Shown here one piece after another: positions 1 through 64,000 of a DNA stretch of 64,000 bases. The notes beneath the pieces were generated by a model, which was not told the origin of the DNA, did no database searches, and saw only the letters and a list, made by a program, of their open reading frames with translations. The position numbers were made by a program, and so were the translations under genes. This stretch comes from Pokkaliibacter sp. MBI-7 (lineage in GTDB: Bacteria; Pseudomonadota; Gammaproteobacteria; Pseudomonadales; Balneatricaceae): contig NZ_JARVTG010000002.1 in NCBI RefSeq assembly GCF_029846635.1, positions 103,853-167,852 on the forward strand. The letters are read 5' to 3'. Position 1 is the first letter of the stretch; the number at the start of each line of letters is the position of its first letter.

Positions 1-3000
1 GCTGGCCAGCTTCCTCACTGCGCTGGAAGACGGCAAGATTGCCGTCGAGCGCCTGCGCTCACTCAAATATGTTTTTGCCAGTGGCGAGGCGCTGGATCTG
101 GCGCTGGTGGAGCGTTTCAATCGCCTGCTGCATGGGGCAGTTGGTGCCGAGCTGCACAACCTTTACGGGCCTACCGAAGCCACGGTCGATGTCACCTGGC
201 AGCCCTGTTCTCCGTGGCAGGGCGGCGACAGCGTGCCTATCGGTAAGCCTATCGCCAACACCCGCGTGCTGATTCTCGATAGCCAGCAGCAGCCGCTGCC
301 CATCGGTGTGGCCGGTGAGCTGATACTGGCCGGGCCACAGGTGGCGCGGGGTTATCTCAATCGCCCTGAGCTGACGGCGGAACGTTTCCCCGCTGATCCG
401 CAGGTTGCTGATGGCCGCTGGTATCGCACCGGTGATCTGGGGCGCTGGCGCCGTGATGGCAGTATCGACTATCTGGGCCGTATTGATCATCAGGTCAAGG
501 TGCGCGGTTTTCGTATCGAGTGCGGTGAGATCGAAGCAGTACTGGAGGCGCATCCTCTGGTGGAACGTGCTCTGGTGGTGCCTGCCCGAGTAGCCGGGCT
601 GACCGAGCTGCACGCCTATATTCTGCCTGCCAGCGCCAATACAAGCGTGGCAGCCGACAGCGTACTGACCAGTGCCGAACTGCGTCAGTGCCTGCGTCTG
701 CAGGTGCCGGAATACATGCTCCCGGCACGCTTCTTCCAGCTGGCGCATCTGCCGATGACCAGCAGCGGCAAGGTTGACCGCAAGGCGCTGACGGGGACGC
801 CACTGGATCAGCGGGCACCTGCTGGTGCTTCTGCATCCCAGCCACAGAGCGACACCGTTGCCGGGCTGGAGCAGGAGCTGCTGGCCCTCTGGCAGGCTAT
901 TCTGCCGGAGGCGCATTTCAGCAAGGATGACGGCTTCTTCGATGCCGGTGGCAACTCGCTGCTGCTGCTGCGTCTGTATGACCGCCTGCAGCAGCGCTGG
1001 CCTGATCTGTTCACCGTAGCTGACCTGTTCAGCCACAGTACCGTGGCGGCGCAGGCACGCTGGCTGGCGGGAGAGGGCGCGCAGGCGACGGTTGCTTCTT
1101 CCTCCCCGGCGCAGCAGGCACCGAACGAGCCCATAGCCATTATCGGTATGGCGGTGCAGGTGGCTGATGCCGAGACACCGCAGCAGCTATGGCAGTTGCT
1201 GGCTGAAGGCGCAGATCAGGTGCGGCCTCTGCCTGCTGGCCGTGAGCAGCTGGCCCGTGAACTGTCGCAAGCACTGGGGCGCACTGCACCACGGCAATTC
1301 CGTCAGGCGGCCTATCGTGACGAGCTGTACGGCTTTGAGCCGCGACGCTTCCGCATGGCACCGGCTGATGCCGCGCTGATCGACCCGGAGCAGCGGCTGT
1401 TTCTGGAAACGGCACAGATGGCGCTGGAGGATGCCGGTTACGGTGGACAGGCGCTGCGCGGGGATGCCGTAGGCGTGTTCGTCGGTGGTGGCAGCAACAT
1501 GCTGCACCGACTGGCGCTGGAACAGGCCGACCTTCAGCGTGCAGAGCAGATTTTTGCTCTCAATGTGCCCTCCAACATTGCCACCCGTCTGTCGTTCCTC
1601 AACGACTGGCATGGCCCGGCGGCCTTGCTGGATACCGCCTGTTCGTCATCGCTGGTAGCTGTCCATCAGGCCTGCACCGAGCTGCGAAATGGCCACTGTA
1701 AGGTGGCACTGGCGGGGGCGGCCAAACTGATTCCGCTGCCGTCTGATGCGGCGGCGGGCTTCACTATCGATTCTTCCACTGCACGTACCCGCGCCTTTGC
1801 CGAAGGGGCCGATGGCACCGGCATGGGTGAGGGCAGTGTGGTGTTTCTGCTCAAGACCCTGAGTGCTGCTGAGGCCGATGGCGATGCGATCCATGCGGTT
1901 ATTCGTGGTTCGGCTGTCAATCAGGACGGTGCCTCCAGCAGTGCTGCGGCGCCCAATCCGCTGGCGCAGGCCAGGGTGATTCAGGCTGCTGCCACGGCCG
2001 CTCAGCTGCCGCTGCACAGCCTGTCCTATATCGAGGCCCACGGTACCGGTACCGCACTGGGTGACCCTATCGAAATCAGCGGTCTGACTCAGGCTTTTGC
2101 TGCCAGAGAAAACCGCACTGATGCAGAACAGCCAAAGGCGCTGATCGGTTCGGTAAAAGGCAACTTCGGCCATCTCGACCATGCCGCCGGGGGGCTGGGC
2201 CTGCTCAAAGCGGTACTGTGCCTGCAATACGATCAGGCACCGCCGCAACCGTTCTTCACTAAGCCTAATCCGGCCATTGATTTTGATCAGGCGCCGGTGC
2301 AGGTAGCGGCGCAGTTGCAACCCTTACCTGTACGTGGCAACCCACGCCGGGCAGGGGTCAGTTCGTTCGGATTGAGCGGTATCAACGCTCATATCGTGGT
2401 TGAGGCTGCACCTGTCGCGACGGCTCAAACGGCTCTGCCGCAGGGCTGGTCCATTGTGGCCTTGTCGGCGGGCAGCAAGGTGGCCTTGCTGAGCTATGCA
2501 CAGACGCTACTGGGCTGGCTGGCCGAGCGTGAAGCCGGGCAGGCCGGAGCGCAGCTGCTGCCTAATATGGCCATGACTCTGTGTCGTGGGCGTGCCGTCA
2601 TGAGCTGGCGTTTTGCTGTGGCGGTCAGTGACCGGCAGCAACTGATGCTGGCCCTGATGCAGCTGCTGGCGGGGGATGACCGTGCCGTAGCAGAAGTTGC
2701 TGCCCGGCGTGGGGCATTGTCACCTGCGTTAGCTCCGGCAGCGGCCTGGCATGCCGAACAGGCAGACGCCGAGGCGGCCTGTCAGGGCTGGCTGAGCGGT
2801 GGCGAACTGGTCTGGCCTGAGCATCTGCCGGCTCGCCGTTGTCATCTGCCTTTTGTGCCTTTCAGCCGTCAGCAGTGCAAACCTGCGCTGGCCAAAGGTA
2901 CGCCGTCGTTTCATCAGCCCTGGTTTAGCGGCCCCACCGCGACCGCCGATGCCCAGGTGTTTACGCTGCAGTTGCAAGACCCAGCCTGCTGGCCTGCGGC

Positions 3001-6000
3001 CGAGCATCGCCTCAATGGCAAAGCCACACTGGTGGGCATGGCCCTGCCCGGTCTGGTCGCCGAGGCAGTGCGCCAGCTGGGCCAGTCCCCTGAAGGGCTG
3101 ACGCTGACCGGGTTACGCTGGTTGCGCCCGCTGCAGGCCGGTCAGGGACAGGTCAGCCTGTTGCTGCATGATGATGGCCGTCTGCAGCTGGGGCAGCGTA
3201 ACAGCCACGGCCGCTGGCTGCTGTCCGCCGAAGGACACTGGTCTGTGCAGCCTGTGGTGTCGGAGCAGTGGGATCTCACCGCACTGCGGGAGCGTTTCAG
3301 TCAGCACCAGCCGATTCCTTCTTTCAGCACTGATCACGGAATTTTGCAGGTCAGTGAGCGCTGGGATTGTCATCGTGCCTTCTGGGCTGACCCGCACAGC
3401 GGCGAAGGTCTGGCGTTGTTGGGGCTGGCCAGCGGTTATGAGGCTGATCTGCAGCAGCTGGCACTGCACCCGGCACTGCTGGATGTTGCTGCCAGTCTGG
3501 GGATAACGCAGGGGAACAGTGTGCTGTCTGGCTGTGAGTCATTGCAGCTACTGAGCGCCTTGCCTGCTGAGGTGCTGGCCATTGGTCGTCGCCACAGCGC
3601 AGAGCCGGGCGCGCTGGTGGACATCAGCCTGATCAACCCCTCAAGCGGTGAGCTGTGCTTGCGGATGAGCGGGTTGCGTTTCGCCCAGCTGGGGCAAGCC
3701 GAAGACGCCTTGCCTGCCATTTTGCTGCCTCGCTGGCAGGCGGTGGAGCAGACTGTGGATCTGCGCTGGCCCGCCGGTACGCTGCTGATTACGGATGAGC
3801 GCAGCGTCGATGTCTGGCCCTTTGTTCGTTATCTGCCTGCGCAGGTAAAACGCTGTGCGCTAAACAGCCTCAGCCGTGATGATGTACAGCAGGCACAGCA
3901 TGTGCTGCTGGCATTGTCTGCCGACAGGCAGCTGGCCGAGCGTACCGGGCAGGCGTTGCAAACCCTGCTGCGCGGCGTCCGGCAACCCTGCCGGGTGCTG
4001 GTGCTGGGCAGTGGTGCCTATCGTCTGGATGATCACGACCCCTTGGATGTACAGCCTGATGCCGCACTGGCTGCCGGTGTCTGTCTGGCGGCCGGTAAGG
4101 AAGAAGCCCTGCTGGAAGTAGGCTATCTGGATATTGCCGCCGAAGAGGCCATGATCGGCGCGGCGGCACTGCTCAATCAGTCTGATCGACTGGCGGATGT
4201 CAGCCTGTGGCGCTGTGGTCAGGTTTATCGAAGAGACGTGCAGGCAGCCGAGGTTCCTGCCACAAGCATGTCAGCACGAAACTGGCCGGAGCAGGGTGTG
4301 TGTGTGGTGAGCGGTGGTCTGGGTGGCTTTGCTCTGGCTCTGGCACCGACTTTCAGCGCGCAGGGCAAGGTGAAGCTGGCCCTGCTCAGTCGTCGTAGCG
4401 AAACAGAGCTGGAGCCGCAAGCTCAGGCACAACTGGCCGCCCTGCGTCAGCAAGGCGTGTCACTGCAACTGTACCGCTGCGACGTCAGCGACTATCAACA
4501 GCTGGCCGATACCCTGCAGCAGATACGCAGTCAGCTGGGTGCCATTACCGCAGTGGTGCATACCGCCGGAGCCGCCGATGGTGGCTTCCTGGCCAAGCGC
4601 AGTCTGGCTGGTTTTGCGCCGGTACTGGCGGCCAAAGTAGAGGGTGCACGCCATCTGGATGCCCTGACACGGGATGATCCGCTGACGGCCTTTGTACTGT
4701 TTGGCAGTCTGACGGCGGTGCTGGGGGCGCCGGGGCAGAGTGCCTACGCCGCAGCCAACGCCTGGCTGGACAGCTTTGCTGTCTGGCGCCGTGCCGCTGG
4801 CAAGCCGGCACTGAGTATCGACTGGTGCGCACTGGCTGAACAGGGCATGGCGGCACGCTTCAACGTGCCTCTGCAGAAAGGGGCATTTATCACCCCTGCA
4901 CAGGCGCCCATCCTCTGGCAACGGGCACTGGCGGCCGGACAACCACAAGTCGTGGTGCTTGACCCGGCGTTGCTGACGCAAACACAGCCGCAGAGCCACG
5001 CTCAGCCCGTGCCGTCATCGGTAGCCAAAGCCGCTGCAGTACCCGAGGCTGACGTCGTGCAGAAGGCCGTCGCAGCAGTAGCACCTGATGCTGTGGATCT
5101 AAGCCAGACCCTGTGCGCCATCTTTGCCGGGGTGCTGGGGTATGAGCAGATCAGTATTGACGATGATTTCTATGCGCTGGGCGGGGATTCCATCACCGGC
5201 ATGCAGATTGTCGAACGGGTCAGCAGGCAAACCGGACTGCAACTGAGTCTGGCTGATTTGCTGGAGCTGGCTTCGGTGCAGAACATCGTCGCCAGTCTGC
5301 CTGCTGCTTCCATAACATCTGAGCCACTCCCTCTATCCACGCAGCCTGCAACGCTGGCATTACGGCCTGAGCATTCGACACAAATAACTGTAGCCAATGG
5401 TGGCGCACCGTCACCGACCGATATGACCACCACGCTCAGTGCCATTTTTGCTGAGGTGCTGGGCTATGAGCAGGTCAGTGTCGATGATGATTTCTATGCG
5501 CTGGGCGGTGACTCCATTACCGGTATGCAGATTGTCGAGAAGATCAGCCAGCGCACCGGACAGCAGCTGAGTCTGGCGGATCTGCTGGAGCTGGCAACCG
5601 TCGGGGCACTGGTGCAGAAACTGGCTGGTGATACCGAAGGTGGAGATAGCCGAGCGCAAGCGGATTTGGTTGATACTGATGACAGCGAACAGACGGCGGC
5701 AGCTGACCTGAGTGAAGGCGAACGTTTTGCCGGGTACTATCCGCTGAGCTGGGATCAGCTGGCGGTGTTGCATGCCGAACAGGCCGGGGACATGGGTACC
5801 GCCTTCAACCTGCCTCACGTGATCAGCCTCAGTGATGAGGTTGAACTTGATCGCCTGCAACGTGCCATTGTGCAACTGACGGCACGACAGCCGTTGCTCC
5901 GTACCTGTCTGGTGTCAGCGCAGGCTGAGGTGCAGCGGGATGACGGCCACGGCAGTGTGGGCCGCGGACAGCCTCAGGCGGACGTGGTGGCAGCTGAATT

Positions 6001-9000
6001 GCCTCATGCCAGCCCGTCGGCTCTGCAGTCCGAGTGGCTGCAGCAGGTGTTGCCCCTTTCAGCGGCCATGCCGCAGCTGACCGTGGAGCAGGTCGCTGAT
6101 GAACAGGCTCTACAGCAGAGAATCCGGGCATTGCTGCAGCCTTTCGATCTGCAGCAGGGCGTACCGGTGTGCTGGAAAGTGCTGGAAGATGGCCAGCAGC
6201 GCGTGCTGTTCTTTGATATTCACCACAGTCTGGCCGACGGCAGCAGTATTGAAATGCTGCTGGCGGAGCTGGGGGCGCTGTATCAGGGGCAGTCGCTGCC
6301 TGCACCGCGGGGCTATCTCCATGATTACGCCCTGCAATGCCAGCGTGAGCTGGAGCAGGGGGTAGACCGGCTGCAGCAGTCACGCGATTACTGGCTGGGG
6401 CAGTATCAGGGACCATTACCCCTGCTGGACCTGCCGGCTGACCGGCGCCGCCCTCCGCAGCACAGCTACCACGGTGGTATGAGTGGCTTTAACCTGCCAC
6501 CGGCGCTGGTGCGCGAGGCCCGTACATTCGCTGCACAGCAGCGGGTCACCATGTTCAGTCTGGTGTTATCTGCCTGGGCACTGCTGCTGCAACGTCTGGC
6601 CGGTGTGCAGGAAGTGGTGATGGCGGTGCCGGTCGATTCCCGTGATGCCAATGGCTTTATCGGGGTACCGGGGATGATGGTGTCACTGCTGCCGCTGCGT
6701 CTGCAGGTGGCAGAGCAAGCACGGGTCAGCGAGTTGCTGGCCCATGTTCACCAGCAGCACCGTCAGGCCATGCGCCACCGGGCGTACAGTCTGGGGCAAT
6801 TGCTGGAGGAGCTGGCACCCCCAGCGGCACCGGAGCGGACGCTGCTGTCTGAGGTGTCACTGTCTTACATGAACTTCGCCAGTGCCGGCCAGCTCAGTGG
6901 TCAGGCGCAAGACGGGCAGACTCCGGCATTTCAGGTTCGCGGTCTGGAGCGTCGCCACTGCAAGAATGATCTGTCGATCTTTGTCCGCGATCAGGCCGAG
7001 GGGATCAGCGTCGTGCTGGACTACTATGCCGATCTGTTTGACGAAGAGCGTATGCAGCGGCTGGGTGAGCAGTTCTGTGAAGTGTTGCTGCAGATGGTCG
7101 GTCATGGTGATGCACCTCTGTCGGGTTTGCCTTTGCTGCCTGCTGCAGAGCGGCAGTTGCTGGCAGATTTCGAGCAGGGTGAACAACCGCCACTGCCCCT
7201 GGGGCAGGGGCTGTTTGGCCTGTTTGCTCAGGCGGTACAGCATTATGGTACGCAGCCGGCTGTTAGTGATGAGTCCTTAAGCCTGAGTTACGCCGAACTG
7301 CAACAGCAGGTGCTGTTACTGGCCGCTACTCTGCAGCGTGAAGGTGTACAGCCGGGAGACTGGGTGGCGTTGCATTGTCAGCGTGGCGTGCCTGCCATTG
7401 TGGCGGTGCTGGCGATTGTGGCTCTGGGGGCTGCCTACGTGCCCCTTGATCCGGCGTTCCCGGCGGCGCGAAACCGGCTGATTCTGCAGGACAGCGGCTG
7501 CCGGGTGGCACTGGTCGACCAGCAGGGGGCCGAAGCCCTGGCTGATCAGCCCGTCACCCTGCTATGCATGACCTCAGCGGGCAAAGAGGAGCTGGGTCTG
7601 GTGACCGGCCAGCTGCTGCGCGTCGAGTCAGGAACGGCCAGCGCACTGCTGCCCGTCACTGAACTGCGGTTGCCGCAGCCGGATGACGTGGACAACCTGC
7701 CGGTGTATCTGATGTACACCTCCGGGTCCACCGGTGTGCCCAAGGGCGTGGTCATTACCCAGCAGGCGGTAGTGCGTCTGTTACATGGGGGGGAGGCGCT
7801 GCAGCCCCGTGCGGGCGAGCGGGTCGGGCAGGCCGGGCCGCTGGCCTTTGATGCTTCGACCTTTGAAATCTGGAATACCCTGCTGCGTGGTGCGCACCTG
7901 TGCATCATCGACTATCCGCTGCTGCTGGACCCCGGTACTTTGGGGCAGGCGCTGCAACACTGGCAGATTGAGCGAATGTTCATGACCGTCAGCCTGTTCA
8001 ATCGTCAGGTAGACCACGACCCTGCCAGTTTCCGTACCCTGCGTACGCTGCTGGTGGGTGGTGAGGCGCTCAGTCTGCCTCATATCCGGCGCCTGCTGCT
8101 GGCCTGCCCGCAGGTGCAGTGCTGGAACGGCTACGGCCCCACTGAATGCACCACCTTTGCCACCCTCTATCCCATCACCCGTCAGCAGCTGGCTGGGCAG
8201 GAAGGCGGCCTGCCTATCGGCCGGCCCCTGGCTCACACGCAGGCCGTCATCCTCGACGGTCTGGGCCAGCGTGCAGCCATCGGCGTCTGGGGCGAACTGT
8301 ATCTGGGCGGGCTCGGTCTGGCGCGCGAATACTGGCAGCAGCCTGAGCGCACCGCCGAACGCTTTGTCAGTGATCCTGAGCAGCCGTCACAGCGACTGTA
8401 CCGCACGGGTGACCGGGCGCGCTGGCGCAGTGATGGCCAGATCGAGTTTGGCGGGCGCAATGACAGCCAGATCAAGCTGCGCGGTCTGCGCATTGAGCTG
8501 GAAGAAATCGAACAGGTGCTGGCTGATGCGCCGGGTGTCGCCAGTGTGGCGGTGCTCTGTCATGAGCAAAGCCTGCTGGCTTTCATTACGCCCAGTGAAC
8601 AGGCTCAGCCTCTGCAGGCTGCCAGTCTGCGCGCCTGGCTGGGGCAGCGGCTACCTGCATTCATGCTGCCGTCACGCTGGTGGCAGTTGTCAGCCTTGCC
8701 GCTGACCGCTAACGGCAAGACTGACAGCCGCACGCTGCTGAGCTGGCTGGAGCAGCCTGAGCGACTGACCGAATTGCCGCTGGGCAGCCAGCGTGCGGGT
8801 GCTGATGATCAGAGTGAGATGCGCTTGAGTGACGCCGAGCGTCTGGTAGCGGAGGTGTTCAGTGAAGTGTTTGGTCAGCTGGTGGAAGATCCGGCGACCA
8901 GCTTTATTGATCTGGGCGGTCACAGTCTGCTGGCTATCCGGGTGGTCAATCGTCTGGCGCAGCGTTGCGGCGTGCGCCTGCCCATGGCCGTGTTCTTTGC

Positions 9001-10459
9001 TGACCCCAGTGTGGCAGGGCTTGCTCATGCGCTGGAATTGCAGGCCGGTGTGGAGCAGGGCTGCGGGCAGGAGGGCGCCGAGGAAGCGATTCCCTGCGTG
9101 GCCCGTGCGGAACTGTACCCTGCCAGCCATGCACAGCGCCGCCTGTATCTGCTGCAACAGATGGACCCCAGCGGCAGTGCCTACAACATGGTGTTTGCCT
9201 TCAACGTCAGTGCCGAGTTGCAGCCCGAGCTGTTGCAGCAGGCGCTGCAGGCGCTGGCCTGGCGTCATGAACCGCTGCGTACTGCTTTTGTCGAGCAGGA
9301 TGATGGGCAGATCATGCAGCGTATTACCGAGGCTGTGCCGCACGTGCAGCTGGATGATGTCAGTCGTCATCCTGCCGCCAGAGCAGAAGCCCTGCGTCTG
9401 GCCCGGCAGGAGGCTGCGACAGGCTTTGATCTGACTGAGCCGCCGCTGATTCGGGCACGGGTGATCCGGGTCTCCGCCAGCGAGGCGCTGCTGCTGGTGG
9501 TGCTGCATCACATCGTCGGTGATGGCTGGTCATCCCGCATTCTGGTCAGGGAGCTGGGCGAGCTGTATCGGGCGGCACAAAGCCGCAGTGAGCCGCAGCT
9601 GCCGCCTCTCCCCATCCACTACAAGGATTACGCCGCCTGGCAGGCCAGCAGACAATGGCAACAGGCGGCTGAGTACTGGGGCGAAGCGCTGCGGGGGGCA
9701 CCGGAACAGATAGCGCTGCCTGCTGACCGGCCTGCACCGGCAGTACAGTCCTTCCGTGGTGCCTGTGTGCAAACCCTGCTGCCGCAGGGCGTGGCCTCCG
9801 GATTGCGGTTGATGGCCGAGCGCTTGCAGGTCTCCGTGTCGGCGGTGGGCATGGCGCTGTTCGCCTCAGTGCTCTATCGTCTGACGCGGCAGGACGATCT
9901 GGTGATCGGCATGGGCGTTGCGGGACGTGACCGGCTGGAAACAGAGGGGCTGATCGGCTTCTTCGTCAATGTGCTGCCCATTCGTCTGCAACTGACGGCT
10001 GATACCGAGCTGGAACCGCTGATTGTGGCGGCACGGCAGCGGATGGTCGAAGCCCTTGACCGGCGTGACTATCCCTTTGATGAACTGGTGCGTGGTTTGG
10101 GGCGGCAACGCCAGTCCAACCGTCAGCCACTGGTCAATGTGGTGTTTGAGTACCAGCAGTTTGGTGCACTGGCGGCAGATAATGTGGCAGGTTTGCCGCT
10201 GCTGCCAGCCGGTCAGCCGGGCATGCTGGAGGACGATATTCGTCAGATTCTGGCACAGACCACCGCCAAGCATGATCTGCTGCTGTTCTATGCGGAGGAG
10301 CCGCAGGCCGATGGCTGTGATCAGGTGCGGCTGACGCTGGAATACGACACCGATCTGTTTGATGCGGCGACTGCCGAGCGCTGGTTGAGTTTCTATGTAC
10401 GTTTTGCGGGGGCTGCCGCGGCCCATGAAATGGCGCAGCGGCAGGATGGGCAGGCCTGA
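1..10459 (+). CDS. Hybrid NRPS-PKS megasynthase, 5'-partial (reading frame open from nt 2). Domains in window: A (C-terminal half)-T | KS-DH-KR-T-T (no AT) | C-A-T-C
   Basis: A-domain core motifs: NLYGPTE (nt ~170), YRTGDLGRWRRDGSIDYLGRIDHQVKVRGFRIE, LPxYMLP...SGKVDRKAL. T: FFDAGGNSL (nt ~945). KS: DTACSSSLVAVHQA (nt ~1635), HGTGTALGDPIE, GSVKGNFGHLDHAAG. No GHSxG AT motif between KS and DH. DH: HRLNG...LPG (nt ~3000) and LHPALLDVAAS (nt ~3470). KR: VCVVSGGLGGFALALA (nt ~4300) and SAYAAANAWLD (nt ~4740). Tandem T domains YALGGDSITGMQIVE (nt ~5180 and ~5510). C: HHSLADGSS (nt ~6225). A: LMYTSGSTGVPKGV (7711), NGYGPTECTT (8119), YRTGDRARWRSDGQIEFGGRNDSQIKLRGLRIE, LPAFMLPS...NGKTDSRTL. T: FIDLGGHSL (8911). 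C: HHIVGDGWS (9499). The frame is continuous back to the window start. Confidence 0.95.
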   Translation, partial: LASFLTALEDGKIAVERLRSLKYVFASGEALDLALVERFNRLLHGAVGAELHNLYGPTEATVDVTWQPCSPWQGGDSVPIGKPIANTRVLILDSQQQPLPIGVAGELILAGPQVARGYLNRPELTAERFPADPQVADGRWYRTGDLGRWRRDGSIDYLGRIDHQVKVRGFRIECGEIEAVLEAHPLVERALVVPARVAGLTELHAYILPASANTSVAADSVLTSAELRQCLRLQVPEYMLPARFFQLAHLPMTSSGKVDRKALTGTPLDQRAPAGASASQPQSDTVAGLEQELLALWQAILPEAHFSKDDGFFDAGGNSLLLLRLYDRLQQRWPDLFTVADLFSHSTVAAQARWLAGEGAQATVASSSPAQQAPNEPIAIIGMAVQVADAETPQQLWQLLAEGADQVRPLPAGREQLARELSQALGRTAPRQFRQAAYRDELYGFEPRRFRMAPADAALIDPEQRLFLETAQMALEDAGYGGQALRGDAVGVFVGGGSNMLHRLALEQADLQRAEQIFALNVPSNIATRLSFLNDWHGPAALLDTACSSSLVAVHQACTELRNGHCKVALAGAAKLIPLPSDAAAGFTIDSSTARTRAFAEGADGTGMGEGSVVFLLKTLSAAEADGDAIHAVIRGSAVNQDGASSSAAAPNPLAQARVIQAAATAAQLPLHSLSYIEAHGTGTALGDPIEISGLTQAFAARENRTDAEQPKALIGSVKGNFGHLDHAAGGLGLLKAVLCLQYDQAPPQPFFTKPNPAIDFDQAPVQVAAQLQPLPVRGNPRRAGVSSFGLSGINAHIVVEAAPVATAQTALPQGWSIVALSAGSKVALLSYAQTLLGWLAEREAGQAGAQLLPNMAMTLCRGRAVMSWRFAVAVSDRQQLMLALMQLLAGDDRAVAEVAARRGALSPALAPAAAWHAEQADAEAACQGWLSGGELVWPEHLPARRCHLPFVPFSRQQCKPALAKGTPSFHQPWFSGPTATADAQVFTLQLQDPACWPAAEHRLNGKATLVGMALPGLVAEAVRQLGQSPEGLTLTGLRWLRPLQAGQGQVSLLLHDDGRLQLGQRNSHGRWLLSAEGHWSVQPVVSEQWDLTALRERFSQHQPIPSFSTDHGILQVSERWDCHRAFWADPHSGEGLALLGLASGYEADLQQLALHPALLDVAASLGITQGNSVLSGCESLQLLSALPAEVLAIGRRHSAEPGALVDISLINPSSGELCLRMSGLRFAQLGQAEDALPAILLPRWQAVEQTVDLRWPAGTLLITDERSVDVWPFVRYLPAQVKRCALNSLSRDDVQQAQHVLLALSADRQLAERTGQALQTLLRGVRQPCRVLVLGSGAYRLDDHDPLDVQPDAALAAGVCLAAGKEEALLEVGYLDIAAEEAMIGAAALLNQSDRLADVSLWRCGQVYRRDVQAAEVPATSMSARNWPEQGVCVVSGGLGGFALALAPTFSAQGKVKLALLSRRSETELEPQAQAQLAALRQQGVSLQLYRCDVSDYQQLADTLQQIRSQLGAITAVVHTAGAADGGFLAKRSLAGFAPVLAAKVEGARHLDALTRDDPLTAFVLFGSLTAVLGAPGQSAYAAANAWLDSFAVWRRAAGKPALSIDWCALAEQGMAARFNVPLQKGAFITPAQAPILWQRALAAGQPQVVVLDPALLTQTQPQSHAQPVPSSVAKAAAVPEADVVQKAVAAVAPDAVDLSQTLCAIFAGVLGYEQISIDDDFYALGGDSITGMQIVERVSRQTGLQLSLADLLELASVQNIVASLPAASITSEPLPLSTQPATLALRPEHSTQITVANGGAPSPTDMTTTLSAIFAEVLGYEQVSVDDDFYALGGDSITGMQIVEKISQRTGQQLSLADLLELATVGALVQKLAGDTEGGDSRAQADLVDTDDSEQTAAADLSEGERFAGYYPLSWDQLAVLHAEQAGDMGTAFNLPHVISLSDEVELDRLQRAIVQLTARQPLLRTCLVSAQAEVQRDDGHGSVGRGQPQADVVAAELPHASPSALQSEWLQQVLPLSAAMPQLTVEQVADEQALQQRIRALLQPFDLQQGVPVCWKVLEDGQQRVLFFDIHHSLADGSSIEMLLAELGALYQGQSLPAPRGYLHDYALQCQRELEQGVDRLQQSRDYWLGQYQGPLPLLDLPADRRRPPQHSYHGGMSGFNLPPALVREARTFAAQQRVTMFSLVLSAWALLLQRLAGVQEVVMAVPVDSRDANGFIGVPGMMVSLLPLRLQVAEQARVSELLAHVHQQHRQAMRHRAYSLGQLLEELAPPAAPERTLLSEVSLSYMNFASAGQLSGQAQDGQTPAFQVRGLERRHCKNDLSIFVRDQAEGISVVLDYYADLFDEERMQRLGEQFCEVLLQMVGHGDAPLSGLPLLPAAERQLLADFEQGEQPPLPLGQGLFGLFAQAVQHYGTQPAVSDESLSLSYAELQQQVLLLAATLQREGVQPGDWVALHCQRGVPAIVAVLAIVALGAAYVPLDPAFPAARNRLILQDSGCRVALVDQQGAEALADQPVTLLCMTSAGKEELGLVTGQLLRVESGTASALLPVTELRLPQPDDVDNLPVYLMYTSGSTGVPKGVVITQQAVVRLLHGGEALQPRAGERVGQAGPLAFDASTFEIWNTLLRGAHLCIIDYPLLLDPGTLGQALQHWQIERMFMTVSLFNRQVDHDPASFRTLRTLLVGGEALSLPHIRRLLLACPQVQCWNGYGPTECTTFATLYPITRQQLAGQEGGLPIGRPLAHTQAVILDGLGQRAAIGVWGELYLGGLGLAREYWQQPERTAERFVSDPEQPSQRLYRTGDRARWRSDGQIEFGGRNDSQIKLRGLRIELEEIEQVLADAPGVASVAVLCHEQSLLAFITPSEQAQPLQAASLRAWLGQRLPAFMLPSRWWQLSALPLTANGKTDSRTLLSWLEQPERLTELPLGSQRAGADDQSEMRLSDAERLVAEVFSEVFGQLVEDPATSFIDLGGHSLLAIRVVNRLAQRCGVRLPMAVFFADPSVAGLAHALELQAGVEQGCGQEGAEEAIPCVARAELYPASHAQRRLYLLQQMDPSGSAYNMVFAFNVSAELQPELLQQALQALAWRHEPLRTAFVEQDDGQIMQRITEAVPHVQLDDVSRHPAARAEALRLARQEAATGFDLTEPPLIRARVIRVSASEALLLVVLHHIVGDGWSSRILVRELGELYRAAQSRSEPQLPPLPIHYKDYAAWQASRQWQQAAEYWGEALRGAPEQIALPADRPAPAVQSFRGACVQTLLPQGVASGLRLMAERLQVSVSAVGMALFASVLYRLTRQDDLVIGMGVAGRDRLETEGLIGFFVNVLPIRLQLTADTELEPLIVAARQRMVEALDRRDYPFDELVRGLGRQRQSNRQPLVNVVFEYQQFGALAADNVAGLPLLPAGQPGMLEDDIRQILAQTTAKHDLLLFYAEEPQADGCDQVRLTLEYDTDLFDAATAERWLSFYVRFAGAAAAHEMAQRQDGQA
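5101..5620 (+). repeat. Tandem direct duplication (~190 nt units at ~5101-5290 and ~5431-5620, roughly 85% identical) encoding two consecutive carrier-protein (T/ACP) domains
   Basis: Near-identical nucleotide and peptide strings: LGYEQISIDDDFYALGGDSITGMQIVERVSRQTGLQLSLADLLELA versus LGYEQVSVDDDFYALGGDSITGMQIVEKISQRTGQQLSLADLLELA. Confidence 0.85.
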
Positions 10460-10572
10460 CGTGTTAACGTTGCAGGCTTGCCACAAGGCATTGATACGAC
10501 AGGTAAGTAAGTCACTCCGGGCACGGTGGGAAGCCATCCACCTGCCCGGTACGAAGGCCAAAAGGATTACCG

Positions 10573-13500
10573 ATGAAGATTGCTGATTTTCTGTTTGACG
10601 ACCCCATAGCGCCTGCGCCGTTAACACCTGCCAGCTCGTCTCTGGAGTGGTCGGCGTCGTCGATCATCGACCGCTTCAGTGCCATGGTTAAGCGTCATCC
10701 TGAGCGTGTTGCTGTCGCCGATGGCAGTGCTCAGGTCAGTTATGCCGAGCTGGATCGTGAAGTCAGCCGTATTGCTGACTTTATTCTGCATCTGCCGCTG
10801 GCACCGGAAACCCCCGTCGGGGTGATGACCGGCCGCAGCTGGCGGTTCGTGGCCGCCGCACTGGGTATTCTGCGCGCCGGTTGTGCCTGGGTGCCGCTGG
10901 ATCCGGGCGTCCCCTTGCTGCGTCGTCAGCGTCAGATCGAGCAGGCTGATATACCGCTGGTGATTGCCGACAGTGCGCAGATAGCCGACCTGCATCAGCT
11001 GCAGTGGCGCTGTGCCAGCCTGCAGCACGTACTCTGCGTCGATAGCGAAGACATTGATGACCTCAGCGAGGTACACGGGTCGCTGATGTCGACCGAACTT
11101 TGGGATCATCTGGCCGGTGACAGGGCCGACGATGTCGAGGCCGGAGGCTGGAAGAGTGCCTTTACCGGTCGCCCCATCAGTGCAGAGGCGATGGCGGCGT
11201 TTGGTCGCAATGCACATGACAAAGTGGCGGCATTGCTGCAGCGGATGGGCATTGTCGCAGGTGAGGCGCGCATTCTGGAGATTGGCTGCGCCTCCGGTTT
11301 TACCATGCGCCATGTGGCGCCGCTGGCCGGTCAGTATGTGGCCAGTGACCTTTCACGGCGCAATGTCGAGCGGGTCGAAGCCGCCGCCAAACAGCTGGGG
11401 CTGACGCAGGTGACGGGTAAGCAGCTGGCGGCCCATGATGTCGACATCTTCGCTGCAGGCTCCTTCGATATCGTCATCCTTAACAGCGTGGTAGAGAACT
11501 TCCCGGGTTTTGGCTATCTGCGTCAGGTGCTCAGCAAGGTGCAGGGGCTGCTGGCGCAGGGCGGGGCGATCTATCTCGGCAACCTGTGGAATCTGCAGCG
11601 GCGTGAGCAGTATCTGGCTGATCTGGCCCGGTTTGCCCGTGAGCATGTGGGTTCCGGTATGCAGACCCGGCTGGATTTCATCGAGGATCTGTTTGTCCCC
11701 GCTGAGTTTGTGCAGGACTGGGCACAGGAGCGCGGCCTGTGCTGTGAAGTCAGCGCCATTGATGCTCCCGGTTTTGACCCTGCACCCTATACCTTTGATG
11801 CGCTGCTGCTGCCTAATCATGGCCGTCAGATCGTGGATGAAAAGGCTACGGTTCTGCATCGCTACCGTCATGACCGCCGCGCGCTGATCAGCACCGCGGC
11901 CCCCGAACAGGGCTGGCCAGCAGTGAATGGTGAGCATCTGGCCTATGTACTGTTTACCAGCGGCACCACCGGTCAGCCCAAGGGCGTCATGATCAATCAG
12001 GGCTCCGTGGTCAGTCTGGCCCACGCGGTCAACGCCATCCAGCTGAACTCCCCCTGGGATAATGCCGATGTGCAGCCTGCCCGGCAGGTGTCCTGCTGCG
12101 CACCGCTGGTGTTTGATGCCTCGGTGGTACAGATATTCTCCACGCTGCTTGGCGGCCATACCCTGCATCTGCCCGATGAAGAGAGCCGGCGTGAGCCTGA
12201 AGCCCTGCATCGCTTTATCGTTCAGCGTCAGCTGGACCTGATTGATGCCACGCCGAGCATGTTTGGCCTGCTGCTGGATTACTGGGAGGCCACTGATAGC
12301 GGCCTGAGCCGTCGCCAGCACTCCACAGGTCAGGGCATGGCACGCACCTTTATTCTCGGCGGTGAAGTGTTCGGCGCTGAACTGGCCCGACGTTTCTATG
12401 GGTTTGAACATCATGCCGATGATCGTCTGATCAATGCCTATGGCCCGACCGAATGCTGTGTCTCGGCCTGTCAGCACATCATGACCGCACGCAACTGGCA
12501 GGAGACCCTGCCACCTCCCATCGGCGCCGCCATTCCGGGTGTCAGCATCCGCCTTTGTGATGACAGTGGGCGGGCAGTCCCCGTGGGCGTAGTGGGCGAA
12601 ATCCAGATCGGTGGTGCCGGTGTCGGGCGTGGTTATCTGCATGATGATCAGCTCACGGCTGACCGCTTCCTGCGTGATGAGCTGGGCCAGCACTGGTATC
12701 GCACCGGTGATCTGGGCCGCTGGCTGGGTAACGGCTTGCTGCATTACGTTGGTCGTGAGGACGGACAGGTCAAGATACGCGGCAATCGCATTGAGCTGAG
12801 CGATATTGAAGCGGCGCTGCACAGCTACCCTTATGTGCGCCGGGCGGCGGTGGTGGCCAGAGCGCCGGAGTCATGTAACGGTCAGCAGGACAGCAGCGCC
12901 GACAGGACGCTGGTGGCCTATATCATTCCCCATGAAGGTTTTGATGCTGCTGCCTGCCGGGCGTACCTCGACGGCTGCCTGCCCACCTATATGCTGCCTT
13001 CATGGCTGCTGACGGTGCAGGAGCTGCCGCTGACAGGGAACGACAAACTGGATCTGAGCAAACTGCCTTCACCCTTTGACAGCGATATTCGTCAGGCGCA
13101 GGTGCAGCAGCCATTGACTACCGCGACCGAGAAGACGGTGGCGGTGCTGATGGGCAAAGTACTGGAGCAGGTGATTGAGGATGCGCAGGCCGACTTTTTC
13201 GCACTCGGTGGCCACAGTGTGCTGGCGGTGCGCTTTCTCGGCGCTCTCAAGCGTGAGTTTGATATCAAGCTGCCATTGGCTGATCTGTTTGTCTGTTCCA
13301 GTGTCGCGGCACTGGCGCAGCGTATCGAGCAGCGCCATCAGCAGGCCCATCGCCGTTCACCGCTGGTGGCAGTGAATGTGGAGGGCTCGCAGGTACCGCT
13401 GGTGTGCTTCCATCCGGTGGGCGGCAACGTGCTGTGCTATCAGGCACTGGCCGAAGAGCTGGGGCCTGATCAGCCGGTGTACATGGTGGAGGCGCAGGGG

Positions 13501-14187
13501 CTGGAAGAAGGAATGCCACCGTTGCCTACCGTGGAGGATATGGTGGCTGCCTATCTGCCCGCTATCCGTGAGGCGCTGCCGCAAGGCCCCATTCGTCTGG
13601 CGGGCTGGAGTTTTGGCGGCTTGCTGGCTGTGGAAGCGGCCTATCGGCTGCGGCGTATGGGCGTGGATGTGCGTGAGCTGATGCTGTTTGACGCTATCGC
13701 CGTGCCGGACGGGGTAAGAACCCTGCTGCGCAAGGATGAGGCGGACTATCTGGCCGATCTGTTTGAAGAGCTGGGGCTGGTCGATGCGGAAACCCTGCGG
13801 CCACTGACACCGGAGCAGCGTCTTGACCTGCTGGTTGAGCGTGGCAAGGGTTCCAATATGCTGCCGGACAATGCCGATCGTGAATCCATGCGACGGTTGC
13901 TGGCAGTGTTCCAGAACAATGCGCTGGCGGCGGTACGTTATAAAGCTCCGGCACTGGATGAGCTGGACATTTTGCTGGTCAAGCCGAAAGAGCTGACACG
14001 CATGTCGCCGCATCTGCCCGGTGATGACTACAACGGCTGGCGGCAGGTGACGCAGGGACAGGTGCATCTGTGCTGGATGGAAGGCACCCACGGGCAGATG
14101 CTGGTGCGGCCCTTTATCAGCCAGCTGGCCGGACACGTGCGTGACTACTGCCAGATTCAGTATCGCAAGCGTGCCGCGGTGGCGTGA
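10573..14187 (+). CDS. NRPS termination module: A domain interrupted between core a2 and a3 by a SAM-dependent methyltransferase domain, then T and TE
   Basis: A1/A2: VSYAELD...LRAGCAWVPLDPG. Inserted MT motif I: RILEIGCASGFTMRHV (nt ~11275), with DIVILNSVVENF. A3: LAYVLFTSGTTGQPKGV (11947). A5: NAYGPTEC (12433). A7/8: YRTGDLGRW...GREDGQVKIRGNRIE. A10: LPTYMLPS...GNDKLD. T: FFALGGHSVLAV (13204). TE: GWSFGG (13603). RBS AAAGGA precedes the ATG. Confidence 0.93.
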   Translation: MKIADFLFDDPIAPAPLTPASSSLEWSASSIIDRFSAMVKRHPERVAVADGSAQVSYAELDREVSRIADFILHLPLAPETPVGVMTGRSWRFVAAALGILRAGCAWVPLDPGVPLLRRQRQIEQADIPLVIADSAQIADLHQLQWRCASLQHVLCVDSEDIDDLSEVHGSLMSTELWDHLAGDRADDVEAGGWKSAFTGRPISAEAMAAFGRNAHDKVAALLQRMGIVAGEARILEIGCASGFTMRHVAPLAGQYVASDLSRRNVERVEAAAKQLGLTQVTGKQLAAHDVDIFAAGSFDIVILNSVVENFPGFGYLRQVLSKVQGLLAQGGAIYLGNLWNLQRREQYLADLARFAREHVGSGMQTRLDFIEDLFVPAEFVQDWAQERGLCCEVSAIDAPGFDPAPYTFDALLLPNHGRQIVDEKATVLHRYRHDRRALISTAAPEQGWPAVNGEHLAYVLFTSGTTGQPKGVMINQGSVVSLAHAVNAIQLNSPWDNADVQPARQVSCCAPLVFDASVVQIFSTLLGGHTLHLPDEESRREPEALHRFIVQRQLDLIDATPSMFGLLLDYWEATDSGLSRRQHSTGQGMARTFILGGEVFGAELARRFYGFEHHADDRLINAYGPTECCVSACQHIMTARNWQETLPPPIGAAIPGVSIRLCDDSGRAVPVGVVGEIQIGGAGVGRGYLHDDQLTADRFLRDELGQHWYRTGDLGRWLGNGLLHYVGREDGQVKIRGNRIELSDIEAALHSYPYVRRAAVVARAPESCNGQQDSSADRTLVAYIIPHEGFDAAACRAYLDGCLPTYMLPSWLLTVQELPLTGNDKLDLSKLPSPFDSDIRQAQVQQPLTTATEKTVAVLMGKVLEQVIEDAQADFFALGGHSVLAVRFLGALKREFDIKLPLADLFVCSSVAALAQRIEQRHQQAHRRSPLVAVNVEGSQVPLVCFHPVGGNVLCYQALAEELGPDQPVYMVEAQGLEEGMPPLPTVEDMVAAYLPAIREALPQGPIRLAGWSFGGLLAVEAAYRLRRMGVDVRELMLFDAIAVPDGVRTLLRKDEADYLADLFEELGLVDAETLRPLTPEQRLDLLVERGKGSNMLPDNADRESMRRLLAVFQNNALAAVRYKAPALDELDILLVKPKELTRMSPHLPGDDYNGWRQVTQGQVHLCWMEGTHGQMLVRPFISQLAGHVRDYCQIQYRKRAAVA

Positions 14188-14220
14188 GGTTCAGCTTGCT
14201 GAGCCTGTTCACCGGGGATG

Positions 14221-14247
14221 TTCCAGCAGCGTGATCCGCTGCTGGAA
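14221..14247 (+). terminator. Perfect 11-bp stem / 5-nt loop hairpin (TTCCAGCAGCG-tgatc-CGCTGCTGGAA) 34 nt after the NRPS stop. No U-tract. Either an intercistronic attenuator or a Rho-independent-like structure
   Basis: Inverted repeat read directly from the sequence. Confidence 0.4.
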
Positions 14248-14389
14248 CGTATTCGCGCTCTGCTGCACCCCGGTGATACGGTGTTGCAAAAGCCTCCGGA
14301 GGTTATGTTTTCTTATCGGTGGATTTTCTTCCCGCATTTTTATCCATTCGTCATAGGCATTACCGCACAGTGACAATACGGAGTTTATT

Positions 14390-15262
14390 TTGACAACGGA
14401 TTTGCCTGTTTCAGCTCCCACACCCTTTGCTGACACTGCCCAGACTTTCACCCTGTTGCCGGGCACTGTCTGGCTGTTGCGGGTGGATGTGGGCGAGGAT
14501 ACTCAGCTGGACGCCGTGACTGGCTGGCTGAAGGTATTGAGCGAAGCTGAATGTCAGCAGGTAGCGCGCCTGAAACGCCCTGCGGACCGGCGCGCCAAGG
14601 CCGCTGCTCATGCGCTGAAGCGACTGGCACTGGCTGCCATCCGGCAGTGCTCACCTGAGCAGCTGCATTTTTCAGCGTTACCCTCAGGTAAGCCCTGTCT
14701 GGTCGATGGACCGGCATTCAATCTCAGCCATACCCAGGGGCAGGTCGCACTGGCCATTGCCGCCGCAGGCATGGAGGTCGGTGTCGATATCGAGCACCGA
14801 TTGTACCCCCGTGTGGATCGTGAACTGGCCGTGACCGCCTTCGGTGAACAGGTGGCGGCTACGCTGCCTGATGAGCTGAGTGAACACTTTGCCGAAGCAT
14901 TCTTTCATCAGTGGACCTGTCGGGAAGCGGTGGCCAAGGCGGACGGGCAGGGGCTGGGTATCGGGCTTGAGCGCATCCAGCTGTATAGCGAAGGTCAGGC
15001 GCTTGGCGCTCAGGTCGATCGGCAGCAATGGCGGCTGTACTGTCAGGATGTAAGCCCCTGCCACCGTCTGGCGCTGGCCATCGCTGGCGTTGCAGAGTGC
15101 GACGTGAGCGTGGTGACCCTCAGTGCCCGGCAACTCAGCAACTGGTGTGATGATCTGCACTGGCTGTCCGGCGCCAATTTACATTCCTGCCAAAGCCGTT
15201 TAAAAACAGTCCATTCTTCCGCCCACTCATTCTTCTGCCAAGGACGTCTGCCAGCCTTATGA
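14390..15262 (+). CDS. 4'-phosphopantetheinyl transferase, Sfp/EntD type, with a TTG start
   Basis: GKPCL...FNLSHTQGQVALAIA...GVDIE...W(T)CKEA(V)AKA motifs. RBS ACGGAG sits 6 nt upstream of the TTG. The stop overlaps the next start (ATGA). Confidence 0.8.
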   Translation: MTTDLPVSAPTPFADTAQTFTLLPGTVWLLRVDVGEDTQLDAVTGWLKVLSEAECQQVARLKRPADRRAKAAAHALKRLALAAIRQCSPEQLHFSALPSGKPCLVDGPAFNLSHTQGQVALAIAAAGMEVGVDIEHRLYPRVDRELAVTAFGEQVAATLPDELSEHFAEAFFHQWTCREAVAKADGQGLGIGLERIQLYSEGQALGAQVDRQQWRLYCQDVSPCHRLALAIAGVAECDVSVVTLSARQLSNWCDDLHWLSGANLHSCQSRLKTVHSSAHSFFCQGRLPAL

Positions 15263-16914
15263 AAGTGCTTGAATTACTGGCTACCCAGCAAGGGACGCCA
15301 CGGATCCGTCTGCTAGGCAGTGCCTTTGTCGCCGGGGTCGGCAGTGTAGTGTTGCTGGCGCTGGTCAACATCGCTGCCGAGCATATCGCCCGCTCCGGCT
15401 ATGATCAGGTCGACTGGCCGCTGGCGATTGCGTTTGCCCTGACTGCCGCTGCGTTCTTTGGTGGTGAGTTTTATCTGGTGGCCCGACTCGGCGCGGATAT
15501 GGAGACAGTGATCGACCTGTTCCGGGTGCGCTTGCTTAACCGCATTCGCCGGGCCGATTACGCCCAGATGGAGCGGGTAGGGCAGGAGACACTGTTTGAA
15601 AGTATTACCCAGACGACCCAGACCCTGTCGCAGAATACCCAGTATCTGGCGCAGGCCCTGCGCTCGGCCATTCTGACGGTATCGGTGTTGATCTACATCC
15701 TGTGGCTGTCACCGCTGGCATTCTGCATGGTGCTGGCCGTCACACTGGTGGGGGGCTGGCTGTATGCCGGGCTGGGCCAGCGTTTGATGGAGCGCTATCA
15801 GCACATGATGGTAGAAGAGGCCAAGCTGTTCGAAGGCATCACCGGGTTGTTTGACGGCATCAAGGAAATTCGCCTGTCCAGCGCGCGCAGTGAGGATTTT
15901 GGCCGGGCGTTTACCGAAGTGACGGACCGCGCTACGGCGATCCGTACCGATGTACAGATTCATGGTTTTCAGCAGTTCATCTTTGGTCAGGTTGCTTTCT
16001 ATACCCTGCTGGCCGTGGTGGTGTTTGTGGTGCCCACCTATGCCGATGACTTTCGCCATGAAGTCGTCAAGGTCACCACGGCCGTGCTGTTCATGATTGG
16101 CCCGGTGGGTGTGCTGATTCAGACCATGGCCATTCTGGCGCAGTGCAATGCCGCGGCTGAACGTATGCTGGCGCTGGACCGTCAGCTGGGAGCGATGGCG
16201 GATGCGTCGGAAGTGGTGACGCCCCGGCCTCTGCCGCAGACATTCGACACCATTCATTTCAAAGGGCTGGAGTACACCTACCCCGCGCCGGAAGGTGAAC
16301 AGCCTTTCGCCGTTGGACCGATCCATCTGCAGTTGCGACGTGGTGAAATCGTGTTTGTCACCGGTGGTAATGGCTCCGGTAAGTCCACCTTCATGAAGCT
16401 GCTGACTGGCCTCTATACTCCGCACTTTGGCAAGATCAGTGTTGATGGTGAAGAGATCGGGCCTTCGACGCTGAAGGCATGGCGTGGCATGTTTGCCACG
16501 GTATTCACCGACTTTCATCTGTTCCAGCGGCTGCACGGTGTGCCTGAGCTGGACTCCGCCGAAGCCCGGCAGCTGCTGCAATGGCTGGAAATCGACAAGG
16601 TAACCACCATCGACGGCGATCACTTTGCCCATATCAATCTTTCCACCGGACAGCGCAAGCGGCTGGCGTTACTGGTGGCCCTGCTGGAGAAGCGGCCCAT
16701 TCTGGTGCTGGATGAATGGGCTGCCGATCAGGACCCGCATTTCCGTCGCTTCTTCTACTACGAGATTCTGCCTGAGTTGAAACGACGCGGGCTGACGGTG
16801 ATCGCCGTCACCCACGATGACCATTACTTTGATGCAGCCGACCGGCGCGTGCATCTGGAAGAGGGTCAACTGACTGAAATAAAGGCCACACGCCGTAGTG
16901 GGGAGGTGGTCTGA
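15259..16914 (+). CDS. ABC transporter, fused permease/ATPase, cyclic-peptide/siderophore exporter family (SyrD/PvdE/YojI-like)
   Basis: Six-TM N-terminal half. Walker A GGNGSGKST. Signature LSTGQRKRLALLVALLEKRPILVLDEWAADQD. H-loop VTHDD. Confidence 0.88.
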   Translation: MKVLELLATQQGTPRIRLLGSAFVAGVGSVVLLALVNIAAEHIARSGYDQVDWPLAIAFALTAAAFFGGEFYLVARLGADMETVIDLFRVRLLNRIRRADYAQMERVGQETLFESITQTTQTLSQNTQYLAQALRSAILTVSVLIYILWLSPLAFCMVLAVTLVGGWLYAGLGQRLMERYQHMMVEEAKLFEGITGLFDGIKEIRLSSARSEDFGRAFTEVTDRATAIRTDVQIHGFQQFIFGQVAFYTLLAVVVFVVPTYADDFRHEVVKVTTAVLFMIGPVGVLIQTMAILAQCNAAAERMLALDRQLGAMADASEVVTPRPLPQTFDTIHFKGLEYTYPAPEGEQPFAVGPIHLQLRRGEIVFVTGGNGSGKSTFMKLLTGLYTPHFGKISVDGEEIGPSTLKAWRGMFATVFTDFHLFQRLHGVPELDSAEARQLLQWLEIDKVTTIDGDHFAHINLSTGQRKRLALLVALLEKRPILVLDEWAADQDPHFRRFFYYEILPELKRRGLTVIAVTHDDHYFDAADRRVHLEEGQLTEIKATRRSGEVV

Positions 16915-18551
16915 TGCCGCTGTTACAGTTATTACGCCAGGAAGTGCGCGCCAATCCCCGTTATCTGCTGTTTCTGACCGTCGTTGCGGCGGTGTCCACC
17001 ACGCTACTGCTGGGCATTATCAACATGGCATCATCGCTGGTGGCCTCCGGTGGCAGCAGCCTGCGACTGGCCTTCATGTTTCTGGTCACGGTAGCCTTGT
17101 TTGCGCTGTCGCAGCAAGCGGTGACGGCCATTGTTGCCCGTGAAGTGGAGGCGATGATTGATCGTATGCGGCTGGCGATGGTCAAGGATATTCGCCGCTC
17201 CGATATTCAGACCATCGACAGTATTGGGCGTGCGCCGCTGTATGCCGCCCTGACTCAGGATGCTCAGACCATTTCCCGCAGTTTGCCGTTGCTGGTGATC
17301 GGCTCGCAGCAGATGGCGATGCTGGTGTTTGTCTGCCTGTATCTGGCCTGGTTGTCGATGACGGCCTTTGTCATGGCGGCAGGCTTTACGTTGTTTGCCA
17401 TCGGCCTGCATTTGCAGCGCATGACCGCACTGGGGCTGGCGACCCGCGAGGTGATGGCTCAGGAAGGTCAGCTGTTTGGTGGGCTCAGCGGTTTGCTGCG
17501 GGGGCTTAAAGAAGTGCGGCTGAATGAGTTGCGGGGCGAGCAGGTGGTCGGTGAGCTGGCAGCGGTGTCGGCCCATGCCCGCGCTGCCAAGACCGCCATC
17601 AAGGCGCGCTGGGCGGTAGAGTCGGCTTTGATCCAGCTGGTGTTCTATCTGCTGGTGGGGCTGATGGTGTTTGTGGTGCCGATCTTCACCAGCGAATTTC
17701 ACCAGAGTGTGGTGCAGGCGACCACGGCCGTACTGTTCCTGATTGGCCCTATCGGCATGATTGCTCAGGCCATTCCGGCAGTGGGCGATGCACAGCACTC
17801 ATTGCAGGAAATGCAGGGTTTACAGCAGCGCCTGCGGCAGGCACTGGCGGATGGGGTGGACGAATCCGCCGAGCCCCTGTCAGCACCGGTTCAGGACGTG
17901 GCACTGGAGGGGATTCGCTATCGTTACCCCAGTGAGCATGGCGACAGCGGTTTTGCAGCAGGCCCGCTCAATGCCCGTTTTCGCTGTGGGCAGATCACCT
18001 TTATCACGGGGGGGAATGGCTCGGGCAAATCCACTATGATGCGCCTGCTCACCGGCCTGATGCACCCGCAGCAGGGGGCGTTGCAGGTGAATGGCGAGGC
18101 ATTGCGACCGGAGCAGATGCAGGCCTGGCGCGATCAGATATCGGCAGTCTTCGCCGACTATTACCTGTTCCGCCGCTTGTATGGCGTGGCACCGGAAGCG
18201 CTGGCGCGGGCCGAGGCCTTGCTGCAGAAGCTGGAGATGGCCGACAAGGTGCATATTCGTGATGGTGCCTTCACCACCGTCGATCTGTCTGCCGGTCAGC
18301 GCAAGCGACTGGCACTGGTGGTCGCTGAGCTGGAAGATAAACCTGTGCTGATCCTTGATGAATGGGCCGCTGATCAGGATCCGCACTTCCGCAAGCTGTT
18401 CTATGAAGAGCTGCTGCCGTCCTTCAGGGCACGCGGCAAGATGGTGATCTGTGTCACTCACGATGATCGCTGGTTTGATCTGGCCGATCAGATTCTGGCC
18501 ATGAATGAAGGCCAGTTCGAGCCCGGGCGTGCAGGGAGCCATCACGGATGA
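16914..18551 (+). CDS. ABC transporter, fused permease/ATPase, paralog of the preceding gene and the likely heterodimer partner
   Basis: GGNGSGKST, LSAGQRKRLALVVAELEDKPVLILDEWAADQD, VTHDD. Its start codon overlaps the upstream stop (TGATG). Confidence 0.88.
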   Translation: MPLLQLLRQEVRANPRYLLFLTVVAAVSTTLLLGIINMASSLVASGGSSLRLAFMFLVTVALFALSQQAVTAIVAREVEAMIDRMRLAMVKDIRRSDIQTIDSIGRAPLYAALTQDAQTISRSLPLLVIGSQQMAMLVFVCLYLAWLSMTAFVMAAGFTLFAIGLHLQRMTALGLATREVMAQEGQLFGGLSGLLRGLKEVRLNELRGEQVVGELAAVSAHARAAKTAIKARWAVESALIQLVFYLLVGLMVFVVPIFTSEFHQSVVQATTAVLFLIGPIGMIAQAIPAVGDAQHSLQEMQGLQQRLRQALADGVDESAEPLSAPVQDVALEGIRYRYPSEHGDSGFAAGPLNARFRCGQITFITGGNGSGKSTMMRLLTGLMHPQQGALQVNGEALRPEQMQAWRDQISAVFADYYLFRRLYGVAPEALARAEALLQKLEMADKVHIRDGAFTTVDLSAGQRKRLALVVAELEDKPVLILDEWAADQDPHFRKLFYEELLPSFRARGKMVICVTHDDRWFDLADQILAMNEGQFEPGRAGSHHG

Positions 18552-19294
18552 TCAGCCATCATAGCGGCCCGTCGCCCTGGCTTACCTGCTTTCAGCCGGT
18601 TATCCGGCCACAACGGCGTTTGCTGTGTTTACCCTTTGCGGGCGGCGGTGCCGGCGTATTTCGCAGCTGGCAAAGCTATCTGCCAGCCGGGATGGAAATG
18701 CTCTGTGCCCAGTTGCCCGGGCGTGAACGACGTATCAGAGAGCAGCCCATTACCGACGTGAACGTTATCGTCGAGGCCCTGCTGGAGGCAATACTGGCAC
18801 TGGAGCCAGCACCGCTGACGGTATTTGGTCACAGTATGGGGGCTTCCATTGGCCATGATCTGGTGTTGCGACTGCAGGCTGCCAGCTACCCCCTTGAGCG
18901 CTTTGTCGTCTCTGCCCGGCGTCCGCCATTTCTGCCCCCGCTCAAGTCGCCCACTTACCTTTTGGCCGATGAGCCGTTTCGGCAGGAGCTGATCCGCATG
19001 GGCGGAACGGCTGCCGAGGTGCTGGCCCATGATGAAATGATGAAGCTGCTGCTGCCCATGCTGCGTGCCGACTTTGAACTGGCGGAAACCTTTAACCGTC
19101 CCGCCAGCGTGCGATTTCACTGTCCGCTGCTGGCGCTGGCGGGTCGTTATGATCAGGAAGCCTTGCCGGAGGATGTAGGACGCTGGCAGGAGCTGGCGGC
19201 AGGCGAGTTTCACCTGCAGGTCATCGATGCCGGGCACTTCTACGTCGCTGAGCGGGCGAAAGAGCTGGTGCAGCAGGTGCTATTGACACCCTGA
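18548..19294 (+). CDS. Type II thioesterase (editing TE of NRPS/PKS systems)
   Basis: LLCLPFAGGGAGVF...GHSMGASIGHDL (GxSxG)...DAGHF. ATGA overlap with the upstream ABC gene. Confidence 0.88.
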   Translation: MISHHSGPSPWLTCFQPVIRPQRRLLCLPFAGGGAGVFRSWQSYLPAGMEMLCAQLPGRERRIREQPITDVNVIVEALLEAILALEPAPLTVFGHSMGASIGHDLVLRLQAASYPLERFVVSARRPPFLPPLKSPTYLLADEPFRQELIRMGGTAAEVLAHDEMMKLLLPMLRADFELAETFNRPASVRFHCPLLALAGRYDQEALPEDVGRWQELAAGEFHLQVIDAGHFYVAERAKELVQQVLLTP

Positions 19295-19368
19295 CGTTCG
19301 CTTTGTAACGGTCAGGAACTTCCTCACGGCAAACTTCACCCAACCTTGGGACGCAGGGGTGAGGTGCC

Positions 19369-19887
19369 ATGAAACAGAGCAAAGACGACATTAATCGATG
19401 GCTGGCGCGGCTGGGTGAAGGCACCCGGCTCGATGACAGACTGAACTGTTATCTGCAGGGTCGGTCGGGTCAGCGGGTGATGCTGACCCTGTCTGCTGAC
19501 CACCGTTATCTGCTGTTTTACTGCCCTTTGCTGCCACTGCATGGCAGGCACAGGTCGCTGCTGATGGAGGAGGCGCTGGGGCTTAATCTCTACCAGAGCA
19601 TTGCCATCAAGGGGACGCTGGGTTTCGACGAGCAGAACCGGATGCTGGCCTACACCTTTGTATCTGATCTCGGTGACGACAGCGTACCGTCATCGGCCAG
19701 CGAGTTATGGGACAGACAGCTGACAGATGTGATGGACAATGCCGATATGCTGGCAGCCCGCTTTCAGCGGCTACTGGAGATGGCGGATGCGGCGCCGGAA
19801 CCTTCCTCCCACCGCAACCTGTCACCACAACAAGGCACACCACTTCTAGGGCCGCAATTCAGGGAGTCGCCAAATGGTCACAACTAA
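19369..19887 (+). CDS. Type III secretion class I chaperone (CesT/SycE-like)
   Basis: Small acidic protein. Pattern LDDRLNCYLQ...VMLTLSADHRYLLFYCPLLPL...LLMEEALGLNLYQ...LGFDEQNRMLAYTFV is typical of the CesT family. RBS GGTGAGG. 14-nt overlap with the downstream effector gene. Confidence 0.7.
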   Translation: MKQSKDDINRWLARLGEGTRLDDRLNCYLQGRSGQRVMLTLSADHRYLLFYCPLLPLHGRHRSLLMEEALGLNLYQSIAIKGTLGFDEQNRMLAYTFVSDLGDDSVPSSASELWDRQLTDVMDNADMLAARFQRLLEMADAAPEPSSHRNLSPQQGTPLLGPQFRESPNGHN

Positions 19888-28862: not shown

Positions 28863-29602
28863 GCTGATCCTCCTTCGCTGAGCGGGCGGTTGTGTGGTTG
28901 TTGCAGGGCCTTACGCAATGGCTCACGGGCCGCAACATAGGCCTTCAGCAAGGCCTCATCGCCACTGATGGCGTCGTCAGTAGTGAGGTTATCCAGAGTC
29001 TCCTGACGCTCCAGCTGACTGGCATCACTGTTCAGGGCATCAAGCAGCCGGTTGTGGCGGCGGAACAGACGCACAATGAAATACAGCGATGGCAGCGCCA
29101 CCAGCATGGCGATCAGCCCTGCCCAGATCAGCGTCTGGCGTACAGAAGTGCGAGTAGCGGCAAAGACGTCATCATGCTGGGCGATACTCAGGTACCCTGC
29201 ACACGCACCCAGGCTATCGGTCAGTGCGGCAGTGACTGTGGCACTGTCCTTATTGAAGTGTGTACCGACGGATGGAGGCGCTGCGGTCGCTGGCGTATCG
29301 CCACTGCTGGCAATCAGCTGCTGCTGGCAGCTGTAGACAGCCACATTGGCAAGATCGGGGTATTGGTTCACTGGACGCTGCAATATATCCTGCAGGTTTT
29401 CCAGTGCATTGAGCTGCAGGCCAAGATCAATACCGATCAGCAGATCACGTTTGATTTCGCTGGCGATGACATCAAGGCGCTGAGTGACCAGACGGTCATA
29501 GGCCTCTTCGTAACGCAGGATGTTGAGCGTGGTGGTCAGGGTAATGGCCATGGCCAGGACCGCAATCAAGGCGGCCGCCACTTTGCCGGTAAGTCCGGTC
29601 AT
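28859..29602 (-). CDS. Membrane protein: TM-periplasmic domain(~120 aa)-TM-cytoplasmic helical tail, paralogous to the N-terminus of the MFS fusion
   Basis: IGIDLGLQLNALENLQDILQRPVNQYPDLANVAVYS aligns with LGIPLQHLVGIDELYQQLAASDSDLDFLVVST. ATGA overlap with the downstream gene. Confidence 0.6.
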   Translation of the reverse strand: MTGLTGKVAAALIAVLAMAITLTTTLNILRYEEAYDRLVTQRLDVIASEIKRDLLIGIDLGLQLNALENLQDILQRPVNQYPDLANVAVYSCQQQLIASSGDTPATAAPPSVGTHFNKDSATVTAALTDSLGACAGYLSIAQHDDVFAATRTSVRQTLIWAGLIAMLVALPSLYFIVRLFRRHNRLLDALNSDASQLERQETLDNLTTDDAISGDEALLKAYVAAREPLRKALQQPHNRPLSEGGSA

Positions 29603-30200
29603 TGTCTGGCTCCGGGTGGACAGAATGCATACTGCACAAGTGCAACTGAACAGGGATATACCCGCTATTGGCTACGATTTATGGAATTGATGTCAATTTT
29701 TTATCGCAAAGTGCGTTTAAAGTAGCAGGGCTGCCGGTATTCTTCCCGTGAAAACCCTGGTCGTGTAACGCGATGGGTAAAAATTGACGCTTTCCGGGTA
29801 GGATCACTCAGTAAAGGTAATTTTTGATTTGTATTCAGAGGTTTGACGCCTGCACATGGGGCGCCTATCTTTAGCTTACTTTTGCTTACACTCTGATCAG
29901 GCGGGGTAGTTTTTGCGTGATTCATGGTGTCTGCTAACGGGGATTGCTCACAGGTGGTATCGACGGTTTTCTTTGCAAGGAGAGAACAGGTCGAAGAGAG
30001 GCATGAGGTTAAAGACGCACGTTGTCGTCGTAACGTCATGATCAGTCTCCTCAATAGGAAGAAGTAAAAGCCGAAGGCGGGTGATGAAAGATGCTTGGTG
30101 ACAGTGAATCGAGTAACCCAGTGCTCACGGCGATTTGACAATGACAGCCATCAGGTGGACGGCACAGCCGATCCACTTTTGCTAATTCAAGGAGAACACC

Positions 30201-30785
30201 ATGGTCAGCAAGACAGACACTCCCCAGGACAAACCTACTCCCGAAGTTGAGGCAACCGCTGCTGAAGCGACAGTGGAGCCTGAAGTTCAGGAGGCTGTCA
30301 TCAGCCTGGATCTTGATGCCCAGGCACGCAAGATCATCCGCCACAACTGCTATTGGTCCATGGGCGCCGGGCTTATTCCCTTTATTTTCGTAGACACTGC
30401 CGCACTGATCGCTGTTCAGCTGAAAATGCTGAAGGAGCTGGGTGATCTGTACGGTGTGCCATTCAAGGCCAACGCGGGCAAATCTGCCGTGACTTCCTTG
30501 CTGGCAGGCGCGGGTTCTGGCTATCTGGGTTACAAGACGGTCACTTCAGGTGTGGTGCGCCGACTGGTGCGCAAGACGCCCGTGATCGGCACTGCGATTA
30601 CGCTGGCCACTATGCCCGCTTTTGATTCTGCCTTTACTTACGCTGTGGGTAAGGTTTTCCATCGTCATTTCGCTTCAGGTGGTGACTTCCTGAGCTTCAA
30701 TGCCAAGAAAGTTCAGGCTGAAGTCAACGAAACCATTGAAGAAGTGAAAGCTAAGGGTGTTGACGCGGCTCAGGCTGCTGCCTGA
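30201..30785 (+). CDS. DUF697-like protein, paralog B, with an acidic N-terminal extension
   Basis: SMGAGLIPFIFVDTAALIAVQLKMLKELGDLYGVPF...TPVIGTAITLATMPAFDSAFTYAVGKVF is homologous to 24625-25089. RBS AAGGAG. Confidence 0.65.
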   Translation: MVSKTDTPQDKPTPEVEATAAEATVEPEVQEAVISLDLDAQARKIIRHNCYWSMGAGLIPFIFVDTAALIAVQLKMLKELGDLYGVPFKANAGKSAVTSLLAGAGSGYLGYKTVTSGVVRRLVRKTPVIGTAITLATMPAFDSAFTYAVGKVFHRHFASGGDFLSFNAKKVQAEVNETIEEVKAKGVDAAQAAA

Positions 30786-31012
30786 TCCCTTTAAATCGTG
30801 AACACGTTCTTGTGATGACTGCAGGCTGGTACGCAGTAGCGTGCCAGCCTGTCATTGTCAGTACATCGATCCAACAGACAGAAAAGCGTATCAGCTGCTC
30901 AGTCTGAACGTGTTTACCGGATAGATTCTCTGTCTTCATTCGCATATAACGTGTCTTCCACACACGTTATTAATTCAGAGCGCAGATTCAGTCACTGCCT
31001 TGAGGGACACCG

Positions 31013-31210
31013 ATGCCGATTATCATGGCCATTCTTTATCTGACCGCCTGCGCCATTTGCGGTTTGATGGGGCGCAGGACTGCCTTTGGCTTTCTCGGTC
31101 ATTTCCTTCTGTCTCTCGTTATCACCCCAGTAGGTGACTTTCTGGTGCAGATCGTCAGTCGTCCTTCACGCGAGCTTCGTCAGAAGCTTGATAAGTTGGA
31201 TCTGGATTAA
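31013..31210 (+). CDS. Small predicted membrane protein (65 aa, 2 TM)
   Basis: RBS GAGGGA sits 6 nt before the ATG. Hydrophobic segments ILYLTACAICGLM and FLGHFLLSLVITPVG. Confidence 0.4.
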   Translation: MPIIMAILYLTACAICGLMGRRTAFGFLGHFLLSLVITPVGDFLVQIVSRPSRELRQKLDKLDLD

Positions 31211-31297
31211 GCGCCGGTCGTGGCGTAGTAGCAGCCCAGTCAGTATGGCTGCGAGCAGATCATCAGTAACAGGGAAGCGGGACAGCACAGGCGGACC

Positions 31298-32704
31298 ATG
31301 ACGGAAACCAACCTTTCTCAGCAACAGTCTTCGCAAACGGGTGGTTCCCGTTGGCAACGTTTTTCTGCCTGGCGCGAGGAGCGGGCGCTTCGTATTGGTA
31401 AATGGCTGAAGCGGCACTCGATGCCAATCTATATCAGCATGCTGATGTTTGTGCTGAGCCTGATCATTCTCGCCCCCAATATCTTCATCAACGTACCGGC
31501 TGGCCATGCTGGCGTGCTGTGGCTGCGCTTCTTTGGCGGTACCGTCACCGATCATTACTACGGTGAAGGTCTGCATATGATCTTCCCGTGGGATGAAATG
31601 TATATCTATGACACCCGCCTGCAGAACAGTGCGCGGGTGTATGACACCATCTCCTCCAATGGTCTGAGCATGCAGGTGGAAATTGCCGTGCGCTATCGCG
31701 TCAATAAGGATGCGCTGGGCATGCTGCATAAACTGGTAGGCCCGGACTATCCCGAAATTCTGGTGTATCCGGAGATTGGCTCCCATGCACGGGAACTGAT
31801 TTCCCGTTATACCCCCGAACAGCTTTACACTGAAACCCGTGCTTTCATTCAGGCGCAGATTCTGCAACGCATGGTGACGCAGCTGGGCAACTCCCTGATC
31901 AATCAGAGTTCCCATGGCCGACTGGTCAATGTGGAGGATGTGCTGATTCGTTCGGTGAAGTTGCCTGACAAGGTCGCCCAGGCCATCGAGCGCAAGGCAG
32001 AACAGTATCAGGCCATGCTTGAGTACGATTTCCGTATTGCCCGCGAGAAAAAGGAAAGGGATCGTAAGATCATCGAGGCGGAAGGTATTCGCGCTTTCCA
32101 GGACATCGTGGCAAAAACCATTACACCTGAATATCTGCGCCTGCGCGGTATCGATGCCACCATGGCACTGGCGACCTCGCAGAACAGTAAGATGATCATT
32201 ATTGGTGGCAAAGATGGCCTGCCGGTCATTCTCAATACCGGAGATGTTGCCCCGTCGTCTGCCGCTGCGACCTCAGACAATACCGGGTTGAGCCCTTCGC
32301 TGGACATCACTTCACCTAATGCAAAAATGCAGGATGTGACACCGCCCAATGCAGCGATTCCCAGTGCTAATACCAGTCCGGGGGCGGGTAAGTCGCCAGC
32401 GGCGGCACCCCTGACCGGGGCCAGTACCAATGGCTTCCCCAGCTCAGCGGAGATGCGGGGGCGGTTATTTTCGACCGATGCCGTAACAGACCAGCAGTCT
32501 GTCCTGCCGGAAGGCAGTGGTACACCTGTGACTCACGAGCAGGCTGCGGTGGTGGATGGCCTTGCCGCTCAGCAGTCAGCGGGGGCTGCCATGATGTTGC
32601 AGCAAGCCGCCCGACAGCAGCAAATGAGCGGTCAGCAGGCGATGCAACAGCAACTGTTGCGACAAGCCCAGCAGACTAGTGGGCAGCCAGCAATGGCGAA
32701 ATAA
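31298..32704 (+). CDS. SPFH/band-7 (prohibitin/HflKC-like) membrane protein with a long Ser/Pro/Ala/Gln-rich low-complexity C-terminal tail
   Basis: N-terminal TM, SPFH core (VRYRVNKDALGMLH...IRSVKLPDKVAQAIERKAEQ), then ~170 aa of low complexity. Confidence 0.8.
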   Translation: MTETNLSQQQSSQTGGSRWQRFSAWREERALRIGKWLKRHSMPIYISMLMFVLSLIILAPNIFINVPAGHAGVLWLRFFGGTVTDHYYGEGLHMIFPWDEMYIYDTRLQNSARVYDTISSNGLSMQVEIAVRYRVNKDALGMLHKLVGPDYPEILVYPEIGSHARELISRYTPEQLYTETRAFIQAQILQRMVTQLGNSLINQSSHGRLVNVEDVLIRSVKLPDKVAQAIERKAEQYQAMLEYDFRIAREKKERDRKIIEAEGIRAFQDIVAKTITPEYLRLRGIDATMALATSQNSKMIIIGGKDGLPVILNTGDVAPSSAAATSDNTGLSPSLDITSPNAKMQDVTPPNAAIPSANTSPGAGKSPAAAPLTGASTNGFPSSAEMRGRLFSTDAVTDQQSVLPEGSGTPVTHEQAAVVDGLAAQQSAGAAMMLQQAARQQQMSGQQAMQQQLLRQAQQTSGQPAMAK

Positions 32705-32737
32705 AAGGCTGATGTACTCGGGATATTGTGCTGTATG

Positions 32738-32773
32738 GACGGGAGAGGAAGGCCTCAGCGTGGCTCTCCCGTC
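32738..32773 (+). terminator. 10-bp stem hairpin (GACGGGAGAG...CTCTCCCGTC) between the convergent SPFH and yaeQ genes
   Basis: Inverted repeat 34 nt after the SPFH stop. Confidence 0.4.
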
Positions 32774-32909
32774 ATCCTGAAGTGTGTAAAGACCTAACCT
32801 GCATCTGTACAGGGCGTGGGCAAACAGCATGAGCACATGACTGATGTGCGGTAGTCGAATCGCCCCTGTGAACGCTCACTCCAGTTTGGTCTGGGCGACT
32901 GGAAAACCC

Positions 32910-33446
32910 TTATTTCAAACGTTCCAGATCAACCTGAATGCTGCTGGCGCTGCTGTTCATCCACACCTGCCCATCCTGAATCATGCATTGCCAGTCCATG
33001 GTTCGTGCGGTCTGCTCCGCCAGTAACTGCGTTGCTTCTTCTGGCAGGTTATAGACTTCTACATTGTCAAAACGCTGCAGCTTGTCTTCGATCCCCTTCC
33101 ACCACAATCCTGCGTTACGGCCGCCATAGCAGTACACCACCACGCGGCGTGCACGGCTGCTGGCTTTACGCAGACGGCGTTCGTCCGGCAGCCCCACTTC
33201 AATCCAGGTCTCGATGTCGCCAGTCAGTTGTTTTTGCCAGAGATCGGGCTCTTCATCGTTGCTCAGGCCTTTACAGAACTCCAGCTGTTCATCGGCCTGC
33301 AGGGCAAACGCCAGCAACCGCACCATCATGCGTTCATCGGTCTCTGAAGGATGACGTGCCAGAGTCAGCGAATAGGACTGGTAGTGGTGACGGTCCATAT
33401 CACTGACATTGAGTTCGGATTTGAAGACGGTTGCCTTGAGGGCCAT
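32910..33446 (-). CDS. yaeQ: YaeQ family protein
   Basis: MALKATVFKSELNVSDMDRHHYQSYSLTLARHPSETDERMMVRLLAFAL is almost identical in pattern to E. coli YaeQ. Confidence 0.85.
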   Translation of the reverse strand: MALKATVFKSELNVSDMDRHHYQSYSLTLARHPSETDERMMVRLLAFALQADEQLEFCKGLSNDEEPDLWQKQLTGDIETWIEVGLPDERRLRKASSRARRVVVYCYGGRNAGLWWKGIEDKLQRFDNVEVYNLPEEATQLLAEQTARTMDWQCMIQDGQVWMNSSASSIQVDLERLK

Positions 33447-33912
33447 GAAACTTACCTGTTCACTGCATAGACGTGGGGCACAGAGTTTCCGTTGAGCGGC
33501 AGGGCGAATGCAAGCATGAGTGAGTAAAACGGCTAAAGAAGCCTGTTAACCTCAGCGATATGCAGGCACAAAACGTCATATTTTTGCTGTATATTTTTCC
33601 AGTCCTGTCATGGCTATTCCGATGTAACTTGGTTATCTTGCCCAGGCAGTCTGTAGTGTTGTGAGAGCGTGCGACGATCAGTCCTGTCAGGGCAGATCGA
33701 GGCTGTGTGGCTGATGTGCAGCGTATTGAGCGCACGTTTTCACAAAAATTGTAAGAGCGAGTACACGATCTTCTGCGTGCTGGCCTCACGGCGTTGGAGA
33801 GACCTTCGGAATGCCGGTTTGCTATCAGCAAACTGCACTTCCTCAGTGCTTTCTACTTTGTTTGGCTCTGGTTCGCGAGAGTATGTACAGGTTCTAAGAA
33901 AAGGAAATTCCC

Positions 33913-36540
33913 TTGCCCACGTTACCGCTTAACTGGCTAAACCGCTGCTACATGCGTACCAGAGCGTTGACCCTTCATGAAACTGGCCTGGAGGCTGGAC
34001 GTAAATTATTGCCCATCCCTGAAGTGGACCAGCGAGTCCGCCTTGAACGTGGCTGGGTTTTCCACCGCCTGCACTGGGGCGACTTCCGTCTGCGACTGTT
34101 TCGTCAGTCCGGTCTGGATGACTGGGGGCAATGGCTGCAGGAGGCTCATCAGGTCTATTGCCAGGCGCAACTGAAGGGTATCCATCAGCAGATGCTGGAA
34201 ATGGCTGAGCAGTTCGAGCTGCAAATGGCCGGGCGTCAGCGTTACTGGCGTCACAGCCAGATAGAAGACTGGTTACCGCATTTTGCCGAGATAGCTCCCT
34301 ATTTTCAGTTGCTGGACCGTTTTGAGGATCTGCAGCTGAAAGTCACCGATGCGATGCGCGCGCTGGCCAAGTTACTGGCAGACCCGGAAGGCTGTCGGCA
34401 CACCTTCAACCAGATGCTGATGGAACAGCAGCAAGCCCGTTTCAAGACCTTCTTTGATCAGCTGGAGGCACACCCCCTGACTCAGGACCAGCGTCTGGCA
34501 TGCCTGACAGATGAGGATAATGTTCTGGTTCTGGCGGGGGCCGGAACCGGCAAGACCAGTACCCTGTGTGCCAAGGCTGCGTGGCTGGTGGAAGCGGGGC
34601 TGGCACAGCCAGAAGAGATTCTTATCCTGGCGTATGGCAAGGATGCCAGCCTGGAGTTGAAGCAGCGTCTGGCAGCCTATACCGAACGTCAGCAGCCGTT
34701 ACGCTCTGCTAATCCTTCGTTCAGTGAACCGGCTGCTGCCGACAATATGTACATGGATAAGGCCCAGGATGCGGCCAAAAGTGCTGCGCTGGACAAGATC
34801 AAGGTGTCTACCTTTCATGCCTTTGGCAAGGAGCTGATGGATGCCATCCCCGGGCAGAAGGCGACGGTAAGTCCGCTGGCGACTGATGCACGTGCCATGC
34901 GCCGCTTTGTCGATGACTGGTTACACAGTCAGTTTGCCGAGCTGAAGTCGGCCAGGCATCTGGTCATTTACGCCGCTTACTATCTGTATCCGCTGCAGTC
35001 TGAAGAGTGCTTTACCGGCTTTCCTGCCTATCAGCGTTACGTGCGTGAGCAGGAAGTGCGTACGCTGGCCGGGGAACGGGTTAAAAGTTATGGCGAGCTG
35101 GAAATTGCCAACACCCTGTTTCTGCTGGGTATCGAATACCAGTATGAGCCAGGGTATCCCCACACGCATGAGTTGCTGAACAAGCCTTACCGACCTGACT
35201 TCTATCTGCCCCAGCTGGATATCTATCTTGAACATGTTGGGGAGAGTGACGAGCAGTCAAAAGACCCTGAAAGTCGCCAGTACCGACAGGAGCTGGAGTG
35301 GAAGCGTGAAGTCCATACCGCTTGTGGTACTACCCTTATCTGTACCTACAGTCATGAAGCACAGGAAGGGCTGGCGGCGTTGCTGGAAGCACGGCTCAAA
35401 GCCGCTTGTCGAACGCAAAAGCGCCCATGGAAGGAGCTGATCCAGCCACGGGCACCCCAGGCCATATTGGAACAGCTGCAACGTCAGGGGCAAATGGGGC
35501 GCTTGTCCCAACTGCTGGCAGACTGCCTCAGCCGCTTCAAGGAAAGCCGGTTGAGTCTCAAGGACATGCAGCAAAGTGGTGATCTGAGTCTGGAGGGTCG
35601 ACGCCTGGCAGCCTTTGCCGTGTTGCTCGAAGGGCTGGTTAAGCACTATCAGCAGTATCTCAGGCTCGCGGGGCAAATGGATTTCAGTGACATGATCCGG
35701 GTGGCCTGGAAGTCGCTGGCCAAGGACAACTTTCATAGCAAAACGCAGTACCGTTTTCGTTACCGCTATCTGCTGGTAGACGAGTTTCAGGATATCTCTC
35801 CGCAAAGAGCCGAACTGCTCAAAGCGCTGAAAGCGGCAGATCCATCGACCAGCCTGTTTGCCGTGGGTGACGACTGGCAGGCCATTTACCGGTTCAACGG
35901 CGGAGATGTGCGGCTGACCTTCAATTTTGCCGAGCATTTTGGTCATACCGCGCAGGTCGTGCTGGGCACCACCTTCCGTTTTAATAACCGTATTGCGGCA
36001 GTGGCCAACCGTTTCGTCCAGAGTAACCCGGCACAGTTGCCGAAAACCCTGCAAAGTCTGATCTCCAGCAACCGTGCCGAGATCGTCCTGCTGGCAGGGC
36101 AGAAAGAGGAAGTCATAGGGCAGGCACTGGCGGCAATACAGCAGGAGAATCAGCAGACAGAAAAAACCGTGTCAGTCATGCTGCTGGCAAGGATGAATCG
36201 CAGTGAACCTGATGTGAACGAATGGGCCGACAGCTATCCGGGTTTGCGTCTGGAGTTTATGACGGCACATAAAGCCAAAGGCTGCGAGGCAGACTACGTC
36301 ATCTTGCTGGATGTGGTGCAGGGGGAAACGGGCTTTCCTTCCAATAAACCACACGATCCCCTGATTGACTGCTTTCTGGCTGACAAGGAAGAGTTTGAGG
36401 ATGCGGAGGAGCGACGGCTGTTTTATGTGGCACTGACGCGGGCACGACGCCGGGTGTTTATTCATACGCAGCGTGGTGAGGAGTCGGTCTTTGTCAAAGA
36501 GCTGCAGCGCTACAAGAAAGAAGTACTGAATTGGGTTTAA
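33913..36540 (+). CDS. helD: DNA helicase IV (HelD, UvrD superfamily 1) carrying an internal Vsr/DUF559-like endonuclease-fold insertion
   Basis: LVLAGAGTGKTS (Walker A), LLVDEFQDISPQRAELL, LFAVGDDWQAIYRFNGG (matches E. coli HelD almost exactly), TAHKAKGCEADYVILLD, RRLFYVALTRAR. Insertion: YGELEIANTLFLLGIEYQYEP...YRPDFYLPQLDIYLEHVGE. The start is uncertain (TTG at 33913 with AAGGAA RBS, or ATG at 33952). Confidence 0.85.
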   Translation: MPTLPLNWLNRCYMRTRALTLHETGLEAGRKLLPIPEVDQRVRLERGWVFHRLHWGDFRLRLFRQSGLDDWGQWLQEAHQVYCQAQLKGIHQQMLEMAEQFELQMAGRQRYWRHSQIEDWLPHFAEIAPYFQLLDRFEDLQLKVTDAMRALAKLLADPEGCRHTFNQMLMEQQQARFKTFFDQLEAHPLTQDQRLACLTDEDNVLVLAGAGTGKTSTLCAKAAWLVEAGLAQPEEILILAYGKDASLELKQRLAAYTERQQPLRSANPSFSEPAAADNMYMDKAQDAAKSAALDKIKVSTFHAFGKELMDAIPGQKATVSPLATDARAMRRFVDDWLHSQFAELKSARHLVIYAAYYLYPLQSEECFTGFPAYQRYVREQEVRTLAGERVKSYGELEIANTLFLLGIEYQYEPGYPHTHELLNKPYRPDFYLPQLDIYLEHVGESDEQSKDPESRQYRQELEWKREVHTACGTTLICTYSHEAQEGLAALLEARLKAACRTQKRPWKELIQPRAPQAILEQLQRQGQMGRLSQLLADCLSRFKESRLSLKDMQQSGDLSLEGRRLAAFAVLLEGLVKHYQQYLRLAGQMDFSDMIRVAWKSLAKDNFHSKTQYRFRYRYLLVDEFQDISPQRAELLKALKAADPSTSLFAVGDDWQAIYRFNGGDVRLTFNFAEHFGHTAQVVLGTTFRFNNRIAAVANRFVQSNPAQLPKTLQSLISSNRAEIVLLAGQKEEVIGQALAAIQQENQQTEKTVSVMLLARMNRSEPDVNEWADSYPGLRLEFMTAHKAKGCEADYVILLDVVQGETGFPSNKPHDPLIDCFLADKEEFEDAEERRLFYVALTRARRRVFIHTQRGEESVFVKELQRYKKEVLNWV

Positions 36541-36587
36541 TCAGCAGCCCTGCAGGGGTGGCATCCAAACAGGAGAAACTGAACAAT

Positions 36588-37028
36588 ATGACCATGTTTG
36601 CTTGCGCCCGGTATCGATGCCGACCTGTGGCTCTGCTGGCAGGTTGCCTGTGCCTGTCAGGGTTTTTTGCGGTATCAGCGCTGGCAGAAGGCAGACTGCG
36701 GATTCTCGATTGCCAGATCACCCGTCATTGCGATGGTGCAGGGCAGTGTACTGCCGGAGGGGAGTCGTTGGTCTTTCAGATGGCACCGCAGCATCTGGAT
36801 GAAGGTGGCGCCGGCAGTTATCAACTGAGTTACGGGGCACCGGGGCAGGGCGAAGTGAAGTTGCCCATGACGGCAACCTCCTATGCGGGCCCGTTCATGT
36901 GGAGCATGGCGGAGGAGCGCGACACTTTACTGGCCAGTTCTGAAAGCCTGTTTCTCTGGCACCAGCTGCGATTAACGCCAACACCACAGGCAACGGTGTC
37001 CTTCCTCAGCTGTACCCTGCGTCAATAG
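36588..37028 (+). CDS. Hypothetical Cys-rich secreted protein or lipoprotein
   Basis: Signal peptide with LAGC lipobox-like motif (MTMFACARYRCRPVALLAGCLCLSG). A 6-bp hairpin follows the stop (37041-37060). Confidence 0.45.
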   Translation: MTMFACARYRCRPVALLAGCLCLSGFFAVSALAEGRLRILDCQITRHCDGAGQCTAGGESLVFQMAPQHLDEGGAGSYQLSYGAPGQGEVKLPMTATSYAGPFMWSMAEERDTLLASSESLFLWHQLRLTPTPQATVSFLSCTLRQ

Positions 37029-37429
37029 CGTGCCCGTTGTCAGTCCGCTGCAGGACTGGCTTCTGAATGTTTCCATTCATGCCACGGTTGGCATAGATCA
37101 GCATGAACTGGAGAAGTTGAGTACCACCCTGTACAGCTGCGCGGATTCTGCGATACTGTCGCCCGCAGGAGGCCACATACTCAAACAACCTCCTGTATCT
37201 CCCTTACCTGTCTATTTCTTACGTTAACGTTCTTTCCCTGAAGCTCTCTTCTTACTCTGGATTCAGCGAGCCTGTGATCCGGGGTGATGCTGCGCGCATG
37301 TCATGGTTCGGGCGTATTCGTCGTCGAGTAACACAGTGTAAGGGAATTCCCCGCGGGGGGAGCTGTTTATTCCTTTGGTTGATCGGCAATAATCGCCAAG
37401 GGGTGGTTGGGCGCATCGGAGCAGTGTGT

Positions 37430-38476
37430 GTGACAAAACGTATTGTCGAGTTTGATTATCTGCGTGGCATCGCCATCATCTATATCGTCCTGGGGCACTC
37501 CATTTCCAATTCCGGGCAGGGATTCCCGCTATGGCTGGAAAACCTGCTGCGTGGTGGTACGGGCGTCTTCGTTTTTGTCTCTGGCTTCTTCTTTCATCGC
37601 ATTTTCTACCCTCGGTTTGCCTACAAGGACTTCATGCTGAAAAAGCTGCAAAACGTCTTTGTACCCTTTCTGGTGGTGTCGATGGTGGGCTTGCTACTGC
37701 AGAGTGGTGAGCTGACATTTATCCATCACAAAACATGGGATGTCGTGCTCGCTGCAGACTGGAAAACCCTGCAGACAGGCTTCGTGCTTTTTCCGCACTG
37801 GTACATTCCTTTCATCATGCTGACCTTCGCAGTATCACCCGTGCATAAGTGGTACATCGAGGCCAGGCCCGCCATACAATGGGCGCTGTTTGCTGCCAGT
37901 TTTATTGCCTCGGCACTGATCCATCGCGGCGAAGAAAACATCAACGTGATTCACTCGGTGTTTTATTTCACGCCTTTCTATCTGCTGGGCATTCTCTATT
38001 CCCAGTATCAGGACAGCTTCTATCGTCACGACAAAGCTATCCAGTGGCTGTGCTGGATCGTGATGATTCTGGCGGTCTATATGCAGACTTACGTGGATGC
38101 CCATGTCGGTAACTACCACAAGCCCGCCTTTGAGTGGCGTGGTGTGGACTGGCAGATGGTGCAGAAGATGGCGGCCTGCATTCTGTTGCTTGAGCTGAGC
38201 CGCTGGATGGTGGGTAAGCCCGGTGCGGATCACCTGCATTTTCTTGCCCGTATCAGCTTCGCTATTTTCTTCCTGCATCCTATTTTCGCGGTCATTATCG
38301 GCACCACCATCTGGTACGCCGGTACTCATTATGGTGTGCATTTGCCGCAGACACTGGGGTGGAGTCTGGGCTTCTCGCTGTTGATGTATCTCTATCTGAT
38401 GTATTGCACCGTGGCTCTGGTGCTACTGCTGAAACGCTGCCTGGGAGAGCGCAGCCGTTGGGTAATGGGTTGGTAA
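37430..38476 (+). CDS. Acyltransferase family 3 (OafA/OpgC-like) integral membrane O-acyltransferase, paralog 1
   Basis: IVEFDYLRGIAIIYIVLGHS...GTGVFVFVSGFFFHRIF is the Acyl_transf_3 signature. Start placed at GTG 37430, preceded by GGAG at an 8-nt spacing. This gives a length matching paralog 2. The ORF is open up to 37274. Confidence 0.75.
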   Translation: MTKRIVEFDYLRGIAIIYIVLGHSISNSGQGFPLWLENLLRGGTGVFVFVSGFFFHRIFYPRFAYKDFMLKKLQNVFVPFLVVSMVGLLLQSGELTFIHHKTWDVVLAADWKTLQTGFVLFPHWYIPFIMLTFAVSPVHKWYIEARPAIQWALFAASFIASALIHRGEENINVIHSVFYFTPFYLLGILYSQYQDSFYRHDKAIQWLCWIVMILAVYMQTYVDAHVGNYHKPAFEWRGVDWQMVQKMAACILLLELSRWMVGKPGADHLHFLARISFAIFFLHPIFAVIIGTTIWYAGTHYGVHLPQTLGWSLGFSLLMYLYLMYCTVALVLLLKRCLGERSRWVMGW

Positions 38477-38524
38477 GATGCCAGCCCTTTGCCATCCATT
38501 TTCGTGCTGCATGGAGTGACAGCC

Positions 38525-39568
38525 GTGAATCATCGTATCCTTGAATTCGACTATCTGCGTGGCATCGCCATCCTCTACATTTTATTAGGCCATTCCATCT
38601 ACAACTCAAACGAAGGCTTTCCGGTACTGCTGGAGAACCTGCTGCGCGGTGGTACGGGAGTATTTGTCTTCGTTTCTGGCTTCTTTTTCCATCGGGTGTT
38701 CTATCGCCAGTTTGAATATCGCTCCTTCATGGTGAAGAAGATTCAGAATGTCTTCGTGCCTTTTCTGGTGATTTCTGCTGTCGCCATTGTGCTGCAAATG
38801 AATGAATGGCTGTTCATCCACGGCAATACCTGGGACGAAGCGCTGGAAATTGAATGGAAGATTCTCCGCGATGGCTACGTGCTGTTCCCGCACTGGTATA
38901 TCCCTTTCATCATGCTGACCTTTTTGTTGTCACCATGGCATAAGGCCTATATCGAGAAGCCTCTGGCGCTGCAGCTTGGGTTGCTGGCACTGAGCAGTGT
39001 GGTGGCGGTTTTTCTCCAGCGTGGTGCTGACAACGGGCCGATACAGTCGCTGTTCTATTTCACCCCGTTTTACCTGCTGGGGATCCTGTACTCGCAGTAT
39101 CAGGACTGGTTTGAGCGCAACAAGAAGCCATTACTGATGCTCTGTGCCGTGCTGGTACTGGTAGCACTATTCATGCAGACCTATGTGTTCTTTCATGTGG
39201 GCAACTACCACAATGCGCCGCTGCGTTTCCGTGGTGTGGACTGGCAGTTCATACAGAAAATGGCAATCTGCTTACTGTTGCTGGAGCTGAGCCGCTGGAT
39301 GGTGGATAAACCGGGTGCAGATCATCTGCACTTTCTCGCCCGTATCAGTTTTGCGCTCTTCTTCCTGCATCCCTTCCTGTCGATGGTGGTGGCTGACGGG
39401 CTGCTATTTCTGCATAACGTCTTCGCTTTCGACATCCCGCATAACACCCCCTGGTCCATGGGAATGCTGGTGTTCCTGTTCCTGTTCCTGACGTATGGCA
39501 CAGTTGGGTTGATTCTGTTACTCAAACGCTGGTTAGGTCATAACAGCCGCTGGGTCATGGGCTGGTAG
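38525..39568 (+). CDS. Acyltransferase family 3 membrane protein, paralog 2 (tandem duplicate)
   Basis: ILEFDYLRGIAILYILLGHS...GTGVFVFVSGFFFHRVF. Start placed at GTG 38525 with GGAG at an 8-nt spacing, positionally equivalent to the paralog 1 start. The ORF is open up to TTG 38489. Confidence 0.75.
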   Translation: MNHRILEFDYLRGIAILYILLGHSIYNSNEGFPVLLENLLRGGTGVFVFVSGFFFHRVFYRQFEYRSFMVKKIQNVFVPFLVISAVAIVLQMNEWLFIHGNTWDEALEIEWKILRDGYVLFPHWYIPFIMLTFLLSPWHKAYIEKPLALQLGLLALSSVVAVFLQRGADNGPIQSLFYFTPFYLLGILYSQYQDWFERNKKPLLMLCAVLVLVALFMQTYVFFHVGNYHNAPLRFRGVDWQFIQKMAICLLLLELSRWMVDKPGADHLHFLARISFALFFLHPFLSMVVADGLLFLHNVFAFDIPHNTPWSMGMLVFLFLFLTYGTVGLILLLKRWLGHNSRWVMGW

Positions 39569-39604
39569 TGCGCTACCTGACAAGGTGCCATCTGTCTGGG
39601 GTGG

Positions 39605-40102
39605 TTAATTGCGCAGCATCGAACGGATGACATGCGCAACCACCCCGAAAATCTCCAAATCCATACCATCGTTGACGCTGATCGGCAGCTGACGGGAGTT
39701 CAGGGGTAACAGGCGAAGCTGAGGTTGTGTCGCCAGCTTGCGTACCATGAATTGCCCGTTCAGACGCACTACCACCAGATCGCCATGGCGTGCCTGCAAG
39801 GCGCGATCAACCACCAGAATGTCATTGGGAGCAATGCCCATACCCTGCATAGCCTCGCCACTGGCGCGCAGGAAAAAGGTGGCTGTGGGGTGTTTCACAC
39901 AGAGTTCATTCAGATCAAGCGGGTGATCAACGCTCTGTCCATCACGTTCTGGCAGGCTGGCGTAACCCTCGGTCACCATGTTTTTGTCTGTCTCACGTTG
40001 TGGCTGCGAACCGCTATGGTTGAACAGCAATGACAAGCCCAGGTTCCTGAAGAAACCGCTACGTCCCAGCAAGGTGATCTCATGCATCATGGCTGACCTC
40101 AT
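39605..40102 (-). CDS. umuD: UmuD-like S24 LexA/UmuD-family self-cleaving peptidase. Orphan: no umuC and no DNA-binding domain
   Basis: HPTATFFLRASGEAMQGMGIAPNDILVVDRALQARHGDLVVVRLNGQFMVRKL...LLPLNS...FGVVAHVI aligns with E. coli UmuD (Ser/Lys dyad region). Two LexA boxes lie immediately upstream. Confidence 0.8.
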   Translation of the reverse strand: MRSAMMHEITLLGRSGFFRNLGLSLLFNHSGSQPQRETDKNMVTEGYASLPERDGQSVDHPLDLNELCVKHPTATFFLRASGEAMQGMGIAPNDILVVDRALQARHGDLVVVRLNGQFMVRKLATQPQLRLLPLNSRQLPISVNDGMDLEIFGVVAHVIRSMLRN

Positions 40103-40136
40103 TGAATGTTTAGACAGAAACGACGAATTACTGTGT

Positions 40137-40156
40137 TGGCTGTGTATTTATACAGT
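40137..40156 (-). promoter_or_regulatory. LexA (SOS) box 1: GGCTGTGTATTTATACAGTG (CTGT-N8-ACAG)
   Basis: Matches the consensus TACTGTATATATATACAGTA. Lies about 35 nt upstream of the umuD-like start. Confidence 0.7.
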
Positions 40157-40192
40157 GGTTTGATGGGCGAGAAAAGATGGAAAGGATAAAAA

Positions 40193-40212
40193 CACTGTAT
40201 GAAAAAACAGTA
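40193..40212 (-). promoter_or_regulatory. LexA (SOS) box 2: CACTGTATGAAAAAACAGTA
   Basis: CTGT-N8-ACAG with AT-rich spacer. Lies about 90 nt upstream of the umuD-like start. Confidence 0.65.
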
Positions 40213-40291
40213 TTTCGGTAAGTTTTTGATTTTGAATGGCAGTAAATATCACTGAAAGGTACTGCAGGAAGGGACTATTGCAGGAAAGGGC

Positions 40292-40324
40292 TGCACCATG
40301 AGGCATCCACAGCCTCATGGTGCA
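40292..40324 (-). terminator. 12-bp stem hairpin (TGCACCATGAGG-catccacag-CCTCATGGTGCA) about 50 nt downstream of the DUF1479 gene stop
   Basis: Perfect inverted repeat read from the sequence. Confidence 0.45.
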
Positions 40325-40373
40325 TTCAGTGATGTTTTGTATGCAGGCGCCAGAAGCACATCGTGAAGACGTC

Positions 40374-41612
40374 CTAATAGCCCATTTGCCGTTTGCCCAG
40401 TTCTGTCAGGTCGTCAGGCAAGGCTCTGCCAGTGAAGTCCACTTCGTAATTCTCCGGAGCAAAGTCTGGGGAGGATTTACCTGCTTCAAAGGCGGGCCGT
40501 TGCAGCGCCAGGAAGTCACGATTCTTCTGGCAGTCGGGAGCGGCGCCTATATAGATCACATTGCTGTAGCCCTGGCTTTTGTTGTGATCTTCGACACCAT
40601 GAATCACATCCGGGTGCCACCACACGGTATCGCCGGGATAAACCGTTGGGATAGGCACAAAGGCCTGCAGCAACAGCTGATGATACTTTTCCGTAACGGA
40701 CAGGGCGCGGCCGGCTTTGGCGCCACAGAGCTCATCGTCTGGCACATCATCCTGCAGTGCCCGCAGCAGCATCCAGGCCATGGCATCTGCGATGGGGACG
40801 AGGTTCAGTGTGCCATCTCCCGGACCTTGCTGGCTCATGGCCGTCCAGCCCTGATAGGTACGAAACATGCGGCAGACGGCCGGTGAGGGGATCTCCACGG
40901 CTTCGGTGCGGTACAGCGAGTCAAACGGCTGGTAGGCTGCCAGATCGCCACCGAATACATGGCGGTAGACCTGGCGGTAGCTGGGTTCGATCCAGCGTTC
41001 AATAGTGCCGCCATCGACATGAGGTGACAGACCCAGTGTTTTGTCCCCGGGTTCACGCTGGCGCGCACGATCAGCGTAGCTGCATTCCTGATCAGGATTG
41101 AAGACCTGCTGGCCGTCATATTCGAAAGTCCACAGCCGGTTGAGCCAGCGGCGGGTGAGAGCCAGCTGCTCCGACTGACGTGCCATTACCTGTGGTTTGG
41201 ACCAGTACAGGCCAAAAATTTGCGGGCGGCCGCTGGCTAATGCACTGAAGTAGTTGTCGAGCCCGCGTTTTTCGACTTCCTTGCTGAAATAGTCATTCTC
41301 GTTGACGTACTCCATCAACTGACGATTCCACTCATCCACCTGTTCACGCGGGAACACATTGCGCACCACCACGCAGCCGCGGCGGCGAATGCGGGTCTTG
41401 AGTTCATCCATGCCTTCCTCCTGCAGGTCGGCAAAGTTCACCACCGGAATGGGGGATTCCCCGCTGGCGACGCAGGCCTGGATGTCCTCTACCTGCTGCT
41501 GGATGCGGGCCGTCATGGCGGCAAAGCGTTCTGGCAGGTCACTGATCTGTGCTTTCAGCAGGCGTTTGGCTTCAGCAATTCGAGGGCGGAACTGTTCGGG
41601 ATCAAGGCTCAT
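40374..41612 (-). CDS. DUF1479 family protein (YbiU-like)
   Basis: Length and N-terminal pattern resemble E. coli YbiU. Recognition is weaker than for other calls. Confidence 0.55.
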   Translation of the reverse strand: MSLDPEQFRPRIAEAKRLLKAQISDLPERFAAMTARIQQQVEDIQACVASGESPIPVVNFADLQEEGMDELKTRIRRRGCVVVRNVFPREQVDEWNRQLMEYVNENDYFSKEVEKRGLDNYFSALASGRPQIFGLYWSKPQVMARQSEQLALTRRWLNRLWTFEYDGQQVFNPDQECSYADRARQREPGDKTLGLSPHVDGGTIERWIEPSYRQVYRHVFGGDLAAYQPFDSLYRTEAVEIPSPAVCRMFRTYQGWTAMSQQGPGDGTLNLVPIADAMAWMLLRALQDDVPDDELCGAKAGRALSVTEKYHQLLLQAFVPIPTVYPGDTVWWHPDVIHGVEDHNKSQGYSNVIYIGAAPDCQKNRDFLALQRPAFEAGKSSPDFAPENYEVDFTGRALPDDLTELGKRQMGY

Positions 41613-41658
41613 GGTGCAGGTCTCCAGAGGCTGATATTGGATTTATTGTGGGCGTCCG

Positions 41659-42708
41659 TTATTGCGGTAGTTGCAAGTGAGTAAGCACGGGCAGGGGCTC
41701 CGGCTGTTCACTGCTTCTGATCAGTTGCAGGATCTGTTCAGCCATGATGCCGCCTGCCTGTTGCAGGTTTTCCTTGAAGCGGATCAAGGGCAGGTTGAGA
41801 TAGTCGCCGATGCTGGTGAGCTGTTTGATCGCAATATCCACATCGCTGCCAATGATGCGGCCGCGACGTTGCAGCAGGGAGATCACCGGCAAGGCGGCGG
41901 TTTCTTCGGGAATGAAAAACGCATCGCAGTCCTGCCAGACGGTATCGGCATAGGCATGAAGCAGTTCCGGCAAGGTGTTCAGATCCACTCCCTCGGCAAT
42001 CAGCCGCGGCAGACCCGCTTCATGCATGGCACGGCTGTAGCCATCGAGAATATGCCCGCGGTAGGTGTTGCGCGCTGGCGGCAGGATCACCCGGATACGC
42101 GTGCGGCCGCGTGCTATCAGTGCCTGAGTGGCCTGATAGGCAAAGGTTTCATTGGCAAAATCACAGTAGCTGTGAGGCGTTACCATTTCGGTGCGACCGT
42201 GGGTGACAAAGGGAATGCCCACTTCGCTGAGGTATTTCACCCGCGGATCCTGTGGCTGGGTATGAGTCAGGATCAGACCATCCGCAGCACGACGCTCCAC
42301 CAGATAGCGCACGGTATCCAGTGGGCTTTCGCCAGGTTGTTCAGGTACCACAATCAGGTGATAGCCGGAGTTGATCAGGCCGTCGCTCATGCCCAGCAGC
42401 ATCAGGCGGGCAAAGGCGTGCAGCCGGTCTTCACGATTGAGGACAAAGGCGATGACCTGGGTCCGGCCGGTCTTCAGGCGCACCGCAGCCCGGTCCTGGT
42501 GATAGCCGAGACGTTTGGCGGTTGCCAGTATTTCCTCGCGGGTAGCCTCACGCATGGGGCTGCCGCCCGACAGGGCACGGGATACCGTCGCAATGGAAAA
42601 CCCGGTGGCCGCTGCAATCGTCTTGATGGTGGCGGAAGCTCTGGTCGCCGATCCGCTGGTGGCTTTCATCGCTGTGCTGCGGTCGGGCTTATCGGCTGTA
42701 CTGACCAT
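41659..42708 (-). CDS. LacI-family transcriptional regulator
   Basis: HTH ATIKTIAAATGFSIATVSRALSG, followed by a periplasmic-binding-protein-like sugar-binding core. Alternative start at ATG 42669. Confidence 0.85.
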   Translation of the reverse strand: MVSTADKPDRSTAMKATSGSATRASATIKTIAAATGFSIATVSRALSGGSPMREATREEILATAKRLGYHQDRAAVRLKTGRTQVIAFVLNREDRLHAFARLMLLGMSDGLINSGYHLIVVPEQPGESPLDTVRYLVERRAADGLILTHTQPQDPRVKYLSEVGIPFVTHGRTEMVTPHSYCDFANETFAYQATQALIARGRTRIRVILPPARNTYRGHILDGYSRAMHEAGLPRLIAEGVDLNTLPELLHAYADTVWQDCDAFFIPEETAALPVISLLQRRGRIIGSDVDIAIKQLTSIGDYLNLPLIRFKENLQQAGGIMAEQILQLIRSSEQPEPLPVLTHLQLPQ

Positions 42709-42800
42709 CTCGGTGTCGTTACCTGTTCAGGGTCTTCTGCAGTGTGTTGTGAGCGCTGTTGCTGCTCACTTCCTGCGGCTGAGTCTCGGGTTAAAACAAA

Positions 42801-42818
42801 AATGAAAACGTTTTCATT
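42801..42818. promoter_or_regulatory. Perfect 18-bp palindrome AATGAAAACGTTTTCATT. Candidate LacI-family operator (autoregulatory position)
   Basis: Matches the generic LacI-family operator core TGnAAACGTTTnCA. Sits in the divergent intergenic region 93 nt from the regulator start. Confidence 0.6.
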
Positions 42819-42921
42819 TTGTGCGGAAACTATAGAGCAAGCACTCAGACAAGTACAACCTGACCCAGATAAAAATCCACTTTGACGAAAAACGATCTCT
42901 TTGCTAAGTCTTTATAGCCTA

Positions 42922-42935
42922 TGAAAACGTTTACA
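42922..42935. promoter_or_regulatory. Second near-palindromic LacI-type operator TGAAAACGTTTACA upstream of the sugar ABC operon
   Basis: Same half-site as the first operator. About 155 nt upstream of the SBP gene. Confidence 0.5.
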
Positions 42936-43090
42936 GAGCGGGTCGGTTAATGCCTCTGCAGACGGTTCTTCAAATATCCGTTGAACCATCCTGTCGAGTG
43001 AACGAAGTCTGAAAGAGCTATGCCGTAAAAGAAGAGCCATGCAGTAAAAAGCGCCGCAAAGGCAGATTCCAAAAATAAGGAGAATAAGTA

Positions 43091-44347
43091 ATGAATCTGA
43101 AGAAACTGGTCGCAGCGGTTGGTTGCGCCTCCATCGCATTGATTGCCGCACAGAATGTTCAGGCCGCCGGAAAGGTTGAGGTGCTGCACTGGTGGACCTC
43201 GGGAGGCGAGGCCAAGGCGCTCAATGTACTCAAGGATGATCTGCAGAAAAAAGGTATTACCTGGGAGGACATGCCCGTCGCTGGCGGTGGGGGTGAAGCC
43301 GCCATGACCGTTCTGCGTGCCCGGGTGGCCTCTGGCAATCCCCCTACAGCGGCGCAGATGCTGGGCTTTGATATTCAGGACTGGGGCGCGCAGGGGGTGG
43401 TAGCCAACCTTAATGATGTGGCCAGGGAAGAGAACTGGGATAACGTCATTCCTGCGGCCATCCAGCGCTTTTCCAAGTACGACGGTAAATGGATTGCGGC
43501 ACCGGTCAACGTACACTCCACCAACTGGATATGGGCCAACAAGAAGATTTTTGATGAGCTTGGCCTGACTCCTCCTACTGATTTTGATGGCATGGTCAAG
43601 GCGCTGGATAAGATCAAGGCCGCTGGTTATATCCCGCTGGCTCATGGTGGTCAGGCCTGGCAGGACGCCACCCTGTTCGACAGCGTGGTAATGACGACAG
43701 GTGGCCCTGAGTTCTACCAGAAAGCGCTGATCGATCTTGATCAGGACGCCCTCAAGTCTGACACCATGAAGCAAGTGTTCGAGCGGATGCGTATTCTGCG
43801 CAGCTATGTGGACGACAACTTCTCAGGCCGTGACTGGAACCTGGCATCCGCTATGGTAATTGATGGCAAGGCCGGTATGCAGATCATGGGTGACTGGGCC
43901 AAGGGCGAATTCCTCAATGCCGGCAAGAAGCCCAATGAAGACTTCCTCTGCTTCCGTTTCCCCGGTACTCAGGGCACTGTCACGTTCAACTCTGATCAGT
44001 TTGTTATGTTCAAGGTTGGCGATGACCGTGCCGAAGCGCAAAAAGAGCTGGCCAAGGCCATCCTCTCTCCGACTTTCCAGAGTGCCTTTAACGTGGTCAA
44101 AGGGTCTGTGCCTGCACGCACCGATGTGTCGGATGCTGCCTTTGATGCCTGCGGCAAGAAAGGCATGGCAGATCTGAAAGAGGCCGCAGACAAGGGCACT
44201 TTGCTGGGCTCGATGGCACATGGCCATGCTGCACCTGCCGCGGTCAAAAATGCCATGTATGACGTGATCACTGCCCATTTCAACAGCGATATGTCCGCCG
44301 AAGAAGCCGTGAAGCAGCTAGCTGGCGCAGTGGCTGGCGCGCAGTAA
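43091..44347 (+). CDS. ABC sugar transporter periplasmic binding protein (GtsA/glucose-mannose-binding like, SBP family 1)
   Basis: Signal peptide, then [54 protein letters not shown]... typical of GtsA. RBS GGAGAA. Confidence 0.85.
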
Positions 44348-44534
44348 TTTGCGACTCGCCTTTGTCTCCTGTCGCTCTGAGCTGAAGCCCTGCCATTGAT
44401 GGCATGGCCTCAGCTCACGGGCTCGGAATAACCATGTTGCCCCGGTGTGCTGCACCGGTGGCGACGAGGCGGCTGGCATTGCACCTGTCTGATTACAGGT
44501 GGAAGTCGACCCGGCCGCAACAGGGTCAAGAACC

Positions 44535-45428
44535 ATGCAAAATTACCAACGTGATTGGCTCCAGCGCATGCTGCCCAGGTTGGCACTTTCTCCCAGTCTG
44601 GCGGTGATCCTGGTCTTTGTGTACGGCTTTATCGTCTACACCAGCTATCTGTCTTTCACCAATTCAAAAATGTTCGCCTCCACCGATCTTATCGGTCTGG
44701 AGAACTACGTCAGGCTGTTCAATTTACCGAACTGGCATCTGGCACTGAAAAATCTCGGTATTTTCGGTGGGCTCTACATCCTGATCTGCGTGTGTCTGGG
44801 CCTGTTTCTGGCCATCCTGCTGGATCAGAAAATTCGCGGCGAAGGGTTGATTCGTCCGGTGTATCTCTACCCGATGGCCGTCAGCTTTATCGTCACCGGT
44901 ACCGCCTGGAAGTGGTTTCTCGACCCCAGCATCGGGCTCGAGCATGTCATGCACCTGTGGGGCTGGGACAGTTTCACCTTCCGCTGGATCAAGGAAACCA
45001 ACACCGCCATTTATTGCGTGGTGATTGCGGCGGTGTGGCAGTCATCCGGTTTTGTGATGGCGATGTTTCTGGCCGGTTTGCGCGGTATCGACAATGAGGT
45101 GCTGAAGGCGGCTCAGGTGGATGGTGCATCGCCTTATCATATGTACCGGCGCATCGTGATTCCGATGCTGCGGCCGGTATTTCTGTCGGCGTTCGTGGTG
45201 CTGGCGCACATGGCCATCAAGTCCTATGACCTGATTATTGCCCTGACCAATGGCGGGCCGGGCAGGGCGACGGAGTTACCCGCCACGTTCATGTATTCGT
45301 ATACCTTTACCCGCAATCAGATGGGAGTGGGGGCAGCATCAGCCGTCATCATGCTGATGACAGTAGCAGCGATCATTGTGCCTTATCTGTATTCCGAGCT
45401 GCGGGAGCGTCAACATGAGCGTAACTAG
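44535..45428 (+). CDS. ABC sugar transporter permease (GtsB-like, MalF/UgpA type)
   Basis: WLQRMLPRLALSPSLAVILVFVYGFIVYTSYLSFTNS. EAA loop region. Start chosen at ATG 44535. The ORF is open from GTG 44499. Confidence 0.85.
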   Translation: MQNYQRDWLQRMLPRLALSPSLAVILVFVYGFIVYTSYLSFTNSKMFASTDLIGLENYVRLFNLPNWHLALKNLGIFGGLYILICVCLGLFLAILLDQKIRGEGLIRPVYLYPMAVSFIVTGTAWKWFLDPSIGLEHVMHLWGWDSFTFRWIKETNTAIYCVVIAAVWQSSGFVMAMFLAGLRGIDNEVLKAAQVDGASPYHMYRRIVIPMLRPVFLSAFVVLAHMAIKSYDLIIALTNGGPGRATELPATFMYSYTFTRNQMGVGAASAVIMLMTVAAIIVPYLYSELRERQHERN

Positions 45429-46302
45429 CAAAAGCGATGGCGCTGCCGTTCGCACCAGCCAGGTCATGCGGCGGGTCATTTATCTGGTACTGCTGCTCTT
45501 TGTACTGTTCTACCTGTTGCCGCTGTTTGTGATGGTGGTCAACTCGCTCAAACCCCTCGATGAAATTCGCAGTGGCAATATGCTGGCGCTACCTCATATG
45601 TGGACGCTGGAGCCCTGGCTGGAAGCCTGGTCGAAGGCGCAGATCGGCGTGCAGCCCACCGGCCTCAAGCCATACTTCGTCAACTCCATCCTGATCGTGG
45701 TGCCAGCAGTCATGCTGTCCACCCTGTTCGGAGCGATCAATGGTTATGTACTGACCAAGTGGCGCTTCCCCGGCCATAAACCGATATTTGGCCTGATGTT
45801 GTTCAGCTGCTTTATTCCTTTCCAGATCGTGCTGATTCCCGCTGCCAAGATTCTCGGCTGGCTGGGGTTGGGAGGCACCACCTGGGGGCTGGTGGCGGTG
45901 CATGTGGTCTATGGTCTGGGCTTTACCACCCTGTTCTTCCGCAATTACTACGAAGCCTTCCCGACCGAGCTGGTGCGTTCTGCACAGCTTGACGGAGCAG
46001 GGTTCTGGCAAATCTTCTACCGCATCTTACTGCCCAGCTCTGGCCCAATCATTGTGGTGACGGTGATCTGGCAGTTCACCAATATCTGGAACGATTTCCT
46101 CTTCGGTGCCTCGTTCAGTGACTACGACTCCCAGCCTATGACCGTCGCCCTCAACAATCTGGTGAACAGTTCCACCGGAGTGAAGGCCTATAACGTACAT
46201 TTTGCCGGTGCCTTGCTGGCCGCCCTGCCCACACTCATCGTCTACGTGGTGTCAGGGCGTTATTTTGTCAGAGGTCTGATGGCGGGGTCAGTCAAGGGCT
46301 GA
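45415..46302 (+). CDS. ABC sugar transporter permease (GtsC-like, MalG/UgpE type)
   Basis: Six TM segments, EAA motif region. Start ATG 45415 with GGGAG RBS. 14-nt overlap with the upstream gene. Confidence 0.85.
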   Translation: MSVTSKSDGAAVRTSQVMRRVIYLVLLLFVLFYLLPLFVMVVNSLKPLDEIRSGNMLALPHMWTLEPWLEAWSKAQIGVQPTGLKPYFVNSILIVVPAVMLSTLFGAINGYVLTKWRFPGHKPIFGLMLFSCFIPFQIVLIPAAKILGWLGLGGTTWGLVAVHVVYGLGFTTLFFRNYYEAFPTELVRSAQLDGAGFWQIFYRILLPSSGPIIVVTVIWQFTNIWNDFLFGASFSDYDSQPMTVALNNLVNSSTGVKAYNVHFAGALLAALPTLIVYVVSGRYFVRGLMAGSVKG

Positions 46303-46338
46303 CGGGCTGAGAGTCATCACGTTTTTCCACCTGACGCT

Positions 46339-46363
46339 GGGCCAGTAACGCTGTTACTGGCCC
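46339..46363 (+). terminator. Perfect 11-bp stem / 3-nt loop hairpin (GGGCCAGTAAC-gct-GTTACTGGCCC) 37 nt after the permease stop
   Basis: Read directly from the sequence. No U-tract. Where the ABC ATPase gene would be expected there is only 360 nt of non-coding DNA. Confidence 0.45.
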
Positions 46364-46661
46364 ATTGCTGTCAGAAGGTGTTCGCGAGCACAGGGCAGAC
46401 AGGGGCTGACGAAGGACTGTTACTCGTCAATGAGCTGGTAAGTCTGACAGGGGGCCGCGAAGGTCTTTCCAGCGCCGAGTGATGGGTGCACGGCTGATCA
46501 TCAGCAAAATGTCATCGCCTGCTGGCATATACCGCTGAGCTGACCATAATCATTGATACTGCGTGCTTTTTGATGCTGCCCGACAGCCAACATCCTCTTT
46601 TTGCAGATCAGCAGTGTACGGGTGATCTGCATTTCCAGTGATCTGACAGGAGCTCCGCTTA

Positions 46662-47642
46662 ATGCGTTTCGGAATTCTAGGTAATGCCAAGATTGCTCGT
46701 ACTCAGGTGGCGCCAGCCATTATTGAGGCTGGCCATCAGATTCATGCCATTGCTTCGCGTTCGCAGGAGCAGGCGCAGGCATTCGCCGATATGTTCGGTG
46801 TAGCCCGGTGCTATGACAGTTACGAAGCCCTGTTGGCTGATGAGCAGATTGAGGCTGTCTATATTCCCTTACCCAACCACCTGCATGTGCCCTGGGCACT
46901 GAAAGCCATTCAGGCGGGTAAGCATGTGTTGTGCGAAAAACCTATTGCCCTCGATCTGGCGGATCTGCATCCGCTGCTGGATGCCGTCAAACACAGTGAC
47001 CGCGTGGTGATGGAGGCGTTCATGGTCTGTCATCACCAGCAGTGGCAGGCCATTCATGACACCATTCTGCCCGCCATTGGCGACGTGCACGCGATCCATG
47101 CCATGTTCAGCTATGCCAATGATGATCCTGCCAACGTGCGTAATGTGGCCGAGTGGGGCGGCGGCGGTCTGCTGGATATCGGCTGCTATACCGTTCTGGC
47201 GGGTCTCTGGAGCTATGGCTGTGAGCCGCTGTCAGTGCAGAGCGTGATGGATATTGATCCACGTTTCGGTACTGACCGCCTCACCAGTGCACTGCTCGAC
47301 TTTGGTCAGGGGCGTGTACTGAACATGACGGTGTCTACTCAGCTGGCCAAGTACCAGCGCATTGTTCTGATGGGGCGCAAAGGCTGGGCTGAGCTGGATG
47401 TGCCTTTCAATCCGGCGGTAGCAGGCACTCGTATTCGCATGGAAACGGGCGGTGAGCTGGGAACGGGTCTGGAAGTTCTGCTCCCTGCGCAGAACCAGTA
47501 CGCGGCGATGGTCTCCGCCTTTGTCGAGCATACCGAATCCGGCAAGGGCTGGAACAATCTGCAGCAGTCCCATGCCCTGATTCAGGTGCTGGACAAGATT
47601 CGTATGAAGGCTCATGCACCGGTGCAGGGGGTTGTACTGTGA
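46662..47642 (+). CDS. Gfo/Idh/MocA family NAD(P)-dependent oxidoreductase
   Basis: MRFGILGNAKIART...VYIPLPNHLHVPWALKAIQAGKHVLCEKP (Rossmann fold plus EKP motif). Confidence 0.85.
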   Translation: MRFGILGNAKIARTQVAPAIIEAGHQIHAIASRSQEQAQAFADMFGVARCYDSYEALLADEQIEAVYIPLPNHLHVPWALKAIQAGKHVLCEKPIALDLADLHPLLDAVKHSDRVVMEAFMVCHHQQWQAIHDTILPAIGDVHAIHAMFSYANDDPANVRNVAEWGGGGLLDIGCYTVLAGLWSYGCEPLSVQSVMDIDPRFGTDRLTSALLDFGQGRVLNMTVSTQLAKYQRIVLMGRKGWAELDVPFNPAVAGTRIRMETGGELGTGLEVLLPAQNQYAAMVSAFVEHTESGKGWNNLQQSHALIQVLDKIRMKAHAPVQGVVL

Positions 47643-47656
47643 CAGGAGGAAAAGCG

Positions 47657-48676
47657 ATGAACAGCTCGATGAAGTGGGCAGTCGTTGGCGCCAGTACGAT
47701 TGCCGCAGAGTGGATGATCCCTGCCATTCGCAGCCAGGGTGATGAGGTGGTGGCGCTCTTGTCGTCCAGCGAGAGCCGGGGGCTGGACTATGCTGGTCAG
47801 CATCTGATTGCTAACGCTTATACTGATCTTGCCACCCTGCTGGCAGAGCAGAAGCCGGATGCGGTCTATATCTCCACCACTAATGAGCTGCACCGTGATC
47901 AGTGTATTCAGGCGGCACAGGCGGGGGTGCATGTTCTGTGTGAAAAGCCACTGGCGCTTAATCTCGACGATGCGGTTGCCATGGTGCGTGCCTGTGAAGA
48001 CGCCGGTGTGGTCATGGCGACCAATCACCATTTACGCCATGCCATTACCCATCAGGCGCTGCGCGAGCAAATAGCCAGCGGGGCGGTTGGCACGCCGTCG
48101 GCGGCAAGAGTGTTTCATGCCGTGAGCCTGCCGGAGCATTTGCGCGGCTGGCGGATAAACAAAGCCGATGCGGGAGGCGGCGTAGTACTGGATATCACTG
48201 TTCATAACGCCGATACCCTGGCATTTATTCTGGGCGAGTATCCCCTGTCGGTCATGGCCATGACCCAGAACACAGGGATGGGCGAAGGTATTGAGGACGG
48301 CGCCATGAGTGTCTGGCGTTTTCCTTCCGGGTTGCTGGCCTATACCCATGAGAGTTTTGCCACGCCTTTTGCCGATACCGGACTGGAAATTCATGGCGAT
48401 CAGGGCAGTCTGGTGGCCAAGGGTGTGATGACGCAGCAGCCGACCGGTGATGTCTGGTTGCGCAATGGGGAAGGGCGGATGCGGTTGCCACTGGACCATC
48501 ACAATCTTTATGAAGAGGGAGTCAGTCAGTTCCGTCAGGCTATCTGCTCTGGCAGCCATCCGGCGGCGGATGGCTGGGCAGGCGTTCGTTCACTGGCGGT
48601 GGCACTGGCCGTGCTGGCCTCTGCTCGCAGTGGCAAGGAAGAGGTCGTCGATTACGGTGCAGCGGCCCCGGGCTGA
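47657..48676 (+). CDS. Gfo/Idh/MocA family oxidoreductase, second copy
   Basis: MKWAVVGASTIAAEWMIPAI...VYISTTNELHRDQCIQAAQAGVHVLCEKP. Strong AGGAGG RBS 8 nt before ATG 47657. The ORF track starts at GTG 47639. Confidence 0.85.
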   Translation: MNSSMKWAVVGASTIAAEWMIPAIRSQGDEVVALLSSSESRGLDYAGQHLIANAYTDLATLLAEQKPDAVYISTTNELHRDQCIQAAQAGVHVLCEKPLALNLDDAVAMVRACEDAGVVMATNHHLRHAITHQALREQIASGAVGTPSAARVFHAVSLPEHLRGWRINKADAGGGVVLDITVHNADTLAFILGEYPLSVMAMTQNTGMGEGIEDGAMSVWRFPSGLLAYTHESFATPFADTGLEIHGDQGSLVAKGVMTQQPTGDVWLRNGEGRMRLPLDHHNLYEEGVSQFRQAICSGSHPAADGWAGVRSLAVALAVLASARSGKEEVVDYGAAAPG

Positions 48677-49089
48677 GCTGTCGGACGATAAGCCTGACAG
48701 CTGGCGGGCAGCCAGTACCAGGGCAACCTGACACCTGAGCAACGCCATTGAATGCTGCCCCCTTCGGTCAGGCTGGGGTTGAAGATCAGTCCGCCACCTG
48801 CAAAACGCTCGTCTTTCATGTTGACGCGCAGAATGCCATCCCGTTCCCTGATCTGGACACTGTCGATCATATCCGGCAGTGGTTTGCTGTAGCCTGCCTG
48901 TTTCAGATCCGCCGGGATGCGTTTGTTGAGCAGGTAATAGGCACCGATGTCGTCACCGATGGCGCGTGCTACCTGCTCGGCGGTGGCCAGCTCGCTTCTG
49001 GCCTGTTGTGCCTGATAGGCAGCAACGCTGCCCTGCACCGGTGTGACCAGCAGATAGCTGGCATAGAGAACGGAAAACAAATCAAGCAT
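48652..49089 (-). CDS. Type IV pilin-like protein lacking the canonical prepilin leader / N-methyl-Phe site
   Basis: VAAYQAQQARSELATAEQVARAIGDDIGAYYLLN...GGSIQWRCSG resembles the pilin alpha1 helix and C-terminal disulfide region. The N-terminus MLDLFSVLYASYLLV has no G-F/M-T-L-I-E motif. The 3' end overlaps the convergent oxidoreductase gene by 25 nt. Confidence 0.45.
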   Translation of the reverse strand: MLDLFSVLYASYLLVTPVQGSVAAYQAQQARSELATAEQVARAIGDDIGAYYLLNKRIPADLKQAGYSKPLPDMIDSVQIRERDGILRVNMKDERFAGGGLIFNPSLTEGGSIQWRCSGVRLPWYWLPASCQAYRPTAQPGAAAP

Positions 49090-49476
49090 GGGGAAGCATC
49101 CTGCCTGCTCGCGAAGACGGCGTGTGGGTTGTCACGGTATGGGTGGTCATGGATTAGCCTGTGCAGGTATGGCCCGGAACAATATTGACTAGAACAACAT
49201 TGCCTGAGGCAAAAGACTGAACGCTAATCCACAGTCCATAAAAGGGCTGTTATGGTACCTCCCACCCTTTCACGTGCATAGCCACTGGCTCCTTTCATCT
49301 GTATCAAAGCTTGTGCAAGGCAGGGAAAGCCCGCTATTTGTATAGGGGCCTGAGCACAACCTCATGTGCGCCTGCCATTTCGAGCAGGAGTGTCGACGGT
49401 GACAGGGCGTGTTCCTGTTCTGAAAGAGCAGGTCCAGACAGCTAACTGACAGCGACCCATCAACCAGGAGTAGCGG

Positions 49477-50613
49477 ATGCACATTGTTATCGCCCCCGAT
49501 TCATTCAAGGAATGCCTGACTGCCATGGAGGTAGCCGAAGCACTGGCCGACGGACTGCAAATGGCACTGCCGGATGCGCACTGTGAACTGGTCCCCATGG
49601 CTGACGGTGGCGAGGGAACCACCGCTACCCTGTTACAGGCGCTGGGGGGCGAGCGTGTTGATGTGGAGGTGCATGGGCCATTGGGTGGGAAAACCTGGGC
49701 CTATTTTGGCCTGATTGATCAGGGTAAGACCGCCGTTATGGAAATGGCTGAAGCCAGCGGATTGCATCTGGTGCCGCCCGATCAGCGCAATCCGTTGCTG
49801 ACCAGCAGTTTTGGGACGGGGGAGTTGATTGAAGCGGCCCTGACGCGCGGGGCACAGCGTATTGTGCTGGGTATTGGCGGCAGCGCGACCAATGACGGTG
49901 GTGCAGGGATGCTGATGGCACTGGGAGCGACCCTGCTTGATCAGACCGGTGCACCGATTGCGCTGGGCGGCGCGGCACTGGCTACACTGGCCAGCCTTGA
50001 TCTGTCGACGCTTGATGCGCGTCTGGCACAGATACAGATTGATATCGCCTGTGATGTGACTAACCCACTGTGTGGGGAGCGTGGGGCATCTGCTGTCTTT
50101 GGCCCACAGAAAGGAGCCAGCCCGGAGCAGGTGGTACAACTGGATCAGGCATTGCTGCACTTTGGCGCCATGCTGGCAGGTCAGAGTGGTCGTGATGCGC
50201 TTAATCACCCCGGTACAGGGGCGGCAGGGGGTCTGGGAGCTGGGCTGTTTGCCGGTCTGGGAGCGGAGTTACGACCGGGTATTGAGCTGGTCATTGATAC
50301 GGTACAGCTGGAAGACAAGATTGCGGCAGCTGATCTGGTGCTGACAGGCGAAGGGCGCATTGATCATCAGACTATATACGGCAAGACTCCGTTTGGTGTG
50401 GCTCAGGTAGCACAGCGTCTGGGCAAGCCGGTGATTGCGGTGGCCGGTAGTGTAGGCGAAGGCTACGAGGTAGTGCATCAGCACGGTATCAACGCGGTAT
50501 TCAGTATTAGCCCCGGGCCGCAGAGCCTGCTGCAGGCACTTGCCAACGGTAAGGAGCAACTGACCAGAACCGCACGTAATATCGGTGAAATGCTCAAGCT
50601 CCCTGCCAGATAG
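49477..50613 (+). CDS. glxK: Glycerate kinase (GlxK/GarK family)
   Basis: MHIVIAPDSFKECLTAMEVAEALADG...LVPMADGGEGT...GIGGSATNDGGAGM. RBS AGGAG. Confidence 0.85.
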   Translation: MHIVIAPDSFKECLTAMEVAEALADGLQMALPDAHCELVPMADGGEGTTATLLQALGGERVDVEVHGPLGGKTWAYFGLIDQGKTAVMEMAEASGLHLVPPDQRNPLLTSSFGTGELIEAALTRGAQRIVLGIGGSATNDGGAGMLMALGATLLDQTGAPIALGGAALATLASLDLSTLDARLAQIQIDIACDVTNPLCGERGASAVFGPQKGASPEQVVQLDQALLHFGAMLAGQSGRDALNHPGTGAAGGLGAGLFAGLGAELRPGIELVIDTVQLEDKIAAADLVLTGEGRIDHQTIYGKTPFGVAQVAQRLGKPVIAVAGSVGEGYEVVHQHGINAVFSISPGPQSLLQALANGKEQLTRTARNIGEMLKLPAR

Positions 50614-50632
50614 AGCAGAGCTTCTGGCTAGG

Positions 50633-51094
50633 TTACTTGTGCAGGATATAACGGGTTCTGACCTTGTTGCTGCCAACTACCGCGGTCAGTGTGCTGGCAA
50701 GCGTATCCATCCCGGTAAAGCCGCGCAGGCGCTGCACCTGTCCGAAGCGATGATGGACCAGAATGGAGTCGATATTTCTGAACTTACGTTGCAGGGTCAG
50801 ACGGTCAATATCCGTCAGCAGGGTAGTGCGCAGGTTGTCGCCCTGGCTGACCTGCAGCTCTGTATCGGTAAGGGTGAGGTGGATATGCCCGGCTTCGTCG
50901 CGCCAGTAGGCCAGATGCTGATACTTGTGCCAGGCCAGCCAGAACATCATCGGTGCAAAGATATACATTTGATACTGGTTGTTCTTGTACCCCAGATACA
51001 GCGCACCGATTCCCAGGAGCACCAGCACGACGGCAAAGATCTGAATATTGCGCTGCTGGCTGCGAATAAAGGCGGGGCTGATGCTGAAAGTCAT
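50633..51094 (-). CDS. Hypothetical membrane protein (2 TM N-terminus plus bacterial PH-like C-terminal domain)
   Basis: Hydrophobic N-terminus IFAVVLVLLGIGALYLGY, IFAPMMFWLAW. Confidence 0.5.
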   Translation of the reverse strand: MTFSISPAFIRSQQRNIQIFAVVLVLLGIGALYLGYKNNQYQMYIFAPMMFWLAWHKYQHLAYWRDEAGHIHLTLTDTELQVSQGDNLRTTLLTDIDRLTLQRKFRNIDSILVHHRFGQVQRLRGFTGMDTLASTLTAVVGSNKVRTRYILHK

Positions 51095-51198
51095 AGGGCG
51101 TGGCTCGGCAGTTAAGGCGAGGCCACACTATACCTTATCCCGCTGGGTATACCTCAACTCCCCTCGCGCGTGATGGCGGCGAGTCGCAGCGGTATATC

Positions 51199-52230
51199 TC
51201 AGAGGCCCTGACCAAACAAGGCTTTCAGGTCGATGGTAGAGTCTTTCCCCAGCTGCTGGCGGTGGCTGTCCATCCATAATGCCGCCTGCACGCGGCCCAT
51301 ATCACGCAACATCTCAAAGAAGGGTAGATAGGCCACCAGTTTGGACTCGGTCGGCAGGGCAAACATGCGTTCGTCAGGGTCGATCATATGGAAGCGGATA
51401 CGGGCCAGATTGCGCTCCAGCCGGCCATAGGGTAGCCAGGATAATCCGGCAAAGTCGCGGGCCTGCACGATCATGCGCATTTCTCGCAGAAAGGCACTGT
51501 TAAAGGCAATGTCCATGGCGCGATTCTTTATTTCCTGTGCAGAGCGCGGCAGTTCTCCAAGGCGCATGGGAGACAGCAGAATGAGCAGGATGTCATCGCT
51601 CTTGCACTCATAGAACAGCGGAAAAATGGCCGGATTGGCTGAATAGCCGCCATCCCAGTAGGGTTCTCCTTCAATCTCGATTGAGTGATGCAGCGTCGGC
51701 AGGCACGCAGAGGCAAGCAGGGCATCAGCCGTTAGCTCGTGGCGATGAAACAGCCGCAGGTGCCCGGTATTGGCATTGGTGGCAGCGATAAACAGCCTGA
51801 ACGGACTGCACTGGCTCAATCGGGCGAAGTCGAACTGGCTCTCAACAATCTTGCGCAGCGGATTGTGGTCCATGGGGTTGAGCTGGTAGGGCGAGAAGTA
51901 GTGGGTCAGGCCCATGACGAAGTTGAGGGCGGGTGATACGGTCAGCTGATCATTGTCATTCTGGCTGGCCAGCTGGAAAGGCGCACTGCTGGCGACCGCC
52001 TGCCAGAAATCCTGCAGCGCCTGTCGGGCACCTTCGCGGCCCTGTTCCATCCAGCCATGGGCCATGGCAACGGCATTCATGGCACCTGCGCTGGTGCCGC
52101 TGATACCTTCAAACTCGCAGTAGCCATCTTCCAGCAGATAATCCAGCACGCCCCAGGTAAACGCGCCGTGGGCACCTCCTCCCTGCAAGGCCAGATTCAA
52201 CTGCGGATTCCGTTGGAAGAGTCGTGCCAT
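51199..52230 (-). CDS. Patatin-like phospholipase
   Basis: LALQGGGAHGAFTWGVLDYL (oxyanion GGGxxG) and GISGTSAGAMNAV (GxSxG). Start chosen at ATG 52230 with AAGGAG RBS. The ORF is open up to 52296. Confidence 0.85.
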   Translation of the reverse strand: MARLFQRNPQLNLALQGGGAHGAFTWGVLDYLLEDGYCEFEGISGTSAGAMNAVAMAHGWMEQGREGARQALQDFWQAVASSAPFQLASQNDNDQLTVSPALNFVMGLTHYFSPYQLNPMDHNPLRKIVESQFDFARLSQCSPFRLFIAATNANTGHLRLFHRHELTADALLASACLPTLHHSIEIEGEPYWDGGYSANPAIFPLFYECKSDDILLILLSPMRLGELPRSAQEIKNRAMDIAFNSAFLREMRMIVQARDFAGLSWLPYGRLERNLARIRFHMIDPDERMFALPTESKLVAYLPFFEMLRDMGRVQAALWMDSHRQQLGKDSTIDLKALFGQGL

Positions 52231-52391
52231 CACTGTCTCCTTTGCTTTCTCGCTCGCCTGATCATCGCCGTCTGCAATGATTGTGCGGTGCGACATGGGA
52301 AAAGTTAATGGCTGATGCGTTACAAATTAGTTGAATCAGTGAACACGTCAGCGGAGCAGCCCTTTCAGCTGCTCCGCTTTGGCTGAGGTGC

Positions 52392-53885
52392 TCAGTCTGC
52401 TGCCAGAGAGCGTGACTTCTTGCTGCTGACTGTCTCGCTGTCAGGGTGATGAGAGGGGGTGTTCACCCTGGAAAGCATGTGCTCTTCCATGTTTTCCAGC
52501 TCGACCCCTTTGGTCTCGGGCAGGTAGCGGCTGACAAAGAAGAAGGCGACAAACATGCAGGCGACAAAAATCCACATCGGGAAAGCGCCATTGAAATGTT
52601 CTTGCAGCCAAGCGTTATCAAGCAGTATGGGAAATAGCTGACCGATGAGGAAGTTGCTGATCCACATGGCGGTGACGGCCATCGACATACCGTACGAACG
52701 CATGTGATTGGGAAATACTTCAGAAATAACGATCCATGCGCCCAGAGCCCAGGAAATGGCAAAGAAGATCATGAACAGTAACATCCCTGACAGGGTCAGG
52801 TAGCCTGCGGTAATGGCTGCCTCGCCACTCAGTCCTTTGGCAGCATAGATGTAATAGGATGTGATCGACAGACCCACCGCCGCGCCGACAGCACCAATCT
52901 TCAACAACGGCACCCGGCCAACACGATCCATCAGGAAGGCGCCGATACCCGTGCCAATCAGCTGGACAACGCCTATCCAGATCGTCATGAACATCGCTGA
53001 CTCGTTATCCCCAGTGACACGCTCAAGTACCATCGGGGCGAAGTACATCATGATGTTGACGCCACTCAGCTGTTGCAGAACCGCTACACCGGCGGCGATC
53101 CCCGTAATGATCCAGAATCGACGACTGCGTAGCAGGTGATCTTCTGTGGCACGCTGCCGACTGAGGCGTTCGGCTGACAGTGAGGCACGAATATCCTGTA
53201 TGCAGCGGTCGGCATAGGCATGGCCGCCAATCTTGCACAGTGTCGCTCTGGCTTCCGCGTCACGGTTTTTCATTACCAGCCAGCGTGGAGACTCGGGAAT
53301 CAGCAGGGATACCAGGCAGAACAGCAGACAGGGGATGACTTCCGAGCCAATCATAACGCGCCAGCCCATATCGACCAGCCATGCCTGACTGGTACCTTTC
53401 GCGATCAGGAAGTTGATGATGAAAATCACGACCTGGCCGAAGACGATGGCAAAATTCTGCATGCCGATGGTGCGCCCCCTCAAGGCGGAGGGTGAAACTT
53501 CGGACATGTACATCGGCGACACTGCCGATGCGACACCGACAGCAACGCCACCGATCATTCGATAGATAACGAACCACAGGAAGCTGTCGACGACAGCCGC
53601 ACCCAGCGCTGAGACGGTAAACAGCAGCGCGGCAATCATGAGCGTGAGCTTGCGGCCGAAGCGGGAGGCCATCTGGCCTGATATCAGCGCACCGAGAATG
53701 CAACCGATGGCGACGTTGGATACTGCCCAGCCTGTCCCGGCAGGGCTCAGATCAAAATATTCGGTGATCGGGTTGATGGCGCCGGAGATGACGGCGGTGT
53801 CATAGCCGAAAAGCAGGCCGCCAATAGCTGCCACTCCGCAGATGGAGAGCAAAAAGCGAAGATTGAATGAATTGCACTCAGACAT
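52392..53885 (-). CDS. MFS sugar porter family transporter (sugar:H+ symporter)
   Basis: LFGYDTAVISGA, GRK/R motifs, PESPRWL, PETKG motifs of the sugar porter family. Start ATG 53885 with AGGGG RBS. Confidence 0.85.
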   Translation of the reverse strand: MSECNSFNLRFLLSICGVAAIGGLLFGYDTAVISGAINPITEYFDLSPAGTGWAVSNVAIGCILGALISGQMASRFGRKLTLMIAALLFTVSALGAAVVDSFLWFVIYRMIGGVAVGVASAVSPMYMSEVSPSALRGRTIGMQNFAIVFGQVVIFIINFLIAKGTSQAWLVDMGWRVMIGSEVIPCLLFCLVSLLIPESPRWLVMKNRDAEARATLCKIGGHAYADRCIQDIRASLSAERLSRQRATEDHLLRSRRFWIITGIAAGVAVLQQLSGVNIMMYFAPMVLERVTGDNESAMFMTIWIGVVQLIGTGIGAFLMDRVGRVPLLKIGAVGAAVGLSITSYYIYAAKGLSGEAAITAGYLTLSGMLLFMIFFAISWALGAWIVISEVFPNHMRSYGMSMAVTAMWISNFLIGQLFPILLDNAWLQEHFNGAFPMWIFVACMFVAFFFVSRYLPETKGVELENMEEHMLSRVNTPSHHPDSETVSSKKSRSLAAD

Positions 53886-54316
53886 GGTTGCCCCTGTGAC
53901 TTTAAAAGTGGAAGTGATGTTTGTTGTTCGTTGTTTTTTCCACATGTGGCATATGGCATCTGAATATTGTCTTTATTATGTCGATGTGCATTTAAGCAGG
54001 GTGTTCTACAGATGCGACGCAATTGAGATCGATAAAAAGTTAATTCCCTCTATAGGGCTCCTTTGGTGGGTGTGGACGGGGGTAGTGTCACTCTTTCAGC
54101 TCAGGCTACAAGCACCGATCTACCATTAAGTATTTGAAATTAATGCAGTTAAAGCCTGTTCAATGGCCTGCTCAACGGTCAGCAAGGACTGGCCATGAGA
54201 GGCTCTCAGCATTGAAGAGGTTGCGTCGCTGCTAACGGAAAATAAGGATTCTTGTGGGGAAGTAAAGTGTCAGGCTATTCACTAATACGTTAGTTATATG
54301 TCTGATAGGGATATTT

Positions 54317-54817
54317 CTACAGGCGTAATTCCATTTCCTGCTCGTTGACTGACATCCCCCAGCGTCTGCTGTGATGCTCGTCTGTCAGCCTGAATCCTGC
54401 CTTGTCATACAGCTGTCTGGCTCGTTGCAGGCCTTCAAATGTATGCAGAAAGATAGTTTGGTAGTGGTGCTGGCGACAGAAGGCCAGCGCCCGCTGCAAC
54501 AGGGTCTTGCCAACACCGGTCCCGCGTAAGGGCTCATCCAGCATAAACCAGCGCAGCTGTGCGCCACGCTTCTGCAGATGCAGACTGTCTACGGCAATAC
54601 AGCCTGCCAGCTTGTCCTCGAACAGGGCGCAAAGCAGGCAATCCTGGCGGTCATCAAAACGTTCGGCAAAGGCAGCGATTTCCATCGCCAGTTGTGACTC
54701 GAAGTAGAGACCGAAATTCCACTCTGCAGCGTAGTACTCGGCATGCATCGCCACCATGTTGCCAATCACGCCGGGAAAAAAGCCGGGTCGGATGTGTACT
54801 GTGTTGATGTCAGCCAT
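54317..54817 (-). CDS. GNAT-family acetyltransferase
   Basis: RGTGVGKTLLQRALAFCRQHHYQTIFL (motif A). Start chosen at ATG 54817 (MADINTV). Confidence 0.7.
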   Translation of the reverse strand: MADINTVHIRPGFFPGVIGNMVAMHAEYYAAEWNFGLYFESQLAMEIAAFAERFDDRQDCLLCALFEDKLAGCIAVDSLHLQKRGAQLRWFMLDEPLRGTGVGKTLLQRALAFCRQHHYQTIFLHTFEGLQRARQLYDKAGFRLTDEHHSRRWGMSVNEQEMELRL

Positions 54818-54923
54818 GTCCACACCTGTATTTGCCAATGCATTCTGTTGACTAGCGTTGTTGGGCACTGGCTTGCTGCATAGTGAACAGGTTCTGCACC
54901 TGCCAGCGCCCGCTGATGCCCAA

Positions 54924-55340
54924 TCAAGTATAGAGCTTGTGCATGAAGTAGCGCTGGTGGCCGGGAGGAAAGTTCTCTATCTGACCGACCACAGTGAAGC
55001 CAAGGCGGGCGTAGAACTCTCTTCCCTGAAACGACAGGGTGTCCACTTGTGCGGCGGTGCAGCCGCGTGCCCGTGCTTCCTGCTCTGCCGTTTCCATCAG
55101 TTGACGACCCAGGCCGCCGCGACGGTTGTCTGCCGCCACCCACACCACTTCAACCAGAAAGTGACCATAAATGGTACGGCCACCGACGCCGCCGACCAGC
55201 TCCTCCCTGTCATTCCAGGCCAGCACGTTTAAGGGGCGGGCATCGTTATAGCCCATGACCTCGGTGTTGTACTGGCGGACCAGGGTATAGAGCTGTTTGA
55301 CGGCGTCTTCCTGAGGTGAATCAAAACACTGGATTTTCAT
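54924..55340 (-). CDS. GNAT-family acetyltransferase (small)
   Basis: VAADNRRGGLGRQLMETAEQEARARGCTAAQVDT (motif A). Start at MKIQCF. Confidence 0.7.
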   Translation of the reverse strand: MKIQCFDSPQEDAVKQLYTLVRQYNTEVMGYNDARPLNVLAWNDREELVGGVGGRTIYGHFLVEVVWVAADNRRGGLGRQLMETAEQEARARGCTAAQVDTLSFQGREFYARLGFTVVGQIENFPPGHQRYFMHKLYT

Positions 55341-55599
55341 GGGTTTACATCCATTTAAGCAAACGATGGCAAGCGCTTTCGGTAAATCATCGGGTGGATG
55401 GAACTGTCGTATTCTGCAGTCAACACAAGGCAGGTCTGCAGCCAAGTTGTAAACGGCGCTGATAGTGCAGTGGTTGACACCATTGGCGGTATCGCGGCCA
55501 GACGTGCGGTCTATACTTTAGCCGTTGTTGATAAATCTTCCTGATATCGGCTGGGCTGATGATCAGGGCATAAGTTTCATTCCATATCAGGGCGCAGTC

Positions 55600-56400
55600 A
55601 TGGCATGCAGTTGTATAACGCACAGAATTGCTGCTGTTCTGATCTGGTTCCTGCTTGGTACGGGAACATTGCAGGCGGCGCCGCTGCTGATTGCAACCGA
55701 TGAGTTACCACCCTATACCAGTCGCAATCAGGCCGACAGCTTTCTCACCGATTTGTTGGCTGCGGTCGGTGAGCAAATGGGCGAACCATTGGTGATGACC
55801 TTCATGCCGTGGAAGCGGGCGGAGTCCTCTGTGGAAGACCAGAGCGTATGGGCAGCAGTCCCTTATGTGCCCACTGAAGAACGTAAGAAGAAGTTCCTTT
55901 TCTCTGACCCCCTCTACAGCAAACAGACCAAATTCTTTTACTACAGTGCCAGCTGTAAACCCATCGATATCCAGTTCGAGGTGTTGAAGGACCTGCGCAT
56001 CTTCCGTATCGGTGCAGTGCGGGGCTATTACTACGAGCAGATGTTTAACGATGCCAAATTGTATGTGGAATACGTGAACGGCGAAGTGCAGAACTTCCAT
56101 AAATTGCGCGAAGGGCGGATTGATCTTACACCTGCTCTGGAGGCTGTGGGCTGGTACCTGATCAGGAAAGAATTTGGTAAAGCACAGGCCAAGTGTTTCT
56201 TTACCCTGCAAATGCCGCTACAGACCGGCGCCAACTATCTGATGATGTCGCGTCACTGGCCTGACGCCGAGCAGGTGCTTGCCCGGTTCAACGAAGCACT
56301 GCGTGCGCTCAAGGCTAACGGTACTTATCAGCGTATTGCTGAACAGCATGGCATTATCATGCCGTACATCGCCTTGCAGGACGGGCAGACCAGCCCCTGA
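55600..56400 (+). CDS. Periplasmic substrate-binding protein, family 3 (amino-acid-type), orphan
   Basis: Signal peptide MACSCITHRIAAVLIWFLLGTGTLQAAPL, then LIATDELPPYT. No permease or ATPase is adjacent. Confidence 0.65.
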   Translation: MACSCITHRIAAVLIWFLLGTGTLQAAPLLIATDELPPYTSRNQADSFLTDLLAAVGEQMGEPLVMTFMPWKRAESSVEDQSVWAAVPYVPTEERKKKFLFSDPLYSKQTKFFYYSASCKPIDIQFEVLKDLRIFRIGAVRGYYYEQMFNDAKLYVEYVNGEVQNFHKLREGRIDLTPALEAVGWYLIRKEFGKAQAKCFFTLQMPLQTGANYLMMSRHWPDAEQVLARFNEALRALKANGTYQRIAEQHGIIMPYIALQDGQTSP

Positions 56401-56471
56401 AAGGCACGCGCCTGGCGCAACCATGGCCTGCCCGCCAGAAAGCGAGCAGGCCATGAACAGGGGCTAAAGGA

Positions 56472-64000: not shown

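Follow-up and report, generated by a model that had tools for sequence, protein, structure and literature searches.

The region examined here, a window of 64,000 nucleotides from Pokkaliibacter sp. MBI-7 (Gammaproteobacteria), very probably covers most of a thalassospiramide biosynthetic gene cluster of the ttc type. Judged by its sequence, the hybrid NRPS-PKS line encoded there is a further member of the already characterised thalassospiramide (Ttc/Ttm/Ttb) family. On the same comparison, its AT-less module 4, tandem T domains, odd DH motif and terminal module split as C/A(MT)-T-TE are family traits and no new invention, as is the placement of the methyltransferase (MT) between A-domain core motifs A2 and A3. 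What sets the cluster apart from the family is the code of its first A domain, a non-orthologous PPTase and an added pair of ABC exporters. Domain order, catalytic motifs, the absence of an AT, A-domain codes and homology to characterised synthetases were read directly from the sequence.

A sequence-only reading had placed the cluster at positions 1-19294. The cluster is not confined to this interval: its onset precedes the window by ~12.5 kb, and at the other side its conserved accessory genes reach ~32.7 kb. The upstream ttcA-like gene and the N-terminus of the megasynthase, being outside the window, were read in P. plantistimulans, in which the cluster is 93-99% conserved (proteins checked); exact protein matches tie the window itself to Pokkaliibacter sp. 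MBI-7. GC content is 61.7% in the core and 55.2% in the remainder of the window; NRPS genes are often GC-rich, so this contrast alone is not taken as evidence of horizontal transfer. The core features in the window are:

2..10456, + strand: TtcB-like megasynthase, C-terminal 3485 aa, in frame 2 and running off the 5' end of the window; visible domains ...A3-T3 / KS4-DH4-KR4-T4a-T4b / C5-A5-T5 / C6 (Pfam)
2..1066, + strand: end of A3 and carrier domain T3 (Ser319)
1127..2248, + strand: KS4, aa 376-749, with Cys547/His680/His724 intact (Pfam, motif check)
2264..2677, + strand: post-KS flanking/linker region, KAsynt_C_assoc and RhiE-like linker, aa 755-892, with no AT after it (Pfam)
2936..3709, + strand: DH4, aa ~979-1236, divergent, the Pfam match weak but present
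4295..4837, + strand: KR4 catalytic subdomain, aa 1432-1612 (Pfam)
5096..5299, + strand: carrier domain T4a (Ser1730)
5420..5623, + strand: carrier domain T4b (Ser1838)
5735..7162, + strand: C5, with HHSLADG at aa 2074 (Pfam, motif)
7223..8719, + strand: A5, aa 2408-2906, code DAFSLGGTFK (Pfam, code extraction)
8843..9034, + strand: carrier domain T5 (Ser2975) (Pfam, motif)
9110..10426, + strand: C6, condensation domain belonging to the split terminal module, aa 3037-3475, with HHIVGDG at aa 3169 (Pfam, motif)
10573..14187, + strand: TtcC-like protein, 1204 aa, A6(MT)-T6-TE (Pfam, code extraction, motif search)
14390..15262, + strand: PPTase of the Sfp/HetI type (Pfam, family models)
15259..16914, + strand: fused ABC exporter 1, TIGR01194 cyclic peptide export, SyrD type (Pfam, TIGR01194)
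16914..18551, + strand: fused ABC exporter 2, TIGR01194, SyrD type (Pfam, TIGR01194)
18548..19294, + strand: type II thioesterase (TEII) (Pfam)

The assembly line consists of three proteins. A TtcA-like protein with a starter C domain, C-A1-T / KS-AT-T, is encoded just outside the window; the TtcB-like protein, 5484 aa at full length in P. plantistimulans, reads C-A2(Val)-T / C-A3(Ser)-T / KS-DH-KR-T-T / C-A5(Val-like)-T / C; and the TtcC-like protein carries a Tyr-type A6 with an embedded methyltransferase, followed by T-TE. Pfam thus upheld the string ...A-T / KS-DH-KR-T-T / C-A-T-C followed by A(MT)-T-TE that had been read earlier from the visible part. In Ttc, TtcA is C-A-T / KS-AT-T, while module 4 on TtcB has no AT, and a DH and tandem T domains are present (bioRxiv 10.1101/560987). 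The collinear domain order of the family was recovered here, both from Pfam assignments set against the published description and in end-to-end alignments. The TtcB-like protein is 47% identical to its T. mesophila counterpart from end to end (3497 columns), and 44% (aa 1-2394) and 46% (aa 2750-3474) identical to TtmA, with collinear blocks at 43-46%; its N-terminal part is 46% identical to that of T. xianhensis, and the TtcA-like protein is 40% identical over its full length to the Thalassospira counterpart. Homology thus extends to named or characterised members of the family (TtmA/TtmB, TtbB). The earlier reading had called the product not obvious, which no longer holds for a line collinear with characterised thalassospiramide synthetases. 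It had also held that a very close match to a characterised cluster would remove the novelty; the architecture matches and the proteins are homologous, but at 43-57% protein identity the match is not very close. Its suggestion of a siderophore-like product is not favoured, and a siderophore was rejected, since the line has no Cy domains and no hydroxamate or catechol genes and matches a lipodepsipeptide family.

Within module 4, the intact KS triad and the slightly expanded HxxxG...LPG motif noticed earlier in the DH were both recovered, the latter as H1002-RLNG-KATLVGMAL-PG. The elements H(R/K)LNGxxTLVGMAxP and HPALLDVA of DH4 are kept in Thalassospira and Tistrella, so that the same motif occurs in three genera. 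Two carrier domains do follow, but they are not near-identical as had been stated: T4a and T4b share 74% protein identity (50/68 residues) and 75% DNA identity.

The terminal protein shows the family pattern in which the terminal A domain is interrupted near its N-terminus by the line's only MT, on a separate T-TE protein. The methyltransferase (aa 212-342) is inserted in A6 after core motif A2 (aa 100) and before core motif A3 (aa 461), a position found in every member whose A2 motif was detected by the search pattern; T6 follows at aa 856-918, and the TE has GWSFGG at aa 1011. The SAM motif ILEIGCASG lies at aa 234-242, and (V/I)LEIGCASG is common to Pokkaliibacter and Thalassospira. In Ttc, the MT of TtcC sits at the N-terminus of A6 and is abolished by G234D (bioRxiv 10.1101/560987); residue 234 is the last Gly of the SAM motif in the 1164-1167-aa Thalassospira proteins. 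The TtcC-like protein is 54-57% identical to Thalassospira proteins at 99% coverage, 50% identical to TtbB and 49.4% identical over 99% of the query to TtmB of T. mobilis KA081020-065 (pTM1), with a sharp drop in score outside the family.

The A-domain codes point the same way for the macrocycle. A2 has DALWMGGTFK, read as Val; A3, in P. plantistimulans, has the Ser-type code DVWHFSLVDK, identical to that of Thalassospira HF15; A5 has DAFSLGGTFK, a Val/Ile-type and Val-like code; and A6 has the Tyr-type code DAVDIGAVSK, which matches DGVDVGAVSK of the Thalassospira terminal A domain at 8/10 positions. The counterpart of that domain in the characterised Ttc (CNJ-328) supplies N-methyl-Tyr; the sequences compared came from other Thalassospira genomes and from T. 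mobilis KA081020-065 pTM1 instead of CNJ-328. As predicted from the codes, A2 would select Val, A3 Ser, A5 Val and A6 Tyr, the specificities behind the thalassospiramide macrocycle. The partial codes of the sequence-only reading were right, as full extraction returned DAFSLGGTFK and DAVDIGAVSK, while its statement that they match no recognised signature does not stand, the first being of Val/Ile type and the second two positions from the Thalassospira code. A1 differs, with DPQ(N/T)LGMVDK against DPLSIGCIHK, DPHSIGCIHK and DPASVGCIHK in Thalassospira, and an A1a of the Phe/Tyr type seen in Ttc was not found in Pokkaliibacter. This mismatch does not decide membership, because known members of the family also differ in the first residue or are without the domain.

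By analogy with Ttc and Ttm, the line is predicted to make a lipodepsipeptide resembling the thalassospiramides, with a 12-membered ring. A fatty acyl group would be condensed onto the first residue, and Ser on T3 would be extended with malonate by module 4, its malonyl unit coming from an AT whose gene lies apart from the cluster, most likely the malonyl-CoA:ACP transacylase of fatty-acid synthesis. KR4 and DH4 would then give a vinylogous 4-amino-5-hydroxy-pent-2-enoyl unit, Val and N-methyl-Tyr would be added, and the TE would close a 12-membered lactone onto the Ser-derived hydroxyl. Return of the chain from module 4 to module 2 would account for longer congeners. Carrier domains are primed by the PPTase; export of the product is the probable role of the two SyrD-type ABC proteins, and clearing of mis-primed carriers that of the TEII.

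With no more than 43-57% identity to the characterised enzymes, the line may yield a product that differs from known thalassospiramides. That the line makes a structurally distinct lipodepsipeptide of the same family, differing in its N-terminal residue, chain length or ring residue, is a real possibility, if short of an even chance: besides this level of identity, the A1 code is unlike those of Thalassospira, those of A5 and A6 come close without being the same, and dedicated ABC exporters have been added. Against it, the macrocycle codes (Ser A3, Val-like A5, Tyr-type A6) and all tailoring domains are conserved, and Ttc and Ttm already yield dozens of congeners, so that "distinct" may mean a mere new congener.

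The Sfp-type PPTase, the two SyrD-family ABC exporters and the TEII are indeed linked by overlapping start and stop codons, as first proposed: ATGA joins the PPTase to the first ABC gene, TGATG the two ABC genes and ATGA the second ABC gene to the TEII. Both ABC proteins exceed the curated TIGR01194 cut-off of 286.2 bits (322.5 and 336.9 bits), and the TEII is 35% identical to the one adjoining the T. mesophila cluster. The proposal of one operon is only partly supported, since translational coupling is limited to these four genes: spacers of 113 nt (10460-10572) between the megasynthase and A(MT)-T-TE genes and of 202 nt (14188-14389) between the latter and the PPTase gene are present, so a single operon is not established. 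A promoter/terminator scan of 10.3-21.9 kb gave nothing better than shuffles. The PPTase showed no significant similarity to the PPTases adjoining the Thalassospira HF15 or T. mesophila clusters; it fills the functional slot of TtcD, yet no orthology to the Thalassospira enzyme could be detected. Orthology to TtcD is an optional feature of the family, because Ttm is without any PPTase.

Some strains with a ttc-like cluster give no detectable product (PMC5577590), and the cluster could likewise be silent or non-productive in Pokkaliibacter. We consider this unlikely: every ORF read is intact and keeps its catalytic motifs (for the N-terminus of the megasynthase, as read in P. plantistimulans), the checked proteins are conserved between Pokkaliibacter strains at the level given above, and the translationally coupled PPTase, exporter and TEII genes lie beside the synthetase.

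As in the family at large, module 4 combines the lack of an AT with tandem T domains and a cryptic DH. The absence of a GHSxG acyltransferase between KS and DH, claimed from the start, withstood an HMM search: PF00698 had no match in this stretch even at E<=1 (Pfam), GHSxG is absent from the entire visible megasynthase protein, and tblastn with the cluster's own AT (AT1b) gave nothing in the 64-kb window (best E=1.2). With no HMM, motif or tblastn match, an AT missed through divergence was rejected. The KS-DH-KR-T-T module thus needs loading in trans, as had been argued, and an AT does occur just outside the window, with GHSIG, in the KS-AT-T module of the TtcA-like protein. By analogy, a housekeeping malonyl transferase probably loads module 4: no stand-alone AT is found near the Ttc cluster, which includes a PPTase, TtcD, and P. 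putida, in which Ttc and Ttm were both produced, makes the compound without a cognate AT (bioRxiv 10.1101/560987). Loading across subunits by the cis AT of module 1b is unlikely by comparison. A GHSIG-bearing AT does stand in the upstream protein, and AT activities can cross modules in Ttc, where a trans AT partly complements inactivated AT1b; but inactivating AT1b lowered only the "B-like" congeners while products that depend on module 4 persisted (bioRxiv 10.1101/560987), and no stand-alone AT was co-transferred for production in P. putida.

The PDB matches of KS4 mix trans-AT and cis-AT KSs at ~300 bits, and its high 7zma score is a sum over two KS domains; KS4 and KS1b, the cis-AT KS of the cluster, share only 39% identity. 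A homology query with the KS-DH stretch returned only generic PKS fragments, none of them a Pokkaliibacter protein, from a database apparently without very long proteins. Although the layout of the module, KS then a linker domain without an AT, is that of trans-AT systems, a canonical trans-AT module that relies on a dedicated free-standing AT encoded in another part of the Pokkaliibacter genome is very unlikely, as neither the 64-kb window nor the 10 kb preceding the ttcA-like gene (P. plantistimulans) contains a stand-alone AT, the characterised homologues need none and the PDB comparisons do not place KS4 clearly with trans-AT KSs.

Downstream, ~11 kb of accessory genes (21.9-32.7 kb) are common to Pokkaliibacter and the Thalassospira ttc flank:

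within 21969..29602, - strand: PALP enzyme (diaminopropionate-ammonia-lyase-like)
within 21969..29602, + strand: NMT1_3 binding protein
within 21969..29602, - strand: DUF697 protein
within 21969..29602, - strand: GNAT protein
within 21969..29602, - strand: ABC_sub_bind protein
within 21969..29602, - strand: 660-aa MFS protein
within 21969..29602, - strand: 247-aa hypothetical protein
30201..32704, + strand: DUF697 protein, 65-aa membrane ORF (31013-31210) and Band_7/prohibitin protein

The genes at 21969..29602 are 26-57% identical to those of three Thalassospira loci (L009, L014 and L015), with 26-29% for DUF697, 29-34% for the 247-aa hypothetical protein and 43-57% for the others. Band_7 is 66-75% identical to its Thalassospira counterpart and the 65-aa ORF 58%; in Thalassospira, the DUF697/small ORF/Band_7 trio is followed by the PPTase gene on the same strand. 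The block thus adjoins the synthetase in both an alpha- and a gammaproteobacterium. Tentatively, and as a somewhat improbable reading, the differing first-residue code could give a new congener series exported by the dedicated ABC pair, and the DUF697/Band_7/MFS/binding-protein/GNAT/PALP block, dispensable for heterologous production, could be an unrecognised pathway partner (self-protection, sensing or precursor handling) that spreads by horizontal transfer.

Thalassospiramides are cyclic lipodepsipeptides and potent calpain/protease inhibitors, and their synthetases are textbook rule-breakers: chains are passed back for extension, A and MT activities are borrowed, and primary metabolism supplies a module that lacks an AT. 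The Pokkaliibacter cluster leaves the understanding of such systems unchanged. A homologue of "complete" architecture in a cultivable plant-associated gammaproteobacterium widens the host range. With a first A domain of another type, and with exporters, a TEII and a PPTase of its own, this homologue is also a naturally occurring variant to set beside the known lines. Accessory genes common with Thalassospira may hint at unrecognised pathway physiology.

Among known systems, the syrbactin (syringolin/glidobactin) synthetases also build a 12-membered macrocycle, which contains a vinylogous amino acid formed through an NRPS-to-PKS KS-DH-KR step, and the electrophilic enoyl warhead of syrbactins targets proteases or the proteasome. 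Their PKS module has its own AT, however, and their ring is a lactam, not a lactone; syrbactin lines are not known to have a TtcC-type MT-interrupted A domain or tandem T domains. Canonical trans-AT PKSs (bacillaene, rhizoxin, others) likewise have a KS followed by an AT-less linker domain, and tandem carriers occur in them. Unlike these, the Pokkaliibacter cluster has no dedicated discrete AT gene, and its single module of this kind sits inside an NRPS alongside a cis-AT module. A ttc-like line was reported in 2015 in the magnetotactic gammaproteobacterium SS-5 (Magnetovirga frankeli) (PMC4306944). Its TtcC-like protein is 53% identical to that of Pokkaliibacter and a 5128-aa TtcB-like protein is encoded upstream, but its A6 code is DGKTIGAVAK, the common accessory block is absent and no ABC, TEII or PPTase genes lie downstream.

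The experimentally reconstituted Ttm (T. mobilis KA081020-065, plasmid pTM1) also has tandem T domains in a module 4 without an AT. A5, a PPTase and, according to published work, A1 are missing from Ttm and Ttb, whereas Pokkaliibacter has A1, A5 and a separate TtcA-like protein. A5 is absent from TtmA, T. bauzanensis and Thalassospira HF15, and no flanking synteny was seen with T. bauzanensis (Ttb). From Ttc of Thalassospira, which has the "complete" architecture TtcA-TtcD, the Pokkaliibacter cluster differs in identity (40-57%) and in its host, a gammaproteobacterium of plant/brackish habitat. Its PPTase gene, not orthologous, immediately follows the ttcC-like gene and shares its strand; its two SyrD-type ABC exporters are absent from the Thalassospira flanks; and its accessory block is inverted and parted from the core by a CesT/M91 insertion. 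The two systems nevertheless share the same three-protein split and the same order of every domain, including a KS-AT-T module without KR, the presence of A5, C6 on the second protein, a terminal TE and a nearby PPTase gene, together with common DH and SAM motifs, an identical Ser code and a near-identical Tyr-type code.

By its sequence, the biosynthetic cluster at the 5′ end of the window joins the already known thalassospiramide synthetase family, here in Pokkaliibacter sp. MBI-7, a gammaproteobacterium (Oceanospirillales, Balneatrichaceae) to which exact protein matches assign the window. The reference systems are Ttc (TtcA-TtcD of Thalassospira) and Ttm (TtmA/TtmB of Tistrella mobilis). 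Features are listed below, with domains from Pfam and amino acid positions counted in the visible megasynthase.

2-10456, frame 2: TtcB-like megasynthase fragment, 3485 aa visible, open at the window 5′ end
N-terminal part: end of an A domain, then T
aa 376-749: KS
aa 755-892: KAsynt_C_assoc and RhiE-like linker, after the KS
about aa 979-1236: DH (match weak but real)
aa 1432-1612: KR, with two T domains after it
C-terminal part: C, then A (aa 2408-2906), T and C (aa 3037-3475)
10573-14187: TtcC-like protein (1204 aa), A domain split by a methyltransferase (MT), then T-TE; the gene next after the megasynthase
14390-15262: PPTase, Sfp/HetI-type
15259-16914 and 16914-18551: two fused ABC proteins (ABC1, ABC2), both above the curated cut-off of TIGR01194 'cyclic peptide export'
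18548-19294: type II thioesterase (TEII)
19369-20806: CesT-like chaperone gene and M91 (NleD-like) zinc-peptidase gene, between TEII and the accessory block
21969-32704: accessory block, about 11 kb, same gene set as the flank of ttcC and the PPTase gene in Thalassospira

The Pfam domains match the order A-T, KS-DH-KR-T-T, C-A-T-C and then A(MT)-T-TE given by the sequence-only reading, and motif inspection found the KS triad (Cys547/His680/His724) intact, as that reading had stated, along with the C-domain HHxxxDG motifs and the carrier serines. The tandem carrier domains, described there as near-identical, actually share 74% protein and 75% DNA identity. Linkage of the flanking genes by overlaps holds from the PPTase onward (ATGA at PPTase/ABC1, TGATG at ABC1/ABC2, ATGA at ABC2/TEII) but not before it, where spacers of 113 nt (megasynthase to A(MT)-T-TE gene) and 202 nt (that gene to the PPTase) intervene; a promoter and terminator scan gave no signal beyond that of shuffled sequence. 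Within the 202-nt spacer lies a perfect 12-bp inverted repeat, GTTCCAGCAGCG/CGCTGCTGGAAC (window about 14220-14248), with no T-run after it, which may be an attenuator or processing site. GC content is 61.7% in the core (window 1-19294) versus 55.2% in the rest of the window (32705-64000), and GC3 is about 0.68 in core genes versus 0.59-0.64 in three other window genes (Band_7, UvrD-like helicase, homogentisate dioxygenase), a contrast compatible with a foreign origin of the core though not decisive.

The system reaches past the extent first assigned to it, 1-19294, on both sides. The cluster genes of the window are also found in P. plantistimulans (protein matches), and on the chromosome of strain L1E11 the megasynthase is 5484 aa long, with a TubC-type docking domain, C-A-T and C-A-T ahead of the part visible in the window. 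It is preceded by a 2181-aa TtcA-like protein, C-A-T-KS-AT-T, whose AT carries GHSIG, in agreement with the suggestion that an AT might lie outside the window. A gene for a 263-aa SDR/KR-family protein lies divergently, directly upstream of the ttcA-like gene (P. plantistimulans locus 8526-9317, minus strand); a role as trans reductase for module 1b (KS-AT-T) is conceivable because this module lacks a KR of its own.

That no AT sits between KS and DH of module 4 (KS-DH-KR-T-T) was borne out: an HMM search of this stretch did not match PF00698 even at E<=1, and GHSxG does not occur in the visible megasynthase. With the cluster's own AT as query, tblastn gave no significant match across the 64-kb window (best E=1.2). 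In P. plantistimulans, the 10 kb ahead of the ttcA-like gene contain only unrelated divergent genes and no AT. The window does contain two adjacent Acyl_transf_3 (membrane O-acyltransferase) genes at 37274-39568; they were rejected as the missing AT, having no kinship to PKS malonyl transferases. By analogy, a housekeeping malonyl transferase is the favoured loader of module 4, because Ttc and Ttm were active in P. putida although no AT had been transferred along with them, and because inactivation of AT1b, the AT of module 1b, affected only module-1b-dependent products in Ttc (bioRxiv 10.1101/560987).

Specificity codes of the adenylation domains, numbered in line order with A6 on the TtcC-like protein, were extracted against GrsA positions (control: GrsA itself returns DAWTIAAICK).

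A1: DPQ(N/T)LGMVDK; unlike Thalassospira DPLSIGCIHK, DPHSIGCIHK and DPASVGCIHK
A2: DALWMGGTFK; Val
A3: DVWHFSLVDK; Ser, identical in Thalassospira HF15
A5: DAFSLGGTFK; Val/Ile type
A6: DAVDIGAVSK; Thalassospira DGVDVGAVSK, TtbB (Tistrella bauzanensis) DAIDVGAVGK

Judged by these codes, the residues predicted for A2, A3, A5 and A6 match the conserved core and macrocycle of thalassospiramides, and since the A1 code is unlike that of Thalassospira, the N-terminal residue may differ. For the proposed biosynthesis the parts list comes from the Pokkaliibacter sequence, and we infer the chemistry from the Ttc and Ttm experiments. The starter C domain would acylate the first residue, and KS4 would lengthen Ser on T3 by a malonyl unit supplied by an AT encoded outside the cluster. 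KR4 and DH4 would then give an enoyl gamma-amino acid, Val and N-methyl-Tyr would be added, and the TE would lactonise the chain onto the Ser-derived hydroxyl to form a 12-membered ring. The Ttc and Ttm work followed thalassospiramide A at m/z 958.5496. In Ttc, tandem T domains raise yield and leave product identity unchanged, and longer congeners are explained by return of the chain from module 4 to module 2 (pass-back) (bioRxiv 10.1101/560987).

The accessory block comprises genes for PALP/diaminopropionate-ammonia-lyase-like, NMT1_3 binding, GNAT, ABC_sub_bind, 660-aa MFS and Band_7 proteins, as well as two for DUF697 proteins, one for a hypothetical protein of 247 aa and a membrane ORF of 65 aa. 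Identity to Thalassospira is 26% to 75% (Band_7 66-75%), and the orientation of the block to the biosynthetic core is the reverse of that in Thalassospira. The ttc-like genes of T. bauzanensis, Magnetovirga and Pleomorphomonas have no such block next to them, and heterologous production was unaffected when ttc genes +1 to +4 were deleted (bioRxiv 10.1101/560987). The co-inheritance of the block across two classes is notable. Ahead of the block, the CesT-like gene overlaps the start of the M91 (NleD-like effector) gene. The M91 protein stands alone in its cluster at 90% identity, so the two genes have the appearance of a type III effector and chaperone inserted in this strain alone; no close copy of the M91 protein was found in other Pokkaliibacter genomes.

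The published architecture of Ttc in Thalassospira sp. CNJ-328 has the same three-protein layout as the Pokkaliibacter line: TtcA is starter C-A-T / KS-AT-T without KR; TtcB is C-A-T / C-A-T / KS-DH-KR-T-T / C-A-T / C, its module 4 having tandem T domains, no AT and a DH at first overlooked; TtcC is a four-domain terminal module with the line's sole MT 'at the N-terminus of A6', inactivated by G234D; and TtcD is the PPTase (bioRxiv 10.1101/560987). The 1204-aa protein shares 54-57% identity with Thalassospira TtcC-like proteins (99% of length), 50% with TtbB and 49.4% over 99% of length with TtmB of T. mobilis KA081020-065 (plasmid pTM1), the strain whose Ttm pathway was reconstituted (bioRxiv 10.1101/560987); homology scores fall sharply beyond this family. 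The SAM motif (V/I)LEIGCASG is conserved. Its final glycine is residue 234 in the Thalassospira proteins of 1164-1167 aa, the position altered in the published G234D mutant. Wherever the search pattern located the A2 core motif of the adenylation domain, the MT sits between it and core motif A3.

TtmA is collinear with the window megasynthase (44% over aa 1-2394, 46% over aa 2750-3474), and the unaligned gap is domain A5, known to be missing from Ttm. Among the other relatives, Thalassospira HF15 and T. bauzanensis lack A5 as T. mobilis does. T. mesophila, like Pokkaliibacter, has it, and its TtcB-like protein aligns end to end with the window megasynthase, A5 included (47% over 3497 columns). 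In this species the gene ahead of ttcC codes for 6116 aa with an AT among its domains, pointing to a fusion of TtcA and TtcB. T. xianhensis is collinear with the N-terminal half of the megasynthase (46%) and the TtcA-like protein (40%). The expanded DH motif singled out earlier is present but is a family trait, because H(R/K)LNGxxTLVGMAxP and HPALLDVA are common to Pokkaliibacter, Thalassospira and Tistrella. A TEII also lies beside the T. mesophila cluster (35% identity to that of Pokkaliibacter). Thalassospira flanks lack the two ABC exporters, and their cluster-side PPTases are not detectably related to the Pokkaliibacter PPTase.

Thalassospiramide clusters have been described from Rhodospirillaceae (Thalassospira, Tistrella, Oceanibaculum, Fodinicurvata; PMC5577590), and a ttcB-like ORF was reported in 2015 from gammaproteobacterium SS-5, now Magnetovirga frankeli (PMC4306944). 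The TtcC-like family, with MT between A2 and A3 and then T-TE, is large and wide across taxa: at 48-57% identity there are about a hundred 90% clusters, from sources including Nitrospirillum, Telmatospirillum, Pleomorphomonas, Chlorobium, Acidobacteria and Magnetovirga. DGHDIGQVCK, the A6 code seen most often in the family, is unlike those of Thalassospira and Pokkaliibacter, and a different terminal residue is probable for many uncharacterised relatives. Our literature search found no report tying Pokkaliibacter to thalassospiramides. The novelty claimed at first sight gives way to a match with a characterised cluster in architecture and homology, at only moderate identity; given this family membership, the gammaproteobacterial precedent and the lack of an earlier Pokkaliibacter report, what is new is therefore the Pokkaliibacter member and not the type of system.
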